Part shown: piece after piece, positions 1 to 64,000 of the stretch
Layout: every line of letters begins with the position of its first letter
Position numbering within the stretch: position 1 is the stretch's first letter
Source of the DNA: a virus
Lineage: Duplodnaviria; Caudoviricetes
Reading direction: 5' to 3' (one strand)
IMG/VR virus record: IMGVR_UViG_3300031998_000006
Coordinates: 1 to 64,000 of that record
DNA: 64,000 bases
Program-made: the position numbers and the translations under genes
Notes under the pieces: generated by a model
The model's database searches: none
Told to the model about the DNA's origin: nothing
Seen by the model: the letters and a program-made list of their open reading frames with translations, nothing else

Positions 1-277
1 GCAAGCACGGCTACCACTTACGGTGTGGGCGATGGCACTCACTATGGTCATATAAAGTTGTATGACAATGTGGACGGGGAGAATACAGATGGTGCTCCGG
101 ACCAAAACTCTGTTCACGATGCTCTTGCTGGTAAGGCTCCCACAGACCATGCAAGCACGGCTACCACTTACGGTGTGGGCGATGGCACTCACTATGGTCA
201 TATAAAGTTGTATGACAATGTGGACGGGGAGAATACAGATGGTGCTCCGGACCAAAACTCTGTTCACGATGCTCTTG
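1..277 (+). repeat. 150-bp-period tandem repeat inside the fibre gene
   Basis: Bases 1-127 are identical to bases 151-277. Confidence 0.95.
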
Positions 278-783
278 TTGGTCTTGATAATGACAAGGCT
301 GACAAGGTGGCTGGTGCTGTAAATGGTCATTTGGCAGGATTGGACGCTAACGGTAATTTGACTGATAGCGGTAAGGCTCCTGGGGATTTTGCCGATGTTC
401 ACCATTCTCATGGGAATATAAACGAACAGGGTCAAATCCTTAATACGGGTGCTGCTCCTATTTCCAATGGCTGTGCTATCGTTTATACCGACCAAACTAA
501 CCAAATCAAGAAATCTACTGTTCTGTTTGATGGTAGTTCCGATTACAAGGCTTTGACGCAGAAGGGTACGTTTGAGGAAATTGTAAAGGACATTAAGGTT
601 GGAACAACCGCTTTACCGAAGTCTAATGGTGTAGTGACCCTCCCGAATGCTGTGGCTACAGGACAATCCGGTGCAACCGCTGGCTTGATGACCGCAGAGG
701 ATAAGGCGAAGTTGGATGGGCTTGAAACAGATGCAATTACCGCTGCGGATGTTGCCGATATGTGGGCATCTTTAACGGCATAG
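1..783 (+). CDS. Tail fibre protein, C-terminal part (runs off the left edge)
   Basis: Frame is open from base 1. It has a repeated 50-aa unit (HASTATTYGVGDGTHYGHIKLYD) and a GLMTAEDKAKLDG motif typical of phage fibre proteins, and lies directly upstream of the DGR target. Confidence 0.7.
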   Translation, partial: ASTATTYGVGDGTHYGHIKLYDNVDGENTDGAPDQNSVHDALAGKAPTDHASTATTYGVGDGTHYGHIKLYDNVDGENTDGAPDQNSVHDALVGLDNDKADKVAGAVNGHLAGLDANGNLTDSGKAPGDFADVHHSHGNINEQGQILNTGAAPISNGCAIVYTDQTNQIKKSTVLFDGSSDYKALTQKGTFEEIVKDIKVGTTALPKSNGVVTLPNAVATGQSGATAGLMTAEDKAKLDGLETDAITAADVADMWASLTA

Positions 784-813
784 GCTAAATTCTAGTAGAA
801 AGGAAATATTATT

Positions 814-2160
814 ATGCAGAAATACATTAACTTGTATGACACTGAAACTGAATATGGCTCGGATGCTATTAATAGACCGGGTACTTCATCGGTGTCGTAT
901 GTTATTGGGAGTAATACTGTTCATTACGATGGTACGAACATTATTACTAATGCAAGCCCGAAAATAGGGGATGCCGTGTATGGCGACGCTACTAATCATA
1001 AGGTAATATTTATTGACGGGGTTTCCCTTAAAGTGGATAATAATGGATTACCAGAAGGTTCTAGTGGTCTTACCAAAATTGGGCAGGTTGTTTGGCGTAC
1101 TGGACGCAAGGTTCTTATTCATTGGTGGGAAGACCCCGGTAAACAATTTGCAAAGGTATGGCAATGGGTTGTTGCTATGACTGATGGGGTATATGCGGGT
1201 AAAGTGCTTACTATTAAGCATTGGGACCCTAGTAGCGGTACATCCGGCGCTATGGTAGATGTTGGTACGTACACTGTACCTTCAACTGTGACTACGATGG
1301 CTGATTTTGCTAGTGGCTTGGACACTTGGCTCCGGGCTAATAACCCCACCGTAGGTGGTACGGCATATAATTGGCACTGTGAAGTTGGTACTGATTATCT
1401 AGGTAATGAAGCGGTTCTTGTGACTTGCGATAATAATAGCCCCTATCAACGCTATCAAGCCCCTATATCGGGTACTGGTGTTTCCTGTACTTTGTCAATG
1501 TGTAATTATTTACCGGAATTTAGTTCGTTTGTTAGAAAAGATGGGTTTAGCGGCTATGACACTGTGATAAATGCAGATAGGTTTATTATTAACAATAGCA
1601 GTTCGGAGCATATTAAGAATCGGTCCGGTTTTGATGCTGATACGACTTTGGTTAATAAGTATGGTAGTGGCGATGCGGGTTTCCGTGCTTATATTGAGGA
1701 TATGATGGCTCGTATTCCTTGTGCCACTGGTGGTATTGCGGTTACTTATGGGAAGTCCCGTGAATGGAGTAAGTGGATGGCTAGTAGAATTTATACTCCG
1801 TTTGGCGGTGGCGATGCTCAACCGCAGTTTACCGCTGCTTCGTGGTGTGACACCGTGGGTGTGTCCGGAGTTCCACAACTGGCACCAGGGTCGTTCTATA
1901 TGGCTGGTGTTGAAGAAGTATTCGCTTTTTTGGGTAGGATGAAATACTCGTCCACCGCTAGTGAACGAGATATTGTGGACTTAACCCGTGCTAAAATGGG
2001 CAGTACAGACTCGTTGTTGGCTAATAACCGATGGTTGTGTGCTAGGCGTACTACTTTTTACGCGTGGCTTTACTATAGTGCAGGCTTTTCGACCTACGAC
2101 GGCGCCTTCAATAGCACGACTCGTGTGTCGGCTGTGGCGCTCTTCGATTTGGATTCTTAA
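814..2160 (+). CDS. DGR target protein, probably receptor-binding with a C-terminal CLec-like variable domain
   Basis: 448 aa with an AAGGA RBS. The C-terminus (RWLCARR...AW...RVSAVA) is encoded by the VR. Tail-fibre neighbourhood. Confidence 0.9.
   Translation: MQKYINLYDTETEYGSDAINRPGTSSVSYVIGSNTVHYDGTNIITNASPKIGDAVYGDATNHKVIFIDGVSLKVDNNGLPEGSSGLTKIGQVVWRTGRKVLIHWWEDPGKQFAKVWQWVVAMTDGVYAGKVLTIKHWDPSSGTSGAMVDVGTYTVPSTVTTMADFASGLDTWLRANNPTVGGTAYNWHCEVGTDYLGNEAVLVTCDNNSPYQRYQAPISGTGVSCTLSMCNYLPEFSSFVRKDGFSGYDTVINADRFIINNSSSEHIKNRSGFDADTTLVNKYGSGDAGFRAYIEDMMARIPCATGGIAVTYGKSREWSKWMASRIYTPFGGGDAQPQFTAASWCDTVGVSGVPQLAPGSFYMAGVEEVFAFLGRMKYSSTASERDIVDLTRAKMGSTDSLLANNRWLCARRTTFYAWLYYSAGFSTYDGAFNSTTRVSAVALFDLDS
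2010..2144 (+). repeat. DGR variable repeat (VR)
   Basis: Aligns to 2689-2820 with 18 substitutions by my count, all at TR adenines, plus one additional codon. Confidence 0.95.
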
Positions 2161-2228
2161 CTTGTTCTTAATTTCCTTAACAACTTAAATCTTTTGAAAC
2201 TTCTTTAATCGTATAAGGGTATTATTTA

Positions 2229-2633
2229 ATGTCAAATAACAATAGTCTTTTGTCTTCGCACATTTATGTAGACTGTATGCAGATGCTTGCACTCATAAAT
2301 GAGATAGTTTGCGGAATGTCCGCTTGGCAAAAGGGTTGTTTAGGTTCTCGTTTGTTTGATACTATGACTACGGCTACATTATGTTATTCTCGTGCATATA
2401 ATGAGCGCAAGGATAGGTTGGCAAATGTGGATAGGTGCATTAGTGCATTTGACGAGGTTGTGATACTTATTAGATGTGGGGTTGAGGTTAAGTGTATTAA
2501 GGAAAATATGATGGCTCGGTTGTTTATTCTTATAGATAAAATAGCAGAGGGCTTGGATAAATATAGGGGATTCGCTGCTAGGGGTGGGCAAATAGATGCT
2601 TCGTCAAACTACGGGGGCAGTGATGCCATTTAA
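2229..2633 (+). CDS. avd: DGR accessory protein (Avd-like four-helix bundle)
   Basis: 134-aa, predicted helical ORF between target and TR. Size and position match Avd. Confidence 0.8.
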   Translation: MSNNNSLLSSHIYVDCMQMLALINEIVCGMSAWQKGCLGSRLFDTMTTATLCYSRAYNERKDRLANVDRCISAFDEVVILIRCGVEVKCIKENMMARLFILIDKIAEGLDKYRGFAARGGQIDASSNYGGSDAI

Positions 2634-2688
2634 GAGGGGGCTGTGGTTTCATTTAAACCGATGTCGGTAAGCAGCCTCGTCATTAGCC

Positions 2689-2820
2689 CTCGTTGTTGGC
2701 TAATAACCGATGGTTGTGTGCTAGGCGTAATACTAATAACGCGTGGAATTACAATAGTACAGGCTATTCGAACAACAACAACTTCAATAACACGAATCGT
2801 GTGTCGGCTGTGGCGAACTT
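2689..2820 (+). ncRNA. DGR template repeat (TR)
   Basis: AAC/AAT-rich copy of the VR between avd and RT. The 5' spacer 2634-2678 can fold (GGCTG/CAGCC, GGTTT/AAACC). Confidence 0.95.
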
Positions 2821-2837
2821 AAAGATACTCCTAGTGG

Positions 2838-4073
2838 TTGAATCTCCTTATTTTGGAATTTCTAGTGATAGCATTTGAAGACCTAATTCATGCCTACTTG
2901 CTTGCTCGTAGGAATAAAAGGCGTTCGCATGATTCGGTTGTGTTTGAATTAGGACAGGAGCGTAAACTTGTTCGCTTGTGGAAATCGGTAAATTCTAGGG
3001 TGCTAGATACTAGCGATAATTATACATTTGTTACCCGTGAACCGCATATACGTGAGATTTTCGCTACGGCTATGTCCGTTAGGATTATACATCATTACTT
3101 GGAGTGGCGGTTGCGTCCTATCTACGAGAAGGTGCTACCACCTAATTCTTTTAATAACCGGAAGAATATGGGTTTGCATAAGGCGGTTGATAAGGTGTTC
3201 CGGGATATTAGGGTGATGTCTAACAATTACGAGAAAGGTGCTGATACTTGGATAGTTCATTTGGATTTCAAGGGGTATTTTCCTAATGCTGATGTTGAGA
3301 TTGCTTTGAAACAGCAGTTGGACTTGATAGACGGGTTCTATGATGGGTATGACAAGGATGATTTGAAATATATGGTTATGGCTGTTATGAGGGCTGACCC
3401 TGCTAGGCATTGTAGGAGGTTAGGCAGTATTCGTGATTGGGATATTGTCCCAAGTCATAAGTCACTATTTAGTAAACCCGTTGGTGTTGGTGGGGCTATT
3501 GGTTTTTTATGTTGGCAGAATGCTATGGGGATTTATTCTAGTGATGTTATTAAATGGCTTTCTCGTGTGGAGTTTCATAGGGTTACCGTGTTTGTGGATG
3601 ATATTTATATTGTGAGTAATGATAAGTCTAGGACATTACAGATGATTCCCGAATTTAGGGAGCGTTTAAAAAGTATAAATGTGGAACTAAATGAGCATAA
3701 GTTTTATTGTCAGCATTATAGTAAGGGTTGTATGGTACTAGGTAGTATGCTCAAATTTCATAGGTGCTATTGCAAGAGAAACTTGCTTAAACGAGCATTG
3801 AAGCGTGTGGTTTATTGGTTAAATCAAAGGGTAACACATAAAAATTTGGATGGGTTATTAGGTTCTTTGAATACTTATGCTGGTATGTTTTATAGACACA
3901 ACAACATAAAGGAATTGTCGGTGTTGAAAATGGAGGGATTGGGTAAGTTTGGTAAGTATTTGGAGTGGAATTACTCAAAGAATTGTTTTCGTTTACAGAA
4001 ACCATATAGGTTTAAGGCTCGTGTTGCAGAATTTTTCGGGTTGTCGGATAGAGTTGGTTGCAAAAAATGCTAG
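2838..4073 (+). CDS. DGR reverse transcriptase
   Basis: Motifs ARRNKR, REIFAT..VRIIHH, LDFKGYF, GAIGFLCWQ and FVDD. About 410 aa with no maturase or endonuclease domain. Exact start codon is uncertain. Confidence 0.93.
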   Translation: MNLLILEFLVIAFEDLIHAYLLARRNKRRSHDSVVFELGQERKLVRLWKSVNSRVLDTSDNYTFVTREPHIREIFATAMSVRIIHHYLEWRLRPIYEKVLPPNSFNNRKNMGLHKAVDKVFRDIRVMSNNYEKGADTWIVHLDFKGYFPNADVEIALKQQLDLIDGFYDGYDKDDLKYMVMAVMRADPARHCRRLGSIRDWDIVPSHKSLFSKPVGVGGAIGFLCWQNAMGIYSSDVIKWLSRVEFHRVTVFVDDIYIVSNDKSRTLQMIPEFRERLKSINVELNEHKFYCQHYSKGCMVLGSMLKFHRCYCKRNLLKRALKRVVYWLNQRVTHKNLDGLLGSLNTYAGMFYRHNNIKELSVLKMEGLGKFGKYLEWNYSKNCFRLQKPYRFKARVAEFFGLSDRVGCKKC

Positions 4074-4128
4074 TAATTATATATATTTAGTGTGAGATAC
4101 ATTGTTTTATTGTTGAGGGTCGTATCGT

Positions 4129-4692
4129 ATGTCTAAAGCTATTGATGAAAAGAAAAGACCAATAACCACCGCTGCCGTGTATGCCATATTGTCCACCTTG
4201 AAGACATACGTGGACACTAGCGACGATGCCTGTGCAGACTTGGCTAGGGCTACGGCAGAAGCCCTTTGTGACTTGAACGCCCGTATTCAAGGCTTGGAAG
4301 ACTTGCAAGGTCAGCCATTCGGTGATATTATTGCAAATAGCATAAACACACAGGTTGTTCCTCTGGTGGGGGGCAAGTCTATGGTTCTTGTTGGGAGCGG
4401 AACACCTGCAAGCAACCCGGACTTCGTTGGGCAGATATACATTGATACCACAGGTCCTAATTTTTATTTCTCCACAGGAACGGGTAGTGGTGGTTGGGAG
4501 AAGGTTGTCTATGATGCTAGTTATGTGCATACGGACAACAACTTTACGAATGCCTTGAAGACTAAGTTGGATAATCTTTATACCAAGGCACAGTTGGACA
4601 CTATGTTTGGTGATAAGGAAGATTCATTTACACTCACCTATGATGCACAGAATCACGCATTAGTAAGTTCCAAGACGATTACAGTGTCTTAA
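4129..4692 (+). CDS. Tail-fibre-associated protein
   Basis: Motifs GTPASNPDFVGQIYIDT and TDNNFTNALKTKLD are of the kind seen in phage fibre proteins. Shares an AEAL..NAR...GQP.GD segment with the next ORF. Confidence 0.55.
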   Translation: MSKAIDEKKRPITTAAVYAILSTLKTYVDTSDDACADLARATAEALCDLNARIQGLEDLQGQPFGDIIANSINTQVVPLVGGKSMVLVGSGTPASNPDFVGQIYIDTTGPNFYFSTGTGSGGWEKVVYDASYVHTDNNFTNALKTKLDNLYTKAQLDTMFGDKEDSFTLTYDAQNHALVSSKTITVS

Positions 4693-4708
4693 TTAGTGGG
4701 GGTGGGTC

Positions 4709-5464
4709 ATGGCTGATTTCCCTCTTGAAGAAATCCGTAATGGTGATAATACATTTACATTTACTCCGGACCAATTTCATGCCCTTGCAGAAGCATTGAA
4801 TAACATCAATGCTCGGTTCGATGCGTTTGAGAAGTTACTTGGTCAGCCTTTAGGAGACGTGGTTGCTGATAGTGTAGATGCCCAGGAACTTCTTGAGGGC
4901 GGTAAGACTATTGGGCAGACCCACGGGCACGGAAATATTACTTGGGATGGCAAGGTTGGAAGTACCGCCAACAAGCCATTGATTACTGGTACTGGTGGCA
5001 TTGTGCAGGCGGGGTCTTTCGGTAATTCCGCAAATACTTTTTGTCAAGGTAACGACAGCCGTTTAGGGTTGGCTTCCTCGGCATTGCAGGCTATTGTGGC
5101 AGCGTCTGGGTCACATATAGGGGATGTAGGCACTCCTAGTGTTACAGCATCTACGGATACTACTTTAAAGAAGACAACACTGACTTTTAATTATTTGAAA
5201 GGCGAAAAAGGTAACCCCGGAACAAACGGAACGAATGGTACTAACGGAACTTCCGCAGGCTTTGGCACTCCTATTGCTAGTGTGGATGCCAATACAGGTA
5301 CTCCATCCGTGACGATTACTGCAAGTGGTCCAGACACCGCCAAGGTGTTTAATTTTGAGTTTAAGAATTTGAAGGGTGCTACTGGTCCCGCTGGACCGGC
5401 TGCTTATGAATGGGTAACATCGTTTCCAACTACATACGTCGAAGGTACAGTCTATCTTCTCTAA
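4709..5464 (+). CDS. Tail-fibre-associated protein with collagen-like G-X-Y stretches
   Basis: GEKGNPGTNGTNGTNG and GATGPAGP, a duplicated GTPSVT...LKG unit, and an HGHGNI metal-binding-like motif. Confidence 0.6.
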   Translation: MADFPLEEIRNGDNTFTFTPDQFHALAEALNNINARFDAFEKLLGQPLGDVVADSVDAQELLEGGKTIGQTHGHGNITWDGKVGSTANKPLITGTGGIVQAGSFGNSANTFCQGNDSRLGLASSALQAIVAASGSHIGDVGTPSVTASTDTTLKKTTLTFNYLKGEKGNPGTNGTNGTNGTSAGFGTPIASVDANTGTPSVTITASGPDTAKVFNFEFKNLKGATGPAGPAAYEWVTSFPTTYVEGTVYLL

Positions 5465-5475
5465 GGAGTTAAAGT

Positions 5476-6639
5476 ATGATTTCTTATTCGGACGGAACTA
5501 CTATATATACTCCTAAGTATAGTATGACACACGGAAGAGGTTTATATGTATCGTCTATGAACGGCTCTTCCGAAGTGTTATCTGCTAAAGATATGTGGAT
5601 TCCGACAATGCACTTAGGGAGAAACACGTCTATTGCTAATTCACCAAAAGAATGTGTATTTCCATCGTCTTTAGTGCATTATGTTCGTACCACTTATCCG
5701 AATATGAGCCATAAACCGAGCATACCAATGTTTCAATTCGCAAAAACTCAACGTTTAGCGAATTTCGGATATGCTAAGTTTAATACATACACAAACTCTC
5801 CGTTTCACCCTTCTGACGGTGGTTTCTGTTCTCATTTGTGGGCAGCTACCACTATGCAGAATACAAATATCGGTTACGCATATATACAACCACTTGGGTA
5901 TGTCAATAATGCTTCTGTTATTACTAATCAAACTGCGTATCTGAACGGAACTTATACAGTAATTGACGGTGACTCTGGATATATTAATCTTGTGCACGGA
6001 CCAAGTACTGGGTGTAGATTTAGTGAAATGGACCATTTAAACAAAGTTCTAACAGATGCAACAGATAGTTATCAAGTGTCTGATAAATGGTGTCACGTAG
6101 CTCTTAACTTTAATATATCACTTCATTCTAATAATTATGATTTAGTACGAGCTAATCTATGGCCTGATGCTAATTGTTATGGTATAAGTATTCCTATTGA
6201 ATATTACTATAGAGATTCCTCGATGTATAATGATTGGTATTATTATGTTGTTGACGACCTTCATTTGGGTGGGAAATTACAAAATTGGCATACCGACTCG
6301 GCAGGCACCTTATATTTAGACGGAGATACTGACGGTTCGTCTTACGGATTCATTAGAATGAATAGTTTTGTAGCTGGTGGATATACACCTGATGCACGTT
6401 ATTATCACGAAACAATGTATGGTTCAACATATACCATGATGTGGCTGTCAGGTCAATTTCACTTTAAAGTTCAAGGTGGTTATGGCAGTTCGTGTCCCTA
6501 CGGATATACAGGGATTCAAGTTGGGTCACCCATTGTATCATTAAGGATGAATCCTGATTATTTACTAGATAGTTCTAACCATTATGGTGAGGTTTGGATG
6601 TGTTGTGCAGAAACCGTGGAAGTATATGCAGAACATTAA
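5476..6639 (+). CDS. Hypothetical protein, aromatic- and beta-rich (possible fibre tip)
   Basis: 387-aa ORF with AAGGAG RBS, more AT-rich than its neighbours. Confidence 0.55.
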   Translation: MISYSDGTTIYTPKYSMTHGRGLYVSSMNGSSEVLSAKDMWIPTMHLGRNTSIANSPKECVFPSSLVHYVRTTYPNMSHKPSIPMFQFAKTQRLANFGYAKFNTYTNSPFHPSDGGFCSHLWAATTMQNTNIGYAYIQPLGYVNNASVITNQTAYLNGTYTVIDGDSGYINLVHGPSTGCRFSEMDHLNKVLTDATDSYQVSDKWCHVALNFNISLHSNNYDLVRANLWPDANCYGISIPIEYYYRDSSMYNDWYYYVVDDLHLGGKLQNWHTDSAGTLYLDGDTDGSSYGFIRMNSFVAGGYTPDARYYHETMYGSTYTMMWLSGQFHFKVQGGYGSSCPYGYTGIQVGSPIVSLRMNPDYLLDSSNHYGEVWMCCAETVEVYAEH

Positions 6640-7156
6640 AGTAATAACCGTCATTCCATACGTTGACAAGATTTACTCCAAGAATTATTTGGGAGAACTT
6701 GTTACTTTCAAACAATGCACCGACACTCATAGCCATTTCAGAGAAATCAACATCAATTATAATCGTAATGATTTACAACAAGTAATTCGTGATAATTATA
6801 AAGATGTTGATTTAGTGTTGCTGATGGATTCTGATGTTATTGCTACTAAAGAACAACTTCAAGCTTTATTGGACAATTTCAAAGGAACTCCATTAGCTCT
6901 CAAAACTAAAACATTCAGTACTGGTCAACATATTTGCTGTGCATGTTGTTTGCTAACTCTTCAAGATTACTTATCTATAAAATACATAGACGAATACGTT
7001 GATGAATGTCAATGTACCAAGATTATGAAATTATTTGGTGTTAAGTATCTTGAAGGTTATCAAGCCCACGAATATAAAGAATGTTCGGTGCAGTCTAATG
7101 TGTTGCATAATACTATTATACCCGATTATCTTGAATTGAAAAATACAACGGTATGA
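6626..7156 (+). CDS. Glycosyltransferase-like (GT-A) protein
   Basis: N-terminal ITVIPY strand and a LLMDSDV DxD motif. The ATG at 6626 is preferred as start. Confidence 0.45.
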   Translation: MQNIKVITVIPYVDKIYSKNYLGELVTFKQCTDTHSHFREININYNRNDLQQVIRDNYKDVDLVLLMDSDVIATKEQLQALLDNFKGTPLALKTKTFSTGQHICCACCLLTLQDYLSIKYIDEYVDECQCTKIMKLFGVKYLEGYQAHEYKECSVQSNVLHNTIIPDYLELKNTTV

Positions 7157-7284
7157 TTAGAGGTATTTAGTGAAATGGTTAGTAGCATTGGTCTTGTTGG
7201 ACTTGCTTATTTATGGTCTGCTAATGTATGTTACTCTTGAGCAGTAAAATGTTTCATTAGATAGTATCATGCTATATAGATAGT

Positions 7285-7473
7285 ATGAGATACTTTACCA
7301 TAGACAGCATTAGCGATTATGCTGGTAATTATATTCAATTACCAAAGAAAATTCGTGTACCTAGACGCTCCGATAGTTCCGTTCCGAATCAAGGCGAACT
7401 AATCTATGCTCTGTGTAGGTTAATTCCTGGGGCTATAGTTCATCGTGTCCGTAAGAAGATTTCACGTGGATAG
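7285..7473 (+). CDS. Small basic hypothetical protein
   Basis: Paralogous to 7483-7686 (IQLP..IRV...R.IPGA). Confidence 0.6.
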   Translation: MRYFTIDSISDYAGNYIQLPKKIRVPRRSDSSVPNQGELIYALCRLIPGAIVHRVRKKISRG

Positions 7474-7482
7474 GGGATTATT

Positions 7483-7686
7483 ATGAAAAATAAGAAATAT
7501 AACACATTCGATAAGATATTTTATGAGAATACCAAAACTCATATTCAGTTGCCCCGCAGGATTAGGGTGCTGAAATGTTTGGATGGGTATGAAGCTGTTT
7601 TTGAAACACTAGCTGCTATGGCACGGATGATTCCGGGTGCAAAGATAATCCGTGATAAATCGGCTAATATAGCAGGTACGAAATGA
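7483..7686 (+). CDS. Small basic hypothetical protein
   Basis: Paralogous to 7285-7473. Confidence 0.6.
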   Translation: MKNKKYNTFDKIFYENTKTHIQLPRRIRVLKCLDGYEAVFETLAAMARMIPGAKIIRDKSANIAGTK

Positions 7687-7830
7687 TGGAGCCAACATTA
7701 TTAGCATTTGATAAAGAAGGTAGATATTATGGAATTACGCTGAAACGAAAGCCCACGGCTAAAGCCGTGGGATGATGAAACCTGTTGCCAACTAGGGAAA
7801 GTTTTTGTATATTGTTTATAAACTTTTATA

Positions 7831-7927
7831 TGATAAGGGTTCTTGGCAGTCCCCCTATCAAGGTTGAATTTTTAGAATGTCCTCGGAATGCTGACTGCCA
7901 ATTTTAAGTGTTTCGGGGACATTTTGC
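7831..7927 (+). promoter_or_regulatory. Double-hairpin kissing-loop leader upstream of tnpB
   Basis: Stems 7831-39/7852-60 and 7876-92/7907-23. The loop 9-mers TTGGCAGTC and GACTGCCAA are exact complements. Confidence 0.7.
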
Positions 7928-7932
7928 TATTT

Positions 7933-9063
7933 ATGGTAGAGTTGAAGACATACAAGTATAAGTTATACAATCGGGATGCCTTGAAGTATCTTGATGAAAT
8001 ACTTGTAGTCGCAGGGCATATATACAATCATTGCATAGCTCTCCATCGCAAGTATTATGCTTTATACCATAACTCTTTGAATAAATCTGTGTTATCCCGT
8101 CATTTAACAAAATTGAAGAAACATCACCCCGAATGGACTAAAGTTCCCTCACAGGCTATACAGGATATTACGGACAGGATTGACAGGGCTTATAGATTGT
8201 TCTTTTCAAATCTAAAGCACGGGATAAAGACCAATCCTCCGCATTTTCAAAAGACTAGCAAGTATCGTTCGTTCACGACTAAACAGGCGGGATATAAATT
8301 TCACGACAGCAACAAAGTCCGTATAGGTGTAAAAGAGTTCGCCTATTGGAACAGTAGAGATTTTGACGGCAAGATAAAGACTTTAACCGTAAAGCGTAAG
8401 AACAACGGCTACTACATATATGTCGTAGTAGAACAGGAAGCACAGATTGAGAACATTGCAAAATCGGGTAAAATCGTTGGCTTTGATTTCAGTCTAAAGA
8501 ACTTTCTTGTATCTTCGGACGGCTCGGATTGCAGTATGCCTAAACTCTTGCAGCGAAACCTAAATTCCCTGCGGAACTTGAGCCGTAAATACTCCAAGTC
8601 CAAAGGGAAACGAGGCTCGCTGCGGACGCTACAGAAAATGCACGAAAAGGTGACAAACCAAAGGGCAGACCTACACTGGAAACTTGCTAGGAAACTATGC
8701 AAGGACTACGATGTGATGGTGTTTGAAACCCTTGATTTGGCTAGTATGGACAGGCGGTTCAAGAAATCCATAAACGATTTCGGGATGAATGCTTTTCTGT
8801 CCATTTTGGGATATGTGGCACACAGGACGGGAAAGACCGTTATGTATGCGGACAAGTATTTTGCATCTTCGCAGTTATGTAGTGAATGTGGTTTTAAGAA
8901 CACGGCGTTAAAAGACATAACAATCCGAGAGTGGGTATGTCCTAGTTGTGGATGTTTGCACAACAGGGATTTCAATGCTGCACTGAATCTACAAAAGGTA
9001 GGGGCATCTACCTTTGGGAAATGTTGTCCGTCTGTGGCAACTCCTAGAATCCCACGCCTTTAG
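7933..9063 (+). CDS. tnpB: RNA-guided nuclease TnpB
   Basis: KTYKYKLY N-terminus, RuvC motifs GFDF, VFETL and NRDFNAA, and a CSEC..CPSC zinc finger. Start moved to 7933. Confidence 0.93.
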   Translation: MVELKTYKYKLYNRDALKYLDEILVVAGHIYNHCIALHRKYYALYHNSLNKSVLSRHLTKLKKHHPEWTKVPSQAIQDITDRIDRAYRLFFSNLKHGIKTNPPHFQKTSKYRSFTTKQAGYKFHDSNKVRIGVKEFAYWNSRDFDGKIKTLTVKRKNNGYYIYVVVEQEAQIENIAKSGKIVGFDFSLKNFLVSSDGSDCSMPKLLQRNLNSLRNLSRKYSKSKGKRGSLRTLQKMHEKVTNQRADLHWKLARKLCKDYDVMVFETLDLASMDRRFKKSINDFGMNAFLSILGYVAHRTGKTVMYADKYFASSQLCSECGFKNTALKDITIREWVCPSCGCLHNRDFNAALNLQKVGASTFGKCCPSVATPRIPRL

Positions 9064-9279
9064 TCGTGGGAGTATGTCAATATCAAATAGATGGTGGAGA
9101 AAAAGTATATGTGGATTATGGGGTAGTCGGCTCCATTTGTAATTGTCCATAGATACTCAACTTATATGCCCTAGTTTGAGTATTTGTTCCATAATATTCT
9201 CGGTTTAGTCGTTTATCATTTTGCCAATTCCGTAAGATTTATATACATTTAGGGTGTATAGCAAACAAGGATTTTACTG

Positions 9280-10413
9280 ATGGCAATAATTCCCTCAAAG
9301 CAATTACATAGGTCCGGCCCAATGAGTGACCTTCTCGCCAACTTATCCGAGAGGGAGATTGGCTTTTGTGAGGATGATAACCGTTGTTACATCTGTGTTA
9401 TAGACCATACTAAGTCTTATGGAGAACCCGGCTACAAGCGTCTTGTTGGTTTAGGGGATTACGACCATATTGTTCCAGACCCTACTACATCTAGTATCTT
9501 TATGGGTTATAAGGTGCAGGAGGACGATACCTCCTATACTTTTGGTTGGAAGCCTGCTACTTTTGAAAATAGCCCTTTAGATAGTAATACAATATTGCTA
9601 TCTCGCATTGATGGTAAGGGCATTCTTGCCGAGTATGCCAAGAATACAAATGTGCGGACCATAGAATATGGAGTTACACAGTATGCTTCCATTATTTCTG
9701 CTGTAAATGCTAAATTAATTGCTATTTTAGTTGATAGTAGTCACAACTGCGTAGCTCCTTTAGCCAGCATTACTGAAAGTTCTTGTACATTTAGGTCGTC
9801 AGCGGATAGTTCAGGGAAATTTTATGAGTACACGGTTACATCCGAAAATGTGTGGACGGTAACACAGAAGGGTCTAGCTCCCTTTGTTACGGAAAATGCA
9901 GACCCCACCGAAGCACCTACAAATTATGGTTATTTGTATAACAATAGTTCTACTGGCGATATTTGGATTGCACTCGGAACATCGGATGTGTCCGATTGGA
10001 AGTTAATCTACAATCGTAATCACGACTTGATTGTGCAGATAAAGTATTTGAAGGTCAGCGAGAGTGACACGGGTCTTACCCCTCGTAATGTGCTGTGTGA
10101 CAGGCAGAATTACAGTATTAATAATGGGAACATTATTTTTAAGCCAGTAACTCCCGAAGAACTTGCCAAGTGGTTTAATCGTGGGGATGTGATTCAAATT
10201 GATGGGGCTGTGGCATCGGACCCGTGGGGGGACCGTTACCCTATGTATATTACGGAGGTACAGTGTGACCCTGCTAGTGGTACCACTCCAGCTCGTTGCA
10301 CTAATATTGAGGTACGAGGGTATAAGTATAGTTCCGCCGAAGAAATGTACTGGAGCAACCTAATTACTGATTATACCGATAATAAGGTTTATATGGAATT
10401 TCAAGGTTGGTAG
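9280..10413 (+). CDS. Hypothetical virion-associated protein
   Basis: 377 aa with AAGGA RBS. EREIGFCED N-terminal motif and DPT...GYLYNNSSTGDIW motif resemble fibre and structural proteins. Confidence 0.55.
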   Translation: MAIIPSKQLHRSGPMSDLLANLSEREIGFCEDDNRCYICVIDHTKSYGEPGYKRLVGLGDYDHIVPDPTTSSIFMGYKVQEDDTSYTFGWKPATFENSPLDSNTILLSRIDGKGILAEYAKNTNVRTIEYGVTQYASIISAVNAKLIAILVDSSHNCVAPLASITESSCTFRSSADSSGKFYEYTVTSENVWTVTQKGLAPFVTENADPTEAPTNYGYLYNNSSTGDIWIALGTSDVSDWKLIYNRNHDLIVQIKYLKVSESDTGLTPRNVLCDRQNYSINNGNIIFKPVTPEELAKWFNRGDVIQIDGAVASDPWGDRYPMYITEVQCDPASGTTPARCTNIEVRGYKYSSAEEMYWSNLITDYTDNKVYMEFQGW

Positions 10414-10486
10414 AATTTCTCGTGCAATTATTCGTGATACTTTGTGGTGTCTATAACAATTCATTTTAACTAAAGGAATAAACATT

Positions 10487-10753
10487 ATGTCTATGACAAT
10501 TAAGGTACATACAACAGAAAAACTGAACAAGGGCGATTCTGTGAAGAATGAGGATTCTTCTGCTTACAAGGTGTTTGAACAACGGAAGAGGGATGTATTA
10601 AATCGCCTTGAATATTTGAAGGGTATTGTTGATAAGTTCTCCCCATCCGAGGAAGAAATCAATGAAGATACTATTAGCGATATGGATTATATTCTTGAAT
10701 CGTTAGATGACGTGATTAAGGACACCAAGGACGCTACAGGTTTGGGTGATTAA
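10487..10753 (+). CDS. Small acidic protein with an MSMTIKVH leader
   Basis: AAGGA RBS. The N-terminus resembles the leader family at 37305-51780. Confidence 0.7.
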   Translation: MSMTIKVHTTEKLNKGDSVKNEDSSAYKVFEQRKRDVLNRLEYLKGIVDKFSPSEEEINEDTISDMDYILESLDDVIKDTKDATGLGD

Positions 10754-10786
10754 ATTACTGATTCTTATGGAGGGGGTCTAGGTATT

Positions 10787-11551
10787 ATGCGTATAACAAA
10801 AGTAAACCACCGCATCTCCAGACTTGACGAGCAACTGACCAAGCTACTCCGGTTGAAATCACACCCACACATCCGTCTTCAAGAATCCCTCTCGGACTGG
10901 GCAGAACGTGAGGTAGCCATTGCCTGCAAGGGAGAGGATTCCTACGGTACCGGATGCTACAAGTCCGCACTCAAGGCATTCCGCTCCCTTTGCAACGATG
11001 GACATAGCGGATTTTCCATAGGACTTACAAAGCAGATTCTTGACCGCCTAATAGACGGCAAGCCCCTCACACCTATTACGGACTCTCCCGAAGAATGGAA
11101 TGAATGTTGCGACTTCGATAGGGATGGCAAATCCGTATATCAAAACTCCCGAATGTATGCACTTTTCAAGTATGTGTATGACGATGGCACGGTAGAGTAT
11201 AGCGATGTTGACCGCACCATCCTCATAGAAGTGAAAGATGACGGAACGGAAACATCGTGGCATAGCGGACTTGCATCAAAACTTGTCAACGAGATTTGCG
11301 GACCAATTACGCTCCCTTACATCCCTAGCGACAAGCCATACAAGGTATATGCCCAGCAGTTCGACTCCGTGAATGCCGAACCCGGATGCTTCGATACATC
11401 ACGCATAATCAAGATAGTTGACCCAGAAGGGAACGAAATTCCTTGCGAACGATTCTATGCCGAAACCTATAGGGATATGGAGGAAATCAGCGAGGAAGAA
11501 TACAATCGTAGGCGGTTGTCATACGAGCAGGCGTTGCAGCGGAATAAATAA
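10787..11551 (+). CDS. Hypothetical phage protein
   Basis: 254 aa with a DGHSGFSIG...LIDGKPLTPI core preceded by a basic N-terminal segment ending LQES. Confidence 0.75.
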   Translation: MRITKVNHRISRLDEQLTKLLRLKSHPHIRLQESLSDWAEREVAIACKGEDSYGTGCYKSALKAFRSLCNDGHSGFSIGLTKQILDRLIDGKPLTPITDSPEEWNECCDFDRDGKSVYQNSRMYALFKYVYDDGTVEYSDVDRTILIEVKDDGTETSWHSGLASKLVNEICGPITLPYIPSDKPYKVYAQQFDSVNAEPGCFDTSRIIKIVDPEGNEIPCERFYAETYRDMEEISEEEYNRRRLSYEQALQRNK

Positions 11552-11580
11552 TGATAATGTAATCATACTTTGTTTTTAAC

Positions 11581-13017
11581 TTTGTTATTTGTGTTTTATA
11601 GGTATTTATATACAACTATTATGAGAGTCATTGAAATTTTTATAAATCAGCCTAAAGATAAGATTGGCATTTGTTATGTAACAATGTATATTTAGACTAT
11701 GAAAACGGTTAAACTCCAAATATCAAATGCACCCGATGTGCTAGACGATATGCGTGTATTTAGCAGTATCGTCCGTATGGCGTTTAATCGTTACCAAGAA
11801 GGACTTTCCGAAAAGGAAGTCCGTGCCTATGTTAGTTCCAAGTTCTCCCACAATAGTTGGTTTATTCATTCCGCTGTGAAGGAAGCACAGACTATCTATC
11901 TAGCCCGTGGAAAAGAAAAAGTTGTGTTCGGGGGCAAATGGAATTTAACGCAATACCTTAAAGGATTAATTACAAAAGACCAATTCAAGCGAACTCGAAT
12001 GATACCTGTCTGTAGCTATGGTGAAATGGCTAATATGGGCAATCGTCTTATAGATTTTGATTTGTTGAATAGTCTTATAATATACAAACCCTCACGGTAT
12101 GTTCATAAGGAAATCCGGTTTTTCCCTATAAAGAAGAAACTAGCACACGAACTTTCTATAGTACAAGAACTTGCGGCCCAAAAGAAGATGTCAATTACGG
12201 TTAAGTTTACGGATAAGTATCTTTATCTTACTTATGATGAGTCCTTGATTTATAATGAAGCCTACAAGGGCTTGAAGCATAACAGAGTTTTAGGGATAGA
12301 TATGAACCCCAACTACATTGGGGTATCTATTATTGAGTTTGATAATAAAGATGAGTTTAAAGTCTTGCATAAAGAGGTTTATGATTTAACGGCACTTACA
12401 ACATCTAGTGGGAAATCGTCTTCGGATGCAAAATCCAAGTACCGTACAAATAAATTAAAATATGAAACAATAGCGATAGCCCATAAGATTAACAAGTTGG
12501 TAGATTATTGGAAGTGTTCTAAATTTGCTATCAAAGACCTTACTATTAAGCCTACAGATAAAAAGAAAGGTAAGAATATCAATAGGCTCTGTAATAACAA
12601 GTGGGAACGAAATCTATTTGTAAACAAATTAAAGATGCTTGCCAACATCCACAAATATGAGTTGGTCGAAGTAAACCCGGCTTACTCGTCCATCGTTGGT
12701 AACTTTGCCTATGGCAATGAAAATACCCCCGATATGGTTGCGGCATCTATCGAGATAGCTCGCAGGGCATACAAGAACTTTGAAAAGGGGTGGTTCTACC
12801 CCAAGTTCAACGTTGAAACGCTAGATGAGCGATGGAAGCAAACACTAGCCGGAGTGAAGACTTGGAAGAATCTATTCCTAAAAGTCAAAGAAGCGAAACT
12901 GAAATATCGCTTCCTGTTAACAGACTATGTTTGTAATGCAGTCTTAAGCAAATTCTATAGGAAATGTATGTGGAAAATCTATATTTTTGCATAGGTGGCT
13001 ATAGTTTTTGTATTTTA
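11581..13017 (+). mobile_element. tnpB-only element, copy 1
   Basis: The ORF and about 120 bp of upstream plus a short downstream flank are homologous to 33805-35244. No terminal hairpins seen, so boundaries are approximate. Confidence 0.75.
11699..12994 (+). CDS. tnpB: TnpB-related protein lacking a zinc finger; RuvC-II Glu replaced by Lys
   Basis: LGIDMNP, AIKDL (AIEDL in copy 2), VNPAYSS and PDMVAASIEIARR. Confidence 0.85.
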   Translation: MKTVKLQISNAPDVLDDMRVFSSIVRMAFNRYQEGLSEKEVRAYVSSKFSHNSWFIHSAVKEAQTIYLARGKEKVVFGGKWNLTQYLKGLITKDQFKRTRMIPVCSYGEMANMGNRLIDFDLLNSLIIYKPSRYVHKEIRFFPIKKKLAHELSIVQELAAQKKMSITVKFTDKYLYLTYDESLIYNEAYKGLKHNRVLGIDMNPNYIGVSIIEFDNKDEFKVLHKEVYDLTALTTSSGKSSSDAKSKYRTNKLKYETIAIAHKINKLVDYWKCSKFAIKDLTIKPTDKKKGKNINRLCNNKWERNLFVNKLKMLANIHKYELVEVNPAYSSIVGNFAYGNENTPDMVAASIEIARRAYKNFEKGWFYPKFNVETLDERWKQTLAGVKTWKNLFLKVKEAKLKYRFLLTDYVCNAVLSKFYRKCMWKIYIFA

Positions 13018-13032
13018 GGAGGTCTTAAAGTT

Positions 13033-13287
13033 ATGGAGAAGTTTGTGGAGATTTTATCTGGATTGTCGAGCATCATAGGAGTGCCAGCAACGCTTTGTCT
13101 TGCCTGGGCGGCATTCGTCATCCGTGACCACTCCAAGAGAATACAGAAGTTGGAAGATACCATTGCCGAAAATGATAACAAGCGTGCCGATGAATTGAAT
13201 CAGTTGTATAACAAGATAAATTCCATCTCTAATGATTTGTCCTTTATCAAGGGTATCATTTCGGAAAGGTACAAGAAGGAGGATTAG
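13033..13287 (+). CDS. Holin-like membrane protein
   Basis: One N-terminal hydrophobic helix plus a coiled coil, located ahead of the peptidase. GGAGG RBS. Confidence 0.5.
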   Translation: MEKFVEILSGLSSIIGVPATLCLAWAAFVIRDHSKRIQKLEDTIAENDNKRADELNQLYNKINSISNDLSFIKGIISERYKKED

Positions 13288-13289
13288 GT

Positions 13290-13760
13290 ATGAATGTGTA
13301 TTCAATCGTAATGGACAAGCCTTGCCTTGCCGTGACACCGCTAGGAAACCGCTATTACAAGCTCTCACAAGATACAAAGATTTCCGTCATTACGGACATT
13401 GGGTGTTTGGAGTTTGGAGTCAAGCAAGGTTTTGTAACAAATTTCAGGTCCGGTGGCATTGCCGTTGATAGGTTTGTGGACCAGATAGGGGACCAACAGA
13501 AAAGCCTAATTTACCTTATTCATGACCTCTGCTACACAATTTGTTACGATTGCAATGGCGAACATCCGGTAACTCGTGAACTTGCTGACGAGTTCTTGAG
13601 AGCCGGTCTTGAATGGGCTGGGATGGGAAAGTTCAAGCGTAATGTTGTCTATTATGCCGTTCGTGCATTCGGCAAGTCCGCATACGAGGAAGACGACGAT
13701 TTAACCGATACCAACAAGGTGCTTTTTACTTTCAGTTGGTCTGCAAAGGAAGCGGCATAG
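13290..13760 (+). CDS. DUF1353-like phage protein
   Basis: GFVTNFRS...IHDLCY...ADEFL...YYAVRAFG pattern. Confidence 0.75.
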   Translation: MNVYSIVMDKPCLAVTPLGNRYYKLSQDTKISVITDIGCLEFGVKQGFVTNFRSGGIAVDRFVDQIGDQQKSLIYLIHDLCYTICYDCNGEHPVTRELADEFLRAGLEWAGMGKFKRNVVYYAVRAFGKSAYEEDDDLTDTNKVLFTFSWSAKEAA

Positions 13761-13761
13761 T

Positions 13762-14175
13762 ATGACTCTTACAGAATATCTAAAGCATTTCATCGGTGTT
13801 CCCTACATTTGGAGTGGGGATGGTACCGGTAAGAAATCCCAAGGTTTCGACTGTTCCGGTTTGGTTCTTGAGGGTCTTTGGGCTATGGGGATGTACTCCG
13901 GTTCCGACACCACGGCACAGGGTTTGTACAATTCCCTTGTCAAATCGGGAAAGTGGGAGGGGGCTGACTGGAGCAATGTCCACGATGGCGACATCCTCTT
14001 CTTTGGAAAGTCTATGTCCAAGATTACCCACGTAGCGGTAGCCCTAGGGGATGGGCTGATGATTGAAGCTGGTGGCGGTGGCTCTTCGTGTAAGAGTGTT
14101 GCCACGTCCACGGGCTTCGTCCGCATTCGCCCCATCCGTGGCGATGTACTGGCTTGCTTGTATATGAAACGGTAG
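13762..14175 (+). CDS. NlpC/P60 cell-wall peptidase (endolysin candidate)
   Basis: GVPYIWSG, GFDCSG, GDILFFG and HVAV catalytic motifs. Confidence 0.92.
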   Translation: MTLTEYLKHFIGVPYIWSGDGTGKKSQGFDCSGLVLEGLWAMGMYSGSDTTAQGLYNSLVKSGKWEGADWSNVHDGDILFFGKSMSKITHVAVALGDGLMIEAGGGGSSCKSVATSTGFVRIRPIRGDVLACLYMKR

Positions 14176-14184
14176 GGATTGCCT

Positions 14185-14478
14185 ATGGAACTCTTGAACG
14201 AACTCGTATCGTTGATTATCCCATTGGGCTTGCTGATTGCTTGCCTATATCTGGTTTACACGGTACGGAGGGCGGTTGTGCAGTTCCGTAAGTTCGAGAA
14301 GCTGTTCCGTTTCTTGAGGGAAGCCAATGTCCGCACTAGGTTCTTGGCATCCCGTGCGAACGACAAGGCTATCCAGCTAAACAATGCAATACAGGACCTC
14401 CAATCCCAGATAGATATTCTGTTGCATAAGGATGGCAAGACCACAAAGACCGAGGAAAAGAACGATGACCACAACTGA
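14185..14478 (+). CDS. Membrane-anchored coiled-coil protein (lysis-module candidate)
   Basis: N-terminal transmembrane segment, follows the peptidase. Confidence 0.55.
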   Translation: MELLNELVSLIIPLGLLIACLYLVYTVRRAVVQFRKFEKLFRFLREANVRTRFLASRANDKAIQLNNAIQDLQSQIDILLHKDGKTTKTEEKNDDHN

Positions 14479-14650
14479 AATTCTCATAATTTGCCTAGTC
14501 GTTGCCGTAATCGGTGACATTTTCTTGGGCATCCGTGTAGTAGTTCTCCGAAATTACTTACATTTCTTTGAGGAAAAGCTCAAGGAGATTGAAATTCGTC
14601 TTTCTCCCAAGAAAAAGGATATGACCAATGAACAAGAAAAAAATCAGTAA
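14465..14650 (+). CDS. Small membrane protein
   Basis: ILIICLVVAVIGDIFLGI hydrophobic segment. Confidence 0.55.
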   Translation: MTTTEILIICLVVAVIGDIFLGIRVVVLRNYLHFFEEKLKEIEIRLSPKKKDMTNEQEKNQ

Positions 14651-15041
14651 CTTGAAGAACCTCATTGCCCAACGCCGTAGCCGTTTCTTGCAGAAGGATG
14701 CAAAGCCGGTCTCCAAGTCCGCTCCGTCCGAAGGCAAGGCTGAACAGCCGGAGATTGAAGAACCGAAAGCACCCGAAGTGCCTACCGCCCCGGAAGAACC
14801 GAAGTCGGAAATCCCCGAAGTACCCGCTGAAACTCCGGTCAATGAATGCGTAGGCACGGCAGAAGCCCCGGCTGAATCCGCAGAAGACGGAATGCCGGTA
14901 GACTTGTGCGAAAAGGCTACCGCTGAACCGATTGCCGAAGCACCAGTTGCCGAAACCGTAGAGCCGGTTGTGGAAGCCCCGATTGCCGAAGAACAGACCA
15001 CCGGCAAGAAGAGCCGTCGCCGCAAGAAGGAGAATGCATAA
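14628..15041 (+). CDS. Pro/Glu/Ala-rich low-complexity protein
   Basis: 137 aa with basic ends, an acidic PE-rich centre and phage-typical codon use. Confidence 0.75.
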   Translation: MNKKKISNLKNLIAQRRSRFLQKDAKPVSKSAPSEGKAEQPEIEEPKAPEVPTAPEEPKSEIPEVPAETPVNECVGTAEAPAESAEDGMPVDLCEKATAEPIAEAPVAETVEPVVEAPIAEEQTTGKKSRRRKKENA

Positions 15042-15548
15042 TGGCTACGAAGAAGGTTGATAAATAGGCGGTCACAAGCCTACACGCTTTAGGGTGAGGG
15101 TAAGGCCTGCTAAAAGTTAGTTGTGGGTATTGCATTTTAGCCAGTAATTAGTTATATTATGCATACTGGATATATCAAAGCATTCTTGATAACTTTGGGT
15201 GTCCCAACTGAAACAATGATTGGATGAACACACATAATGAAGCAAAACGAGTATTCAGCGATAACTGATTTATGCGGTCTTGCTAGAACCCGTAATCTAG
15301 CAGGGTGCTTGGAACAAGCCCCCGCAGAGTGTGGAATCGCTACCGAAGATAGCCTGCCAATGGCTGCCTATGGCAAGTTCCCACAACGAAGCGAAGACAA
15401 GAAGCCGACACCTTTTAGGTCATCGGTAGTTCACGAAGTTATAGTGAAAGTCCCGCAGGGCGTGAAGACGGTCAAGATTGAGTTCGACTCCAAGCAGACC
15501 GCAGAAAGCACTAGCGGAAAGGCTTCCCGAAAGAAGATTTGCGACTAA
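15041..15548 (+). pseudogene. 44-aa gene interrupted by a miniature IS
   Basis: Joining 15041-15061 to 15435-15548 gives the in-frame MATKKVD|EVIVKVPQGVKTVKIEFD...KICD*. AAGGAG RBS upstream. Confidence 0.8.
15062..15434 (+). mobile_element. Non-autonomous IS200/IS605 derivative with an omegaRNA-like right end
   Basis: Follows TTGAT. Left hairpin CAAG-CCTACACGCTTTAGGGTGAGG; right end GAAG-CCGACACCTTTTAGGTCATCGGTAGTTCAC. Confidence 0.85.
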
Positions 15549-15563
15549 CGGAGAAATGTCCTT

Positions 15564-16463
15564 TTGGATATTTTAATTCCTTTTGTTGAAAGTGATGACG
15601 ATGCTTGGCTTGAGGTTTTCTGTAAAGCCAAGCATTTCAAGTTTCGCACGGAACGGGCGAAGAGCGTGATGTTCAAGCCATTCCGTAGGCGGTATTCAAG
15701 CCACGGACTCTTCAAGTATTGGTGGAGGGCGTTGGAGAAGAACTACAAGTCATTGACGAAAGTCCACTTGCTCCTTATGCAACCCTCCCAGTTCCCTTCC
15801 TACTTGAACAAGGATGACCCCCGAATCGTTGTGCATTACCACAACGAGTTCATCCCGGCTAGTTGCAGGCCGTGCTTCAACTCAAGCACCATTGAACTCT
15901 GTGCCATTAAGGAACTGGACTTGAAGGGCAATTTCATATTGTCCAACGACGATATGTATGTGAACTCCCCTTGCGATGATTCCTTCTTTGAGAACGATGG
16001 CAAGCCCCTCACGTTCATCGAAACTCGTGAACCCTATGGAACTCACAATCAGTTCCGGCAGACCTTGACGAACGGGCATCGCCTAGTATCTACTCATCTG
16101 GGCAGACCCATTCCGTACTTCAAGTGGCATCATCTGTTCCAGGTCTACAATGCGGAGTTCTGCAAGGAGTTCTTGGACAAGGAATGGGCAACTATTTCAA
16201 AGGGCTTGGGCAAGTGGCGAAGACCGGACGACTATAATCACATGGCATTGATGATGTTGCAGAATGCAAGCGGATTTGCGGAGAACAGCGAGAAGTTCCC
16301 GCATCTGGGCTATTTCGAGATGCCTACCTTTACATCCGGGGTCTTTGAGAAAGCCGATTCTCGTAGGGTTGTGTGCTTCAACGACACGGACGGACGGAGT
16401 GTCCGTATGACCGCAGAGTACCTTGCGAACCGCTATCCAGACAAATGTTCCTTTGAGGTCTAG
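15564..16463 (+). CDS. Stealth-family (hexose-1-phosphate transferase-like) protein
   Basis: DILIPFV..DDAW, HNEFIP...PCFNSSTIE, FILSNDD and VCFND correspond to the Stealth conserved regions. Confidence 0.82.
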   Translation: MDILIPFVESDDDAWLEVFCKAKHFKFRTERAKSVMFKPFRRRYSSHGLFKYWWRALEKNYKSLTKVHLLLMQPSQFPSYLNKDDPRIVVHYHNEFIPASCRPCFNSSTIELCAIKELDLKGNFILSNDDMYVNSPCDDSFFENDGKPLTFIETREPYGTHNQFRQTLTNGHRLVSTHLGRPIPYFKWHHLFQVYNAEFCKEFLDKEWATISKGLGKWRRPDDYNHMALMMLQNASGFAENSEKFPHLGYFEMPTFTSGVFEKADSRRVVCFNDTDGRSVRMTAEYLANRYPDKCSFEV

Positions 16464-16487
16464 GGCTAAATTATATATATTTAAGCC

Positions 16488-16829
16488 ATGGACTTGTCAC
16501 ACGATTACGATGGAACTAACGAACTGCTCGTAGTGGGGAGCAGGGAACGCTTGCAGGCTTGCAAGTGCGTTATTCTCGCATTTGGCGACCTCGGCTATAC
16601 AGACCCCTCCATCCCGGACTTGAGCGAAGCCATCGGGGATTTCACGGACTTCAACGGCATTGAAGCGGTAAGGTCCAAGATTTACCAGATTTTGATTCTT
16701 TCGCACGTGGTCAAGGACAACGAGATTTTGTCATTGGAAGTCACATCCCCACAAGGTGATGACCGCTTTACGGTTGACTTGCAGTTGACTTTCGGACAAG
16801 AAGTTTTCGACATTCCTTCGATTAGGTAG
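16488..16829 (+). CDS. Baseplate wedge subunit, gp25-like (tentative)
   Basis: 113-aa acidic ORF immediately before the gp6/J-like gene. Assigned mainly by size and synteny. Confidence 0.45.
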   Translation: MDLSHDYDGTNELLVVGSRERLQACKCVILAFGDLGYTDPSIPDLSEAIGDFTDFNGIEAVRSKIYQILILSHVVKDNEILSLEVTSPQGDDRFTVDLQLTFGQEVFDIPSIR

Positions 16830-16834
16830 CACCC

Positions 16835-18889
16835 ATGGCAGATACTCCGCAATTCTTTGACCATTTCACTCTGGCGAATATGTCCTTGCAGGAACGATTG
16901 GGTCGTTCCGGTGCGGCATTGAACAAGGATTCTGCCGTATTTGGTCAGCAGGTCCGTTCGCTCTTGCAGATGCTCACATACGGACTTGACTCCGTTACCG
17001 CCCGTGCCGCATCGCATCTGTTGAATATGGACATTCTGTATAGCAACGATGCCTACCTTCTCAAGATGACGGAAGGTCTGTTGCTCAATAGCGTCAAGTC
17101 CATCACGCCACCCAAGATTAGTGCCGCACATCCCTTTAGGTTCTGGAGTGAACGAGATTACACCTACTGGAGTTCCGTTGGCACTATCGGATTGAAGGAT
17201 GGTTCGAAGGTCAATCTTATCGTGTATGACATTCAGCGAACGGGTGTTGTTGAAGGTCAGGACACCAACGATAAGGAATATGAAGCTCTCTATTGTGCCG
17301 GTAACTATGTTCAGCAAGAAATCAACCAGGGTTTCGACGGCTATACTCCGGGTGTGTTCGCCCCTATCTATGTGGCTGAAACCTATAAGGCTATATGGTC
17401 CGAATCCGTTGAAGTGAAACTTGTGATGGACGGGGATGATACCCCCGTTCCGCTCGACATTGCTTGGTCCTTGGATGAACTCCTTGGGATGACGAACAAT
17501 GATTATGCCGTGCTTGCACAGAACACCCCTCGTGGTATGACCATCACTCTCGGTGATGGAGAAATCTTCGGCAAGGGCTACAACAACAAGACCGGCATCG
17601 TGTCCGTGAAGGTGTCCTATGTCAAGTGCGATAACCTCGCACCCGTTGACCATTCCACCATCAAGTTCAACAAGGACATTACACCTATTTTTGCAAAGGG
17701 CGATGGCATCCCCCTTTTGACTCCGTTAGACATGGGCGACACTGCCAGTTCGCTCCGTTCCCGTTCCATTGCGGAGTTCTTTGCCGCAAGTAAGATTACG
17801 GACGAGCGGGACCTTGCAACGGAAGTTATGAAAATTCCGTTCGTCAAGTCCGTGGGTGTCCGTAGGGAATACAACTGGTCTGTGTGGAAGACCATCCGAA
17901 TGCTTGCCCAGGGCTATGCCTACTATAAGACCCCGGCAAGCACATTGTATGCCCAGGGGGTGGACAAGAAGACTAGGGAATCCCTCATCATTTTCTACAA
18001 GCGATACCGCTATAGTTCTAGCAAGACCTACCATCCGGGGGATATGGTTGTTTATGGCGATGGGGTGTGGATTTGCTCCGACCCCAACTACATAAGCGGT
18101 GTTCCGTCCGCTCGTAAGGGATGGACGTTCTTCATCAACCTCTCCAACGGTTCCGCTATCGGGGCTATGTACGAGAAGTATTATCCGTCCGCTTGTGTCT
18201 ATGACAATGCTACGATTGTAATGTCCGGTCTTGTCTTGAAGAACAGAAGGTACTGGAGTCCAGATAGCCACTATAGCCGTGGCGATGTGGTCTATCATTC
18301 CGGCACGAAGAAACTTTGGCTTGCCATTCAGGACGGTGGCGAGGTGGTCGAGCCGGGTAGCGAGGAAAGCGCATCCGTGTTTGGGGATGATGGAGTTACC
18401 CTCATCCGTTACTGGGCTACCCGTGACGAGGGCGAACAGCTAGAACAGAACTACGATGCCAACAACGTGAACAATCCGTTCGCTAATGTGGCATACCGCT
18501 TCGACGATTACGAACAGATGACCCAGATGATGTTCGAGTCCGAAATCAAGGGTTACTTCAATATCGCTGGAAAGCTGGGCTTCACATCCGTTGTAGTTGA
18601 GCCTTTGGCACAGATTGGCGTGACGGTCAGTTGCAAGTACAAGGCACCGTATTCTATGCAACAGAACATCCGCAATTACATTGAGGATTATGTCTGCTAC
18701 AATGTGAACAAGGAATTGAGGGCTGACGACTTGAACTCCCAGCTTACGGAAAAGTTCAGCCTTTCTGCCGTCTATGTGAACATCCGTTTCACTGGCGATG
18801 CCGCTAATGCTGACTTGGCTTTGCAGTTGCCCACCGCAACCTATGTACCGCCAAGCCTTTTGGAAATTGAAATTAAGGAGAACTTATAA
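16835..18889 (+). CDS. Baseplate wedge protein, gp6/baseplate-J-like
   Basis: ITLGDGEIFGK, GDTASSLRSR and ITDERDL motifs, with two inserted Y..GD.V.Y modules. Confidence 0.7.
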   Translation: MADTPQFFDHFTLANMSLQERLGRSGAALNKDSAVFGQQVRSLLQMLTYGLDSVTARAASHLLNMDILYSNDAYLLKMTEGLLLNSVKSITPPKISAAHPFRFWSERDYTYWSSVGTIGLKDGSKVNLIVYDIQRTGVVEGQDTNDKEYEALYCAGNYVQQEINQGFDGYTPGVFAPIYVAETYKAIWSESVEVKLVMDGDDTPVPLDIAWSLDELLGMTNNDYAVLAQNTPRGMTITLGDGEIFGKGYNNKTGIVSVKVSYVKCDNLAPVDHSTIKFNKDITPIFAKGDGIPLLTPLDMGDTASSLRSRSIAEFFAASKITDERDLATEVMKIPFVKSVGVRREYNWSVWKTIRMLAQGYAYYKTPASTLYAQGVDKKTRESLIIFYKRYRYSSSKTYHPGDMVVYGDGVWICSDPNYISGVPSARKGWTFFINLSNGSAIGAMYEKYYPSACVYDNATIVMSGLVLKNRRYWSPDSHYSRGDVVYHSGTKKLWLAIQDGGEVVEPGSEESASVFGDDGVTLIRYWATRDEGEQLEQNYDANNVNNPFANVAYRFDDYEQMTQMMFESEIKGYFNIAGKLGFTSVVVEPLAQIGVTVSCKYKAPYSMQQNIRNYIEDYVCYNVNKELRADDLNSQLTEKFSLSAVYVNIRFTGDAANADLALQLPTATYVPPSLLEIEIKENL

Positions 18890-19683
18890 TGGTTCAGCTT
18901 CCTCATTCTCTCGTAGATTTTGCAGATGCAATCAAGGCACTCGTTTCTTCGCAGAGTGATGTTACCCAGCTTGTTACCAAATGGGATGAGATTGTAAACA
19001 CCACCACTCCGACAACGGTCAAGATTCGTTTGAGCGATGGAACGGAGCATTCCGTGGACAACCTCGCCAAGATTCGTAACGACTTGATTGAGGGTCTTTC
19101 GCTGAACCGCCCCACCGTTGACGAGATAAACTTTAGGTCTAAATATGGTTCTAGTGGTCATTTGATTGCTACCCGCTATTCCGGGTATGCAACTTATGCT
19201 GGGGTGGATAGCCAAGGGAGCGGTCCGTCCGAAGACCCATTTGACAAGTACCAGGGCTATGCCGGTTTCGTGAGGGCTATAAGGAATGACTTCTTTACCA
19301 CTTGCATCCCGAACAAGGCTGTGACTACCTTCAATATGTTCGAGTTGCCTAGGGTAATGTGGCTCGGATTTATTGACGCTAGAAATAACGATGCCACCAT
19401 AGACAACTATACCTTTACGGTGCAAGCCCCTCCGCAATCGCTGATGGCTCAAGATGTAACGGCTGCTTGGCAGTATTGTGGCATCGTCACGCTCATCAAT
19501 GCTTACACGAATAGGGTGGGAACTCCGCTTGGGGATGTGACGGTCAACTTCATATATGATGTAAGTGGCTCAACTAGAACGATTGTCATTCCGCAACAGT
19601 CCTATGTGACTCTGTTGTTCTGGGCGCATCCGGGGCAGGATTCTGTGAATATTGGAAAGATTGGAGAAGGTTCTACGGTATAA
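18889..19683 (+). CDS. Baseplate or fibre structural protein
   Basis: Coupled to the wedge gene. N-terminal helix plus beta hairpin similar in layout to the next two ORFs. Confidence 0.55.
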   Translation: MVQLPHSLVDFADAIKALVSSQSDVTQLVTKWDEIVNTTTPTTVKIRLSDGTEHSVDNLAKIRNDLIEGLSLNRPTVDEINFRSKYGSSGHLIATRYSGYATYAGVDSQGSGPSEDPFDKYQGYAGFVRAIRNDFFTTCIPNKAVTTFNMFELPRVMWLGFIDARNNDATIDNYTFTVQAPPQSLMAQDVTAAWQYCGIVTLINAYTNRVGTPLGDVTVNFIYDVSGSTRTIVIPQQSYVTLLFWAHPGQDSVNIGKIGEGSTV

Positions 19684-19695
19684 GGAAGGAAACCA

Positions 19696-20883
19696 ATGGC
19701 AAGCATAGCAGACAACTCTACGGCTCTTCAAGTGATGTCCGAAGCGAATGCGGACTTCCTTTCGCTTATTCTCAACTTGCGTGCATTCTTGAACGGAAAA
19801 GAACCCGTGACCTTCACTGTGGGCGGTCAGGAGATTACGGTCAATAGTCTTCTCAAGGTCATCGACGATTACCGCAGCGGAAATTTCGAGCAGATTACTC
19901 TCGGTGGGCAGGATAGCGAAACCCGAATCACATTGTCCGTCAATGCTAATGGCGACTTGTCTATTACGGACATCCACGGAAATCTAGCCACCCTTACTTG
20001 CGAGAAGTTGAGTACATCCACTTTAGACAAGTGCAGGGTCAATGAAGTGACCGCAAACGGGGCTACTATCAATTCGGCAGAAGGAACGGTCAATGTCCGT
20101 GGTGGCAATTTCAGCTTCTCCCAGCTCAAGTTGAACAATCTCGATGTTGGTGTCCTCAATGCCGGTGGCATTACCGCCAAGGATGTGCAAGTGAATGGAA
20201 GGGTCACTTGTACGGATATGTTCGTGACTGGCACCCGTAGGTTCACTCCGCAGTATGTCCGCAATGTGTTCTATCGCAACAATGCCCCTCTCAACAACGC
20301 CGCCAGTTTGCTTAACATTACGAACCAAGTGTGGGATATGTCCTCTGGGCTGAACCCCGGCGACTTTGGCTTTGTGAAGTATAATGCTTCCAACTTTGCG
20401 GCTGGCTTCGTTGTGCCGGACCTTATTAAGATTTGTGGCAATACCAAGTATAGTTCGTTCACTTCGGGTAGCTTGTTTTCTACGGCTATGTTGCGAGTTC
20501 CGAACAATGTGAATGCCGAAGTTACTTTTGAGGGTACTACGAGTTCCACGACCATCGACTTGAACGGAACTAATTTTGTGTTTGCCGCTCTTATGTTGTG
20601 GCCCACCGGCATATTTGTGGATAGCGGTGAGGGTTCTTTGAGGTTGTGTACCTTTGCGGATTCCGACATCGGTAAGGAGGTTTACTATCAAGTGCTGGAG
20701 AACACTTGGAAGATTTATAGGTCTATGACCCTAAATTATTCTAGTCCTACGGAGATAGTTCCTAGTTCCGTTGTCTTTGGCGACCTCACGGACTTGCAGG
20801 CATATTCGTGTCGTAGGTTCATCGTAAACCGCCATACCATCACGGATGATACCTCGAAGAAGGTAGTTTACGCACTGGAGTAG
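19696..20883 (+). CDS. Baseplate or fibre structural protein (beta-helix-like centre)
   Basis: 395 aa, Asn/Thr/Gly-rich repeating beta strands. Confidence 0.55.
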   Translation: MASIADNSTALQVMSEANADFLSLILNLRAFLNGKEPVTFTVGGQEITVNSLLKVIDDYRSGNFEQITLGGQDSETRITLSVNANGDLSITDIHGNLATLTCEKLSTSTLDKCRVNEVTANGATINSAEGTVNVRGGNFSFSQLKLNNLDVGVLNAGGITAKDVQVNGRVTCTDMFVTGTRRFTPQYVRNVFYRNNAPLNNAASLLNITNQVWDMSSGLNPGDFGFVKYNASNFAAGFVVPDLIKICGNTKYSSFTSGSLFSTAMLRVPNNVNAEVTFEGTTSSTTIDLNGTNFVFAALMLWPTGIFVDSGEGSLRLCTFADSDIGKEVYYQVLENTWKIYRSMTLNYSSPTEIVPSSVVFGDLTDLQAYSCRRFIVNRHTITDDTSKKVVYALE

Positions 20884-20889
20884 CCCGAT

Positions 20890-22071
20890 ATGACGATGTT
20901 GAATGCACATACCGCCACTCGCAGTTTTAGGGAATTGCAGTATGACATCAAGGTTTTCCTTGATGGTATCGAGCAGATTTCTCCGCTTGAGAGTTCGCAA
21001 GGCATCAGCATTGTGGAACTCAAGTGGGCTGACGGCTCTATAGACCTTGTTCCCTCCACGGAGTTTATCCTTGGACTCGTTTCTCGTCTGTTCCCGAAGC
21101 TGACCCTCGGTGGCAAGGCTGAACTCCTGCCAGATGGCAAGGACATTCCCTTGCAGAACGGGAAGTACCACAAGTATTATTTGGACTTGAAGGTGTCCAA
21201 TGCCGGTGTGCAAGCTGACATCAAGGAGTTCGGCGACGGAACGGAATCCATCACAATCAATGGTGGCGCTATCAAGACCCTCAAGGCTGATACTTTGACT
21301 CTCGGTAGTGGCGTCCGTATCGGCAAGATGCAACCTAGCGGAACGGTCCACACGGATTACTGCATTATGAACGGGGGCATCACTGTTCGAGATACCTTGT
21401 ATCTATCCGATAGTAGCATCTTCAAGAATCTCCACTTGAACAAGATACATCTTGATTTCCCTATTAAGATTGTCACGGACAACACTCCCAAAGCGGACTT
21501 GTCCACCTACACGAACATTGGGCTGTGGGCAGACGAGATGGTTTTCGGGCTGTACACCGTTAAGCACACGATGAGCTATGCTGATTACTTCAATGAGGAT
21601 GTTCAAGCGGAACTGGATAAGCACAAGGCACACATCTTCGTGCAGATACCCATTCCAAGTGTTGCGAACAACGGGGTAGTGACCTACTCCTACAAGCAGA
21701 CTACGGCAACCTCGTTTCCCGATAGGATGGATAAGCCATTCACTACGAGTTCTCCGGCAAGCCTTTTGACCTTGTACCCGATGAAGAGCTTTAGCCGTGT
21801 GTCCGCATACGGAACGATGTACTTGAAGGTTGAAATCCCCGAAATGAATAATTACCTTACTACCGTGTGCAATCCTACGGACTCTTCCGTTAGGGTCTGC
21901 AATGCCTGGATGTTCACGGAGGAAACGGTCGAGGATAGGGGTACGATTGTTCCGTTGAGCTATGTTGTACTCCCACCCTATTCGTGTACGGATTTCTTGT
22001 TCAAGAACGAAATCAAGGGCGGTTACTATTGTGCGTATATGATGCCTACCGTTGAGTTGGCATCCAAGTAA
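20890..22071 (+). CDS. Baseplate or fibre structural protein
   Basis: 393 aa. The C-terminal L..YSC..F motif is shared with the preceding ORF. Confidence 0.55.
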   Translation: MTMLNAHTATRSFRELQYDIKVFLDGIEQISPLESSQGISIVELKWADGSIDLVPSTEFILGLVSRLFPKLTLGGKAELLPDGKDIPLQNGKYHKYYLDLKVSNAGVQADIKEFGDGTESITINGGAIKTLKADTLTLGSGVRIGKMQPSGTVHTDYCIMNGGITVRDTLYLSDSSIFKNLHLNKIHLDFPIKIVTDNTPKADLSTYTNIGLWADEMVFGLYTVKHTMSYADYFNEDVQAELDKHKAHIFVQIPIPSVANNGVVTYSYKQTTATSFPDRMDKPFTTSSPASLLTLYPMKSFSRVSAYGTMYLKVEIPEMNNYLTTVCNPTDSSVRVCNAWMFTEETVEDRGTIVPLSYVVLPPYSCTDFLFKNEIKGGYYCAYMMPTVELASK

Positions 22072-22084
22072 GAGGGTTTTATAG

Positions 22085-25045
22085 ATGCAAGATTATTTTA
22101 TCAATACATCGTATGAATGGTTAGACCCTATAACTAAATCGGAGCGTAGAAGGTATACCGTTGTAGCCACCACGAAGGATGGCGTTATTCTCCGTCCTAT
22201 CGTGGAAGAAGGGGCTGACCCGATACCCTCTTACTGGAAGGAGTTCATCCGTGAGAATACGGACGAACCCATCCCCGAAGATGCCCTACTTACAGTGAAC
22301 CTTACCCAGTTGCCAGCGGAAGTCATCTCTGTGGATGCCTACGTGGAATATGTGGTGGAGTACCCCCGTGTGGAAGTCCGTGTGGGCAACATTTCCATAG
22401 ATGTTTCCAACCGCGTTTCCTGCAACCACCCGAACCCCGAAACTCCGGGTTTGTATGCCCTCGACTTTATGTTGTCCATAGATGACGGAACGGGTTACAC
22501 AACCCAACCCATCTGGCGTTCTTGGGTGTCCATCGACGAACCCCCGATTCTCCGTAGGGTCATTACCCCGTGGAATAGGGAGAGCCGTACCATTGCGGAC
22601 TTGAACCGATTGGTTATTGAACCGCAGTTTATGGAAGCACTCTACGAAGCCGGTGTTCCGCTCTACAACTTTCAGCAGGCGAACGCCCCCGCTGCCGTGA
22701 GCCAGTTCTATGCAACTAGCTACAAGGCTGCTCGTGCTTTCGTCCGGGGCGGTAGGCTCTTCATCAGCGGTCCGCAGTTGCCCGTGGGTACGGAAGTTGT
22801 CGTGAACGGGGTCAAGAGGGTTCTCGGTGTAAAGGTTCTCGTTTCTCCGTTCGGGCAGTTCGCTACCTATACGGAAGGGGATATTGTTTCTTACGGTGGT
22901 AATGATTACTATGCCCTGATGGACATCCCGAAGCACGAAGTTCCCGACCCAGACAACCCCGAACAGACTAGGGAGGGGAGCATCATCCCTGATACCTACT
23001 ACGATGATGACGGCACTCCTACACTCTGTTGGATAAGTGGTGTGTACTACCTTCTCGACGAACCCATAGGCGGTATGCCCGATGGCGAGTACGAGATTAC
23101 ATCGCTCTGGAGTGTCATCGACGTAGGTGGCTATCTGTTCAAGATGGACTTGCTCCGTGCATTTCCGGTTCGCCACTACTGGGGTCACTATGACCGCAAG
23201 TATTTCTATGACTATGCACCCGGCGACCTCGTGTCCGTGGTGTCTAACAATGTGATTTCGCTCTATCAGCGAAACGAAACATCCATCTCCGAGAAGGACC
23301 TTGAGGAAGCATACCGTCCGGGGCATTACAAGAATCCGCATTGGACGGAGGTCTATAGTGCATCTAACGACTCTATGCTCCGTGACCCCGCAATCATTCC
23401 GTACACCAATGCTACGAATGCGGTGGTCAGCAAGACCTACCCAGTCCGTGGAGAAGCATTCCGAATCTATGCAAGGCTCGTTGGGATGCCGGTTGAACTC
23501 ATCAATGCGATGGGGTCGAAGTACAGCGTCCTTCTGTGGGCTATGCTCTATCGCACTAGGGAAACCTACCCTGGTTTCCGTTCCGCTCTCCGTGCAATCG
23601 GCTTGGATGCGGAAGACCTCCATAGGGAAACCCCCTCCGTGAAATACTTCGATTCCGATGGAACGGAAATCAAGAACATCTACACGGAAATTGACAAGGT
23701 AAAGCAGATTGCCGAATCCGTAAAGGCTGACAAGGTTTGGACTGGAAGTGGCGACCCCAACACTAGCGATATGAGCGACCCCCGAAATACTATCAATGCC
23801 GATATTCCGTGGATTCGTTATTCCAGACCCGGAGAGGATGCGGATGTGGTGTGGGCTTGGTCTTTGGAAAATAGCGAGTGGACGCCCATCTACTCGTTCA
23901 AGCACATCGGTTCGGATAGGGATGTCAAGGACTTCCGCTTTGACGTGAACAACCGCTACTATCGTGCAACAGTGAACTTGCTTGATAGGCTTGCGGAGGA
24001 TTGTGCCGTAATCGACGAAAATCAAAAGCAGTGGATTGACCACAACTACTTCGGTAGCATCGCACCCTCTCTGGCTGAACTTCTCGGCTACGAAATCCCT
24101 ATCTACATCTACTTCCGCTTGAAGGTAAACTTGATAGCGATTGGTAGGGCGAGGGTCAACGGGGTGTCCGGGGCTGTTGGCTTGTTAGACGCTTGGGGAG
24201 GTGCAATCGGGCTGAAACTCTTCCCGTCGAAATACTTTGACTTCATCACGATGTCCGTCAAGTATTACTACCCGAAGCTGCTCTTCTCTTACACGAAGCT
24301 GGACACTCCGTATGACGATGACACCGGATGGATTGAATATATGGACTATGTGGCTGGCAACGGATTCCGCTATTTTCCGTTCGAGCAGGCGGTGTACATC
24401 CGCTTGAAGTTCGTGCCTACGGAAACCGGAATCGTGTTCAAGGAAGATGCCGATGGCAAGTGGATTTCCAAGTTTACCATCGGATGCCTAGGCAATGACG
24501 GCTCTTCGGGTACTGGCGATTACAAGCCTAATCCCGATGACCACGGATTCAGCGGATTCATGGATGCTACCCAGATGGGGAGCGGTGCTGACTTGTACTT
24601 GTGCAAGGGATTGGTGGGATGCACTATGCGAATCGCACCTAGCCAGCTTACCCCGTCCGTAGAATGTCTGCAATACCAGTACATCTTCGACAGACCCGAA
24701 GAATGGGTTATGGACGAAATCTTGAAGTTTGGCGGTTGGAAGTCGATTGGAGTGAAGATGCTCGGCTATTGGTCTGGACCCGTTTCCGATTTCAAGACCG
24801 CCGTAGTGAGAATCACTTCATCGGACATCTCGCAGTCTATTTCCTTCAAGTGGGTACCGGATGAACCGGCAACGATGCTGATTGGTGGTGGCGCTCCCAA
24901 GCTCGTCTATCTGTGGGATTGGAGGGGCTACCTCTTGGGTATGCTCCAGTTCGATTCCGTGGACAACCTCGTTACAGACCCCTCGGAAGTGGAAGTGGAT
25001 GGTACCGGCTTTGCCCCGATGTACAAGGTAATATTCAACGCATAA
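22085..25045 (+). CDS. Large baseplate wedge protein (gp7-like position)
   Basis: 986 aa in the baseplate operon with YTEGDIVSY and YAPGDLVS modules. Confidence 0.55.
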   Translation: MQDYFINTSYEWLDPITKSERRRYTVVATTKDGVILRPIVEEGADPIPSYWKEFIRENTDEPIPEDALLTVNLTQLPAEVISVDAYVEYVVEYPRVEVRVGNISIDVSNRVSCNHPNPETPGLYALDFMLSIDDGTGYTTQPIWRSWVSIDEPPILRRVITPWNRESRTIADLNRLVIEPQFMEALYEAGVPLYNFQQANAPAAVSQFYATSYKAARAFVRGGRLFISGPQLPVGTEVVVNGVKRVLGVKVLVSPFGQFATYTEGDIVSYGGNDYYALMDIPKHEVPDPDNPEQTREGSIIPDTYYDDDGTPTLCWISGVYYLLDEPIGGMPDGEYEITSLWSVIDVGGYLFKMDLLRAFPVRHYWGHYDRKYFYDYAPGDLVSVVSNNVISLYQRNETSISEKDLEEAYRPGHYKNPHWTEVYSASNDSMLRDPAIIPYTNATNAVVSKTYPVRGEAFRIYARLVGMPVELINAMGSKYSVLLWAMLYRTRETYPGFRSALRAIGLDAEDLHRETPSVKYFDSDGTEIKNIYTEIDKVKQIAESVKADKVWTGSGDPNTSDMSDPRNTINADIPWIRYSRPGEDADVVWAWSLENSEWTPIYSFKHIGSDRDVKDFRFDVNNRYYRATVNLLDRLAEDCAVIDENQKQWIDHNYFGSIAPSLAELLGYEIPIYIYFRLKVNLIAIGRARVNGVSGAVGLLDAWGGAIGLKLFPSKYFDFITMSVKYYYPKLLFSYTKLDTPYDDDTGWIEYMDYVAGNGFRYFPFEQAVYIRLKFVPTETGIVFKEDADGKWISKFTIGCLGNDGSSGTGDYKPNPDDHGFSGFMDATQMGSGADLYLCKGLVGCTMRIAPSQLTPSVECLQYQYIFDRPEEWVMDEILKFGGWKSIGVKMLGYWSGPVSDFKTAVVRITSSDISQSISFKWVPDEPATMLIGGGAPKLVYLWDWRGYLLGMLQFDSVDNLVTDPSEVEVDGTGFAPMYKVIFNA

Positions 25046-25062
25046 AAAGGTATATTGTAGTT

Positions 25063-25290
25063 ATGTCGAAGTTTAGGAAGAATGAAGCATTGAACTTGGA
25101 TATTCAAGAGTTAAAATCCGAAACCAACCGCAGACTACCAGCGGGGTATTCTGCCGCTTGTATGCTCTCCGAAGATGGGGTGGCAATGGAAATCTACGAT
25201 GGGGATGTGATGATTATTTCCATACCTATAGGCGGTATGGACCAGAAGGAAGCATTGGACAAGATTGAAAAGGAAATCGAGGAGCTTTAG
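25063..25290 (+). CDS. Small hypothetical protein
   Basis: The ATG at 25063 avoids overlap with the upstream gene. 75 aa. Confidence 0.65.
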   Translation: MSKFRKNEALNLDIQELKSETNRRLPAGYSAACMLSEDGVAMEIYDGDVMIISIPIGGMDQKEALDKIEKEIEEL

Positions 25291-25292
25291 CT

Positions 25293-26126
25293 ATGTCAGT
25301 TCAAATAGATATGCCTACAAACGAAGGAACTCTTGCCCTCGCCCGTGCGGTTTCTACGGGTGCGAAGATTGTCATTAAGGGTGCGAGGGTCTGCAAGACG
25401 GACGGTGCTTTAGGGACCGTAGCAGATGTAGCCAACGCCACTTGGGGTACACCGCCCGAAGGTAGCACGGCACAGGATTTGTCCGCATACGTGCTTGAGA
25501 ATGTGGGTATGATTCCGTGTACTTGCTTCCTTCCGTCCATCGTGGACACGGAGGGGCTTGATAGGGGCAATGCCATCGCAGCCCTCGACATTGAGTTTAC
25601 TTGGATGCCTGATGGTCAGTACGAGTACGATACCATTGCCGTGCTTGCGGAGATGTACTACGAGTTCGCTTCCTTCCAGAAGGGTAGGAACTACAATGTT
25701 GGTGCAACCGTGTATGTGACCTTCAACGACAACTCCATCTGCTATTACAGATGCATTGAGTCCGTGGAACGGAGCGAGTTGCCCCAGAACGATAGCACCC
25801 ACTGGGAAATCGTTCTCCCGAACTCCGAACTTGAATCGTCCGTGACCGCAGCCGGAGAACCTATCTACAAGTCCATTTCGGATAGGCTCACGCTTTTGTA
25901 TGTGACTATCGCATCCAATGCCATCGTGGTCAGCCCCGAAATGGAAATAGACTACAAGGTAAGGGTGTACCTTGAGGGAATTAACACGGTTGAGAAGTTG
26001 AAGGAAATCGTTCTGTTCGATACCCTCGGACCGGAATTTATGGCTTCCGCTGAACTTGACCTTCTCGCATATTTTGCTACCCAGTTGCGTTACATCCGTG
26101 ATGTGGCGAACAAGGTAAAGGACTAG
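25293..26126 (+). CDS. Baseplate or tail-fibre attachment protein
   Basis: PTNEGTLALARA start resembles tail-collar fibre N-termini. Contains a YNVGATV...YRCI...HWE insert. Confidence 0.5.
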   Translation: MSVQIDMPTNEGTLALARAVSTGAKIVIKGARVCKTDGALGTVADVANATWGTPPEGSTAQDLSAYVLENVGMIPCTCFLPSIVDTEGLDRGNAIAALDIEFTWMPDGQYEYDTIAVLAEMYYEFASFQKGRNYNVGATVYVTFNDNSICYYRCIESVERSELPQNDSTHWEIVLPNSELESSVTAAGEPIYKSISDRLTLLYVTIASNAIVVSPEMEIDYKVRVYLEGINTVEKLKEIVLFDTLGPEFMASAELDLLAYFATQLRYIRDVANKVKD

Positions 26127-26130
26127 AATC

Positions 26131-26748
26131 ATGGCTGTATCGTTGAGAGATGTGCTCGATGAAGAATTGAACATCGAAACCGAAGAACTTATTTCGGATT
26201 CGGCAGTAGCCCGTATGTACAAGAAAGCCTTGCACTGGTATCGCAAGTACCGCCTGTTCCCTCGTACCAATACTTTCAATTACTCCATCGAGAGTGGCGA
26301 CTATGTGCCGGACATCTTGATGGACCAAGTGGTTACGATTGATGGAAAGACCGGCAAGTTGTCCGAGTTCGTGGACACCCAGACGAGGACTTTCAACGGA
26401 ACGGCAACAATCCAGGTTGTCATCGCCTTGAATGCCAACAATGCTTATTTGGCTGGGCTGCCCGAAGAGTTGGAGAATCTGTTCGTGGCTCATTGCAAGA
26501 TTGCCATTGGTCAGCGATTGAAGTTCTCCAAGTACCCCTCGCAGCCGTTCGAGTTGGATGGCGATGGAATGTTCAACGAGGGTACGGAGGGTGTGAAGTA
26601 TTGGAAGGAATTTATTATGATTAACCGTGACGAAGACCCGGAGAACATCACGGACTTGAGGAACGAAGCCTACACGGGCATCCCCGCTCCGTACTTCTTG
26701 CCGGGTATGGTTATTGGCGGTTCAAAGACCGGATTTTGGAGAAGATAG
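26131..26748 (+). CDS. Neck/head-tail adaptor, gp13-like
   Basis: KALHWY near the N-terminus and SKY...ELDGDGMFNEG resemble T4 gp13-type neck proteins. Confidence 0.55.
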   Translation: MAVSLRDVLDEELNIETEELISDSAVARMYKKALHWYRKYRLFPRTNTFNYSIESGDYVPDILMDQVVTIDGKTGKLSEFVDTQTRTFNGTATIQVVIALNANNAYLAGLPEELENLFVAHCKIAIGQRLKFSKYPSQPFELDGDGMFNEGTEGVKYWKEFIMINRDEDPENITDLRNEAYTGIPAPYFLPGMVIGGSKTGFWRR

Positions 26749-26750
26749 TT

Positions 26751-27059
26751 ATGGGTAACAGATTGACTAGGGGCAACTTGCTTGCCACATTGAAGGAATT
26801 GAAGAAGATGCCCCGCCCGAAGGTGGGGGTGGCAAATGCTCCGGCATCAGTGCAGGCTATTGTAGGTAATTCAAAGCCAGTTAAAAAGGTTGATACTCAT
26901 AGTAATGTTACTATGGCTATTCAGCACCGAAGGGTACTATTTAGTGATAGTCATATTCCAATGATAGGTAGTGCCGAATATAATAAAGTGGTTTCCGAAT
27001 TTGAAGATTTTATGATAAAATTCCATGAGTTAAAACAACAGAAGGATAAGAGAGTTTAA
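26751..27059 (+). CDS. Basic hypothetical protein
   Basis: 102 aa. Base composition becomes AT-rich partway through. Confidence 0.55.
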   Translation: MGNRLTRGNLLATLKELKKMPRPKVGVANAPASVQAIVGNSKPVKKVDTHSNVTMAIQHRRVLFSDSHIPMIGSAEYNKVVSEFEDFMIKFHELKQQKDKRV

Positions 27060-27715
27060 TGCAGTTTGTATCGTCCGCACCCCACTTTAATGATACTTTG
27101 GATTCTTTGAAGAATGAGTATAGTTCGGATGCTACTAATTCTGTGGTTATATTAGGGGCGCACGATTTAAGTAGGCATCAATCTTTTGAATATTATAAAA
27201 ATAAGTATGATAAGGTGATTGTATTTAATCAAGAGCCACTTTTGGCAGAGCAACGCAATTTTTTGCATCCGCTCTATTATTATTGGTTGAAGAAAGCTGA
27301 TGAAGTGTGGGATTATGATGAAGAAAATATTAAAGTGCTTTCTTTAATTAGAGATGATGTTAAGTTGCATATTTTGAAACCTTATAAGGATTGGAGTGCA
27401 TATTGTAATAGTCCTAAAGATATAGATATTTTATTTTACGGGTCTATGAATGCTCATAGAAAAAGAGTAATAGACGCATTATCTACGAAATATAAGGTAG
27501 TAACATTACATACTTTTGATAGTCTTCTATTAGATAGATATATTTCTAGGAGCAGGATATTGCTTAACATACATTTTTATGATGAATGTGCTTTACAGGA
27601 GCAAGCACGAATGATTCGATGGATAGGTTCTCCGTGTCGAATAGTTAGTGAAAAATCTGTTACGAATTACTTGGGTGTTGAAGAATTAAGTTATGCGGAG
27701 TTGTTTACATTATGA
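27059..27715 (+). CDS. Glycosyltransferase-like protein (GT-B C-terminal type)
   Basis: FNQEPL, KDIDILFYGS..R, RILLNIH and IVSE motifs. Confidence 0.65.
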   Translation: MQFVSSAPHFNDTLDSLKNEYSSDATNSVVILGAHDLSRHQSFEYYKNKYDKVIVFNQEPLLAEQRNFLHPLYYYWLKKADEVWDYDEENIKVLSLIRDDVKLHILKPYKDWSAYCNSPKDIDILFYGSMNAHRKRVIDALSTKYKVVTLHTFDSLLLDRYISRSRILLNIHFYDECALQEQARMIRWIGSPCRIVSEKSVTNYLGVEELSYAELFTL

Positions 27716-28602
27716 ATGACCCTATAGATATAGTTATACCCTGGGTAAACCCGTTTGACGTAGTGTGGCAACAAGATTTTAGACATTATAAACTATTAGA
27801 TAGTGGAGATTGTGATTTCGGAAGATTTCGAGATTGTAATACATTGAGATATGTATTGCGTAGTATAGAGAAAAATTGTCTGTGGTGTAGGTATGTATTT
27901 TTGGTGTTAGCTAGTTCTACACAAATACCTAGTTGGTTGAATACTATTTGCCCTAGATTAAAGATAGTTTATCATAAAGATTATATCCCCTCCGAGTATT
28001 TGCCTACATTTAATACTAATGTTATTGAGATTTTCTATAGCAATATTGAAGAATTGAGTGATAACTTTATTTTATGTAATGATGATACTTTTTTTTGCGA
28101 AACTTTGCCTGATACTTTTTTCTTTATTGATAATAAGCCAGTTTATAATTTGGCTAAAGAATATGGGTTTTCTGACACTGATTGGGGAGTGCAGTTATCA
28201 AATAGTTTAAATGCGGCTAAACTGGTTATGCAGACTAATGTGGATGCATATTCAACTCATCATTTGCCAGTATCATATAGTAAAGGTATAAATGCATTTT
28301 GTTTATATAAGTTAGGGTCTTATATCTGGGGTAGCTTGGGTAATTCTAGATTTAGGACACGTACAGATATTTTGCAGAATTTATTTTATTATGTTACTAT
28401 TAAACTAGGTAGATTTGTAGCGGATTCAAGGGTTCGTGGTAAGTTTTATTTCTTTGATAATTCTAAACCTATTTATGATTTTAATTATCCTATGGTTTGT
28501 TTAAACGAGAGTGGAATGATTTCAAATGAGGATATAGGCTATATGGTGGCTCAATTAGATAGACAGTTTCCTAGTATATCTTGTTTTGAAAAGCCTGAAT
28601 GA
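27712..28602 (+). CDS. Stealth-family protein
   Basis: IDIVIPWV, RFRD..LRYVLRSIEKN, LPTFNT..IE, FILCNDD and VCLNE. Confidence 0.9.
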   Translation: MNDPIDIVIPWVNPFDVVWQQDFRHYKLLDSGDCDFGRFRDCNTLRYVLRSIEKNCLWCRYVFLVLASSTQIPSWLNTICPRLKIVYHKDYIPSEYLPTFNTNVIEIFYSNIEELSDNFILCNDDTFFCETLPDTFFFIDNKPVYNLAKEYGFSDTDWGVQLSNSLNAAKLVMQTNVDAYSTHHLPVSYSKGINAFCLYKLGSYIWGSLGNSRFRTRTDILQNLFYYVTIKLGRFVADSRVRGKFYFFDNSKPIYDFNYPMVCLNESGMISNEDIGYMVAQLDRQFPSISCFEKPE

Positions 28603-29101
28603 ATTTTATAGCGGATTCATACGGGGATAATGTTTCGCATCCTTTTAAGATGTGGACATTAGCAAAATTTTCGATTTGATGTAGTTGGTCTTCTGTATAG
28701 ATTGCATCACTATAAATGGTTTTGAAATTACAAATGCAAAAGTGTGGTTTTTCATTGGTAATGAGTTGTCGTTTTAGACGAGTTTCATATTTTTCAATGA
28801 TATATTCCCAAATGTGTTTGTATCTAATATTTCCTATTTTATCTGTAGTTGGTATATTGCAGGATAGGTCTAATTTGTAATGAACATATTGTACGAGTAT
28901 GCTATTACATATTCGTATTGAAAAGTTCCATTGGTCATCTTTAATTAGTTCGTAATCATTAAAGTTGATTTCAGTATAGTTTTTAATTAGGGTAAGCATA
29001 CTATTAAAATCAATAACCGTCCATATAAAGGGGTTACTATATGGAATATTATAGTGATTATAGATATGACCCGTTAGGCAATTTTGACTGATTAGATTCA
29101 T
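28571..29101 (-). CDS. DUF1919-like polysaccharide-locus protein
   Basis: LISQNCLTGHIY...NPF and VHY...KY.TRLKR pattern. Confidence 0.55.
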   Translation of the reverse strand: MNLISQNCLTGHIYNHYNIPYSNPFIWTVIDFNSMLTLIKNYTEINFNDYELIKDDQWNFSIRICNSILVQYVHYKLDLSCNIPTTDKIGNIRYKHIWEYIIEKYETRLKRQLITNEKPHFCICNFKTIYSDAIYTEDQLHQIENFANVHILKGCETLSPYESAIKFIQAFQNKIY

Positions 29102-29102
29102 T

Positions 29103-29798
29103 TTATAAATTTGTTCCTAGTAGTGCATTGTAGATAGTCATATCAGGGGTATGACTTTTTCTTTGAGATGTTATAGACGTTGATTTATTTATAGATTTTA
29201 TTGGGATTATCCAGGATTTATAGGGTATGTTTAGGCTTATGGGTGTCACATTATATTTATGCCTAATAGCCGCATAGAAATCATCGTCATCTATGCAATT
29301 TTTCATTAGTAGCACATCTAATAGTTTGAAATCAATGAGCCTAGAGAAGCGTGGAGGAAATAATTGTGCATAGCCCCATAAAATTTTTGTTTTATATTTA
29401 TTATTTCGGTAACTATGTGTATAGCCTATACAATTTGTTGGATGTGTTTTCCAAACATTATATAATACTTGGGCATAGTTAATTGGATATATTAAGTCGT
29501 CATCGGCAGAGATGACTGGAACATCCTTATACTTGTCCATCGTGAACAATACTTTTTTGAACGATTTGTAGTTTTTGTAAACCCACAGAATCTCAATCAA
29601 GTCTTGGTCCACGAATGCCATTACTGTATCTGGCAACTCCGCTTCCTTTTTGGGAAATTCCTCTTCGCTTAACACAAGTACGATATGGAATCCTGGACAC
29701 CGCTTTACAAGGCTGAACAAGGTCAAGCCCACTGTGTTGATTCTGGCTTTCCATGAAGTCAAACTGATAATTGCCTTTTCTCCGTTGTACTGTTTCAT
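29103..29798 (-). CDS. Glycosyltransferase-like (GT-A) protein
   Basis: ISLTSWKARI, YKSFKK and ISADDD. Paralog of 29802-30452. Confidence 0.75.
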   Translation of the reverse strand: MKQYNGEKAIISLTSWKARINTVGLTLFSLVKRCPGFHIVLVLSEEEFPKKEAELPDTVMAFVDQDLIEILWVYKNYKSFKKVLFTMDKYKDVPVISADDDLIYPINYAQVLYNVWKTHPTNCIGYTHSYRNNKYKTKILWGYAQLFPPRFSRLIDFKLLDVLLMKNCIDDDDFYAAIRHKYNVTPISLNIPYKSWIIPIKSINKSTSITSQRKSHTPDMTIYNALLGTNL

Positions 29799-29801
29799 AT
29801 A

Positions 29802-30452
29802 CTAATACCAAAAGCATTGGGCATAGCAAGCCTTTTTGCGTTGTCCTTTTGTTAGGGGTTGGTTGTCGTTGTGGAATACGAAAGGAAACTTCTTGCTCCC
29901 AACACTCGTGTTTATCTTGACTCCGTTACGGAGCAAGAAGCTGGAGAACACGTGGTCATCTTGCGATGCCCTAATCTGCTCGTCCGTTAGGGAATCTATG
30001 AACTTTCGTACAAGTGTAGGGGATAGGCTATACAATGTGCAAGGTCCTTGTGTAATCTGTTTTGACCTAGGTGTATAACGAATCACACTAGCTCCAGTCT
30101 TTAGCCATTGCTGATATAGTTGTTCCGCATAGTTGCAGATGTACAGACAGTCATCGTCCGCACTAATGACGGGGATTCCCTTGTATTTCTCGATTGTAAA
30201 AATGACTTTCTTGAATGCCTTATAGTTCCGCTGAACCCACAGAATCTCGATTAAGTCTTGTTCCACGAAAGCCATAACGGTATCGGGTAGTTCCTCTTCC
30301 TTCTTCGGGAACTCATCTTCGCTCAAGACAAGTACGATGTGGAATCTGGGGCATTGCTTGTATAGGCTGAATAGGGTCAAGCCTACAGTGTTGATTCGGG
30401 CTTTCCACGATGTAATGCTTATGATGGCTTTTTCCGAACAATATGCTTTCAT
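29802..30452 (-). CDS. Glycosyltransferase-like (GT-A) protein
   Basis: ISITSWKARI, YKAFKK, ISADDD and QDDHVFS. Confidence 0.75.
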   Translation of the reverse strand: MKAYCSEKAIISITSWKARINTVGLTLFSLYKQCPRFHIVLVLSEDEFPKKEEELPDTVMAFVEQDLIEILWVQRNYKAFKKVIFTIEKYKGIPVISADDDCLYICNYAEQLYQQWLKTGASVIRYTPRSKQITQGPCTLYSLSPTLVRKFIDSLTDEQIRASQDDHVFSSFLLRNGVKINTSVGSKKFPFVFHNDNQPLTKGQRKKACYAQCFWY

Positions 30453-30493
30453 AGGTAATTACTAATATAACAAAATTTACTTATATTTAGGGT

Positions 30494-31024
30494 ATGAACT
30501 TTGACCTCGGCACAGCGGCACTCCGAAGGGCATTAGCCCCCAAGACCTACACCCTCCGGTGTACGGTACTTGAAGTAGGCTCTCCACTCAAGGTGCAATG
30601 CACCCTCAACGCCAAGGAAGAACTCCACCTTGATTTCTGGGCGAAGCCCTTGCTCCCCCAATCGTTCTCCTACGAGGTGGACGACGAGGTTATCGTGGAA
30701 GTCCGCTCCCTTTGTGAAGCCTATGTCCTCGGACTCGCCAAGGAACTTGCCGAAACCAACATCGAGGAAGAGTTCCACATCCGCTTGGGCAAGAACATCC
30801 TCAAGGGCAGAAAGGACGGGACTACATTCGAGTTCCAGGGTGGCGATGACGGATTCCGCATTGAGCATACCCCCGCTGGTACAACCGTTGAAACCACGGG
30901 TGTCCTCTCCTTGACGGGCGATATGATTATGATTGGGGATGGCATGGGACTAGGGCTTAATTGCAACACGGTTTGCCCCCTCCAAGGTCTGCACGTTCCA
31001 ACCCAACAGAAGGTTTTATTCTAA
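30494..31024 (+). CDS. Baseplate spike, gp5/gpV-like
   Basis: OB-fold-like N-terminus (WAKP...EVDDEVIV...YVLG), short beta repeats and a C-terminal CP..GLH tip motif. Confidence 0.6.
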   Translation: MNFDLGTAALRRALAPKTYTLRCTVLEVGSPLKVQCTLNAKEELHLDFWAKPLLPQSFSYEVDDEVIVEVRSLCEAYVLGLAKELAETNIEEEFHIRLGKNILKGRKDGTTFEFQGGDDGFRIEHTPAGTTVETTGVLSLTGDMIMIGDGMGLGLNCNTVCPLQGLHVPTQQKVLF

Positions 31025-31046
31025 AACGAGGTGAACTACCCATGCC

Positions 31047-32315
31047 CTAAAGGGTGTGGGCTTCGGGCTTCAACCCAGCAGACTTGCCTTGCCCAAGATA
31101 GGACAAGATAGAGGTCTGCCAGTCAGAGCTCATAAACTCCCTCTGTTCCAGAGGTACTAATTTCCTACCTTCCTGCAACATGCGGTTAGCCGAATGAAGG
31201 TCCCTGGGCATATACAATCCACAATCACACTTGAAAGTGCGTTCGTTTTGTGGCATAGAATGTTTCTTGCCACAGTTGATGCACTGCTGCGTAGTGGGTT
31301 CTCTGCGATTGACAACATATACATTGTCTTGCGATTTCAGCTTCGCCTTGACGCTGCCCAAGCAACTATGTTGTACCGCCTTGCCGTGTCCAGTCTTATG
31401 CCATCCTTTGAGATTTTCGTCTTGGATGTATATAAGTCCGAATCGCTTGTTCAAGTCGGCGACAATCTTGTTGGCCTTGTCGTTCTTTCGGTTTACCAAT
31501 CGCTGATATTTCTTCTGTATCTTGTGGATTGTTCGTCTTCGACTATTGGAGCCTTTCTTCTGTCTGTTCTGCTTTCTTTGCAGTCTTTTCAAGTGCTCCG
31601 GTTCTTTAACCTTGACATCAATCTCTTCGCCCGTGGATAGGGTAAAGGATGTATGGCAACCCATGTCGATACCGACATCAGCGTGAGGTCGGTTGGAATA
31701 CGGTTTTCTTTCTGTATAGGTCGTGACAGCAAGATAATAGCCATCCGCCCTATTCAAGAGTTTCGCATTTGCGAACTCAACATCATCCTTAATCTGGTCA
31801 AGACCGTTTACTCGCACCAGACCGTGAATATTCTGTATCTTTACTAAATGGTCATTGTGGAATTTATATGTTGTTCCATATTGTTTTAATGAAACGGCTT
31901 TTATTTCGGATTTGAATTTTAGCTGACCTACCTTGAATCCTTTTTTCTTTAATCTTGCTAAAGCCTTTATAGATGCTTTGATGTCCGTATAGACGGATTG
32001 TTTCATCTGTGAACCGATATGTTCAAGATTTCTACCATTAAATGGCCCATCGGGCATTTTGATTTTTACGGTATTTCCAAGTTCGTAGTCAAATATGGAT
32101 TGTCCCTTAATAGCACCATAATTAAGAATGTCATTGTAAAGCCATTTGGCTTCTACGAACAGCATCTTGAAGTCTTCTTTTTGCCGTGCGGATAGCTTGT
32201 TTTTCTGTACCTTGAGCATATAGACACGGCAGACTTGCGACTTACGCTTCTCGTGCGTAGCCTTCATAGCTTCCTTGATAGAAACATTCTTTGCAAGTCG
32301 CTGTTCTTCGGTCAT
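31047..32315 (-). CDS. tnpB: RNA-guided nuclease TnpB
   Basis: VGIDMG, IQDENL, CINC..CDC and PRDLHSA. Confidence 0.93.
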   Translation of the reverse strand: MTEEQRLAKNVSIKEAMKATHEKRKSQVCRVYMLKVQKNKLSARQKEDFKMLFVEAKWLYNDILNYGAIKGQSIFDYELGNTVKIKMPDGPFNGRNLEHIGSQMKQSVYTDIKASIKALARLKKKGFKVGQLKFKSEIKAVSLKQYGTTYKFHNDHLVKIQNIHGLVRVNGLDQIKDDVEFANAKLLNRADGYYLAVTTYTERKPYSNRPHADVGIDMGCHTSFTLSTGEEIDVKVKEPEHLKRLQRKQNRQKKGSNSRRRTIHKIQKKYQRLVNRKNDKANKIVADLNKRFGLIYIQDENLKGWHKTGHGKAVQHSCLGSVKAKLKSQDNVYVVNRREPTTQQCINCGKKHSMPQNERTFKCDCGLYMPRDLHSANRMLQEGRKLVPLEQREFMSSDWQTSILSYLGQGKSAGLKPEAHTL

Positions 32316-32386
32316 AGCAATAATCTAGTTAATTTTATTTAAAAATGCAAGCCATTTTTATAAAATTTAACTACATTTAGTTGTGT

Positions 32387-32791
32387 ATGAGCAAATATGA
32401 ACGATTCAACCATGCAAAAACCTTTTTGCGGTATCACCTAATTTTTTCTACAAAATATCGTAGGAAGGTTTTAAATCCTATACGGGATGACTTGTTAGAA
32501 GCTATGCGGATTGCCCAAGAGAAAAACCGGAACTTCGGCATAGAGATAGACGAGGTTGACCAAGACCATATCCATCTGCTCGTCCGTATCAAGCCGAATG
32601 AGTCTATCTCTAGGGTGGTACATGAGCTCAAGCAACAATCTACCTATCTAATGTGGCAAAAACACCATGATTATCTATCCAAGTTCTACTGGTCCGGTCA
32701 ACACCATCTATGGACTCGTGGATATTTCGCATCTACTATAGGAGATGTTTATGAAAAAACATTGGTGGAATATATTAAAAATCAAGGTTGA
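32387..32791 (+). CDS. tnpA: IS200/IS605 Y1 transposase TnpA
   Basis: YHLIFSTKYRR, the HUH motif DHIHLL, LWTRGYF and catalytic YIKNQ. Confidence 0.96.
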   Translation: MSKYERFNHAKTFLRYHLIFSTKYRRKVLNPIRDDLLEAMRIAQEKNRNFGIEIDEVDQDHIHLLVRIKPNESISRVVHELKQQSTYLMWQKHHDYLSKFYWSGQHHLWTRGYFASTIGDVYEKTLVEYIKNQG

Positions 32792-32898
32792 ATGATGATT
32801 AAAAAATTGATAAATTTATGTACAAGGAGTTGGTTGCGTTCATACGCCACCCTAAAGGGTGGCATCTTTCCCGTAGCCTATTGTCAAAAGGAGTTACC

Positions 32899-33768
32899 TT
32901 GATTCAGTCCATAGCCATACAAGCCTACTTCAACCGGATGCGGCATTTCTTCACTCGTCAAGGATTTGACGAGTCTATGAAGGTTGTGTACGGAGCGGAT
33001 GCCGAAGGTCCGCAGAGATTGCTCGACCAGGATATGGCTGACAAGGATATGGACCGCAAGTCAACAACAGATAGGGAAACGGTCCGCAAGAAGCCATACA
33101 CATACCTTTTCTGGACCCGTGACTCGCTCAAGAACATTGTTAGACGCTCCATCAACCTCCAGGACGGAATCACGGAGGACGGAAAGCGGAGATTCAAGAA
33201 GACGGTTTCCGCATATTTCGGGATGGGCTGTGTACTCGTGTCTAACAAGGCTGAACTCATCGAGGACTTCTCCGAAGCGTTTGCAGCGGAGTACCAGAAT
33301 ATGCACAACATCCCCATCAACTACAAGTTCGGCTATGATGACAGAAGGGGCATCGTGGAGGGCGGTTTTGATGCGGAGTGCAACATTACCGCCATACAGG
33401 AACTTGGAACGGAAGAGCTTGTTTCCTTCCGTCAAGGGAACTTGTTCTCCTATAGCTGGAATGTCAATCTGTATTTGAATATCGTGTCCGAGTTTGCCGA
33501 TAGGCTGATGGCCCCGCTCCGCAAGGTGGTGGTGGACTTGTACAATCCGCAGGGAGTTCCCATCGTGGCTATGGATTTCAAGGTTCAGCCTAGGTTCAAC
33601 GAAGATGGCACTATTGCCAACCTTGATGAACTTACGGAAGTAGAGTCCAAGTGGAAAGACCACGTGGCTACCGATGGTACGGTGGTTCAAGTTCCCGAAC
33701 GAGCCTATGTGGAAACCGATGTGGATGATGGCTCGGACGATGGTTCGGACGATGGTTCAGGCATCTAA
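32899..33768 (+). CDS. Structural protein, possibly tail completion/terminator
   Basis: TTG start after AAGGAG; the track's upstream extension lies inside the IS end. Function inferred from context only. Confidence 0.5.
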   Translation: MIQSIAIQAYFNRMRHFFTRQGFDESMKVVYGADAEGPQRLLDQDMADKDMDRKSTTDRETVRKKPYTYLFWTRDSLKNIVRRSINLQDGITEDGKRRFKKTVSAYFGMGCVLVSNKAELIEDFSEAFAAEYQNMHNIPINYKFGYDDRRGIVEGGFDAECNITAIQELGTEELVSFRQGNLFSYSWNVNLYLNIVSEFADRLMAPLRKVVVDLYNPQGVPIVAMDFKVQPRFNEDGTIANLDELTEVESKWKDHVATDGTVVQVPERAYVETDVDDGSDDGSDDGSGI

Positions 33769-33804
33769 AATAATTTAAGAAATCCTATTGACATCTGCCG
33801 GTAA

Positions 33805-35244
33805 TTTGTTGTTCGTGTTTTATAGGTATTTATATACAACTATTATTAGAGCTATTGAAATTTTTATAAATCAGCCTAAAAAATAAGATTGACATTTGTT
33901 ATATAACAATGTATTTTTAAGGTATGAAGACGGTTAAACTCCAAATATCAAATGCCCCTGATGTGCTAGACGATATGCGTGTATTTAGCAGTATCGTCCG
34001 TATGGCGTTTAATCGTTACCAAGAAGGACTTTCCGAAAAGGAAGTCCGAGCCTATGTTAGTTCCAAGTTCTCCCACAATAGTTGGTTTATCCAGTCTGCC
34101 GTGAAGGAAGCACAGACTATCTATCTAGCCCGTGGAAAAGAAAAAATTGTGTTCGGGGGCAAATGGAATTTAACGCAATACCTTAAAGGCTTGATTACGA
34201 AAGAGCAGTTCAAGCGGACTCGTATGATGCCTATTTGTAGCTATGGTGAAAAGGCTAATACTGGTAATCGTCTTATAGATTTTGATTTGTTGAATAGTCT
34301 TATAATCTACAAGCCCTCTCGTTATGTTCACAAGGAAATTCGATTCTGCCCCGTAAAGAAAAAACTCGCCCACGAACTTGCTATAGTACAAGAACTTGCA
34401 GACAAAAAGAAGATGCCTATTACAGTCAAGTTCACGGATAAACATTTGTATCTAACCTATGATGAGTCCTTGATTTACAATGAAGCCTATAATAACTTGA
34501 AGTATACCAGAGTTTTAGGTATAGATATGAACCCCAACTATATAGGGGTTTCGGTTATTGAGTTTGATAAGAAGGATGAATTTAAATTATTGCACAAAGA
34601 AGTGTATGACTTAACCATTTTGACTAAACTTAGTGGCAAGGCTTCTACGGATGCTAAATCCCAGTATTATACAAACAAATTGAAACACGAAACAATCGCA
34701 ATCGCCCACAAGATTAACAAGTTGGTTGATTATTGGAAATGTTCTAAACTGGCTATTGAAGACCTTACTATCAATTCCGGAGATATACAAAAAGGAAATA
34801 CTTTCAACCGCTTATGTAATAACAAGTGGGAACGAACTCTGTTCGTGAACAAACTTAAAATGCTTGCCAACATACACAAGTATGAGTTGGTTGAAGTCAA
34901 TCCAATTTATTCATCTATCGTAGGTAACTTTGCATACGGCAATGAAAATACCCCTGATATGGTGGCAGCAAGCATCGAAATAGCTCGAAGAGCATACAAG
35001 AAGTTTGAGAAGGGGTGGTTCTACCCCAAGTTCAACGTTGAAACGCTAGATGAGCAATGGAAGCAAACACTAGCCGGAGTGAAGACTTGGAAGAAACTAT
35101 TCCAGATAGTTAAAGAAGCGAAACTGAAATATCGTTTTCTGTTATCCGATTATGTTGGAAATGCAGTCTTTAGCAAATTCTATAGGCAATGTAGGTGGAA
35201 ATTATATATATTTTCACGTAGTTGACTATAATTTTTGTATTTTA
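33805..35244 (+). mobile_element. tnpB-only element, copy 2
   Basis: Homologous to 11581-13017 including flanks. Confidence 0.75.
33924..35225 (+). CDS. tnpB: TnpB-related protein lacking a zinc finger; acidic triad intact
   Basis: LGIDMNP, LAIEDL and PDMVAASIEIARR. Confidence 0.88.
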   Translation: MKTVKLQISNAPDVLDDMRVFSSIVRMAFNRYQEGLSEKEVRAYVSSKFSHNSWFIQSAVKEAQTIYLARGKEKIVFGGKWNLTQYLKGLITKEQFKRTRMMPICSYGEKANTGNRLIDFDLLNSLIIYKPSRYVHKEIRFCPVKKKLAHELAIVQELADKKKMPITVKFTDKHLYLTYDESLIYNEAYNNLKYTRVLGIDMNPNYIGVSVIEFDKKDEFKLLHKEVYDLTILTKLSGKASTDAKSQYYTNKLKHETIAIAHKINKLVDYWKCSKLAIEDLTINSGDIQKGNTFNRLCNNKWERTLFVNKLKMLANIHKYELVEVNPIYSSIVGNFAYGNENTPDMVAASIEIARRAYKKFEKGWFYPKFNVETLDEQWKQTLAGVKTWKKLFQIVKEAKLKYRFLLSDYVGNAVFSKFYRQCRWKLYIFSRS

Positions 35245-35289
35245 TTTTTCCTATCGTATAAACTGAAACATTTTTCAAGGAGTTTCACG

Positions 35290-35532
35290 ATGGTTTACAA
35301 GGTTGACGATTCCCTTACCAATTTCAAGTTCTGGAGTGGTGCTGCTACGAATGCAGAACTCCTTACCTATGATGAACTAAAGCAACTTGACGATATTCTT
35401 CCGGAATATTTTGGTGAAGAAATCCCGACGCAGACGGAAATCAACGATATGTTCTGGTTTGATTTTCCGACCGTTGTGGAAGCCCTCGGTTACACCTACG
35501 ATGAAGACAATGGCGAAATCATCCGCGACTAG
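35290..35532 (+). CDS. Small acidic protein (FWSGA...TEINDMFWF)
   Basis: AAGGAG RBS with ATG at 35290. 80 aa. Confidence 0.8.
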   Translation: MVYKVDDSLTNFKFWSGAATNAELLTYDELKQLDDILPEYFGEEIPTQTEINDMFWFDFPTVVEALGYTYDEDNGEIIRD

Positions 35533-35544
35533 GAGTACAACGAT

Positions 35545-37284
35545 ATGTCTAACAACTTGAATTGGACCATCGCATACAAGACGGTCTTTGGCGAAAAGAA
35601 GGTGGAATCTTTCACGGACAAGAAGGAAGCTGACGCTCGTTATGAAGCCCTCCTTGCACGAACCTATGGTAGCCTTGGCGATATTGCCGGTGTGACGAAG
35701 CCGGTTCAGTCCGGGGCGAAGGTCACGGAATCCAAGGAACAGAAGACTCCGAAGAAGTGCGAATCTTGGGTGGTTGACTACAAGCGTCTGTTCGACTCCG
35801 AAATCGAGTCCGAAGAGTTTGACAACCTTACGGATGCGAACGAGTTCTACAACCGCCTTATGGACGATGCCGAAGGTTACGAGTTCATAGACGAACCCCG
35901 TGAAGTTGAAGGTCTTGAAGAATGCGGTGGCTCTTCTGCCGCATCTCTCGGTGCTATTCCCACGGGTGTTGTTAGACAGAACGATGAATCCAAGAAGTCC
36001 GAAGCAACGGGAGATACCGGCATTGATGCACAGATGATTGATGCCCTCCGCAAGAAAGCCAATGAGGACCGTGAATGGTTCGGCAAGTTCAACGATATGT
36101 TCTCCGAAGAACTCAAGGAAGCTGGTTTGGGTGGTTTCGTGATGGTGTTCCGTCCGAAGGACCCAACCAAGGTTGATGACCGCTTCCAGTACAACGTGGA
36201 ATGGCAGCCGTATGACTTGAACTACGATTTTGTTAAGAATGACGAGTTTAACCAGAAGACCTATGGCTTCATTGATTGCGAATGGGATGGCAAGTCCGTT
36301 GTTACGCACGACTACCGCCCATTGGACGAACAGAGCATTGACGATTTCTATGACACCGTTGTTGCAAGCGGTTCGGGCGATGAGGGTATCTTCCTCTGGG
36401 TGCTTGAGCAGTACAAGCAGAGCATCGGCAAGACGGAAGCCAAGAAGTCCGAAGCGGACGGTGATGAAGCCAAGCTCCAAGCCGCCTATGGCGATGGCGG
36501 CATCATTACTCACGAATCCTCCGCAGACGGCTTCTATGTGGATGACCATGACCCGATGGGCTATGCAATCCTCAATAACGATGTGGCTACGATGAAGGAA
36601 CTCTTCGCAGGCACTGCACCCGTTCCCGAAAAGCCTTGGACCTATGCCGGTTGGCACGAAGACACGGACGCCCCGGAAGACAAGGACGGAAACTATCCGT
36701 ATGTCTATGACTGGGAACGAGAAAACGATACCAACTTCGTGAACGACTGGAAGCGAGTTGTTGGCGAAACGAACAACGAAGAAGCCCTCAACTTTCTTCT
36801 TGAAAAGGCACCGGACTTTGTTCCTACCGCAATCGACTTCTACAATGCATTCCATGCCGGTTATGACAAGAAGCTGCTCCGCAAGTTGCTTGACAACATC
36901 AGCACGGTGGTTGACAAGGAAGACATCAGCCGTGAATATTTGAATTATGAAGACTTTGGCGAAGATGCCTACAACAACCTCGACAAGTTCTTGGATGCAT
37001 CCGAATCTTGTAAGTCCGAAGCCTTGCCCCCGAAGCAGTGGGGCAACCGCGCTCGTAAGTTCCCTTCCCGTGCCGCACTCGTCAACAAGGCGAAGACTCT
37101 CGGTGCTACCGAAATCATTAGCCACGATGATTACAAGAAGTTGAATGACGATGTGTTCCTCGACAAGATAGGCTTTGCAATGGACATCAACGGAAACTGC
37201 AAGGCTCGTCTGTGGTGGGGCGAAAAGGATGGAAAGTATTACTACACTATTACCCGTGATGTCCTCGACAAATCTGGCTGGTAA
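35545..37284 (+). CDS. Acidic modular protein with ESKKSE-type linkers (putative internal head polyprotein)
   Basis: ESKEQK, ESKKSE, EAKKSE and ESCKSE separate unrelated modules. Confidence 0.75.
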   Translation: MSNNLNWTIAYKTVFGEKKVESFTDKKEADARYEALLARTYGSLGDIAGVTKPVQSGAKVTESKEQKTPKKCESWVVDYKRLFDSEIESEEFDNLTDANEFYNRLMDDAEGYEFIDEPREVEGLEECGGSSAASLGAIPTGVVRQNDESKKSEATGDTGIDAQMIDALRKKANEDREWFGKFNDMFSEELKEAGLGGFVMVFRPKDPTKVDDRFQYNVEWQPYDLNYDFVKNDEFNQKTYGFIDCEWDGKSVVTHDYRPLDEQSIDDFYDTVVASGSGDEGIFLWVLEQYKQSIGKTEAKKSEADGDEAKLQAAYGDGGIITHESSADGFYVDDHDPMGYAILNNDVATMKELFAGTAPVPEKPWTYAGWHEDTDAPEDKDGNYPYVYDWERENDTNFVNDWKRVVGETNNEEALNFLLEKAPDFVPTAIDFYNAFHAGYDKKLLRKLLDNISTVVDKEDISREYLNYEDFGEDAYNNLDKFLDASESCKSEALPPKQWGNRARKFPSRAALVNKAKTLGATEIISHDDYKKLNDDVFLDKIGFAMDINGNCKARLWWGEKDGKYYYTITRDVLDKSGW

Positions 37285-37304
37285 CAAGGAGAAAAAAAAA
37301 GATT

Positions 37305-37589
37305 ATGTCCAAATTAACTATCAAGACTAACGAAGAATCTGGCGATGCATCGTTGCGTGACCTCATCCATGATGACAAGGAAAATACCCTTCTTGCAAAG
37401 TTCGGTACTTTGGGTGATGCCAACCGTTGTTTTGCGGCACTTTCTGGTGTCCTTTTCGACAATGGCGAACTTGCACAGCACGAAACCGTGGCATTGTTCC
37501 CGATTATGTCTAATGTGGCAGTCTTTATGTATGATAAAGCCGGTGCTGATGCCGTGGAAGAATACATCCTTGAACATTTCGGAGTTTAG
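37305..37589 (+). CDS. Putative internal head protein (leader MSKLTIKTNE)
   Basis: AAGGAG RBS and the shared 10-aa leader. Confidence 0.75.
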   Translation: MSKLTIKTNEESGDASLRDLIHDDKENTLLAKFGTLGDANRCFAALSGVLFDNGELAQHETVALFPIMSNVAVFMYDKAGADAVEEYILEHFGV

Positions 37590-37591
37590 TT

Positions 37592-37990
37592 ATGTCAAAG
37601 TTGGTAATTAAGGCTTACGAACATAGGGTAAAGGAGTCCACGGACTCTACCACTTACTCCATCATTTCTGCTTTCGGAAAGTACGAGGATGCCGATGGGC
37701 ATTCCGGTACTCTCTATGATGCAAGCACCCTCGTAACTACCCGTGAGTTTGCTTCCGCAGACGAACTTATCCAGTTCGTTTATCGCAAGTTGAAGATGAA
37801 CCCGAAGAACTGCACGGTCAATTCCCTTGATAGGGATGAGGGCGAATCGTACATTAGCCTTGAGGTTGTGTACAAGACTCGCTCTACTACCCAGTCCTAT
37901 CTGTTGCGTATCGTAGGTTACAAGCGTATCGCCTGCCCGAAGGACGAACTCGTGGATGCATTCAAACCTATTTTGTACAAGGAAGGTTGA
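37592..37990 (+). CDS. Putative internal head protein (leader MSKLVIKAYE)
   Basis: GGAG RBS and the shared 10-aa leader. Confidence 0.75.
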   Translation: MSKLVIKAYEHRVKESTDSTTYSIISAFGKYEDADGHSGTLYDASTLVTTREFASADELIQFVYRKLKMNPKNCTVNSLDRDEGESYISLEVVYKTRSTTQSYLLRIVGYKRIACPKDELVDAFKPILYKEG

Positions 37991-38013
37991 TTTTAATTCA
38001 AGGAGACTGTATT

Positions 38014-38382
38014 ATGGCAAAATTTAAATGTTCTATGCAGAAGAAGAAGGAATCTCTTGCCAAGGAATCCGAAGCAAAGAAGAACGAAGGGTTTATGAAT
38101 GACCTTCCGTATGATGCATCGGTTGCAATAGAATCGCTTTGTGCCGAGATTATGGCACACCCGGACACATTTACTATTGAAGATTCTGCCGTAGCTGAAA
38201 TGTGTGGCAAATGGTATATCCGTAGTTATGCGGATGGCCCCACGATGGCACATAATGAAGATGAATGGGTGGAAGAAGTTACCGCTGGGTTGTCTGGTAG
38301 CCCAGTGGATGGTTCTCCGTTTGGAGCTGCCGAAGCGGAAGAATATGCTCACAAGGTATTCCAAGAAGAACTTGCAGAATAA
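38014..38382 (+). CDS. Putative internal head protein (leader MAKFKCSMQKKKESL)
   Basis: AAGGAG RBS. The leader recurs internally in two other ORFs. Confidence 0.75.
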   Translation: MAKFKCSMQKKKESLAKESEAKKNEGFMNDLPYDASVAIESLCAEIMAHPDTFTIEDSAVAEMCGKWYIRSYADGPTMAHNEDEWVEEVTAGLSGSPVDGSPFGAAEAEEYAHKVFQEELAE

Positions 38383-38438
38383 TATTTTTGAATAGATAGC
38401 ACGGATTAGCTATAAATTTTGTATATTTATAGCATCAA

Positions 38439-38540
38439 GTTTAATGAATTAGTGGCTTTCTTCATTAAACGATAAGAACCATTTTACGATGGCTCGTTTG
38501 GAATTGAAAGCCACAGTAAGTTCCGAACGAGTCATTTTTG
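38439..38540 (+). promoter_or_regulatory. Double-hairpin kissing-loop leader upstream of the large tnpB
   Basis: Stems 38439-48/38461-70 and 38489-505/38519-35. The loop 9-mers GTGGCTTTC and GAAAGCCAC are exact complements. Confidence 0.7.
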
Positions 38541-38545
38541 TATCT

Positions 38546-40240
38546 ATGAGTAAGCATTGTTGGACATTGAAGGATAAGTATGAGTCACAGTTCTCTGTGT
38601 CTTTTTATCCATTTATGTTGTCCAACACGAAGAAAGCTGAAATCCTACATAGGGCAGAAGAGATACGAGCGGTTAGAAATGAAATATCGGAAATCGTACA
38701 TAATGATATGTTACGGTTTCAAGATATGTCAAAGTTTAGTTTTCAAAAAGTATTTAATTCTTTATATAATCATAGGCTTTCTAGTCATTATTTACATAAG
38801 GCGATTGATGATGTTTGGATAGCATATAATCGTAGATTTAAGGCGATTGCTCAAAAGATTGAATTTTATAAAGTTGATAAGCTAATCCCCACATTTTATA
38901 AAATCAATACTCATGGACATCATATAGGCGATTTACGTAGTATTACTTGTCATACTCGTAAAACTGATTTGACATTAGCTCTGACTTGGTTGGCTAAACA
39001 CGGTAATGATACTACTATTGAATGGTTAAAATCTACAATAGCTTCGGGGTCTTCCAAGAATGCCTTTTATTATAAGTTATTAGGATATATTCAACGTTTT
39101 GGGTTTGGGCGACTTATGCGGTTGGCAACATCTCGACGGGATGCCTTATTTAAGTCTTATTTTTTACGCGGTAGGATTATTTTTAATTCTTTGACATTTC
39201 ATGGAAGGAGTAGGCATACTCGACCTATTGTAAGTTTGGCTCGAAAAGAAAAGGGTAAGTTTAATTGTTATATAGAACTTTCATGGCTGTGGAATAATCA
39301 AGGTTATCATGGTGTGGCTACAAATGCTTTATGCATTCCGGTTAAGTATAGTAAAGCATATCATCGGTCTTTAACTAGATATACTCATAGTTTTGATACC
39401 TTTTATACTATGGTTATTACAGGTAAGGATATTCATATAGTTTTATATAGACGAGGGTATCGGTACAAGAATAATGTAGAGATTAGTGATAACAATACTA
39501 TAGGTATAGATGTTAATTCTAAAACTAATATGTTTACTTTAAGTACGGGTGGGTTTATAGCTAATGATTCATCCCTAATAAATGAGTTTATAGTAGAATC
39601 TCGTAAGGTTGATAGAAAGCAACATCACTATAATTCTAGGTATGCTATCCAGCCTGATGTTTCAGCATTTAAGATGTCTAAAACGGATAAAATTCATATC
39701 AGTTCTATTTCTAGGAAATTGAAGGAATCTAATAGAAGAACTATTGTAAACTTATGTAAGCAACTTGCCATTAAGGGTATATGGCATATTGCTATGGAAA
39801 ATTTAATTGGATTTAAAGGTACTAAATTACATCCAAATGATGAATTAGGGTTTAATCTAGGGAGGTTGCATAAATATATAAATTTATCCTCATTAAAGGA
39901 CGAGTTTATACATATAGCTCCCAAGTACGGGTTGTCCGTATCTCTTGTGCAACCCGAATACACATCAAAGATGTGTGGACATTGCGGATGCATAGATGAC
40001 CGCAATCGTCAAACCCAAGAAGTTTTTAAATGTGTTGAATGTGGGCATACAGAAAATGCTGACGTTCATAGTGCAAAGAATATCAAATTCCGTCTTACCT
40101 CGACCGTGTTAAGGGGGTACTTGTTCGAAAGAGCGAGGGATAACGGATATAGGAACTTTCAGCCAAAGAGCTTGTCTAGGTGGCAAGTAAGGGAGTTCCT
40201 AGAAAAATGTCGTAGCAGTGGGCTATTTAGTAGTTCATAG
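38546..40240 (+). CDS. tnpB: Large (564 aa) TnpB/Cas12f-like RuvC nuclease
   Basis: IGIDVN, IAMENL, PEYTSK, CGHC..CVEC and NADVHSAKNI. AT-rich insert in the head region. Confidence 0.85.
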   Translation: MSKHCWTLKDKYESQFSVSFYPFMLSNTKKAEILHRAEEIRAVRNEISEIVHNDMLRFQDMSKFSFQKVFNSLYNHRLSSHYLHKAIDDVWIAYNRRFKAIAQKIEFYKVDKLIPTFYKINTHGHHIGDLRSITCHTRKTDLTLALTWLAKHGNDTTIEWLKSTIASGSSKNAFYYKLLGYIQRFGFGRLMRLATSRRDALFKSYFLRGRIIFNSLTFHGRSRHTRPIVSLARKEKGKFNCYIELSWLWNNQGYHGVATNALCIPVKYSKAYHRSLTRYTHSFDTFYTMVITGKDIHIVLYRRGYRYKNNVEISDNNTIGIDVNSKTNMFTLSTGGFIANDSSLINEFIVESRKVDRKQHHYNSRYAIQPDVSAFKMSKTDKIHISSISRKLKESNRRTIVNLCKQLAIKGIWHIAMENLIGFKGTKLHPNDELGFNLGRLHKYINLSSLKDEFIHIAPKYGLSVSLVQPEYTSKMCGHCGCIDDRNRQTQEVFKCVECGHTENADVHSAKNIKFRLTSTVLRGYLFERARDNGYRNFQPKSLSRWQVREFLEKCRSSGLFSSS

Positions 40241-40384
40241 GAAAATCACAAGATTCTTGTAGATTTTTAGGTTACGATAGAAATGCTGCCCCAATTATTT
40301 GAAATAAACACCTATATGGCAAATACTATATTTGCATTTTATAGGTGTTTTTGTTATTATTAGGTATATCTGGAGATTTTAATT

Positions 40385-41452
40385 ATGAAAATAATTGAAG
40401 ACTATATCCCATTTAAGTGCGAAATTATAGATGACATTTCTAGGGTGGACGAGTCCGCACAGTCCGAGGTTGCCAAGTCGGGTGGCACGATTCTCGCCAT
40501 TGTGAAGGGTCCTCATTTCTGTCCCGGAAAGGTCAGCCGTAACCACAGACTTTATACGGAAGAACTCTGGGAAGCAGCAAGCAAGGATGAGGAAGTTCAG
40601 CGCAAGCTCGCCAATGGGCAGATGTTTGGTCGTGTGGGTCACGAAGCCGAAATTACCGATGAAGACATCGGGGCAGGCAACTACTCCCACATTACTCGTA
40701 ACATCGACTGGAAGACCGGCATTGCGGAATCCGTCATCTTCAACACCCCGATGGGCAATAATCTCTACACCCTTCTCCGTGCCGGTACTACCACGATGTA
40801 TGTCAGCTCCCGTGCTGACGGCGACTACTGTGGCAAGGACGAGGATGACAATGACATTCTTGACCCGAAGACCTACAAGCTGGAACGATTTGACTTTGTT
40901 CAGGACCCCGGCTTCCTTGATGCCAAGCCGAAGCTGATTTCCGAATCCAAGAAGAAAGAGGACGAAAACCTCAAGGAAACCATTGGAGAGAAGGTTGCAG
41001 AATCGCTTCTCAACCTCGCTATGGAAATCGGAGCGCCCCTTGAACTCGATGGCTCTACCTACTCTGTTGACAAGGTTTGCGAAAGCAAGGTGGATATGTC
41101 CGATTGCGAAACGATGACCAGCGATACCTACACTCTCGGCGACTTTACCGAAGTGACGGAAGATATGCGTAAGGGAATCGTTGAACATTTCAACAACCAG
41201 CAGAAGGAACTTGAGGAATCTCGCAAGGAACTTGAAGAAGCCCACAAGCTCATCAAGACCCTCCGCTTCGCCAACCGCAAGGGCTTGGACGAAGACTATG
41301 TGGAAAGACGAGTGAGTGAGGGTGCATCGCTTGAAAGCATCGAACGCGAACATCCCACTCCGCAGCCGTTCAAGGTTGTGGAAGCCAAGTTCAAGAAGGT
41401 CAACGAAGAATACGATACACTTGATTACCTGCTCGGCTTGGGCAGAAAGTGA
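40385..41452 (+). CDS. Prohead maturation protease, T4 gp21-like, with C-terminal extension
   Basis: SRNHRLY, FGRVGH, SHI, VSSRADG and FDFVQDPG match the gp21 motif series. Confidence 0.88.
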   Translation: MKIIEDYIPFKCEIIDDISRVDESAQSEVAKSGGTILAIVKGPHFCPGKVSRNHRLYTEELWEAASKDEEVQRKLANGQMFGRVGHEAEITDEDIGAGNYSHITRNIDWKTGIAESVIFNTPMGNNLYTLLRAGTTTMYVSSRADGDYCGKDEDDNDILDPKTYKLERFDFVQDPGFLDAKPKLISESKKKEDENLKETIGEKVAESLLNLAMEIGAPLELDGSTYSVDKVCESKVDMSDCETMTSDTYTLGDFTEVTEDMRKGIVEHFNNQQKELEESRKELEEAHKLIKTLRFANRKGLDEDYVERRVSEGASLESIEREHPTPQPFKVVEAKFKKVNEEYDTLDYLLGLGRK

Positions 41453-41463
41453 GGAGCATAACT

Positions 41464-41838
41464 ATGGGTAAGATGAAGATTAAGGTTCACGAAGCCGTTT
41501 CGGATAGAGCGGATATTGTGATTAGCGATTTCTTGGATGACCATAAGGCTGATGCTCATGATTTAATGACTTCGGCATTTTCTGAAATTTTGTATGGAAT
41601 GGGTCCTAACCAGACGATAGACAAAGATTTGGCAGAAGTGTTAGCGGAATACGCTTATCGTATGATTTTGTACAACGCCTACTACTATGACCAGTACGTG
41701 CCTACTTTGGAAGAATTTGCCGAAATGTGCAATAAGAAGCGTATGGAAACCCCGTTAATGGATTCTACCACCCATGCATTTACGGATGCTATTATCAAGC
41801 AAATCTATATGCAATATGCTCCTTTGTTGAAGGACTAA
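41464..41838 (+). CDS. Putative internal head protein (leader MGKMKIKVHE)
   Basis: GAGGAG RBS and the shared leader. Confidence 0.75.
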   Translation: MGKMKIKVHEAVSDRADIVISDFLDDHKADAHDLMTSAFSEILYGMGPNQTIDKDLAEVLAEYAYRMILYNAYYYDQYVPTLEEFAEMCNKKRMETPLMDSTTHAFTDAIIKQIYMQYAPLLKD

Positions 41839-41854
41839 TTAAGGGCGGTTACTT

Positions 41855-42445
41855 ATGTCCAAAATGACTATCCGTTTGCATGAGAGCAAGGTACAGGAAG
41901 CAACGGGCCTGTTCTTGCCAGAATCCTTGAAGGAATCTCTTGAGTTCCACCTTCCGAACTGCACCGATTGCAAATCCGTAATCGTCTGCAAGTGTGACGA
42001 AGAACTCGACGAGGACATTCAATGGGCAATCCGAGATACATCACTTCCGGTGGTGGATGCTTCCATTGCTGACAACTACCTCGTCCTCGCATTGGAAGAG
42101 AATGCATCCGATGAGGAAATCCAGTCTATCTTCAACGAAGAGTACAAGAAAGCCATCCTTACGAAAGCCCCGAAGCTGGTGGCTTCTATGGATGTGGAAT
42201 CCTTGCAGAAAGCCCTCGTGGACTTGCAATCGGGTAGCATCGGCAAGCCGTGGGAACTCGACTTTACGAACTCCGTGTCTTGGGGCTTGAACATCTTCGA
42301 TGACATCCTCTATAGCGAACAGAGCGGTGCAAGCGTCTATGCCACCGCGTTCAACTATGTGGTTTGCGGACCGGACGGAAAGGAATTGACCACAACCCGT
42401 TCTATGGTGGAAGTGAAGAACTTCCTTGACACAAATTTCAAATAG
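41855..42445 (+). CDS. Putative internal head protein (leader MSKMTIRLHE)
   Basis: Shared leader, acidic. Confidence 0.75.
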   Translation: MSKMTIRLHESKVQEATGLFLPESLKESLEFHLPNCTDCKSVIVCKCDEELDEDIQWAIRDTSLPVVDASIADNYLVLALEENASDEEIQSIFNEEYKKAILTKAPKLVASMDVESLQKALVDLQSGSIGKPWELDFTNSVSWGLNIFDDILYSEQSGASVYATAFNYVVCGPDGKELTTTRSMVEVKNFLDTNFK

Positions 42446-42457
42446 GAGAAGTTTACT

Positions 42458-42856
42458 ATGGCAAAAATGACAATCAAGGTTAAGGAAGCCAAGGAATACG
42501 GAAGCATCGAAGAGGTGTTCCAGGACTTGGGCTACTTCCCGGCAGAAGACAGCGATGACAAGAAGCTCGTCTGCTATATGGACTTTGAAACGGGCATAGA
42601 TGTTCCGAAGTATGTGTCCGTTATTACTCACTATGATTTCCAAGCCGATGACCTTCTTGTTGAAGTGGCAGCCGGTTCTTATGACCACACCACTCGTGAC
42701 GGAAGCATCGGGGATATGTTCTACACCTTCATCGGTGCGGAACTTGAACATCCCACTTTCGAGCAGGTCAAGAAAGCCTGCAAGAATGCGGAAAAGGCGG
42801 CAAAATACTATATTAAGGCTTTGCAGATTAACCTAAACACAGAAGGAGCGGTGTAA
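42458..42856 (+). CDS. Putative internal head protein (leader MAKMTIKVKE)
   Basis: AGGAG RBS and the shared leader. Confidence 0.75.
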   Translation: MAKMTIKVKEAKEYGSIEEVFQDLGYFPAEDSDDKKLVCYMDFETGIDVPKYVSVITHYDFQADDLLVEVAAGSYDHTTRDGSIGDMFYTFIGAELEHPTFEQVKKACKNAEKAAKYYIKALQINLNTEGAV

Positions 42857-42858
42857 TT

Positions 42859-43239
42859 ATGTCCAAGATGAAGATTACAGTTCACGAAGCCAAGAACGAT
42901 AAGATAGTACCCTACACCTTGATGCAGTGCTACTATCCCGACGAAAAGCGATGGGACCCGATTCTCGTTGAAATCAACTCCAATGACCAGGGCTGGTTCT
43001 ACGATGGACTCGCTCCGGTGGACAACTTCGGCAACTTCGCCTATTACGAATTTGGTTGGGATTTCATCCATCAGCGTTGCAGGAAGGGTACGGATAAGTG
43101 TGACCCCGAAATGGTTGCCGCTATGGAGAAGGAATACTTGTCCGGGGATGACCTTGCGGATGGCTACACCTACAAGAAGGTGGACGGAAGACTCGGTGCC
43201 TATGTTCCGAAGGGCTTGCGTTACATTGGAAACAATTAA
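42859..43239 (+). CDS. Putative internal head protein (leader MSKMKITVHE)
   Basis: AAGGAG RBS and the shared leader. Confidence 0.75.
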   Translation: MSKMKITVHEAKNDKIVPYTLMQCYYPDEKRWDPILVEINSNDQGWFYDGLAPVDNFGNFAYYEFGWDFIHQRCRKGTDKCDPEMVAAMEKEYLSGDDLADGYTYKKVDGRLGAYVPKGLRYIGNN

Positions 43240-43445
43240 GGAAACCGTCAATAAATCCCACCCATCTTTAGTGGGTGGGTTGAATTGCCCGAAAGAATAA
43301 GGTATATTATGTCTAACAATACGGGTGGAACGCCCGGAATTTACGCCGACGGAGATATTATGATACACGTTAGTGTAGCAGCCCCGGAAACCTTGCATAC
43401 TAGGATGTGTGAAACCTACACGTCTTTAGTGTGTGGGTAGTTCAT
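43240..43445 (+). mobile_element. 206-bp non-autonomous IS200/IS605 derivative with an omegaRNA-like body
   Basis: Follows TTAA. Left hairpin AAAT-CCCACCCATCTTTAGTGGGTGGG; right end GAAA-CCTACACGTCTTTAGTGTGTGGGTAGTTCAT. Removal restores TAAGGAGAAAACCACTATG. Confidence 0.85.
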
Positions 43446-43458
43446 GGAGAAAACCACT

Positions 43459-44442
43459 ATGATTATCGACAAGATTCTCGACCGCTATGATGGCGATGCC
43501 TATGACCCGGAAGACTTTTACAAGGCGATGATGTCCTACGAAGAAGGTACGGACTTTAAGATTTCTCGCGCTCTCGACAGTGGCGAGGAAGAGGACATCA
43601 AGCGTGAACTCTGTGCCTACATCGACGATGGTAACTACAATCCGAAGATTAAGGACTTCATCAATTCCGTGAAGTGGCTCGAAGCCGATGATGGCAAGGA
43701 CTACAGCAAGGAATTTGACATCCTCGGCGAATCCAAGAAGGGCGAATCCAAGTTCAAATGCTCTATGGCAAAGAAGAAGGAATCCCTCGCAAAGAAGAGC
43801 GAAGGGTTTAAGACTGATTGGCAAATGGATGTTGTCAATAGTCTGGAAACCATCAAAGATAAGTATGGTTTGGTTGTTGAATACAAGGAAATAGAGGATG
43901 GTCTTAATGGTGTTACGGATAGTTACACTGTGAAGATTAAGCGTGGACCCCTTTCGGAAATAATGGCAATCGTGGGTCCGGATTATTTGAACCTCTTCAC
44001 GGAGGATGTATCTCGCCAGTATTTATCTAAAGATTATGATTCTACAGAAGCACTTAACAAATTGGTTGATGCTATCTCGGAATATGTGAAAAAGAATGAC
44101 TGGACTAGGGAATCCAAGAAGAGCGAAGCAACTTACGATAGACCTGTGAGCCTGTATATCACCACTCGTTACGATGATGCGGAAGAGGCCCAGAATTTCA
44201 TCAAGGATATGGTTGGCGAAGAATTAACCGTGTCCAAGGACCGTAATGGGGATGCTCTGTATGTGAGTATCGAAGGTTCGGACGATGCCATTGATGCATT
44301 CCTTGAAGTTTACAAGGATGAATATGAAAACATCTTGAATGATTGCGATGTTGATGCAAACGGATGGGTTTCCCCGGATGATACTTACTACTCTTCTATT
44401 GAAGGTCGCAAGGAATTGATGGGCGAATCCACGAAGAAATAG
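43459..44442 (+). CDS. Acidic three-module protein with ESKK linkers
   Basis: GGAG RBS. ESKKGESKFKCSMAKKKESL, ESKKSE and terminal ESTKK. Confidence 0.78.
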   Translation: MIIDKILDRYDGDAYDPEDFYKAMMSYEEGTDFKISRALDSGEEEDIKRELCAYIDDGNYNPKIKDFINSVKWLEADDGKDYSKEFDILGESKKGESKFKCSMAKKKESLAKKSEGFKTDWQMDVVNSLETIKDKYGLVVEYKEIEDGLNGVTDSYTVKIKRGPLSEIMAIVGPDYLNLFTEDVSRQYLSKDYDSTEALNKLVDAISEYVKKNDWTRESKKSEATYDRPVSLYITTRYDDAEEAQNFIKDMVGEELTVSKDRNGDALYVSIEGSDDAIDAFLEVYKDEYENILNDCDVDANGWVSPDDTYYSSIEGRKELMGESTKK

Positions 44443-44485
44443 CTTACTACGTATAATCTTCTCCAGTCGCAACAAACTAAACAAT

Positions 44486-44514
44486 AGAGTTCCGAGTTTT
44501 TCGGAACTCTTTTT
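44486..44514 (+). terminator. Intrinsic terminator
   Basis: AGAGTTCCGA/TCGGAACTCT stem followed by a T run. Confidence 0.8.
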
Positions 44515-44683
44515 GTATTGCCATTTTCTTTCGTACAAAATAAATATAATAGTTTATCTAAATATATAACAATTTATCTATAACTCCATACTTGATAAAG
44601 TGTTATATTTGTCAAAAAGTGTCAATTTATTTGTGGGTTTCTTAAAATCCGCAAGTTTTTTTATTATATTATTTTGTTGGACA

Positions 44684-44915
44684 CTAGGATTGAATCTACC
44701 GAAGTCATTAAAAATGCTCGGCTTAAAAACCGAGAATGCCCGAAACCATCGTAGATAGCAATATCTATGTAAGTTAGGGGTATCAAATAGGTTTTTAATC
44801 TAGGAGAGGATTCAAATTCCAGTTTAAAAGGGACGGCATTTTGCCGATTTCAAAAACCTACCCTTTTAGGAGAGCAATCCAAAAGATTGCTTAATGCAAA
44901 CAAAGTAACCCTAAC
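44684..44915 (+). ncRNA. Candidate structured RNA leader before the scaffold/capsid operon
   Basis: At least eight complementary segment pairs, including a GCAA-capped hairpin and two crossing helices. Confidence 0.5.
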
Positions 44916-44930
44916 AGGAGACCATCCATT

Positions 44931-45500
44931 ATGGTTAATACCAACCGAATCGCTGCTCGTTACGAAGCTCGTACCGCTGCTTTCCGCAAGCGTCTCGAAG
45001 CCAAACGTGCAGAAAAGAAACTCCGTGAAGAAGACGAAGGTATCATCGAAGTTGACGGCGTTAAGCTGAATGCCGCTGAAACCGAAGTCATCTTTGCTGA
45101 CGAAGACAAGGACATCCAGGTTGTCGCTTCTCCGAATCCGGAAAACGAAAACGAAGTCGTTGTCGCTGTTCTCACTGCTTCCAAGGATGATGTTGAAGAA
45201 GAAGAAGTTCTCGGCTCTGCATCCGTTGAAGGTAGCGAAGAAACCGCAGGTGCAGAAGAAGCACGAAAGGCTGAACGTCGCGAAGCATTCCGCAAGCGCC
45301 TTGAAGCCAAACGTGCAGAAGGTAAGTCCGCAACACCCGCTCGTAACGAAGCTCGTATTGCCGCTTTCCGCAAGCGCCTTGAAGCCCGTCGTGCTGGAAA
45401 GACGAGCGAATCCAAGGCTACGGCTACCGCTGACGCCCGTAAGAAGAGCATCGCAGAAGCCCGTGCCAAGTTCCGTTCCAAAATCGGCAAGAAAGCCTAA
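44931..45500 (+). CDS. Prohead scaffolding/core protein
   Basis: Highly charged with three AFRKRLEA(K/R)RA repeats, directly upstream of the major capsid gene. Confidence 0.7.
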   Translation: MVNTNRIAARYEARTAAFRKRLEAKRAEKKLREEDEGIIEVDGVKLNAAETEVIFADEDKDIQVVASPNPENENEVVVAVLTASKDDVEEEEVLGSASVEGSEETAGAEEARKAERREAFRKRLEAKRAEGKSATPARNEARIAAFRKRLEARRAGKTSESKATATADARKKSIAEARAKFRSKIGKKA

Positions 45501-45518
45501 ACCCGGAGGAAATCCAAA

Positions 45519-47174
45519 ATGAATAAACCTTCTATTGAAGAACTCTCCAATGCCAAGTACGACCGCATCGTAGAATCCTACGAAGCCCGTTATGGCAAGC
45601 AGTTTGAAAAACTCGCCAAGAGCCAGTCTTTCAAGGGCAGCTTGAGCAAGAACGATATGTTCAACCTCGGCGCTCAACTCGACAACTACAAGAAGTACGA
45701 AAGCTATGTCGCTGAAAATTCCTCGGCTTCCAGCCTTGGTGTCCTTCCGCGTGTTGCTCTCGACCTCATCTCCGCAACTTACGCCCTCTCCATCGCTCCG
45801 CAGCTTGCATCCGTGCAGACTTTGGACGAAGCCCAGGGTCTTATCTACTTCAAGAAGACTTTCACTCACGGCTATCCGTTGACCGCACAGAATGGTCTTC
45901 CGGCTCTTCCGGAAGAACGCTGGATGGGTGCAGACGGCAAGTTTGAAGGTGAACAGTCCTTCAATGGTGCTTGGAAGAAGTGGCTTGACTCTCGTCCGCG
46001 TCCGGCAACGGGTGCTGGCGACACTCTCACTCCGGAAACTCTTACCGCCAAGAACTTTGATGCCATTACCTTCAATGCCTTGAAGGGTTGGCAGTCTTCT
46101 CCGACCGGCTATATGAGCGAACGCCAGTTCGTGGCTGTTGACGGCGACACCGCCACCATCAAGTATGGTGTTGGCAACCTCCGCTGGAACACCCCGATTA
46201 ACATTCGCCTTGTTGCACCGGATGGTAAGGTGGAAGACATCGTTGGTCTTACCGCTGGTCCGGGTCAGCTCCCGACCTTCTACGGCAAGGTTGCTGTGAC
46301 CGCAGCCCAGAGCGGTAAGGACATCGTTCTCTCTGGCTTCAATGGCTACCAGGGTATGGTTGCCTATGATGTTGACTTTGAAAAGGCACCGGACGTTCCG
46401 GCTATTGAATACGGTCTCGACACGAAGGTTGTCAGCGCCGAAATCATTGGCTTGAAGGAAATGCTCGGTACTTTCAAGAGCTTCCAGTTCAACAAGCGCT
46501 TCGGTAAGGCTGCTTCCGATGAAGTCCTCGCTGACCTCACTGGTCACATGGCTATGGCTGAATCCGAAAAGGTTCTCGCCGCCTATGTCCAGTCCGCTAA
46601 CAAGTGGGCTCCGCTCACTTGGGATTTGAACAAGCCGAATACCATCTCCGAATACGAACATCGTCAGTCCTTCCTCTATGTCATCCAGGCTGCTTCTGCC
46701 GCCATCGGCGCTCGTGCAGGCAAGGGCTATGCTAACAAGATTGTTGCCGGTTATGTTGCTTGCCAGTACATCGCTTCCCTTCCGGGCTTCCGTCCTGCTC
46801 CGCAGACGAACCTCGTTGGTCCGCACGTGTATGGCACTCTCGAAAACGAAGGTATCACGGTTATTCGTAGCAACACCATCGTTGCACCGAACGAAGTTAT
46901 CTGTGCTTACAGCTCCGACAACTCCCCGTTCGAAGCTCCGGTTGTTTGCGCTACCTATATGCCGGTGTTCCTTACCGACACTATGCCGGTTGCCGATAAT
47001 CCGTTCCAGACCCAGCGTGCAATCGCTTCTTGGAAGGCTATCGAACCGGTGGTTGCTGAATTTGTTCAGCGCATCGTGATTACGAAGAACACTGCCCCGG
47101 CTGCGGATGCCTATGTGTATCTTACCAGCAATCCGGGTAATGGCTCTTCCAACGGTGGTAGCGGTAACGGCTAA
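45519..47174 (+). CDS. Major capsid protein, T4 gp23-like
   Basis: LASVQTLDEAQGLIYF, YDVDFE, GYANKIVAG and VVCATYMP correspond to gp23 motifs. Strong codon bias; candidate propeptide ending YVAE. Confidence 0.9.
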   Translation: MNKPSIEELSNAKYDRIVESYEARYGKQFEKLAKSQSFKGSLSKNDMFNLGAQLDNYKKYESYVAENSSASSLGVLPRVALDLISATYALSIAPQLASVQTLDEAQGLIYFKKTFTHGYPLTAQNGLPALPEERWMGADGKFEGEQSFNGAWKKWLDSRPRPATGAGDTLTPETLTAKNFDAITFNALKGWQSSPTGYMSERQFVAVDGDTATIKYGVGNLRWNTPINIRLVAPDGKVEDIVGLTAGPGQLPTFYGKVAVTAAQSGKDIVLSGFNGYQGMVAYDVDFEKAPDVPAIEYGLDTKVVSAEIIGLKEMLGTFKSFQFNKRFGKAASDEVLADLTGHMAMAESEKVLAAYVQSANKWAPLTWDLNKPNTISEYEHRQSFLYVIQAASAAIGARAGKGYANKIVAGYVACQYIASLPGFRPAPQTNLVGPHVYGTLENEGITVIRSNTIVAPNEVICAYSSDNSPFEAPVVCATYMPVFLTDTMPVADNPFQTQRAIASWKAIEPVVAEFVQRIVITKNTAPAADAYVYLTSNPGNGSSNGGSGNG

Positions 47175-47210
47175 TCCGTAAGAGAGTTCAACACCTCGGT
47201 TGAATAATCG

Positions 47211-47244
47211 GTGTCACTAGGGTAAAACCTAGTGGCACTTTTTT
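47211..47244 (+). terminator. Intrinsic terminator
   Basis: GTGTCACTAGG/CCTAGTGGCAC stem followed by T6. Confidence 0.88.
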
Positions 47245-47314
47245 ATTTGCGGTTTGTTCGCAGTCAACAATATTTTGTTATTTTTATCAATGTATCTTTG
47301 CAAAGGATTCCATT

Positions 47315-47452
47315 ATGGCAGAAAGCACCGAAGAAGCCGATGGCAAGTTGAATAACTATGTGGAATATATGCTTATATTCCTTGAGAACGAAGTAGTCCG
47401 CAATGGCTACTACGATGAACCAGAATATCCCCTTGAACTTTTGTATCTATAA
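47315..47452 (+). CDS. 45-aa acidic peptide (below the ORF-track cutoff)
   Basis: AAGGA RBS; MAESTEEADGK...LLYL*. Confidence 0.5.
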   Translation: MAESTEEADGKLNNYVEYMLIFLENEVVRNGYYDEPEYPLELLYL

Positions 47453-47466
47453 GGAGAAATCATCCT

Positions 47467-49476
47467 ATGACGAACGAACGCAGAAGTAATGCCGATTACT
47501 TGCAGGAAATATGGGATTCCCTTGAGGGTGTCTGGGACAAGTCCAAGTATAATATGGAAAAGGGCTACGATGACGAGTACGGCTGTGAATGTATCACAAT
47601 CTCGCTTCGTGACAATGAGGATGTCCGTGCAAAGATTTATGTGGAAGACCACGAAGGTCAGCATCCTACCGGCTTTGAGGTGGTGTACCGCTACCCCGGC
47701 GACAAGGGTGTGGGCATAGGTGGCTACTACGAGTTCCAGAGTACCGATATGGACGGACTGGGTGAGGAAGTGTTTGACTACTTTGACGAAATTAAGAACA
47801 AGGTTGGAGAATCTATGAAGAACGAAGGAAAGAACGAAGTGTCCAACTTCTCTAGGGATAGCTTGGGAGTATCGTTTGACGGTAAGTTCGGCAATATGCG
47901 AAAGGGCGAAAGCTGGGTAGTTTACCCGGAAACCTTGGACAAGGGCTACATCTGCATCCAGGGCGATACTCGCTTCGGCTATATCAATGTGAACAAGGGC
48001 TTCCTCGTGTTGTCCGCACCGCATAGCACCCCGATTTATGCCGCACTAATGGTTGACATCAACAAGGGCAAGGCACAGTGTATTCCGCTTGAGAAGGAAA
48101 TCGTTGACCAGATTTTGAATGCCGTGAATGACAGAACCATCACGGACCATAGCCTTGACAATGTTATCCGCAATGCCGATGTCACGGATGACGAACTCAA
48201 GGGCGAAGCAAAGCAGATGGAAGCCACGAAGAAGTATTACGGTTATGGCAAGGATGATGTTATTGACAAGGAAGACACTGACTTTATGTGGCAAGTTGCT
48301 TATGATTGGTTTGAGGACCGATTGCCCGAACGATTAAAGGGTAAGGCTGATAGTGCCGTGTATAAAGTCATTGATAAGGATAGCCGTGCATACGAAGAAA
48401 TCTTGACTATGGACGATTACCACGATTACTTGCAAAAGTACGGTCCTGGCATCATCAAGGACATCAAGGCTAACAACGAAGCCAAGCAGTGCGAAGATGT
48501 GCAGTATTACTATGACCGCTTGAACCCTACTGAAAAGGAAAAGTTCAACGGACTCTCCGAACAGATTGAAACTTTGGTTGGTATGTATGACGAGAACGGG
48601 GAGTTGTCCAAACCGCAGCAAGACCAGCTTAAAGAATTGCGTGACACCATCTATGTGTTCGGATATGTTGCAAGGGGCTATGTCAGCTTTGCCGATGAAG
48701 TCCTTGCCAACTATGGGGTTGAACCTTTGCTTGACTCCAAGGAGCCAGTCTTCGATGAAGCCAGACAACCCGCAGAATATAGTGTGCATTCCTACAATGA
48801 TACGGACATCCAGCATTATGAAGACGGCACACCCGAAGAATGGAGATGTCAGCGTTGTGGTGGTTTGAACGGTGGCGAAGATGGTGAACCTTTTGGAAAA
48901 TACATTACGGATTCTAATGGAAAGGTTGTGATACGCTTACTGTGTTCTGGTTGTGCAGATGACGCTTGCGATATTCTTAATGCTACTCACGGAAATGTCC
49001 GTAAGGCTATAGGACTTGGTGAATCCAAGAAGTCCGAAGATGCTTCCGACCCTATGGTTATCTACAAGGAAGGTGGCATTTATCGCACTACACCGAAGTC
49101 CAACTACGATGCCCGTATTCAAAATGCTTTCCGCATCCAGAAGTGGGATGGCTTTGACACTCCGCAGGAAATCATCAACTATTGCACGAAGTATTCTAGT
49201 GGCTTTGACCCGGAGAATGTGATTATCGTCGAATCCAAGAAGAGCGAGTCCTTGACCCTCAAGCAGAAGGAACTCAAGGATATGGCACGCTACGGACAAG
49301 CCGAGGACATCACTACCATTTCCGACGCGGAAGCCAAGGAACTCAAGAAGAAGGGCATTGAAACGGTGGGCATCAGCCGTGGTGTCTATGGTATGAACGG
49401 TGCGTTGCTTCGTGACAACGAGGGTAATAAGTATGTGATTACCGCAAGAAGCAGTAATTTGTTCTACTTTGTTTGA
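47467..49476 (+). CDS. Acidic multi-module protein with ESKKSE-type linkers
   Basis: ESMKNE, EAKQME, EAKQCE and two ESKKSE. Includes a CQRC..CSGC zinc-ribbon module. Confidence 0.8.
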   Translation: MTNERRSNADYLQEIWDSLEGVWDKSKYNMEKGYDDEYGCECITISLRDNEDVRAKIYVEDHEGQHPTGFEVVYRYPGDKGVGIGGYYEFQSTDMDGLGEEVFDYFDEIKNKVGESMKNEGKNEVSNFSRDSLGVSFDGKFGNMRKGESWVVYPETLDKGYICIQGDTRFGYINVNKGFLVLSAPHSTPIYAALMVDINKGKAQCIPLEKEIVDQILNAVNDRTITDHSLDNVIRNADVTDDELKGEAKQMEATKKYYGYGKDDVIDKEDTDFMWQVAYDWFEDRLPERLKGKADSAVYKVIDKDSRAYEEILTMDDYHDYLQKYGPGIIKDIKANNEAKQCEDVQYYYDRLNPTEKEKFNGLSEQIETLVGMYDENGELSKPQQDQLKELRDTIYVFGYVARGYVSFADEVLANYGVEPLLDSKEPVFDEARQPAEYSVHSYNDTDIQHYEDGTPEEWRCQRCGGLNGGEDGEPFGKYITDSNGKVVIRLLCSGCADDACDILNATHGNVRKAIGLGESKKSEDASDPMVIYKEGGIYRTTPKSNYDARIQNAFRIQKWDGFDTPQEIINYCTKYSSGFDPENVIIVESKKSESLTLKQKELKDMARYGQAEDITTISDAEAKELKKKGIETVGISRGVYGMNGALLRDNEGNKYVITARSSNLFYFV

Positions 49477-49495
49477 TAACTGGGGTCTTTTACTT

Positions 49496-51628
49496 ATGAA
49501 CTATGTTAGTATCACAACATCTTACCAAGACGGACGGAACATTGTATATGTGTCTTCTATTGGTCTAGGTAAGACTATGGCAGAAGCGGAAGATAATTGC
49601 GAAAAAACTTTGTTTAAGTATCATCCGCAAGTGAAGCCTTACTATAGGGGCATCCAGAGTTGCCAGAGTCATCACAGTAATTATGATTTCAAATTGGAAG
49701 ATGCATTTACGGAATTACGTGGTTTGGACAAGAACCCGGAATTGATGCAGATACTCCTGGATTACTTGCCCGAAGCGATTACTAGGGAATTGCCCGGAAT
49801 CAAGGTTGTTTCCGATGTGACCACCAAGACTACTCCTAATGGTTTCGTTGTTTCCGTAGACTTGCAAGATAGGGATGGTAACGAGTTCACATTGGATGTG
49901 GGCTATGGTAGCAAGGTGGGTGTCCACGTTTCCATCTTCTCGGACAAGGATAATCGCTATGTGAGTGATACGGCAAAGGGTTATCCACCGCAATGCCCTA
50001 ACATCAAGGAATTGTTAAATCAATACTACAAGCACATCAATCGTGCTAGACAAAACAAGGAAGAAAGTATGAAACAATCTAAATGCTCTATGCAGAAGAA
50101 GAAGGAATCGCTCTACAAGAAAAATGAGGGTGTGTCCGCTAGTTCGTTGTTCGCAATCGACCCTAAATCGGGTCATTCCAAGATTTACGATGAACTTTGT
50201 GACATCGTAGATAACGTGTCCTATTCCGGTGTGCTGAATGCCGAAGATGCCACGGACGAATATCCCGATGCTGTTAGTGTGGATTTTGAAGTTAGTTCCG
50301 ATGATTCCGCACCGTATTCTGTGATGGTGTCTATCTATGGCAAGGAAGAAAACGATGAAGAAAGCCAGTTGTCTTATTCTGTTTGGGATGAGTACAATAA
50401 CAATTTGAAGTCCTACAAATCGGCTGTGGGTGGCGCTCCGTTAGGTTATCAAAAGGGTTATAAGATTTCCGAATTGCCCCAGATGTGGGATGACCTTCAA
50501 AAAGATATTCAGTCTTTGGTGTCCGATGCAGAACAAGATGAATCCAAGAAGTCCGAAGCTAATCTTGACGACTTGAAGGGAATGGTTGTGAGCGAAGGAA
50601 CTATGCGTTCCGAAGACCTCATTCCGAAGTTCCTGAATGTCTTGAAGACCTATGGCAAGGATAAGTACGATGCCTACGTCAAGGAAAACCCGGAAGTTCT
50701 CGACCTCGAAGGTATGGACGATGAAACGATGGGCTATGTAGTTGACGAACTCTTCAACAAGCTGGACGAAATCTCTCCGGAAGGATTCTATTTTGCCGCC
50801 CACCCGGATGATGGTGCTTGCTATGGATTCTGGGAAGTTGACCCGAATGAATCCAAGAAGTCCGAAGACTTTGATATGAACAAGGCTTTCTTCCAGGCTA
50901 AAAAGGCTATCACTGATTGGACCAAGAGGCAGGGACATAAGACCCTGGAATGGCTCTATACGGATGGTCGTAAGAGTCCAACTTCTTATCCGTCGGGTAT
51001 TTGGGATTTTGAATGGGACACGGGTAATGGGATGGCTACTGCGGAACTTAAAGTTTCTCCGTATGAGACCCGTACTAATTCGTGGAACAACAGTATGGAC
51101 TTTAGTTTGAGAGTGGGAACTGAAGATAAGCCTACGTTCTATACTTCCGTGGAAGATGTTCTGTATGCGTTAGATACGTTAATTAGCAAGAACGAAATCA
51201 AGATGGAATCCAAGAAGCCGGAAGCCTGCAAGGGTGGCAAGGACGATGATAAGAAGGGTGGCAAGGATGGCAAGGCTGCCGAATCCAAGAAGTCCGAAGG
51301 TGTCAGTGGTACAATCACGATGAACATTGACTATAACACCTTTATGCGTCTTCTTGATGCCGCCGCGTTCCTTGATGCAGATGAAGATTACAAGGATGCT
51401 CTCTGGGATTATTATTCCGAACTGGGCGAAATTGGTGGCGAAGCCTTTGTGTTCTTTGATAACCTCTTCCAGTACACGGCTTGGTACGATGTTGACGAAA
51501 TGTATGACGAAATAGGAGAACGCTTCCAAGACGAATCCAAGAGCAAGGAAGAATGCATTCAGGATGCTATCGACGATGGCGATATGACCATCTATCAGTA
51601 CAAGGACCACTACCTCGTTCTTAACTAA
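49496..51628 (+). CDS. Acidic multi-module protein with ESKKSE-type linkers
   Basis: KCSMQKKKESL, three ESKKSE and one ESKKPE. Confidence 0.8.
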   Translation: MNYVSITTSYQDGRNIVYVSSIGLGKTMAEAEDNCEKTLFKYHPQVKPYYRGIQSCQSHHSNYDFKLEDAFTELRGLDKNPELMQILLDYLPEAITRELPGIKVVSDVTTKTTPNGFVVSVDLQDRDGNEFTLDVGYGSKVGVHVSIFSDKDNRYVSDTAKGYPPQCPNIKELLNQYYKHINRARQNKEESMKQSKCSMQKKKESLYKKNEGVSASSLFAIDPKSGHSKIYDELCDIVDNVSYSGVLNAEDATDEYPDAVSVDFEVSSDDSAPYSVMVSIYGKEENDEESQLSYSVWDEYNNNLKSYKSAVGGAPLGYQKGYKISELPQMWDDLQKDIQSLVSDAEQDESKKSEANLDDLKGMVVSEGTMRSEDLIPKFLNVLKTYGKDKYDAYVKENPEVLDLEGMDDETMGYVVDELFNKLDEISPEGFYFAAHPDDGACYGFWEVDPNESKKSEDFDMNKAFFQAKKAITDWTKRQGHKTLEWLYTDGRKSPTSYPSGIWDFEWDTGNGMATAELKVSPYETRTNSWNNSMDFSLRVGTEDKPTFYTSVEDVLYALDTLISKNEIKMESKKPEACKGGKDDDKKGGKDGKAAESKKSEGVSGTITMNIDYNTFMRLLDAAAFLDADEDYKDALWDYYSELGEIGGEAFVFFDNLFQYTAWYDVDEMYDEIGERFQDESKSKEECIQDAIDDGDMTIYQYKDHYLVLN

Positions 51629-51647
51629 TCGCTGTACCTCGCGTTGT

Positions 51648-51674
51648 ACCGCCCCTATTTTGGGGCGGTTTTTT
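51648..51674 (+). terminator. Intrinsic terminator
   Basis: ACCGCCCC/GGGGCGGT stem followed by a T run. Confidence 0.88.
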
Positions 51675-51749
51675 CGTATAGGGAGATTTCTCATAGGATA
51701 GGTTTTTAGTTATATTTCCTAGTGGAAAACATTTGCAGAGGATTTAGCT

Positions 51750-52562
51750 ATGTCCAAATTGACCATCAAGGTACACGAAAACAAGTCCGAGGATTTCAAC
51801 TACGGGCGTGTTAGCACTCCGGTTGCCCAAGCCTACAAGGTTTTGGATGACCAGTATTGCGATGAAAAGACCGGTAAGATGACCGGTCCGGCATTTGACT
51901 CTATTATGCTTATGGCAGAGAATGATGAACCGATTTACAACTATGCCCAAAGCAAGAGAGTTAAGTCGCATTCTGTTGCTTGGATGGCTCTGTTGAAGGA
52001 CATTGCGATGACACTTCAATGGCACGATGATGTGCCACACGCTGAAAACTTGACCTCCGAGCAGGTCAAGAATTGGTTCAAGTTCAAGGGTCAGGATTAT
52101 AAGACGGAACTCGCTCCGTTGGTAAAGCTCATCGACGAATGGCGTGCCGATATGTTCAAGGACGAATCCAAGAAGTCCGAATCTCTCGCAGCGGATATGT
52201 CCAAGGCGATTCAGCAAAGCAAGCCTAAAGTTCTCTTGAGTGATGATGCTGTTGACTACTTTAATGATTACGATTCTATGCTTGACCAATTTGAAGGGGC
52301 ATACCAGACGGTCATTCACATCAATGGTAAGCACGGAGTTGAAGAAATGTGGTTTATTTATGAACCGGATGACAACATCGTTGCTATTGGTGACTTTGAT
52401 GTAGACCGTGCCGATGCTGAAAGGGCAAAGGAACTTATGGAAAAGTTCGTCCGTGGCGAACTTACCGAAAAGCCCGGAAACTCCGATGACCTTGAAAGTG
52501 TTGATTACATCGCCATCGTGGATGGCAATACCTACACCTCTACCGCATTCGTGGAAGGATAA
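51750..52562 (+). CDS. Putative internal head protein (leader MSKLTIKVHE plus internal ESKKSE)
   Basis: Carries both signals in one ORF. Confidence 0.8.
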   Translation: MSKLTIKVHENKSEDFNYGRVSTPVAQAYKVLDDQYCDEKTGKMTGPAFDSIMLMAENDEPIYNYAQSKRVKSHSVAWMALLKDIAMTLQWHDDVPHAENLTSEQVKNWFKFKGQDYKTELAPLVKLIDEWRADMFKDESKKSESLAADMSKAIQQSKPKVLLSDDAVDYFNDYDSMLDQFEGAYQTVIHINGKHGVEEMWFIYEPDDNIVAIGDFDVDRADAERAKELMEKFVRGELTEKPGNSDDLESVDYIAIVDGNTYTSTAFVEG

Positions 52563-52570
52563 TTACTACA

Positions 52571-53287
52571 ATGCTTGAACCGGATAACCAGAAAGTCTAT
52601 TTTACATCCGAAGACCTCTCGGAACTTTTCCCGGAAGCGGAAGACCCGATGAGTGCCGCTCTTGACGTGCTTGAGGGCGAGAAGTCCTTCATCGTGGTTG
52701 ACGGCACGGAACTCCCTCTCGGTTACGATTCCGAGAAGGATGCAATCATCATCGAGGATTCCGATGCATCGTCAGAAACCGCACGAAAGGCTCGTCAGCT
52801 TATGCAGTTGTTCGTGTCTAACGAACTTTTCTCTGCCCGTGACATCGAGGGCGAAAACGGATATATGCCCGATGAGGACTACCCGTATTCTGTGAATATT
52901 ACGGATGGTCAGTCCGCTAGGGTTGTGTCATATTATCCGTCCGAAGAGATGATTTATCCTACAGAAGTGAGCCTTTGGTCTGGAAGCGGTTACACCACTA
53001 CGGACATCTATGTTGAAGCGGACGATGACAATGCCGAGGGCGCTCTTGAGGAAGCCGTGGCATCCGCAGACAAGCACGGATGGAAGGGTGTGTTGTTAGA
53101 CACAACGGAAGTCGAAAATGATATGGCAGCGGATGGACACTACAATTTGGAAACGGGCGAAGGGGATGCCGTGTTCGACGAGACATACCTTTATGTGGAT
53201 GCTACGATGGCTGGTGCTTCGCAGCCCTACTATGTGTATGCCGAAAACTTCGGTGTCCGTCCTAACCGCAAGTTGAGAATTAAATAA
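52571..53287 (+). CDS. Acidic hypothetical protein
   Basis: 238 aa, same codon style as the cluster. Confidence 0.75.
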   Translation: MLEPDNQKVYFTSEDLSELFPEAEDPMSAALDVLEGEKSFIVVDGTELPLGYDSEKDAIIIEDSDASSETARKARQLMQLFVSNELFSARDIEGENGYMPDEDYPYSVNITDGQSARVVSYYPSEEMIYPTEVSLWSGSGYTTTDIYVEADDDNAEGALEEAVASADKHGWKGVLLDTTEVENDMAADGHYNLETGEGDAVFDETYLYVDATMAGASQPYYVYAENFGVRPNRKLRIK

Positions 53288-53302
53288 AGGAGCGAATGCT
53301 TT

Positions 53303-55186
53303 ATGGCTTTGAGAATTAACAATCACACGAAGGATTTTGCCGGTAAATTGCACGAATCCAAGAAGTCCGAGGGCAAGTGGGAAATCACTCCGCAAGAAAT
53401 GAATAACAAGTTCTTGCCGTTTCTTGGTAATCAAGTGGTGGCTACTCGTATTACCTCTCCGTCGCAGATTCCGGGCTACAATGCTCCGTTCAACATCGAC
53501 AAGCATTCTACCTATTACCTCATTGAACCGAATCCCGATTTCAATAGGGGTGCGAATAAGAATGTTCGTTCCGTCATTGTTGGATGGCAGGGCGATTCTA
53601 ACAAGGAATGGGTAATCCGTGTATATCCTACGGCTGACAAGTCGAAGGGTCAGTGGGATTGGAGTAATATGCCCATTGATGACGATGCAGCCGATTGGAG
53701 AGATGCGGCACGATATGTCACTAATTTGGTATTGAACGATTCAAAGAAGGAATCTACTATGACTGCACACAAGTTTGGCAACAAGTCCGAATCTTCCCGC
53801 TATGGTAGCGGTATGGCTACTCGTAAGGATTTCTCCAAGACTCGTAATCTTGGCGACATCCTTGAAGTCCTTGAATCCCACCGCAAATTGCTCAAGGCGG
53901 CTGCCGAGGATATGAACCAGAGCAAGGCTGACTTGAAGGATGCCATCAAGCGTCTTAACGAGTTTGAAAAGAATGCGGACTTCCTCAAGCAACAGTCCGT
54001 GAAGGGCATCAAGAAAGCGATAGCGGTCAAGAACTCCCCGGAAGTCCAGGCTTCGGGCGAAGTCATCGACGCTCTCAAGAGTGTCATTTCCATCATTGCG
54101 GCTGATTATGCTAACATCCCCGATGTCAAGCAGCTTATGACCGTCATAGACAGCCGATATGCCACTCGTGGTAGCCAGATTCTCACAACCCTTGAAGGTC
54201 AGGTTTCCCGTGCTATTGAAGTGGATATGAAGACCCTCCAGAACAGCATCGACAATGGCGATGTTGCCGAAGACGACATTATGAAGTTCGTGACCACCAC
54301 TACCATCACTCATGGCGTACAGAGCAAGAGCGTGGTGGAAAATGTCACTCCGGTCCTGGAACGAATGAATGCGATGATTGAAGCATCCTCCAAGATGCAG
54401 GAAGCCGTTATCGACCCGAAGGAGTTTAAGGAACTTCGTGACCTCGTGGAACAGATTGTGAAGGAAGCATCCGCTCCGAAGGACACCTTCCGTACATCCA
54501 TTGTTGCACTCGACAAGGACACTATCGCATCCGTCAAGACTGAATCCAAGATTGTTGAAGGTCTGCTCGACAAGCTCAAGTCCGTAGTGTCCGCAATCAA
54601 GGACAAGATTTCCGCTTTGTGGGATTCCTTCACTTCTCTCTTCTTTAGCGTGGAAGACGAAGCCCTTGAATCCGCTGACGTGTTCAACGAAGTGGAAGTT
54701 AGCCTTGCCATTGTTGGTATCGAGGTTCCGTCCGCTCCGAAGACTGAAAGCCTTGGTAAGCAGTTTGAAGTTCTTACGAAGTCTGTGCTTCACTGTTGCG
54801 ATAAGCTCGTCAAGGACGCTTCTCTCGCAGGAGAGTTCGACGACGAAGTTATATATGCGGAAGATGCGGTTAAGAATGCCGTTGAATCTTTCAAGAACCT
54901 CGGCAATGCTTGCAAGTCCTTGAAGTCCGTCCTCTCCTATCACAAGAACGAAGACAATATGAATGTCATCGGAATCTTGGCTGATGCCATCACGCAGATT
55001 GTTGCTGACGATGCTGGCGAAGAAGGTGGCGAGGGTAGCGAAGGTGGCGATGGCGAAGTTGGTGGCGAATCCGTCCTTGACCAGATTGAGAACGAATACT
55101 CCCCGGCTGGTGGCGAAGAGAACGAAGAACCCGAAGCTAATGCCGCACCCAACCCGGCTGAAATGGGAACTCCCGAAGAGTTCTAG
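53303..55186 (+). CDS. Modular coiled-coil protein with an N-terminal ESKKSE
   Basis: KLHESKKSE, DSKKES, KTESK and KTESL, with an acidic Gly-rich tail. Confidence 0.78.
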   Translation: MALRINNHTKDFAGKLHESKKSEGKWEITPQEMNNKFLPFLGNQVVATRITSPSQIPGYNAPFNIDKHSTYYLIEPNPDFNRGANKNVRSVIVGWQGDSNKEWVIRVYPTADKSKGQWDWSNMPIDDDAADWRDAARYVTNLVLNDSKKESTMTAHKFGNKSESSRYGSGMATRKDFSKTRNLGDILEVLESHRKLLKAAAEDMNQSKADLKDAIKRLNEFEKNADFLKQQSVKGIKKAIAVKNSPEVQASGEVIDALKSVISIIAADYANIPDVKQLMTVIDSRYATRGSQILTTLEGQVSRAIEVDMKTLQNSIDNGDVAEDDIMKFVTTTTITHGVQSKSVVENVTPVLERMNAMIEASSKMQEAVIDPKEFKELRDLVEQIVKEASAPKDTFRTSIVALDKDTIASVKTESKIVEGLLDKLKSVVSAIKDKISALWDSFTSLFFSVEDEALESADVFNEVEVSLAIVGIEVPSAPKTESLGKQFEVLTKSVLHCCDKLVKDASLAGEFDDEVIYAEDAVKNAVESFKNLGNACKSLKSVLSYHKNEDNMNVIGILADAITQIVADDAGEEGGEGSEGGDGEVGGESVLDQIENEYSPAGGEENEEPEANAAPNPAEMGTPEEF

Positions 55187-55210
55187 TAGTTTACCTATTG
55201 GTCAACGTGG

Positions 55211-55240
55211 GGTGCGGGGGCAGTAATGCTTCCGCACCTT
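55211..55240 (+). terminator. Hairpin, probable terminator
   Basis: GGTGCGG..GCA GTAA TGC..CCGCACC with only a short T tail. Confidence 0.6.
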
Positions 55241-55311
55241 GTTATACACGGGCATCCGTGTATATATTATGAGGACAACCACAGATTCACAATCAGCGAT
55301 GAGGTAATATC

Positions 55312-55479
55312 GTGGTAACATTGGAAGAAAAGGTTAAGGAACTTTACAATTCCTTGAAGGCTCCATGTAAGGAGAAAGGTCTTTGTTTAGCCTGGGAAGT
55401 TCATAAAGCCTTGAATAAGTTTCGGAAGGAACATCCCGACCTCGACGAAAAGTGGTCGAGGGAAGCCTACGGCTTATAG
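55312..55479 (+). CDS. 55-aa hypothetical protein (below the ORF-track cutoff)
   Basis: GAGGT RBS with a GTG start; VVTLEEKVKELY...EAYGL*. Confidence 0.55.
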   Translation: MVTLEEKVKELYNSLKAPCKEKGLCLAWEVHKALNKFRKEHPDLDEKWSREAYGL

Positions 55480-55661
55480 CCCAAGCACTTGATAATTTAT
55501 TATATACCCATATATGCATACACCGAAAATTTCAAAATTAAATCGGATGGGTGGTATTAGCATATAGGGAGTACATAGTAATTTTTTTATTAAAATAAGT
55601 CCAAGCCTATTGCAAGCATAGTAATAATTATGTACATTTGTTACTGAACACGGGTGAAAGT

Positions 55662-56873
55662 ATGTGTACACTAACTTATAATGCAGAATTGCAATTTAAG
55701 GATAGCGAAGCCTTGGAGTATTGGTTGGGTTTACTTAATGCATCTAGGCTTGCTTATAATACTTGTGCTAAAATACTTTTTTCCAAGAAGATACACTTGG
55801 ACTTGAAATCTGTTCATAATGCGGTGTATTATACTTTACGAGAACAGTTCCCTATAATTCCATCTCAAGGTATTATAAAAATATATAAGGAATGTATTTC
55901 TGCATTTCGTGCAATCAATTCAAATGGGCATATAGGACATAAGATTCCTGAAAAGACGAATTGTTCAATGCGTCTGGATAAACGTTTGTACTCTAAGATG
56001 AGTATTGATGGTATAACTTTATGTTCTAGGAAATTAAATCATAGGGTTATTGCTACATTGGTTAAGTTTCCTAGGTTGGTTGAATTATTCAAGCAATATC
56101 CTACTCGCGACCCTCTAATTTTCAAGCGGGGTAATACCTTCTATCTGTCTATCCCATTTGAAGTACCCGAGATACCCCAGCACGATGATACTTGTATCGG
56201 CATTGATATGGGAGAACGAAGGTTTGCAATCACATCCGATGGGCTGATGTTCAACGATAAGGAGTATAATACCCGAAGGAGAAAGATTCGTTACTTGAAG
56301 CGATGCTTGCAGAAGAAAGGAACGAAATCTGCCAATAGGCATAAGCGTAAGCTGTCCCATAAGGAACAGAACCAGTCCACTGATATATGTAACCACATTG
56401 CCAATGCTATCATTGCCAGCACTACTGCAAGCATCATAGTTCTTGAAGACTTGAGCAACATCAAGAAAAATACATCCCATTCCAAGGAAGGATTCAAGAA
56501 GAAATCCCACAACCGTAGGATTTCCCAAATACCATTTTACAAGTTTAAACAGATATTGTCATACAAGGCACTACTCCACGGAAAACGGGTAGAAACAGTT
56601 TCTCCATTTATGACAAGCCAAGTTGATTGCACAACCAACAAGAAAGAAGGTACTCGCAAGAACCGTAGGTTCTACTGCAAGAATGGTACTGTACTTGATT
56701 CCGATTGGAATGCGGCAATCAACATCGCTCGGAAGAGCAAACATCCCTTCTCGTTCTCGATACCCTATGACGGGGCTTTGAGAACCTGGAGGGCAGGGTG
56801 CAAGTCAACCACCCAATCGTACTGTAAGCCTATCGTGGAAACACAGATAGCATTACAAGCTCGCACCTTTTAG
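55662..56873 (+). CDS. tnpB: RNA-guided nuclease TnpB
   Basis: IGIDMG, IVLEDL and DSDWNAAINI with a degenerate zinc finger. The right-end hairpin CAAG-CTCGCACCTTTTAGGGCGTGAG..TGAC ends at 56889. Confidence 0.92.
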   Translation: MCTLTYNAELQFKDSEALEYWLGLLNASRLAYNTCAKILFSKKIHLDLKSVHNAVYYTLREQFPIIPSQGIIKIYKECISAFRAINSNGHIGHKIPEKTNCSMRLDKRLYSKMSIDGITLCSRKLNHRVIATLVKFPRLVELFKQYPTRDPLIFKRGNTFYLSIPFEVPEIPQHDDTCIGIDMGERRFAITSDGLMFNDKEYNTRRRKIRYLKRCLQKKGTKSANRHKRKLSHKEQNQSTDICNHIANAIIASTTASIIVLEDLSNIKKNTSHSKEGFKKKSHNRRISQIPFYKFKQILSYKALLHGKRVETVSPFMTSQVDCTTNKKEGTRKNRRFYCKNGTVLDSDWNAAINIARKSKHPFSFSIPYDGALRTWRAGCKSTTQSYCKPIVETQIALQARTF

Positions 56874-57040
56874 GGCGTGAGCGGTTGACCGAAAATGCAA
56901 AGTTTATGTTATTGTCGAATTTATTTGTTTGTAATGTATGGTGTTGACGATTTGAGATAATATAGTTGTGGTGTAGGGAGTTTACTTATAGAATATGCTG
57001 GCGGTTTTTATTACCTTCTATGCTTATTTATCGAGTACCA

Positions 57041-57100
57041 CTTGATAATTTGTTATATAAGTAGATAATTTGTTAGATAACTAGATAATTTATTATATTT
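57041..57100 (+). repeat. Three tandem 20-bp repeats
   Basis: CTTGATAATTTGTTATATAA / GTAGATAATTTGTTAGATAA / CTAGATAATTTATTATATTT. Confidence 0.85.
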
Positions 57101-57221
57101 AGTTTGTACAAACTAGCGAACCATATACATTTTCAAATTAACGAAACTCCGTTGTTTTTGCATCGGGTTTTTTTATTTATATTTAAACTGTTGCAACAAA
57201 AATAAAAGGAGTATTCCTCAA

Positions 57222-58409
57222 ATGAATTTTACCGAAAATGCAAAGTCTAAATTCTGGGCGGATTTGTCTGCCGGGGTAAAGAAGACCTTTGGTCATTCTC
57301 TGGGCGAAGCATTCCACATTGACCAGTTCAAGAGCGGTCGCTTCTCCTTCACGGAATCTATTGTCAACGGTTCCGGAAATGTTACTCGTCTTATGGATAG
57401 TATCAAGGCATCTTCTCCCGTCATTGAATCCGTCCGTATGACTCCGATTACCAACGGCTACAATGCTACCTACAATGTGTCCGTGGCATTCGACCCTATT
57501 AAGGCTGAATCCGTGTATAGCAATGGCAAGACCGCCATGGCTACTGTGGATATGGACGGCAAGAAGTATGTTGTTGACAACGATGGTAATGTTGTCAAGC
57601 AGGTTGCAGATGACAAGGAAGCCGATGACTTCATCAACAACTTGAATAAGTCCACCAAGTCCAATCTCAAGAAGGAAGAATTGGAAAATGGTAATACACA
57701 ACCGGTGGATGAAGATGGTTTCCCTATCAACCTTGACGATGTGATTGCCCTCGCAAACGAAGCGCTTGATGGTACTGGTGTTTCCGTTTCCAAGGAAGAT
57801 GACCGCTTGCTTCTCAAGGGCGATTCGGAATTGCTCCGTCCGGCACAGGAATATCTCCCCGCTCCGTATTACGGTTCCGATGCCATTGAAGGTGGCTACA
57901 ACGATGCCACGGGCGACCTTGAAGCAACTATTCCGGATTATCCGAGTTGCTATGACCTCGAAGTTCTCCGCAAGTTCCTCATTGATGCCGTGAACTGCAT
58001 CATTGACAACACCCTCTGCAATAACGGTACTTGCGAAGACGACGAATGGGTTTCCGCTATGGCAGAAGCCGAACCGGACGAAAGCTATGTGACCAAGTAC
58101 GGCTACAAGGGCGAATCCTTTGTTGGCAGCAACAAGAAGGAAATTGCAACCCTCATCAAGTCGCTTATGGTCGAAAATATCGACGAAGCCCGTAAGGTTG
58201 CAGGACACTTTATGGGCAAGGAAATGGTTGAAGGGTTTGTCCGCAAGTATTCGTTTGTGGGCAAGGTGGCAGAAAAGCGAAATGTCATTCTTCCGGACGA
58301 AATGTCCGCTCTCGACCGCATCCACGAATCCGCTATGGGTCGCGCCCCGGAAAAGCGAGTGGATATGGAATCCCTCGTGAACAAGAACCTTTTTAACAAG
58401 GAGAAGTAA
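57222..58409 (+). CDS. Virion protein upstream of the tail sheath
   Basis: AAGGAG RBS, 395 aa, highly expressed codon style. Confidence 0.7.
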   Translation: MNFTENAKSKFWADLSAGVKKTFGHSLGEAFHIDQFKSGRFSFTESIVNGSGNVTRLMDSIKASSPVIESVRMTPITNGYNATYNVSVAFDPIKAESVYSNGKTAMATVDMDGKKYVVDNDGNVVKQVADDKEADDFINNLNKSTKSNLKKEELENGNTQPVDEDGFPINLDDVIALANEALDGTGVSVSKEDDRLLLKGDSELLRPAQEYLPAPYYGSDAIEGGYNDATGDLEATIPDYPSCYDLEVLRKFLIDAVNCIIDNTLCNNGTCEDDEWVSAMAEAEPDESYVTKYGYKGESFVGSNKKEIATLIKSLMVENIDEARKVAGHFMGKEMVEGFVRKYSFVGKVAEKRNVILPDEMSALDRIHESAMGRAPEKRVDMESLVNKNLFNKEK

Positions 58410-58412
58410 CCT

Positions 58413-60698
58413 ATGCCTATCAATGACTCCGCTGGCGTTGGCGTTTACTTGATTGACAAGTCGCAACGAGCTTCTGTTGCTATCGGATTCCGTTCTGCGG
58501 GTGCGATTGAAGCCGACAGAGGTCTTTGCAATACTCCCACTTTGATTTCCAGTGAAGCGGACTATGTTAAGACTTTTGGTACTCCGAATATGGAACGCCA
58601 CGGTCTTGCCGCTATGGAAGCCTATATGCTTGCACAGAGGAAAGTTCCGCAAGTTCTTACTCGTGCCAAGGACCCCGAATTGACGGACAACGAAACCGTC
58701 TTTGGGGCTATGAAGTTTACCGTTGAGGGTGGCAAGCTGATTGTGGACACCCAGACTCCGGCATCCAAGATTGCCACTCCCGATGACAATACCTCCGTGT
58801 TGTTCTTCAAGGGCGAGGGCGATTATTGTGCCAAGGACAACCAGAACATCGTTGTCCGTTTCAGTCAGCCCCTTACCCAGTCCGCTTATGCCAAGGACGG
58901 AAGGTCTTTCCAGGTGCAGGTGTTTGATTTCGACGGTGCTAACCACATCGACCAAGACGAAGTTGGCGAATTTGCTTTCAACCCGGATGTTGCATCCCTC
59001 ATCTCCCCGTCTGGCGAGTTCCAGTTGGAAGGTTATGAAGTTGGCGGTGGCTCGGGTAGCGATGCCGGTGGCGAAGGTCAGCACCCTGTTACCATTACCG
59101 CATTCGTGAACGGACGAATCGGTAAGGACATCTTTGATTACAGTGCCTTGAACGATGGTGGTACCGCATTTGGTCTGTTCGACCATTTCGCCAAGGCTAT
59201 CACGGATGCCAAGCTCGCTACTGGCGAAAAGGTTGTCAAGGATGCTTGGCTCGACTACATCCCTTACAGTTCTAGCCTTGACGCCGGTTCGGGTTCGGAA
59301 GCCGAAGACCCGTATGGCTACTATGTGCTTGACTCCCGTGAAGACGAAGAAACTGGCGAACGTGGCGACCAGTTCCCGCAACAGCTTAACTGCTTCGGTT
59401 TGTCCGTGACCCTTACCGCTAATGTGGAACTCCCGATTAGCGAAAAGGACCCGAGCAACCCGAACTACCGCAAGCTGACCCGTGGCTTCTATAGCTTCCC
59501 GTGTGGTAGCGTGACGGTTTCCAATAAGGATGGTGCTTGGTTTGCCAAGTTCAGCATCAGCACCAATCTGTATCTCAAGAATCGTACCGCTTATATGTAT
59601 ATGGGCAAGCAGAACGAATACTGGGCATCGTACTACAGTGCATATTGCAAGGAAACTTTCAATGTGAGTATGTCCTACGATGACTTCGACCCGAACTATG
59701 TGTCGATGCAGGCTGATGCCGTTCTCGGTAGTTCTCGTTACCTTGTTCCGAAGACTAGCGAAACTTTCAGCGATTACAAGATTGACTACGATAAGGACCG
59801 CCTTACCACGAAGTTGCAATACTTCACGGGCGAAATCGTAGCTAACTCCATCCGTGTGCAGAACAAGTCCTATGCCTACTCGCAGGCATTGGTTGGCTTG
59901 CTTGGCGACAACCTCACTCGTTGGCGTTGCCTTGCCACTCCGAACCTCGGCGATGTGATGAACCCGGCTGACTTCCTCTCCGCAATTACCGCTGCGGAAG
60001 AATCCACCTTGGGTCTTTCCAACATTGGTCGTGCCGCATCTACGGATGTGTTCGGCAACCTCACGGGCCGTCACGGAAACCGCTTCATCGCTGACTACTC
60101 GCAGTATGCATACCGCACCCTCGCTGGCAAGCGTACCGCTGTTACCTTGGCTTGCTTGGTGTCCGACTTGCTCAACACCCACTACAATGAAGGTATTGAA
60201 GCCCGTCCTCCGTTCGGCTACAACTACGGACAGATTTCTTGCTTGAAGCTCTCGCAGGAGTTCTCCGGTGCTGAAAGAAATATGCTTGCTCGTCAGCTCA
60301 AGATTAACCCTGTCATTGAGGATGGTGGTTACTTTATCTGGGACGAACGCACTAGCCAGTTGACGGACACCTCGCTTTCCGACATCCATTGCATCATTTC
60401 GTTTATCTGGATGAAGTTTGCAATCTACGATGCGATGAAAGCATTCGTGGCTGAATACAATGACCAGTCCACGGTTAATCGTGGTCTTGCGGTCTTGAAC
60501 CAGTTGAACCAGACTTTCATCAGCCGTAACTACATTGAAGAAGGTATTGTCAATGCCGATAACAACGTCATTGGTGACGAAGTTCTCCGCTTCGACTATG
60601 CCGTTCGCTTCAAGGGTGTTGCACGCTTTGTGGATGTCTATATTACCGCATACAGCCAGACTCAAACCTTGGCTGTGTCGCTTGCACAGGAGGCTTAA
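58413..60698 (+). CDS. Tail sheath protein
   Basis: SAGVGVYLIDKS, YVKTFGTP, PPFGYNYG, ERNML...INPV and IWDERT match sheath motifs. Confidence 0.9.
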   Translation: MPINDSAGVGVYLIDKSQRASVAIGFRSAGAIEADRGLCNTPTLISSEADYVKTFGTPNMERHGLAAMEAYMLAQRKVPQVLTRAKDPELTDNETVFGAMKFTVEGGKLIVDTQTPASKIATPDDNTSVLFFKGEGDYCAKDNQNIVVRFSQPLTQSAYAKDGRSFQVQVFDFDGANHIDQDEVGEFAFNPDVASLISPSGEFQLEGYEVGGGSGSDAGGEGQHPVTITAFVNGRIGKDIFDYSALNDGGTAFGLFDHFAKAITDAKLATGEKVVKDAWLDYIPYSSSLDAGSGSEAEDPYGYYVLDSREDEETGERGDQFPQQLNCFGLSVTLTANVELPISEKDPSNPNYRKLTRGFYSFPCGSVTVSNKDGAWFAKFSISTNLYLKNRTAYMYMGKQNEYWASYYSAYCKETFNVSMSYDDFDPNYVSMQADAVLGSSRYLVPKTSETFSDYKIDYDKDRLTTKLQYFTGEIVANSIRVQNKSYAYSQALVGLLGDNLTRWRCLATPNLGDVMNPADFLSAITAAEESTLGLSNIGRAASTDVFGNLTGRHGNRFIADYSQYAYRTLAGKRTAVTLACLVSDLLNTHYNEGIEARPPFGYNYGQISCLKLSQEFSGAERNMLARQLKINPVIEDGGYFIWDERTSQLTDTSLSDIHCIISFIWMKFAIYDAMKAFVAEYNDQSTVNRGLAVLNQLNQTFISRNYIEEGIVNADNNVIGDEVLRFDYAVRFKGVARFVDVYITAYSQTQTLAVSLAQEA

Positions 60699-60701
60699 AC
60701 T

Positions 60702-61286
60702 ATGCCGGAAAACATTACTCTCATGGAATTGCTCGGCAAGGAGTTCAAGGAAGCTGACTATATGGTTTCGTCCAACTGGCGTATCGACTTTAGTGCCTGC
60801 AAGGAATTGAAGGAACTGATGGGCGAATATGCCGGGGACACTCCAAAGCAGATGTCTTTCGCTTGCCATTCCAACTTCCAGTTTGAAACGAACATTGAAT
60901 ATGCGGAAGCTGAAATCAAGGGTATGCACATCTCGCAAGCCGCTTGGCAGGACCGCTATATTGACTCGCTCACGCTTGATGTCTATGAAAAGATGGACCA
61001 CCGTCTTTTCAAGGCTCTCGTGACCGCATCTAACAACACCGCAGGCTACTATGCATCTCGTGACATCAACAAGAAGGAAAAGTACACCTTCTCCGGTATC
61101 ACGCTCCGTGCATTGGGCAACACCGATGGTGGCGATACCGCTACTGTTGAACTTGTCTATAGTCTTCTCGGTGTGCAGATTAAGCGAGTTCAGTCGCCGG
61201 AATACACTTCGGATTCCGCTGAAATCGGCTCTGTGCAGCTTGAACTCAAGGCACACGGCTGGGGTATTATCAACGGCACAACCTAA
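60702..61286 (+). CDS. Tail tube protein
   Basis: 194 aa directly after the sheath with GGAGG RBS and a tube-like beta-strand pattern. Confidence 0.72.
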   Translation: MPENITLMELLGKEFKEADYMVSSNWRIDFSACKELKELMGEYAGDTPKQMSFACHSNFQFETNIEYAEAEIKGMHISQAAWQDRYIDSLTLDVYEKMDHRLFKALVTASNNTAGYYASRDINKKEKYTFSGITLRALGNTDGGDTATVELVYSLLGVQIKRVQSPEYTSDSAEIGSVQLELKAHGWGIINGTT

Positions 61287-61305
61287 TCCGTTGGCTCGGT
61301 AATTC

Positions 61306-61343
61306 AAAATCCCCTAATCCGTCAAGTGGATTGGGGGATTTTT
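61306..61343 (+). terminator. Intrinsic terminator
   Basis: AAAATCCCC.AATCC/GGATTGGGGATTTT stem followed by a T run. Confidence 0.82.
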
Positions 61344-61358
61344 ATGTATATTTAAGGT

Positions 61359-61781
61359 ATGGCATTTACTCGTCAAAATGGACTTACCGTCCAATCGGCA
61401 ATAGACACGACCTTCTTGGACACCGCACACTTTGATGCAGAGTGTGCCTTTCCTAGTGGGTATGAGGAACTTAACAAGTTGACTATTACCAATATTGGGG
61501 GGCTTCGTCCGTTCATCATCAACGATGGCGATTTGAAGACCCAGGAGTTCACTGTGGAAGCTATTCTTACCATCAAGCAGGAAGTGCTTCTCCATAATCT
61601 CTATACGGCTACAATCCATCCGGGTTATGTTGACTTGAGATACCCTATCATATTCAGTTGGGGTCATCCCGATAGCCCGAACCAGATTAAGTGCTATCTT
61701 GCAAACTACGAACCGCCCGATTCCGTGGACTATAGCAGTGCCGATATATTGGATGTCAAGCTCACGCTTCGGGCGATATAA
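61359..61781 (+). CDS. Tail or baseplate-associated protein
   Basis: 140 aa between the tube and gp26-like genes. Confidence 0.6.
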   Translation: MAFTRQNGLTVQSAIDTTFLDTAHFDAECAFPSGYEELNKLTITNIGGLRPFIINDGDLKTQEFTVEAILTIKQEVLLHNLYTATIHPGYVDLRYPIIFSWGHPDSPNQIKCYLANYEPPDSVDYSSADILDVKLTLRAI

Positions 61782-61798
61782 TCAACCGAGGAAATAAA

Positions 61799-62545
61799 AT
61801 GATTATACCCGTAAACAAGCTCCCTTCCAACTTCAAGCCTTATCCGTTTAAGTCCTTCAAGTTGAAAGCGATGAATCTGCAACAGGCTATCGACTTGGGA
61901 AAATCCCCTAGTCTGGTGGATGTCCGAAACTTGATACAGAAACTCGTGGACGATGAAATCGACGCGAAGATTCTTGTTCCGGTGGATGTGAAGTATATCC
62001 TGGCGATGCTCTCGTTCCACGCCTACCCGAAGATGTCTTGGACACTCAATCTTGAATGTCCGCATTGCAAGGACAAGCATAAGAGGGCAATCACTATGAA
62101 GGATTTCCCTCCGGTCCCGAGTCTTTCGGACGATGACCCCTATCCGCTAACGATTGACGATGAAACCCACGTGTGGAAGCTGGGCTACTGCTCCGTTGAG
62201 GACTGGGACCAGATGGTGTCCAAGCTGAACATCGGCAAGGACACCCAGATTGAAGACCTTGACCCAGCAATGTACATCGACATCATCGCACCCTATGTGC
62301 TTTCCGTTGACGATAGCACGGAGAATATCCGTGAGAAGTTGCTGAACATCGAGGATTTCAATGTCCTTAACTTGATGCTTGAAGCAATCAAGACCTACTT
62401 CCTCGATGACACGGAAGCCGAATTTGAATGCCCCAAGTGCAAGAAGAAATATAGCGTGGCTTTGAGTGCCGTGGAGGTCACTCAATACACCCCGTTTCTT
62501 GACAAGAAAGCGGTTAGCAGATATAAGGTTAATTTTAGGATTTGA
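61799..62545 (+). CDS. Baseplate hub assembly protein, T4 gp26-like
   Basis: LPS near the N-terminus, D..YIL, CPHC and CPKC. Precedes the tape measure candidate. Confidence 0.7.
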   Translation: MIIPVNKLPSNFKPYPFKSFKLKAMNLQQAIDLGKSPSLVDVRNLIQKLVDDEIDAKILVPVDVKYILAMLSFHAYPKMSWTLNLECPHCKDKHKRAITMKDFPPVPSLSDDDPYPLTIDDETHVWKLGYCSVEDWDQMVSKLNIGKDTQIEDLDPAMYIDIIAPYVLSVDDSTENIREKLLNIEDFNVLNLMLEAIKTYFLDDTEAEFECPKCKKKYSVALSAVEVTQYTPFLDKKAVSRYKVNFRI

Positions 62546-62657
62546 CCTTGATATGACTAAATCCGTGGCAGAGGTGGAAGACTACCTCCGCGCCCGTGAA
62601 GAGATGCTTGAGAACGAGAAGAAGAAAGCACAGACCAAGAAACCGCCTATGAGGTAA
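62466..62657 (+). CDS. Short gp51-like ORF overlapping the gp26-like gene
   Basis: Helical charged peptide (SVAEVEDYLRAREEMLENEKKK) with no convincing start or RBS. Confidence 0.45.
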   Translation: MPWRSLNTPRFLTRKRLADIRLILGFDLDMTKSVAEVEDYLRAREEMLENEKKKAQTKKPPMR

Positions 62658-62663
62658 GACACT

Positions 62664-64000
62664 ATGGCTACTTTGCAAGACCTTATGAATGGCTTGAAGA
62701 ATCAGCGAGAGAGGGCTTCCGAGAAGTCCCCTGTTGCGGATGCCTTGAACAAGACTATGACGGGTATGAAGCAAGTGTCAACCGCCATAGACAAGTTGCA
62801 GTTGGCGGTTCGTGACCAGATGGCTGCCAATATGGTTGCAAAGAAAGCCGGTAACTCGGACGACGTGAATACAACCATCCGTAGTATGCTCAAGGCTAAA
62901 GTTGCCGAAGACCAGCTTGAATCCGAACGCCACAAGCGGATGATGGACATTGCGGAGGAACTTGTTCCGAAGGTCACGGAAGAGCAGTTGAAAGCGTTCC
63001 GTATGCAACAGTTGGTTGCACGTGAACACAAGAAGACTCTTGAAGCTACGATAGAGATTGAAGAGAAAAAGGCGGCTATACAGAAGAAGAACGAAGAGGA
63101 AATCGCCAAGCGAAGAATTGCCGTCATTGAGAAGGAGAGGGCGCAAGCCAACTTTGATGCCCAGGACAAGTATGGCACTATCGAGTCTGCTATTGGTGGG
63201 CTGGGTGGCAAGGCACAAGATACCTTGTCCAAGTTTCTTGTTGATGGCTTGAATCGCTTTGTGAAGGAACGCAAGGAAACTCCGGTTGTACAGAACATCA
63301 AGGAAACTTACGATGCGAAGGTTGACCGCCAGAACAATATTGCGAACAACCGCAAGGCACAGATAGACAAGGTTCTTGGCACAAAGAAGGAGGACATCAA
63401 CGAAGAGTTCTCCATTCGTGCGGCAAAGTATGGCATTTCCAATCCGGGTTCGGCTGCGAAGCTGTACATGGATAGGGAATCGCAAGTCAGTTCTCTTGCT
63501 AGGGAGGGGGAGAGCCTTGAGAAATCCCTTGTTTCGGGTAGGGCGAAGTTCAGTTCTCCTAGGATGGAATCCGCAATCCAGGATGTGGCTAAAGCTATCC
63601 GTGGAGAAGCCCCGGAAAAGAAAGCACCGGCTGCCAAGGTAACGAAGAAGGAAGAACCCGAAATCGTGCCTACCTTGCCGAAGGGTCACATCGAGGATTT
63701 TGTAAACGAAACCACAAGACCTATGACCGCTCCGCAGGCGAAGGTTCTTGATGATGTTCCTAGACACACGATTGTTCCCGATGTAGAACCGGAATCAAAG
63801 CCCGAAGCCCAGACTACGGCAAAGCCTGCTCCGAAGAACGCAAGGTTTGAGCGTGCGAAGGTGCAGAGAACTAGACCTAGTGGCCCGGCTACGAAGCGGT
63901 CTGCTCCGTTGGCTCCCGTGCAATCCCCAGCATCCACGGGTATGTTCGGTAGCAAGTCCGGTGCCGTAAACTTCGGTGGTATTACAAAGGCTCTTGGTGG
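62664..64000 (+). CDS. Probable tape measure protein, N-terminal part (runs off the right edge)
   Basis: GAGGT RBS; MATLQDLMNGLKNQ... stays open to the end of the window, so it is missing from the track. Long coiled coil; synteny. Confidence 0.65.
   Translation, partial: MATLQDLMNGLKNQRERASEKSPVADALNKTMTGMKQVSTAIDKLQLAVRDQMAANMVAKKAGNSDDVNTTIRSMLKAKVAEDQLESERHKRMMDIAEELVPKVTEEQLKAFRMQQLVAREHKKTLEATIEIEEKKAAIQKKNEEEIAKRRIAVIEKERAQANFDAQDKYGTIESAIGGLGGKAQDTLSKFLVDGLNRFVKERKETPVVQNIKETYDAKVDRQNNIANNRKAQIDKVLGTKKEDINEEFSIRAAKYGISNPGSAAKLYMDRESQVSSLAREGESLEKSLVSGRAKFSSPRMESAIQDVAKAIRGEAPEKKAPAAKVTKKEEPEIVPTLPKGHIEDFVNETTRPMTAPQAKVLDDVPRHTIVPDVEPESKPEAQTTAKPAPKNARFERAKVQRTRPSGPATKRSAPLAPVQSPASTGMFGSKSGAVNFGGITKALG

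What the first reader, a model, noticed from the sequence alone, without database searches (positions are those of the whole stretch)
7831..38546. Same kissing-loop double-hairpin RNA leader in front of two dissimilar tnpB genes
Seen: 7831-7927 and 38439-38540 have no obvious sequence identity but the same geometry. Each has a TATATT box, a 9-10 bp stem with a 12-nt loop, a 15-18 nt spacer, a 17-bp stem with a 13-14 nt loop, a T tract, and the ATG about 10 nt later. In both, the last 9 nt of loop 1 are the exact complement of the first 9 nt of loop 2 (TTGGCAGTC/GACTGCCAA and GTGGCTTTC/GAAAGCCAC). Established: the omegaRNA lies at the 3' end of tnpB, so this 5' element is something else. Inference: a structure-conserved attenuator or autoregulatory element that limits nuclease expression. 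I cannot tell whether Rfam already lists it.
Basis: partly seen in the sequence, partly recalled or inferred. Interest (0 to 1): 0.75.

Follow-up and report, generated by a model that had tools for sequence, protein, structure and literature searches.

The report
Kissing-loop leader RNA before tnpB
A small folded RNA leader, in which the tips of two hairpins pair with each other, sits between a promoter and the start of several transposon nuclease (tnpB) genes of this uncultured gut jumbo phage; it is real, conserved and apparently undescribed, and most likely keeps these selfish nucleases at low or gated expression.

Summary
Both sites (7831-7926 and 38439-38538) have hairpin H1, a spacer, a long terminator-like hairpin H2, a T tract and the tnpB ATG. 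Nine bases of loop 1 are the exact complement of nine bases of loop 2.

It is not chance. The 215-kb phage genome holds at least 7 such leaders, all directly before tnpB genes. In 18 aligned leaders the loop-loop helix is paired in 100% of cells, and 7 of its 9 pairs change on both sides.

The leader lies inside the mobile IS200/IS605-type element, between the left-end hairpin with its promoter and tnpB.

It is not TnpB-specific. In 15 related phage records, 22 of 26 model hits precede tnpB genes of several lineages and 2 precede homing-endonuclease-like genes.

Rfam has nothing, and ten full-text searches found no description.

Best reading (about 0.5): a promoter-proximal terminator and start-site-occluding leader, locked by a pseudoknot, that limits or gates nuclease expression. 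Autoregulation by TnpB is unlikely. No RNA data exist.

This scan has noted the same leader before on other phage DNA.

The parts
7735..7738 (+). TTAC target/left cleavage site. The IS608-like element A1 begins right after it.
   Evidence: Six class-A copies share TTAC|GCTGAA..., and their flanks differ upstream of TTAC. IS608 uses TTAC (PMC3201880, passages).
7748..7771 (+). Left-end guide AAAG (7748-7751) plus the subterminal hairpin CCCACGGC-TAAA-GCCGTGGG (7752-7771). This is the presumed TnpA binding site.
   Evidence: Read. The hairpin is listed. It is conserved in relatives. It resembles the right-end hairpin at 9051-9070.
7785..7813 (+). Sigma-70-like promoter TTGCCA-17-TATATT inside the element.
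   Evidence: 10 of 12 matches. TTGCCA is conserved in 6 class-A copies.
7831..7860 (+). Leader hairpin H1 of copy A1. Its 12-nt loop is TTC plus K1, TTGGCAGTC (7843-7851).
7875..7924 (+). Leader hairpin H2 of copy A1, terminator-like (18 bp). Its loop is K2, GACTGCCAA (7893-7901), plus TTTTA. A T tract follows.
   Evidence: H2 -22.8 kcal/mol; K duplex -14.0.
7933..9063 (+). tnpB class A (376 aa, P0001).
9051..9080 (+). Right-end hairpin (9051-9070) and TCAA end (9077-9080) of element A1.
   Evidence: TCAA lies 10 nt 3' of the hairpin foot, as in IS608.
38422..38427 (+). TATATT box of copy B2. No -35 match was seen.
   Evidence: not listed as a promoter by the tool.
38439..38470 (+). Leader hairpin H1 of copy B2. 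Its loop is TTA plus K1, GTGGCTTTC (38452-38460).
38488..38536 (+). Leader hairpin H2 of copy B2 (18 bp). Its loop is K2, GAAAGCCAC (38506-38514), plus AGTA. TTTTT follows.
38546..40240 (+). tnpB class B (564 aa, P0002). Similarity to its paralog ends at about 40211, the likely right end, with the guide beyond it.

Best explanation
The element is a cis-acting leader RNA carried by the mobile nuclease elements themselves.

A sigma-70-type promoter inside the left end of the IS starts a transcript. Its first 95-110 nt fold into H1 and a long hairpin H2. A 9-bp loop-loop helix K ties the two hairpin tips into a compact pseudoknotted unit. A U-rich 3-nt linker and an A-rich 4-5-nt linker run along K.

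H2 with its U tract acts as a promoter-proximal intrinsic terminator. It stops most transcripts from the element's own promoter, and any read-through from upstream phage genes, before tnpB.

In the transcripts that do read through, the same locked hairpin ends 8-14 nt from the AUG. In the C-type copies it contains the Shine-Dalgarno sequence itself. Ribosome loading is therefore also hindered.

The net effect is low, or conditionally released, expression of a DNA-cutting enzyme that could harm the phage.

Shown: the structure, its covariation, its position inside the IS, and its association with nuclease genes.

Inferred: the transcription start, termination, translational occlusion, and the sign of the effect.
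For: 1. Structure. In 18 aligned leaders of two tnpB classes, 96.8% of cells are paired, against 34-43% when partners are slid. 30 of 37 pairs change on both sides, and no shuffle in 500 reaches any of the five measures. Helix K is 100% paired, with 7 of 9 pairs changed on both sides. The class-B alignment alone gives K 99.3% paired.

2. Sense-strand RNA. G.U pairs are frequent; for example, pair 54/103 is G.U in 14 of 18 sequences. The model scores 77-107 bits on the sense strand and at most 22 bits on the antisense strand.

3. Selection. The leader is more conserved than fourfold-degenerate sites of the adjacent tnpB in 13 of 17 pairs, for example 0.93 against 0.68 and 0.77 against 0.34.

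4. Position.
- Contigs from three runs (X4, X8 and X10), of three different studies as coded, skip exactly G000 116947-118414. That stretch holds the left-end hairpin, promoter, leader, tnpB and right end of copy C6.
- Class-A copies share TTAC|...left-end hairpin...TTGCCA-17-TATATT...leader...tnpB...TGTCAA|, with different flanks.

5. Promoter. TTGnnn-17-TATATT stands upstream of 6 of 8 copies in this genome. Copy A1 was found by the tool. The others I read by eye in the outputs.

6. Terminator and start geometry.
- H2 alone has -22.8 to -28.7 kcal/mol.
- In 17 of 18 aligned leaders the 3' arm of H2 runs into a TTT(T) run that continues past it; L049 is the exception.
- The ATG follows 8-14 nt later without a free Shine-Dalgarno sequence in classes A and B.
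- In the C-type copies AGGA lies in the 3' arm of H2, 8-10 nt before the ATG.

7. Gene association. All 7 leaders in this genome precede tnpB, and 7 of its 13 tnpB genes carry one. Of 26 hits in 15 related records, 22 precede tnpB-like genes and 2 precede homing-endonuclease-like genes.

8. Precedents. IS200 has a left-end terminator plus a Shine-Dalgarno-sequestering stem-loop (PMC4513863, passages). T4 homing-endonuclease genes have RBS-sequestering hairpins (PMC2988022, passages).
Against: - There are no transcript data. No RNA run holds this phage, so the start site, the termination and the sign of the effect are all inferred.
- In most class-B copies the U tract is short and interrupted (UUUCUG). 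In L049 it is nearly absent.
- H2 alone is already very stable. Thermodynamic stabilisation therefore cannot be what K is for, and the reading does not explain why K is the most strictly kept feature.
- Both window copies sit co-directionally inside phage gene rows. An efficient terminator there would be polar on downstream phage genes unless these have promoters of their own.
- Copy B2 lacks a -35 box.
- Some close tnpB relatives lack the leader altogether: L019, L043 and L054. It is therefore dispensable for the gene.
Confidence: 0.5

Rival explanations
1. Conditional switch or timing device. The kissing fold is the target of a phage or host factor: a protein, an antiterminator, an RNase or a ligand. 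When that factor is present, it opens the lock or lets RNA polymerase pass. All selfish nuclease genes of the phage would then be licensed together at one stage of infection.
For: - The same leader stands before unrelated nuclease gene families and many tnpB lineages in one phage group.
- Leader modules appear to be swapped between elements. A3 and L017 proteins are 91% identical, yet their leaders are only 53% identical.
- K and its linkers are kept more strictly than stability alone would need.
- Precedents: the late-promoter release of T4 endonuclease hairpins (PMC2988022), and the Tn916 insulating terminator with the cis antiterminator canT (PMC11658703, abstract).
Against: - No candidate factor was identified.
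- Conserved unpaired positions are few: the UU of the first linker and the last A of the second. That is poor for a ligand pocket.
- TATAAAC next to H1 is not a general promoter motif of this genome: 28 hits, 9 of them intergenic.
Confidence: 0.17
2. The product is the short RNA itself. Transcripts that end at H2 accumulate as a stable RNA of about 100 nt. This RNA then acts in trans: for example its loops pair with nascent leaders of the same copy, giving copy-specific multicopy inhibition.
For: - The promoter plus terminator makes a self-contained unit.
- One hit (L109) has no ORF of 50 aa or more behind it.
- Within this genome the five A/B copies are mutually orthogonal. Cognate K duplexes have -12.8 to -14.0 kcal/mol and non-cognate ones +0.9 to -8.9.
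- Covariation cannot tell intramolecular from intermolecular pairing. The phi29 pRNA loops are the classic case (recalled).
Against: - Distinct K cores in co-resident copies are expected by chance. My estimate from the K lists is that 16 co-resident pairs all differ with probability about 0.24.
- K is unchanged between copies whose fourfold sites are only 65-68% identical. It is therefore not fast-evolving.
- The polarity of K1 and K2 and the 12-24-nt spacer fit an intramolecular fold.
Confidence: 0.12
3. Positive or neutral 5' module. A compact 5' fold protects the mRNA from 5' exonuclease or endonuclease attack. Alternatively it insulates folding of the start region from whatever upstream sequence the element lands behind.
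For: - H1 lies within about 1-18 nt of the predicted start.
- The fold is compact and pseudoknotted.
- The hosts are probably Clostridia: C-type leaders occur in 3 rumen or cecum Clostridia MAG contigs.
Against: This does not explain the U tract after H2 or the burial of the Shine-Dalgarno sequence in C-type copies.
Confidence: 0.08
4. TnpB autoregulation. TnpB or its omegaRNA binds the leader of its own mRNA.
For: The leader sits on the tnpB mRNA. Most copies precede tnpB.
Against: - The same leader precedes TnpB lineages only 25-35% identical to one another, and two genes that are not TnpB.
- The longest complementarity between leader and element body is 7-11 nt, within the range of shuffles (means 7.6-9.1, maxima 9-15), except in L046, whose 11-nt match exceeds its shuffle maximum of 10. 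It falls at different places in different copies.
Confidence: 0.05
5. A single-stranded DNA structure of the transposon left end, used in TnpA-mediated transposition rather than as RNA.
For: It lies in the left end of IS200/IS605-type elements, whose top strand is processed as ssDNA (PMC3201880). A tnpA gene is present at 32381-32788.
Against: - The TnpA-type hairpin and its guide and cleavage sites are separate and lie upstream, at 7735-7771.
- H1 and H2 do not resemble the right-end hairpin.
- The leader also precedes free-standing endonuclease-like genes.
- The U tract and the spacing to the ATG are expression features.
Confidence: 0.03

Closest known systems
IS200 left-end control region: a terminator hairpin plus a Shine-Dalgarno-sequestering stem-loop in the tnpA 5'UTR (PMC4513863, passages read)
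   Same: Same transposon family (IS200/IS605). Two hairpins in the left end, one a rho-independent terminator and one occluding translation start. The purpose is to hold the element's own gene down and to block impinging transcription.
   Different: - In IS200 the terminator lies upstream of the promoter and the two hairpins do not pair with each other.
- Here the terminator-like hairpin lies downstream of the promoter, abuts the start codon, and is tied to H1 by a covarying 9-bp loop-loop helix.
- The gene is tnpB, not tnpA.
- No sequence or Rfam relation was found.
RBS-sequestering hairpins of T-even phage homing-endonuclease genes: I-TevI, -II and -III, segB, and mobE of Aeh1 (PMC2988022, passages read)
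   Same: Phage-borne selfish nuclease genes whose start region is buried in a stable hairpin. In C-type copies the Shine-Dalgarno sequence is inside the hairpin. The same device is shared by unrelated nuclease families.
   Different: - T4 uses a single hairpin that is bypassed by a late promoter inside it. No such internal promoter was shown here.
- No second hairpin or loop-loop pairing is described there.
- Here a U tract makes the hairpin terminator-like.
Insulating terminator and cis-acting antiterminator RNA of Tn916 (PMC11658703, abstract read), and promoter-proximal terminator units such as lambda PR'-tR' (recalled)
   Same: A terminator near the end of a mobile element protects harmful element genes from outside transcription. 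A promoter-proximal terminator gives a short RNA unless transcription is antiterminated.
   Different: No antiterminator is known here. The loop-loop lock has no counterpart in those systems.
Kissing-loop antisense control of plasmids and phages: ColE1 RNA I/II, R1 CopA/CopT, pT181, P4 CI RNA (recalled, not read)
   Same: Loop-loop helices of 6-9 bp whose few core bases set specificity. In some, pairing decides whether a terminator forms.
   Different: Those pairings are between two transcripts. Here both loops are in one leader, with a polarity and spacer that fit pairing in cis.
TnpB omegaRNA (reRNA)
   Same: A structured RNA of the same element.
   Different: The omegaRNA lies at the 3' end and overlaps the right end. 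The leader is at the 5' end, has no guide, also occurs before genes that are not tnpB, and shows no complementarity to the 3' region.

Membership tests
Any Rfam 15 family | Match to a curated covariance model | tested here: not met
   No hit at gathering score in the 64-kb window. In E-value mode the only hits over the two leaders are a microRNA model (MIR6201, E 0.87), an sRNA model on the opposite strand (pntA, E 4.6) and an sRNA model that overlaps only the last base of B2's H2 (STnc40, E 8.6), all far below their gathering scores.
Intrinsic (rho-independent) terminator | G+C-rich stem directly followed by a U tract | tested here: inconclusive
   The stem has 18-20 bp and -22.8 to -28.7 kcal/mol. 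The 3' arm of H2 runs into a TTT(T) run in 17 of 18 leaders. But the loop is 13-14 nt, so the scan tool does not list it, and the class-B U tracts are interrupted.
Intrinsic (rho-independent) terminator | RNA 3' ends at the U tract | not testable with these tools
   No RNA run is listed for this phage.
Kissing-loop / pseudoknotted RNA | Watson-Crick pairing between two hairpin loops, kept by compensatory change | tested here: met
   K is 100% paired in 162 cells, with 7 of 9 pairs changed on both sides. In class B it is 99.3% paired with 4 of 9 pairs changed. At least 25 different K sequences were seen.
IS200/IS605-family element (IS608-like), for copy A1 | TTAC-type left cleavage site, a guide tetranucleotide 5' of a subterminal hairpin, and a right-end hairpin with TCAA 10 nt 3' of its foot | tested here: met
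   TTAC is at 7735-7738, AAAG at 7748-7751 and the hairpin at 7752-7771. The right-end hairpin is at 9051-9070, with TCAA ending at 9080. The flanks of 6 copies diverge exactly at TTAC| and TGTCAA|. The IS608 features come from PMC3201880. TTAC lies 13 nt from the hairpin foot here, not 19.
IS200/IS605-family element | Presence/absence polymorphism with exact ends (mobility) | tested here: met
   Contigs from three runs (X4, X8, X10), of three different studies as coded, join across copy C6, skipping 1468 nt. Contigs break or rejoin exactly at the TCAA ends of A3 and A4.
omegaRNA of TnpB | Lies at the 3' end of tnpB across the right end, followed by a guide | tested here: not met
   The leader lies 5' of tnpB, inside the left end.
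T4-type RBS-sequestering hairpin of homing-endonuclease genes | Shine-Dalgarno sequence inside the hairpin | tested here: inconclusive
   Met in C-type copies, where AGGA lies in the 3' arm of H2. In classes A and B no Shine-Dalgarno sequence is seen at all. The possible copy at G000 208303 has AAGGAG outside H2.
T4-type RBS-sequestering hairpin of homing-endonuclease genes | A late promoter inside the hairpin that yields open transcripts | not tested
   The late promoters of this phage are unknown. I did not search for an internal promoter motif.
Self-cleaving ribozyme (pistol-like hairpin-pseudoknot) | A conserved catalytic core of unpaired nucleotides | tested here: not met
   There is no Rfam ribozyme hit. 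The invariant unpaired positions are limited to the UU of the first linker, the last A of the second and the T run.

The most novel reading that the evidence does not exclude
Each leader carries a private 4-7-base code in its loop-loop helix. That would give each selfish nuclease element in the phage its own copy-counting brake. It would be a cis-encoded, orthogonal analogue of plasmid incompatibility RNAs, shared across TnpB and homing-endonuclease genes.
Probability: 0.08. Interest if true: 0.85.

Novelty: new variant of a known kind. Interest (0 to 1): 0.62.

Why it matters
TnpB is the ancestor of Cas12 and a compact genome-editing nuclease. How natural elements hold its expression down is little studied.

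Here a covariation-proven RNA fold, absent from Rfam and not found in the searched literature, is built into IS200/IS605-type elements. It is shared with homing-endonuclease-like genes across a lineage of gut jumbo phages and some Clostridia assemblies. This points to a common solution for carrying a DNA-cutting enzyme inside a virus without damage.

The fold is small (about 100 nt) and modular, and it comes in many naturally orthogonal versions. If it does set termination or translation, it is directly testable with compensatory mutants. It could then serve as a tunable expression part.

The finding also shows that this phage carries 13 tnpB genes. At least three of those elements, and one further right end, are polymorphic among related phages, so they have been recently mobile.

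Tried and rejected
- BLAST of both elements against the phage collection found no match.
- Rfam gave nothing relevant.
- Sequencing runs: no RNA holder is listed. Only DNA contigs could be laid, so starts, ends and levels of RNA remain unknown.
- Model R1, built from class B alone, found only class B. The wider model R2 does not find C-type leaders. Those came from my own structure scan.
- Leader-to-body complementarity, as a test of omegaRNA or mRNA pairing, gave longest matches of 7-11 nt. Shuffle means were 7.6-9.1, and positions were not conserved. Rejected.
- TATAAAC as a general (late) promoter of the phage: 28 hits in 215 kb, about what composition predicts, and only 9 intergenic. Rejected as a genome-wide signal, although it is conserved 6-13 nt before H1 in most leaders.
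- Selection for orthogonal K codes: co-resident copies all differ, but by my estimate that is expected with probability about 0.24. Not significant.
- A coding reading of H2: an in-frame ATG at 7888 and one at 38489 are not kept in frame in paralogs (sequences). Rejected.
- Group I intron or IStron: no Rfam hit, and only about 190 nt lie between the left end and the ATG. Rejected.
- More distant TnpB relatives:
  - 17 viral loci at 27-34% identity: none has the full signature. L021, L028 and L039 gave only weak 7-8-nt loop matches without the geometry.
  - 16 genome loci: none has it. L065, L071, L075 and L079 gave weak 6-7-nt matches without the geometry.
  - L020 and L050 were left out because they lack upstream sequence.
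- Supplementary files of papers were not consulted.
- Ten full-text searches were run. Searches found no description of such a leader. Searches were used for analogies.

Full report
**What the window is.** The window is the first 64 kb of a 215,310-bp IMG/VR virus record. It has tail, sheath, baseplate, capsid and protease genes. DNA contigs from bovine and sheep gut metagenomes hold it; no RNA run does. The window carries four tnpB-type genes: 7933-9063, 31047-32315 on the minus strand next to a tnpA at 32381-32788, 38546-40240, and 55638-56873. The whole genome carries 13.

**Checking the observation.**
- In copy A1, H1 (7831-7839 with 7852-7860) has a 12-nt loop, TTC plus TTGGCAGTC. After 13 nt comes H2 (7875-7892 with 7907-7924, 18 pairs, five of them G.U). 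Its loop begins with GACTGCCAA, the exact complement. Then come TTTTA, the 3' arm, a T run and the ATG at 7933.
- In copy B2 the same plan holds, with GTGGCTTTC and GAAAGCCAC and the ATG at 38546.
- The fold program finds H2 at both sites and H1 at site 2, with z-scores of -2.6 and -4.6.

The geometry is precise. K1 always abuts the 3' arm of H1 after a 3-nt U-rich linker. K2 always abuts the 5' arm of H2 and is followed by a 4-5-nt A-rich linker.

**More copies in the same genome.** A structure scan of my own over the whole genome found the same design at three more places outside the window, each directly before a paralog of one of the two tnpB classes.
- G000 100860-100952: K1 is GTGCAAGTC.
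- G000 115127-115223: K1 is GTGGTGGTT.
- G000 202831-202929: K1 is GTCGCATTC.

Two further copies have a shorter variant, with a small middle hairpin, a K of 7-11 bp filling the loops, and the Shine-Dalgarno AGGA inside the 3' arm of H2. They stand before a third, canonical TnpB class with an HTH domain, at 117043-117134 and 81665-81753.

So 7 of 13 tnpB genes have the leader. The other six show none. A relaxed scan gave 15 hits against 4 in the reversed genome. Beyond the seven leaders and two mirror images, one hit (208303-208401) looks like a weak eighth copy. It stands before a 160-aa ORF of no family.

**Relatives and covariation.**
- Among close relatives in viral contigs, 9 of 10 class-A loci and 15 of 17 class-B loci carry the leader. 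L019, L043 and L054 do not.
- 17 TnpB loci at about 30% identity do not carry it.
- An alignment of 18 leaders of both classes fits one structure. 96.8% of cells are paired, against 34-43% when partners are slid.
- All ten H1 pairs, 13 of 18 H2 pairs and 7 of 9 K pairs change on both sides. K is paired in every one of 162 cells (class B alone).
- The outer pairs of K (G-C and U-A at one end; U-A and C-G at the other) hardly vary. The middle four to five pairs vary freely.
- The leader is under purifying selection. It is more conserved than fourfold-degenerate sites of the neighbouring gene in 13 of 17 pairs.
- In a few pairs the gene is close and the leader is not: A3 against L017 has 91% protein identity and 53% leader identity. 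Leaders therefore seem to be exchanged as modules.
- G.U pairs and a much weaker antisense score mark it as a sense-strand RNA.

**Where it lies.** The leader is part of the mobile element.
- Contigs from three runs (X4, X8, X10), of three different studies as coded, join G000 116946 to 118415. The stretch they skip holds a left-end hairpin, a promoter-like stretch, the C-type leader, tnpB and a right-end hairpin.
- Contigs also break or rejoin exactly at the TCAA ends of copies A3 and A4. A further tnpB element, on the minus strand near 114188, is skipped in two runs.
- For class A, six copies share TTAC|GCTGAA..AAAG-hairpin..TTGCCA-17-TA(T/G)ATT..leader..tnpB..hairpin..TGTCAA|, with unrelated flanks on both sides.
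- This matches IS608. There TTAC is the left cleavage and target site, AAAG is the guide 5' of the hairpin, and TCAA lies 10 nt 3' of the right hairpin (PMC3201880, passages).
- In window coordinates, element A1 runs from 7739 to 9080.

It lies in the left end, downstream of the TnpA-type hairpin and of a conserved sigma-70-like promoter.

**Not tnpB-specific.** A covariance model of the A/B leader was run over 15 related phage records. It gave 26 sense-strand hits at E of 0.01 or better.
- 22 precede TnpB-type genes. These include lineages only 25-38% identical to those of the window: 437-aa, 463-aa, W4-like and C-like.
- 2 precede ORFs that match PHROG homing-endonuclease families: L091 at 4.7e-5 (also DUF7487) and L092 at 2.5e-7.
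- 1 precedes a 431-aa ORF without a family.
- 1 has no ORF of 50 aa or more behind it.

C-type leaders also stand before tnpB in 3 of 19 loci from the species-genome collection. All three come from rumen or cecum Clostridia assemblies. Every new copy has its own K sequence, and K1 and K2 stay complementary.

**How it most likely works.** The anatomy reads as follows.
- The promoter comes first, then H1 near the 5' end.
- A very stable hairpin follows (-23 to -29 kcal/mol), then a U run.
- The start codon comes 8-14 nt later. It has no free Shine-Dalgarno sequence, or the Shine-Dalgarno sequence lies inside the hairpin.

I read this as a promoter-proximal terminator that also occludes the start site, so that little nuclease is made. 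The same hairpin would stop read-through from the phage genes upstream. This is what the terminator at the left end of IS200 is held to do (PMC4513863), and what the insulating terminator of Tn916 does (PMC11658703, abstract). Burying the start region is how T-even phages hold their homing endonucleases back (PMC2988022).

K adds about -13 kcal/mol and ties the large loop of H2 to H1. The U-rich and A-rich linkers are what one expects of strands that cross the deep and shallow grooves of a pseudoknot helix; that is an inference from established pseudoknot geometry. Because K1 and K2 both join their stems at the same end of K, the three helices and the spacer can close into a compact ring-like unit. 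A spacer of 12-24 nt is long enough for that.

What K adds functionally is the open point, because H2 is stable without it. K may speed or secure co-transcriptional closure of a long hairpin. It may make the fold resistant to ribosomes and nucleases. Or it may be the handle for a factor that opens the lock.

**Against this reading.**
- There is no transcript evidence.
- The U tracts of class B are poor.
- The scan tool does not call H2 a terminator because of its loop size.
- An efficient terminator inside co-directional phage gene rows would be polar.
- Close relatives of the genes exist without the leader.

**Rivals.** These are a conditional switch, a trans-acting or self-pairing short RNA, a 5' stabiliser, TnpB autoregulation, and a DNA structure for transposition. 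They are set out with their evidence in their own sections.
- Autoregulation by TnpB and a role in transposition are the least likely, because the leader also serves genes that are neither.
- The idea that K is an address code is not excluded. Cognate and non-cognate pairs differ by at least 5 kcal/mol.
- But it has no statistical support, and K does not evolve fast.

**Novelty.** Rfam 15 has no such family. Of my ten full-text searches, six looked for a description: TnpB with kissing, leader, terminator, pseudoknot or jumbo phage; loop-loop with intrinsic terminator; and kissing with homing endonuclease. None found one.

Earlier notes of this scan describe the same leader on other rumen jumbo-phage DNA, and related designs before HNH and LAGLIDADG genes. 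I reached the structure and its extension to genes that are not tnpB with my own calls. To those notes I add the empty-site proof that the leader lies inside the IS, the IS608-like end anatomy, the conserved -35/-10 promoter, and the Clostridia copies.

I class it as a new variant of a known kind: a cis-regulatory leader of selfish-element genes, with a loop-loop pseudoknot that known examples lack.

Noticed in passing
window 31047-32315 (-), 32381-32788 (+), 55638-56873 (+); G000 73417, 81765, 100961, 113079-114188 (-), 115231, 117140, 132952-134163 (-), 151618-152844 (-), 202943: The 215-kb phage genome carries 13 tnpB-like genes of several lineages but only one tnpA. Six of the tnpB genes have no kissing-loop leader.
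   Followed up: partly
window 2838-4073: An ORF matches the PHROG reverse-transcriptase family (5.5e-27). I did not check whether it belongs to a diversity-generating retroelement, a group II intron or something else.
   Followed up: no
window 55491-55506 and 57044-57099: The motif GATAATTT(A/G)TTA occurs three times in tandem at about 20-nt spacing before the gene at 57222. It occurs once before the leaderless tnpB at 55638, and again at G000 197483. It may be a promoter or operator array.
   Followed up: no
L109 (G013 16948-17053, minus strand): A good leader hit (E 6e-10) is followed by at least 400 nt without an ORF of 50 aa or more. There is no Rfam hit. It may be a decayed gene or a non-coding cargo.
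   Followed up: partly
L102 (G010 44899-45017, minus strand): The leader of a class-A tnpB has its spacer lengthened by three tandem copies of TTTAGAA. H1, K and H2 are intact. The spacer length is therefore tolerant.
   Followed up: no
L061-L063: C-type leader plus tnpB occurs in contigs binned as rumen or cecum Clostridia assemblies. This is a clue to the host, or these are phage contigs binned with the host.
   Followed up: no
G000 208303-208401: A possible eighth leader (TTGACA-17-TATATT, weak H1, middle hairpin, 10-bp H2, K of 7 bp) stands before a 160-aa ORF of no family that has its own AAGGAG outside the hairpin.
   Followed up: partly
window 40296-40350: A strong terminator-like hairpin (AAACACCTATA...TATAGGTGTTTTT) lies just after the class-B tnpB and before the head-protease gene at 40385.
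   Followed up: no

Follow-up and report, generated by a model that had tools for sequence, protein, structure and literature searches.

The window, which is the whole stretch of 64,000 nucleotides analysed here, belongs to a viral genome of 215,310 bp and encodes a series of multi-module proteins, each made of 2 to 6 unrelated domains and located among protease, capsid and tail genes. The features are listed below, where G001 and G002 are related genomes used for comparison:

35545..37284, + strand: multi-module protein of 579 aa with ESKKSE at 35986, EAKKSE at 36436 and ESCKSE at 37003, and four modules of 147, 144, 183 and 87 aa; no family match in PHROG or Pfam, and partial, rearranged homology with G001 and G002 proteins
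37305-37589 (94 aa) and 37592-37990 (132 aa), + strand: two small ORFs with the leaders MSKLTIKTNE and MSKLVIKAYE
37987..38382, + strand: 131-aa ORF with an extended CSMQKKKESLAKESE plus AKKNE leader or linker at 38029-38088, then a 97-aa acidic module whose homologue is C-terminal in larger G001 and G002 proteins
38489..40240, + strand: TnpB/Cas12f-like ORF (phrog_506, 5e-24; PF07282, 2e-14), which interrupts the cluster and is outside the motif system
40385..41452, + strand: prohead protease of 355 aa (phrog_207 head maturation protease, E 1e-20)
41449..43239, + strand: four small leader ORFs, at 41464 (MGKMKIKVHE), 41855 (MSKMTIRLHE), 42458 (MAKMTIKVKE) and 42859 (MSKMKITVHE), for which no family match was found
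43444..44442, + strand: multi-module protein of 332 aa with ESKKGE at 43729, CSMAKKKESLAKKSE at 43759-43803 and ESKKSE at 44110; its C-terminal module is internal in the G002 ORF 18356-19690 (L004+L007)
44931..45500, + strand: basic, repeat-rich protein of 189 aa (pI 9.2), between the protease and capsid genes
45519..47174, + strand: gp23-like major capsid protein of 551 aa (Pfam Gp23, 1.2e-8; phrog_138, 4.2e-8)
47467..49476, + strand: multi-module protein of 669 aa with ESMKNE at 47809, EAKQME, EAKQCE, and ESKKSE at 49021 and 49231
49469..51628, + strand: multi-module protein of 719 aa with CSMQKKKESLYKKNE at 50084-50128, ESKKSE at 50540, 50849 and 51281, and ESKKPE at 51206
51750..52562, + strand: 270-aa protein made of the leader MSKLTIKVHE, a module, ESKKSE at 52164 and a second module; no homologue within the G001 or G002 stretches compared
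52571..53287, + strand: very acidic protein of 238 aa (charge -37), a member of the cluster without the motif, with full-length homologues in G001 (81% identity) and G002 (63%)
53303..55186, + strand: 627-aa protein with a 17-aa leader-like N-terminus, ESKKSE at 53354, a variable module, NKSE at 53780-53791 and about 465 conserved residues at the C-terminus

A first-pass annotation of this DNA had reported nine exact copies of the hexapeptide ESKKSE in six ORFs, with several variants. A six-frame search recovered all nine in the window at the same coordinates, always on the + strand and in six ORFs (35545-37284, 43444-44442, 47467-49476, 49469-51628, 51750-52562 and 53303-55186), and EAKKSE, ESCKSE, ESKKGE, ESKKPE and the ESKKKE of the protease (40943) are each present where it had placed them. 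More variant linkers, namely EAKQME, EAKQCE, ESMKNE and EAKKNE, occur at module boundaries. A tenth ESKKSE lies beyond the window at genome position 196563, in a 717-aa ORF that also carries ESKKNE at 196044 and 197133, and none was found in the remaining proteins of the whole 215,310-bp genome. ESKKSE outnumbers every other hexamer of the phage proteome (66,344-aa ORF set), with an expectation from residue frequencies of 0.006 copies in this set and 0.008 in the six-frame translation, and 100 shuffles gave 0 copies. The more permissive pattern KK.E[ASGD] has 22 matches in the head cluster (6,104 aa) and 4 in a cluster at 193-197 kb (1,272 aa), versus 3 in the remaining 58,968 aa. The first-pass annotation had seen no copy in baseplate, sheath or tube ORFs; the few tail genes that could be named here, a match to a baseplate hub at 61799-62545 and homologues of tail genes at 57327-61262, have none either.

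Seventy distinct sites were compared. Taking the second Glu as P1, P3 is Lys in 63/70 sites and Gln in 7/70, P3 ahead of the first Glu is variable, and 56 of the sites continue with A, S, G or D. Both Glu and the small next residue are conserved and the flanks vary. The consensus of the putative site reads E-S-K-K/Q-x-E plus a small residue; in its minimal form, K-K-x-E precedes A, S, G or D. N-terminal tags of the MKKSE type point to the second Glu as the putative scissile residue; within the protease family, the first Glu of the motif is the only invariant one. Known cut sites of such proteases end in Glu, as in L/I-x-E for T4 gp21 and A-x-E for SPN3US gp245, according to PMC9026906 and PMC10052503. 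Compared with the characterised gp21-type specificities, in which P3 is L/I, A or S/A/G, the sites described here have Lys at P3 and P4, and, with the second Glu as P1, none of the 70 sites has the Ala, Ser or Gly that the phiKZ/SPN3US-type motif carries at P3.

A second signal is present at N termini. Seven ORFs (37305, 37592, 41464, 41855, 42458, 42859 and 51750) start with a leader of about ten residues that is hydrophobic at position 8 and ends in Glu, the format of the T4 capsid targeting sequence (CTS). Across the genome, the leader pattern has 7 six-frame matches, each at the start of an ORF of the cluster, against 0.14 expected and a mean of 0.15 in 100 shuffles. Relatives have similar leaders, often fused to the motif (e.g., MSKMKIKVR-ESKKNE). 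Most of the multi-module proteins lack a recognisable N-terminal leader.

The first-pass annotation had also invoked T4 gp21-type proteases and placed ESKKKE just after the catalytic domain of the protease here, and both the fold and the position of the joint agree with this. The catalytic domain covers about residues 22-177 and is followed by a C-terminal helical/beta domain; ESKKKE (residues 187-192, nt 40943-40960) is in a disordered joint behind the former. The AF2 model, built from a 26-sequence alignment, has a pLDDT of 78 overall and falls below 50 internally only at residues 178-180 and 187-194. In Foldseek, its top three matches are chains of 5JBL (T4 gp21; prob 1.00, TM 0.68-0.70 by target, E 2e-5), with the next-ranked match at E 0.02, and the protease as modelled has the herpesvirus-assemblin-like fold of T4 gp21. 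H86, H102 and S141 are invariant in the 26 sequences, with identity down to 28%, and so is E187. The anchor motif was located in 69 of 72 homologues examined, and 68 of these retain Glu-Ser at the joint; the closest homologue (92% identity) has ESKKKDE. With the protease as query, Pfam showed no family at E<=0.01 and a profile search of PDB sequences found no protease; of the 72 homologues listed, 10 carry a precomputed PF03420 assignment. C-terminal self-processing at the equivalent joint is known in gp245 and gp175 (PMC10052503, PMC9026906).

The capsid protein contains KKYE-S at residues 58-62 (nt 45690-45701 encode KKYE), a candidate propeptide cut at residue 61, and K[KR]YE[SA] is conserved in 6/6 relatives aligned. 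Among cultured phages, those of Rhizobium, Escherichia and Vibrio come closest to this capsid protein, with no phiKZ-like phage among the matches, and no cultured relative was found closer than about 30-38% protein identity. The basic protein at 44931..45500 is putatively scaffold-like by position and composition, and is homologous to the ORF between the protease and capsid genes in L016 and L017. In relatives of ~130 kb, whose protease is 47-50% identical, the protease, scaffold-like and capsid genes are adjacent; the stretches compared contain no motif-type genes and no hexamer repeated more than twice. The absence of the module set from these more distant relatives with the same capsid and protease supports the view that it is accessory. 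Outside the window, the tagged ORF at 193523 has a sub-threshold match to a ParB-like domain (PF08857, E 0.0012; phrog_1033, E 1.9e-5), and this is the only functional hint we obtained.

How far do the linkers delimit real units? There are 25 inter-linker segments of >=60 aa, in line with the earlier estimate of roughly 20 or more products. The description of the modules as mutually unrelated and acidic fits most of them, not all: two paralogous pairs, and only two, were found at E<=0.01, and pI is below 5.6 in 21 of the 25 segments. Pfam gave 0 families in all seven multi-module proteins of the window. BLASTP matches between window proteins and relatives start or stop at linkers: residues 364-466 of the 49469 ORF match residues 2-103 of a 1265-aa G001 protein, and 47467..49476 has five HSPs to four different G001/G002 proteins, 4/5 of which have an edge at a linker. 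The conserved part of 53303..55186 comes directly after ESKKSE in both G001 and G002, behind differing N-terminal pieces. The proposed coincidence of linkers with module boundaries is thus borne out by homology edges and by one module that folds from linker to linker, and the comparison of relatives found modules rearranged, their order being shuffled between proteins and the set highly variable even between close relatives. These alignments support the motif as the boundary of evolutionary modules, which most likely are units of 64-184 aa, mostly acidic, that fold independently and are joined by the motif.

The module at 50558-50848 was studied individually. It is predicted as a single compact domain, with an AF2 pLDDT of 96.8 across all 97 residues, linker to linker, and has 2310 representative homologues at E<=0.001. 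Among the 150 best homologues, 78 are <=160 aa; at least this module is a separate gene in many other phages without the present context, as the first-pass annotation had suggested one should look for. The residues upstream could be scored in the 78 of these 150 whose alignment reaches residues 1-6: 28 begin at Met, Glu stands precisely at -1 in 27 and elsewhere within -3..+2 in 14, and 9 lack it. The five-residue tag MKKSE precedes the module in some proteins, 11 homologues have only MK[KT]SE or MKSE ahead, and one follows the ten-residue leader MSKMKINIHE. The motif peptide is present also in distant homologues. Such comparisons support the interpretation of the motif before the module as a signal, not a spacer.

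On balance, we consider it rather probable that the motif is a processing site for the prohead protease, releasing about 25 small internal head proteins, most of them acidic. The seven multi-module proteins of the head cluster and one at 195 kb would be strings of modules joined by this site. Together with the leader proteins, they would be built into the prohead core late in infection, where the active protease (40385-41452) would cut after Glu at linkers and leaders, as well as in the ESKKKE joint of the enzyme itself and, probably, at residue 61 of the capsid protein (KKYE-S). This could free about 25 separate small proteins within the head. Prohead incorporation, cleavage and the fate of the products are what we infer from the features above.

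Codon usage bears on two other explanations. Across the ten copies, the Ser codons are TCC in 18/20 cases and AGC in 2/20, against 38% TCC in head genes (P about 2e-6). Hence, part of the uniformity of the motif comes from shared DNA ancestry or gene conversion, beyond peptide selection. The motif could be a passive inter-domain linker, a hydrophilic flexible spacer whose 18-nt word was spread by recombination among proteins that stay uncut, and the near-identical DNA of the copies, the single codon variant shared by adjacent linkers in G001 and the clear shuffling of modules all speak for this. We find it distinctly unlikely: an N terminus needs no spacer, yet the short tags precede the 50558-50848 module in 11 proteins, the domain joint of the protease itself carries the motif, the related K-K-x-E-S is in the capsid protein, the Glu pair and small next residue are conserved while the flanks vary, and AGC replaces TCC in those 2/20 codons and often in relatives. 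High nucleotide identity within the genome would equally suit an 18-nt element acting in DNA or RNA (recombination, regulation or translation), with the peptide incidental. But every copy is in one frame of long ORFs, on the coding strand, with 0/17 on the opposite strand here and 0/25 in relatives. When DNA coding for E-[S-like]-K-K-x-E was counted in two full-length relatives, the forward direction gave 16 and 9 matches, the reverse direction 0, and a reversed control pattern 0 as well. Relatives switch between TCC and AGC and between AAG and AAA with residues unchanged, and those with a ~70%-identical protease retain the motif via synonymous codons. The constant frame and this synonymous variation support a signal at the protein level. 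The strand, codon and distant-homologue data largely refute the nucleic-acid reading, which seems extremely improbable.

The two remaining explanations accept a role in the head. If the motif were a targeting signal, its basic K-K would bind the prohead core or the protease for loading, with little or no internal cleavage; the ten-residue CTS of T4 holds both targeting and processing determinants (PMC9026906), and most multi-module proteins have no other recognisable leader. One signal per protein would do, yet there are up to five, exactly at module boundaries, and Glu with a small residue next to it is what cut sites of such proteases typically show. Targeting alone is therefore an explanation we doubt strongly, while targeting and cutting are compatible, not exclusive, roles. 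Alternatively, the proteins could be an expanded scaffolding core that is chopped to exit the head before DNA enters, with no delivery to the host. The genes sit among those for the protease, a scaffold-like protein and the capsid, the acidic composition (the 21/25 segments with pI below 5.6) suits a discarded scaffold, and cleaved propeptides of tailed phages generally exit the head, as stated in PMC10052503. We regard this as unlikely: the 97-aa module is a compact folded domain in the prediction, more than half of its best matches (78/150, <=160 aa) being stand-alone-sized in phages without this context, the set varies in close relatives and is absent from distant ones, unlike an essential scaffold, and one tagged protein has a ParB-like domain.

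If the predicted processing site is real, a broader and more tentative possibility is that the K-K-x-E word is at once a general address for cargo cassettes, the mark of a set of effectors delivered to the host, and a recombination joint. Any domain flanked by K-K-x-E could then be loaded into the prohead and freed by the maturation protease, and ~25 pre-made effectors, small, acidic and possibly acting as DNA mimics or against host defence in other ways, would enter the host with the DNA as a combinatorial set. The near-identical 18-nt word would serve as the joint for cassette swaps between genes and phages. This would be a phage counterpart of viral polyproteins, with integron-like exchange, acting on virion cargo.

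The loading of internal proteins by phages is already known from the T4 CTS, phiKZ/SPN3US processing and polyvalent proteins. As for the T4 internal proteins IPI, IPII, IPIII and Alt, there is a gp21-fold protease here, and the leaders resemble the CTS in being ten residues long, Glu-ended and hydrophobic at position 8; in T4, the first 10 residues are enough for loading, while processing depends on residues 8 and 10 (PMC9026906). Also as in T4, the proteins are variable and otherwise unrelated, with only the tag in common (PMC3012670). Unlike in T4 internal proteins, the tag is also internal, up to five times per protein, stringing modules together, the internal site is K-K-x-E instead of L/I-x-E, and the modules are mostly acidic. 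No homology to IPI, IPII, IPIII or Alt was detected with family profiles, the leader-bearing and multi-module proteins having no PHROG or Pfam family. Like phiKZ, 201phi2-1 and SPN3US, this is a jumbo phage with a diverged gp21-like protease (gp175/gp245 in those phages). According to PMC10052503 and PMC9026906, the latter enzymes cut after Glu at a short motif and remove their own C-terminal part, and many head proteins are cut at several sites. Their motif is described there as three residues (A-x-E, "extremely few determinants"), against a near-invariant word of six here, and mostly N-terminal propeptides are removed, whereas here whole folded modules would separate.

Polyvalent proteins likewise have several unrelated domains per polypeptide and lie near virion genes; packaging and delivery with the DNA are predicted for them, and Iyer et al. 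(2017, PMC5512222) explicitly compared them to the polyproteins of viruses. They differ from the present proteins in being released by embedded peptidase domains and defined by known conflict domains (MuF, ART, MPTase and others), none of which was found here by Pfam at E<=0.01 or 0.1. Here, the prohead protease would act in trans, and the site of release would be a defined one. In eukaryotic RNA viruses, polyproteins have functional units split by a conserved multi-residue protease site plus a small residue. The likeness is one of analogy only, the protease fold and genome type being unrelated to those of this phage, and several polyproteins here coexist with ordinary genes. What sets this locus apart is the joining of small, mostly unrelated modules in one protein by a repeated six-residue motif, most likely a cut site.

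The repetition of the hexapeptide ESKKSE in this phage is real and highly non-random. The first-pass annotation had reported nine copies in the window, and a six-frame count bore this out, with all copies on the + strand, in six ORFs (35986, 44110, 49021, 49231, 50540, 50849, 51281, 52164 and 53354). The variants EAKKSE, ESCKSE, ESKKGE and ESKKPE, and ESKKKE in the protease, are all present as well. A tenth exact copy lies outside the window at 196563, in a 717-aa ORF, with two copies of ESKKNE flanking it. Residue frequencies in the 66,344-aa ORF set predict 0.006 copies, the word was absent from 100 of 100 shuffles of the six-frame translation, and it is the commonest hexamer of the proteome, the remaining repeated hexamers coming from a five-copy transposase-like gene family. 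The shorter form KK.E[ASGD] is concentrated in two clusters: 22 occurrences fall in the head cluster (6,104 aa), 4 in a cluster at 193-197 kb (1,272 aa) and 3 in the remaining 58,968 aa of the genome. The string ESKKSE was not found in a text search of ~8.4 million published papers and preprints, and no such site is described in the titles and abstract openings of the papers listed in a literature search on polyproteins, prohead proteases and bacteriophage ejection proteins.

Is this word a signal of the peptide or of the DNA? The ten exact copies are encoded by nearly identical stretches of 18 bases. Their Lys codons are AAG in 20 of 20 cases (head-gene bias, 87%) and their Glu codons GAA in 18 of 20 (head-gene bias, 84%). 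Ser is encoded by TCC in 18 of 20 cases, against 38% in head genes (P about 2e-6), and this excess implies some surplus DNA identity among the copies. Part of the likeness among the copies is thus due to common descent at the DNA level, as the uniform Ser codons show, and this counts against the motif's being a processing signal. Two copies have AGC for Ser, and the motif codons of two relatives with a ~70%-identical protease, G001 and G002, alternate between TCC and AGC and between AAG and AAA; both facts count against a function at the DNA level. In these full-length genomes a degenerate motif pattern occurs 16 times (G001, 215,686 bp) and 9 times (G002, 213,231 bp) on the coding strand and is absent from the opposite one, and a reversed control pattern never occurs. 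From the window genome, together with loci on eight related contigs, we collected 70 E[SA]K[KQ]xE sites with distinct contexts. All 70 are on the + strand, position 5 is mostly S (29), N (17) or K (9), and the residue following the second Glu is small in 56 (A 25, S 14, G 10, D 7). We show that the motif is a protein-level word, specific to the head cluster, which ends in Glu and is followed by a small residue.

Cutting the proteins at the linkers yields 25 segments of at least 60 aa. Their earlier description as mutually unrelated acidic modules holds for acidity in 21 of the 25 (pI below 5.6), but two pairs are related at E<=0.01. Ten proteins encoded by the window genome were compared by BLASTP with the G001 and G002 stretches, and the boundaries were read from examples among the 24 matches listed. 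A 1265-aa G001 protein contains two such segments: its residues 2-103 correspond to residues 364-466 of the 49469 ORF, the stretch between successive ESKKSE copies, and its residues 898-994, flanked by ESKQTE, to residues 247-343 of the 47467 ORF (EAKQME to EAKQCE). Residues 589-669 of the 47467 ORF form the C terminus of a 335-aa G002 protein, and the C-terminal module of the 43444 ORF sits internally in a 444-aa G002 protein. The conserved part (~465 aa) of the 53303 protein directly follows ESKKSE in both relatives, behind unrelated N-terminal pieces, and the window protein has NKSE at the corresponding position. Since these linker-bounded matches lie in differing proteins, module order in the relatives reveals that modules have moved from protein to protein, joined at the linker each time. 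Pfam and PHROGs gave no family for the multi-module and leader proteins except phrog_29605 (unknown function) on the module at 50558-50848, and the ESM Atlas had no usable match to the conserved part of the 53303 protein.

This 97-aa module of the 49469 ORF had 2310 matches at E<=0.001 among 1.84 billion representatives searched. Stand-alone homologues, which the first-pass annotation had proposed to look for, do exist: 78 of the best 150 of the 2310 matches are at most 160 aa long, and 72 are longer. The domain boundaries of this module coincide with the linkers, an AF2 model from an alignment of 57 stand-alone homologues having a pLDDT of 96.8, all 97 of 97 residues ordered and boundaries equal to the linker-to-linker segment. 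We conclude that the motif delimits independently folding, mobile modules. Foldseek of the model against PDB gave 0 matches at E<=0.001, BFVD and the ESM Atlas returned only uncharacterised viral proteins (one Atlas cluster has 7,759 members), and tblastn found 7 phage records with uninformative annotations and no match among plasmids.

The sequence preceding the module could be scored in those 78 of the best 150 matches whose alignments reach module residues 1-6: 28 begin at Met, Glu stands exactly at -1 in 27 and within -3 to +2 in 14, and 9 lack Glu. MK[KT]SE or MKSE alone precedes the module in 11 proteins and MSKMKINIHE in one, and other homologues are preceded by ...ESKKSE, ...ESMKSE or ...KKKESLFKKTE. 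A spacer would be purposeless at an N terminus and a processing signal would not, so the MK[KT]SE and MKSE tags speak for a processing signal. They also indicate that the putative cut would come after the second Glu. In another lineage, the homologues P0110, P0111, P0114 and P0121 have the boundary word ...R-G-R-M-L-K-E, then S or A, which suggests that some phages use a Glu-ending site of their own to link or tag the module.

A second signal, absent from the first-pass annotation, is a ten-residue leader of the pattern M-[SAG]-K-[LM]-x-I-x-x-x-E (e.g., MSKLTIKVHE), hydrophobic at position 8 and with Glu at position 10, which has exactly seven six-frame matches in the genome against 0.14 expected. 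They start seven small ORFs.

Starts of the leader ORFs (all six-frame matches in the genome)
37305
37592
41464
41855
42458
42859
51750

In T4 IPIII, as described in PMC9026906, the first ten residues are enough for loading, and residues 8 and 10 control processing. In the relatives the hexapeptide often directly follows the leader, e.g., MSKMKIKVR-ESKKNE and MSKKLSIRLH-ESKKQE. The motif thereby replaces or accompanies leaders that resemble the T4 capsid-targeting sequence (CTS). The majority of the multi-module proteins lack a leader, which speaks against their proposed loading and processing in the head. The window also has three copies of a third form, CSMQKKKESL.K..E, and a further one lies outside it, at 89306. 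The latter match lies in a leader-only mini-ORF (89285-89377) with a CSMQKKKESLAKSNE-type leader and a stop 8 codons further, possibly a remnant of a tagged gene. The capsid protein carries K-K-Y-E-S at residues 58-62, a candidate propeptide cut, and K[KR]YE[SA] is kept in 6 of 6 aligned relatives, down to 56% identity. Outside the window, 193523-197399 (3524-7400 of locus L015) holds a second cluster of tagged proteins.

Tagged proteins of the second cluster
193523-194836: 437-aa protein, ParB-like domain behind a KTTKKE joint
within 193523-197399: 717-aa protein with ESKKNE, ESKKSE and ESKKNE

The ParB-like domain matches PF08857 at E 0.0012, below the Pfam cut-off, and phrog_1033 at 1.9e-5 and 4.4e-7; the head-packaged DdrB of P1 has a ParB domain according to Iyer et al. 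(PMC5512222). The counterparts of this cluster in G001 (locus L006) have ten-residue leaders, and the homologue of 193523-194836 begins with a leader and ENKKKE.

The head genes belong to a jumbo tailed phage, whose sequence is one contig of 215,310 bp (46% G+C); the window is its initial 64 kb.

Head genes
45519-47174: gp23-like capsid protein (Pfam Gp23 1.2e-8, phrog_138 4.2e-8)
40385-41452: head maturation protease (phrog_207 1e-20)

We found 72 homologues of the protease, from 92% down to 36% identity. The three best Foldseek matches are T4 gp21 chains (5JBL, prob 1.00, TM 0.68-0.70 by target), the next having E 0.02; when the protease alignment was used as a profile against PDB sequences, only a chance match (E 0.06) came up. 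The AF2 model (26 homologues aligned, pLDDT 78) has a confident domain at residues ~22-177, pLDDT below 50 at 178-180 and 187-194, and a second confident region at ~194-330. As reported before, ESKKKE comes just after the catalytic domain: it occupies residues 187-192, within the low-confidence joint at 187-194, so the motif is placed at the protease's own flexible joint. H86, H102, S141 and E187 do not vary, S188 hardly does, and the joint is Glu-Ser in 68 of the 69 homologues having the anchor FDFV..PGF. The second Glu is retained in 23 of 27 clusters at >=65% identity, i.e., in the closer clade only, and is displaced in the closest homologue (ESKKKDE). The conserved Glu of the self-site is therefore the first and not the second, which counts against processing at the word. 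This first Glu is preceded by [LMI]-[IV]-[ST], in agreement with the T4 rule L/I-x-E given in PMC9026906, and SPN3US gp245 and phiKZ gp175 are documented to process their own C termini (PMC10052503, PMC9026906). A complex prediction of the protease catalytic domain (alignment residues 20-186) with a 43-aa linker piece (window 50495-50623), run without controls, scored 0.02 against a mark of 0.32, which tells neither for nor against recognition.

Megablast against 50,697 phage records gave no DNA-level match to 40385-49476. The closest named capsid proteins (Rhizobium, Escherichia, Vibrio and other phages) reach at most ~35% identity over the matched pieces, the closest named protease relatives at most ~40%, and the clusters looked up for 8 proteins gave "hypothetical protein" as the only name, in one case for an entry from a Clostridia MAG. 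Two relatives of ~130 kb, L016 and L017, whose proteases are 47-50% identical, have protease, scaffold-like and capsid genes adjacent, followed by tail genes; their scaffold-like protein begins MSIKILKKFTGKKSE-S. No hexamer is present more than twice in the stretches examined, and in L016, L017 and L018 multi-module genes are absent from the stretch examined or the contig ends first. Mapping L016 onto the genome places the extra genes of this phage at 41449-44442, between the protease and scaffold-like genes, and at 47467-55186, after the capsid gene and before the first tail-gene homologue (57327). An equally compact arrangement is seen in Rhizobium phage TM30 and Escherichia phage EP_H11. 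As these compact arrangements do without them, the multi-module and leader genes are a lineage-specific accessory set, which varies even among 70%-identical relatives. A 516-aa ORF upstream of the protease in L016 is likely the portal, by position only. Its homologue here (206121-207656, outside the window) is not beside the protease, unlike in L016 or TM30, and lies ~50 kb from it if the genome is circular, ~165 kb on the linear contig.

Five TnpB/Cas12f-like ORFs are scattered over the structural region, two of them within the head cluster, and the window also contains a reverse-transcriptase-like ORF.

TnpB/Cas12f-like and reverse-transcriptase-like ORFs
2838-4073 (+): reverse-transcriptase-like (phrog_1423, E 5.5e-27)
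7888-9063 (+): TnpB/Cas12f-like (phrog_506)
31047-32315 (-): TnpB/Cas12f-like (phrog_506)
33924-35225 (+): TnpB/Cas12f-like, by common 15-residue words of a family with five genome copies; no PHROG match of its own
38489-40240 (+): TnpB/Cas12f-like (phrog_506, PF07282)
55638-56873 (+): TnpB/Cas12f-like (phrog_506)

Naive longest-ORF gene calling misled at three minus-strand ORFs, 35377-37287, 44850-46826 and 57183-61307 (636, 658 and 1374 aa), which we rejected as antisense shadows of + strand genes; opposite the last, + strand 57327-61262 matches tail-region proteins of L016.

How might these proteins be used? The multi-module and leader proteins would enter the prohead core, where the gp21-like protease would cut them at the words and set ~25 small proteins free inside the head. 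We hold this course of events to be more likely than not. Against it, no gp21-type site characterised so far has Lys at P3 and P4. The cleaved products could then leave the head as scaffold debris, or they could stay in it and be ejected, as in the cargo idea of the first-pass annotation. We favour retention, since what is released would be folded domains, which as a set behave as an arms-race repertoire would; loss as debris appears less probable. That earlier interpretation is supported in part: the motif, the linker as module boundary and the gp21-like protease have held.

If the word really is the processing site that it resembles, sequence alone would reveal the internal head proteins throughout a clade of uncultured ~215-kb phages, which includes 27 protease clusters at >=65% identity: a K-K-x-E boundary or a ten-residue leader would mark a candidate packaged protein. 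A gp21-type protease would be capable of a long and strict recognition word, which the phage would use to concatenate and exchange folded cargo modules, so that the T4 CTS principle, with its single tag on each protein, would be widened to genuine polyproteins. The family of module 50558-50848, a large set of small phage proteins of unknown function, would obtain from its head-delivered context a first testable hypothesis. A defined tag and cut site could also be of practical use, to bring foreign proteins into phage heads in the way already achieved with the T4 CTS (PMC9026906).

Compared with known systems, in excerpts from PMC5512222, PMC10052503, PMC9026906 and PMC3012670, the proposed system would work like the T4 CTS and internal proteins, and resembles the multi-site processing of head proteins in phiKZ, 201phi2-1 and SPN3US. 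In architecture it is like the polyvalent proteins of Iyer et al., who compared these to viral polyproteins (PMC5512222). It differs from all of these in its six-residue, near-invariant site with basic P3 and P4, in the use of this site as an internal joint between folded modules and in the absence of an embedded peptidase and of known conflict domains, with release predicted to occur in trans by the prohead protease.
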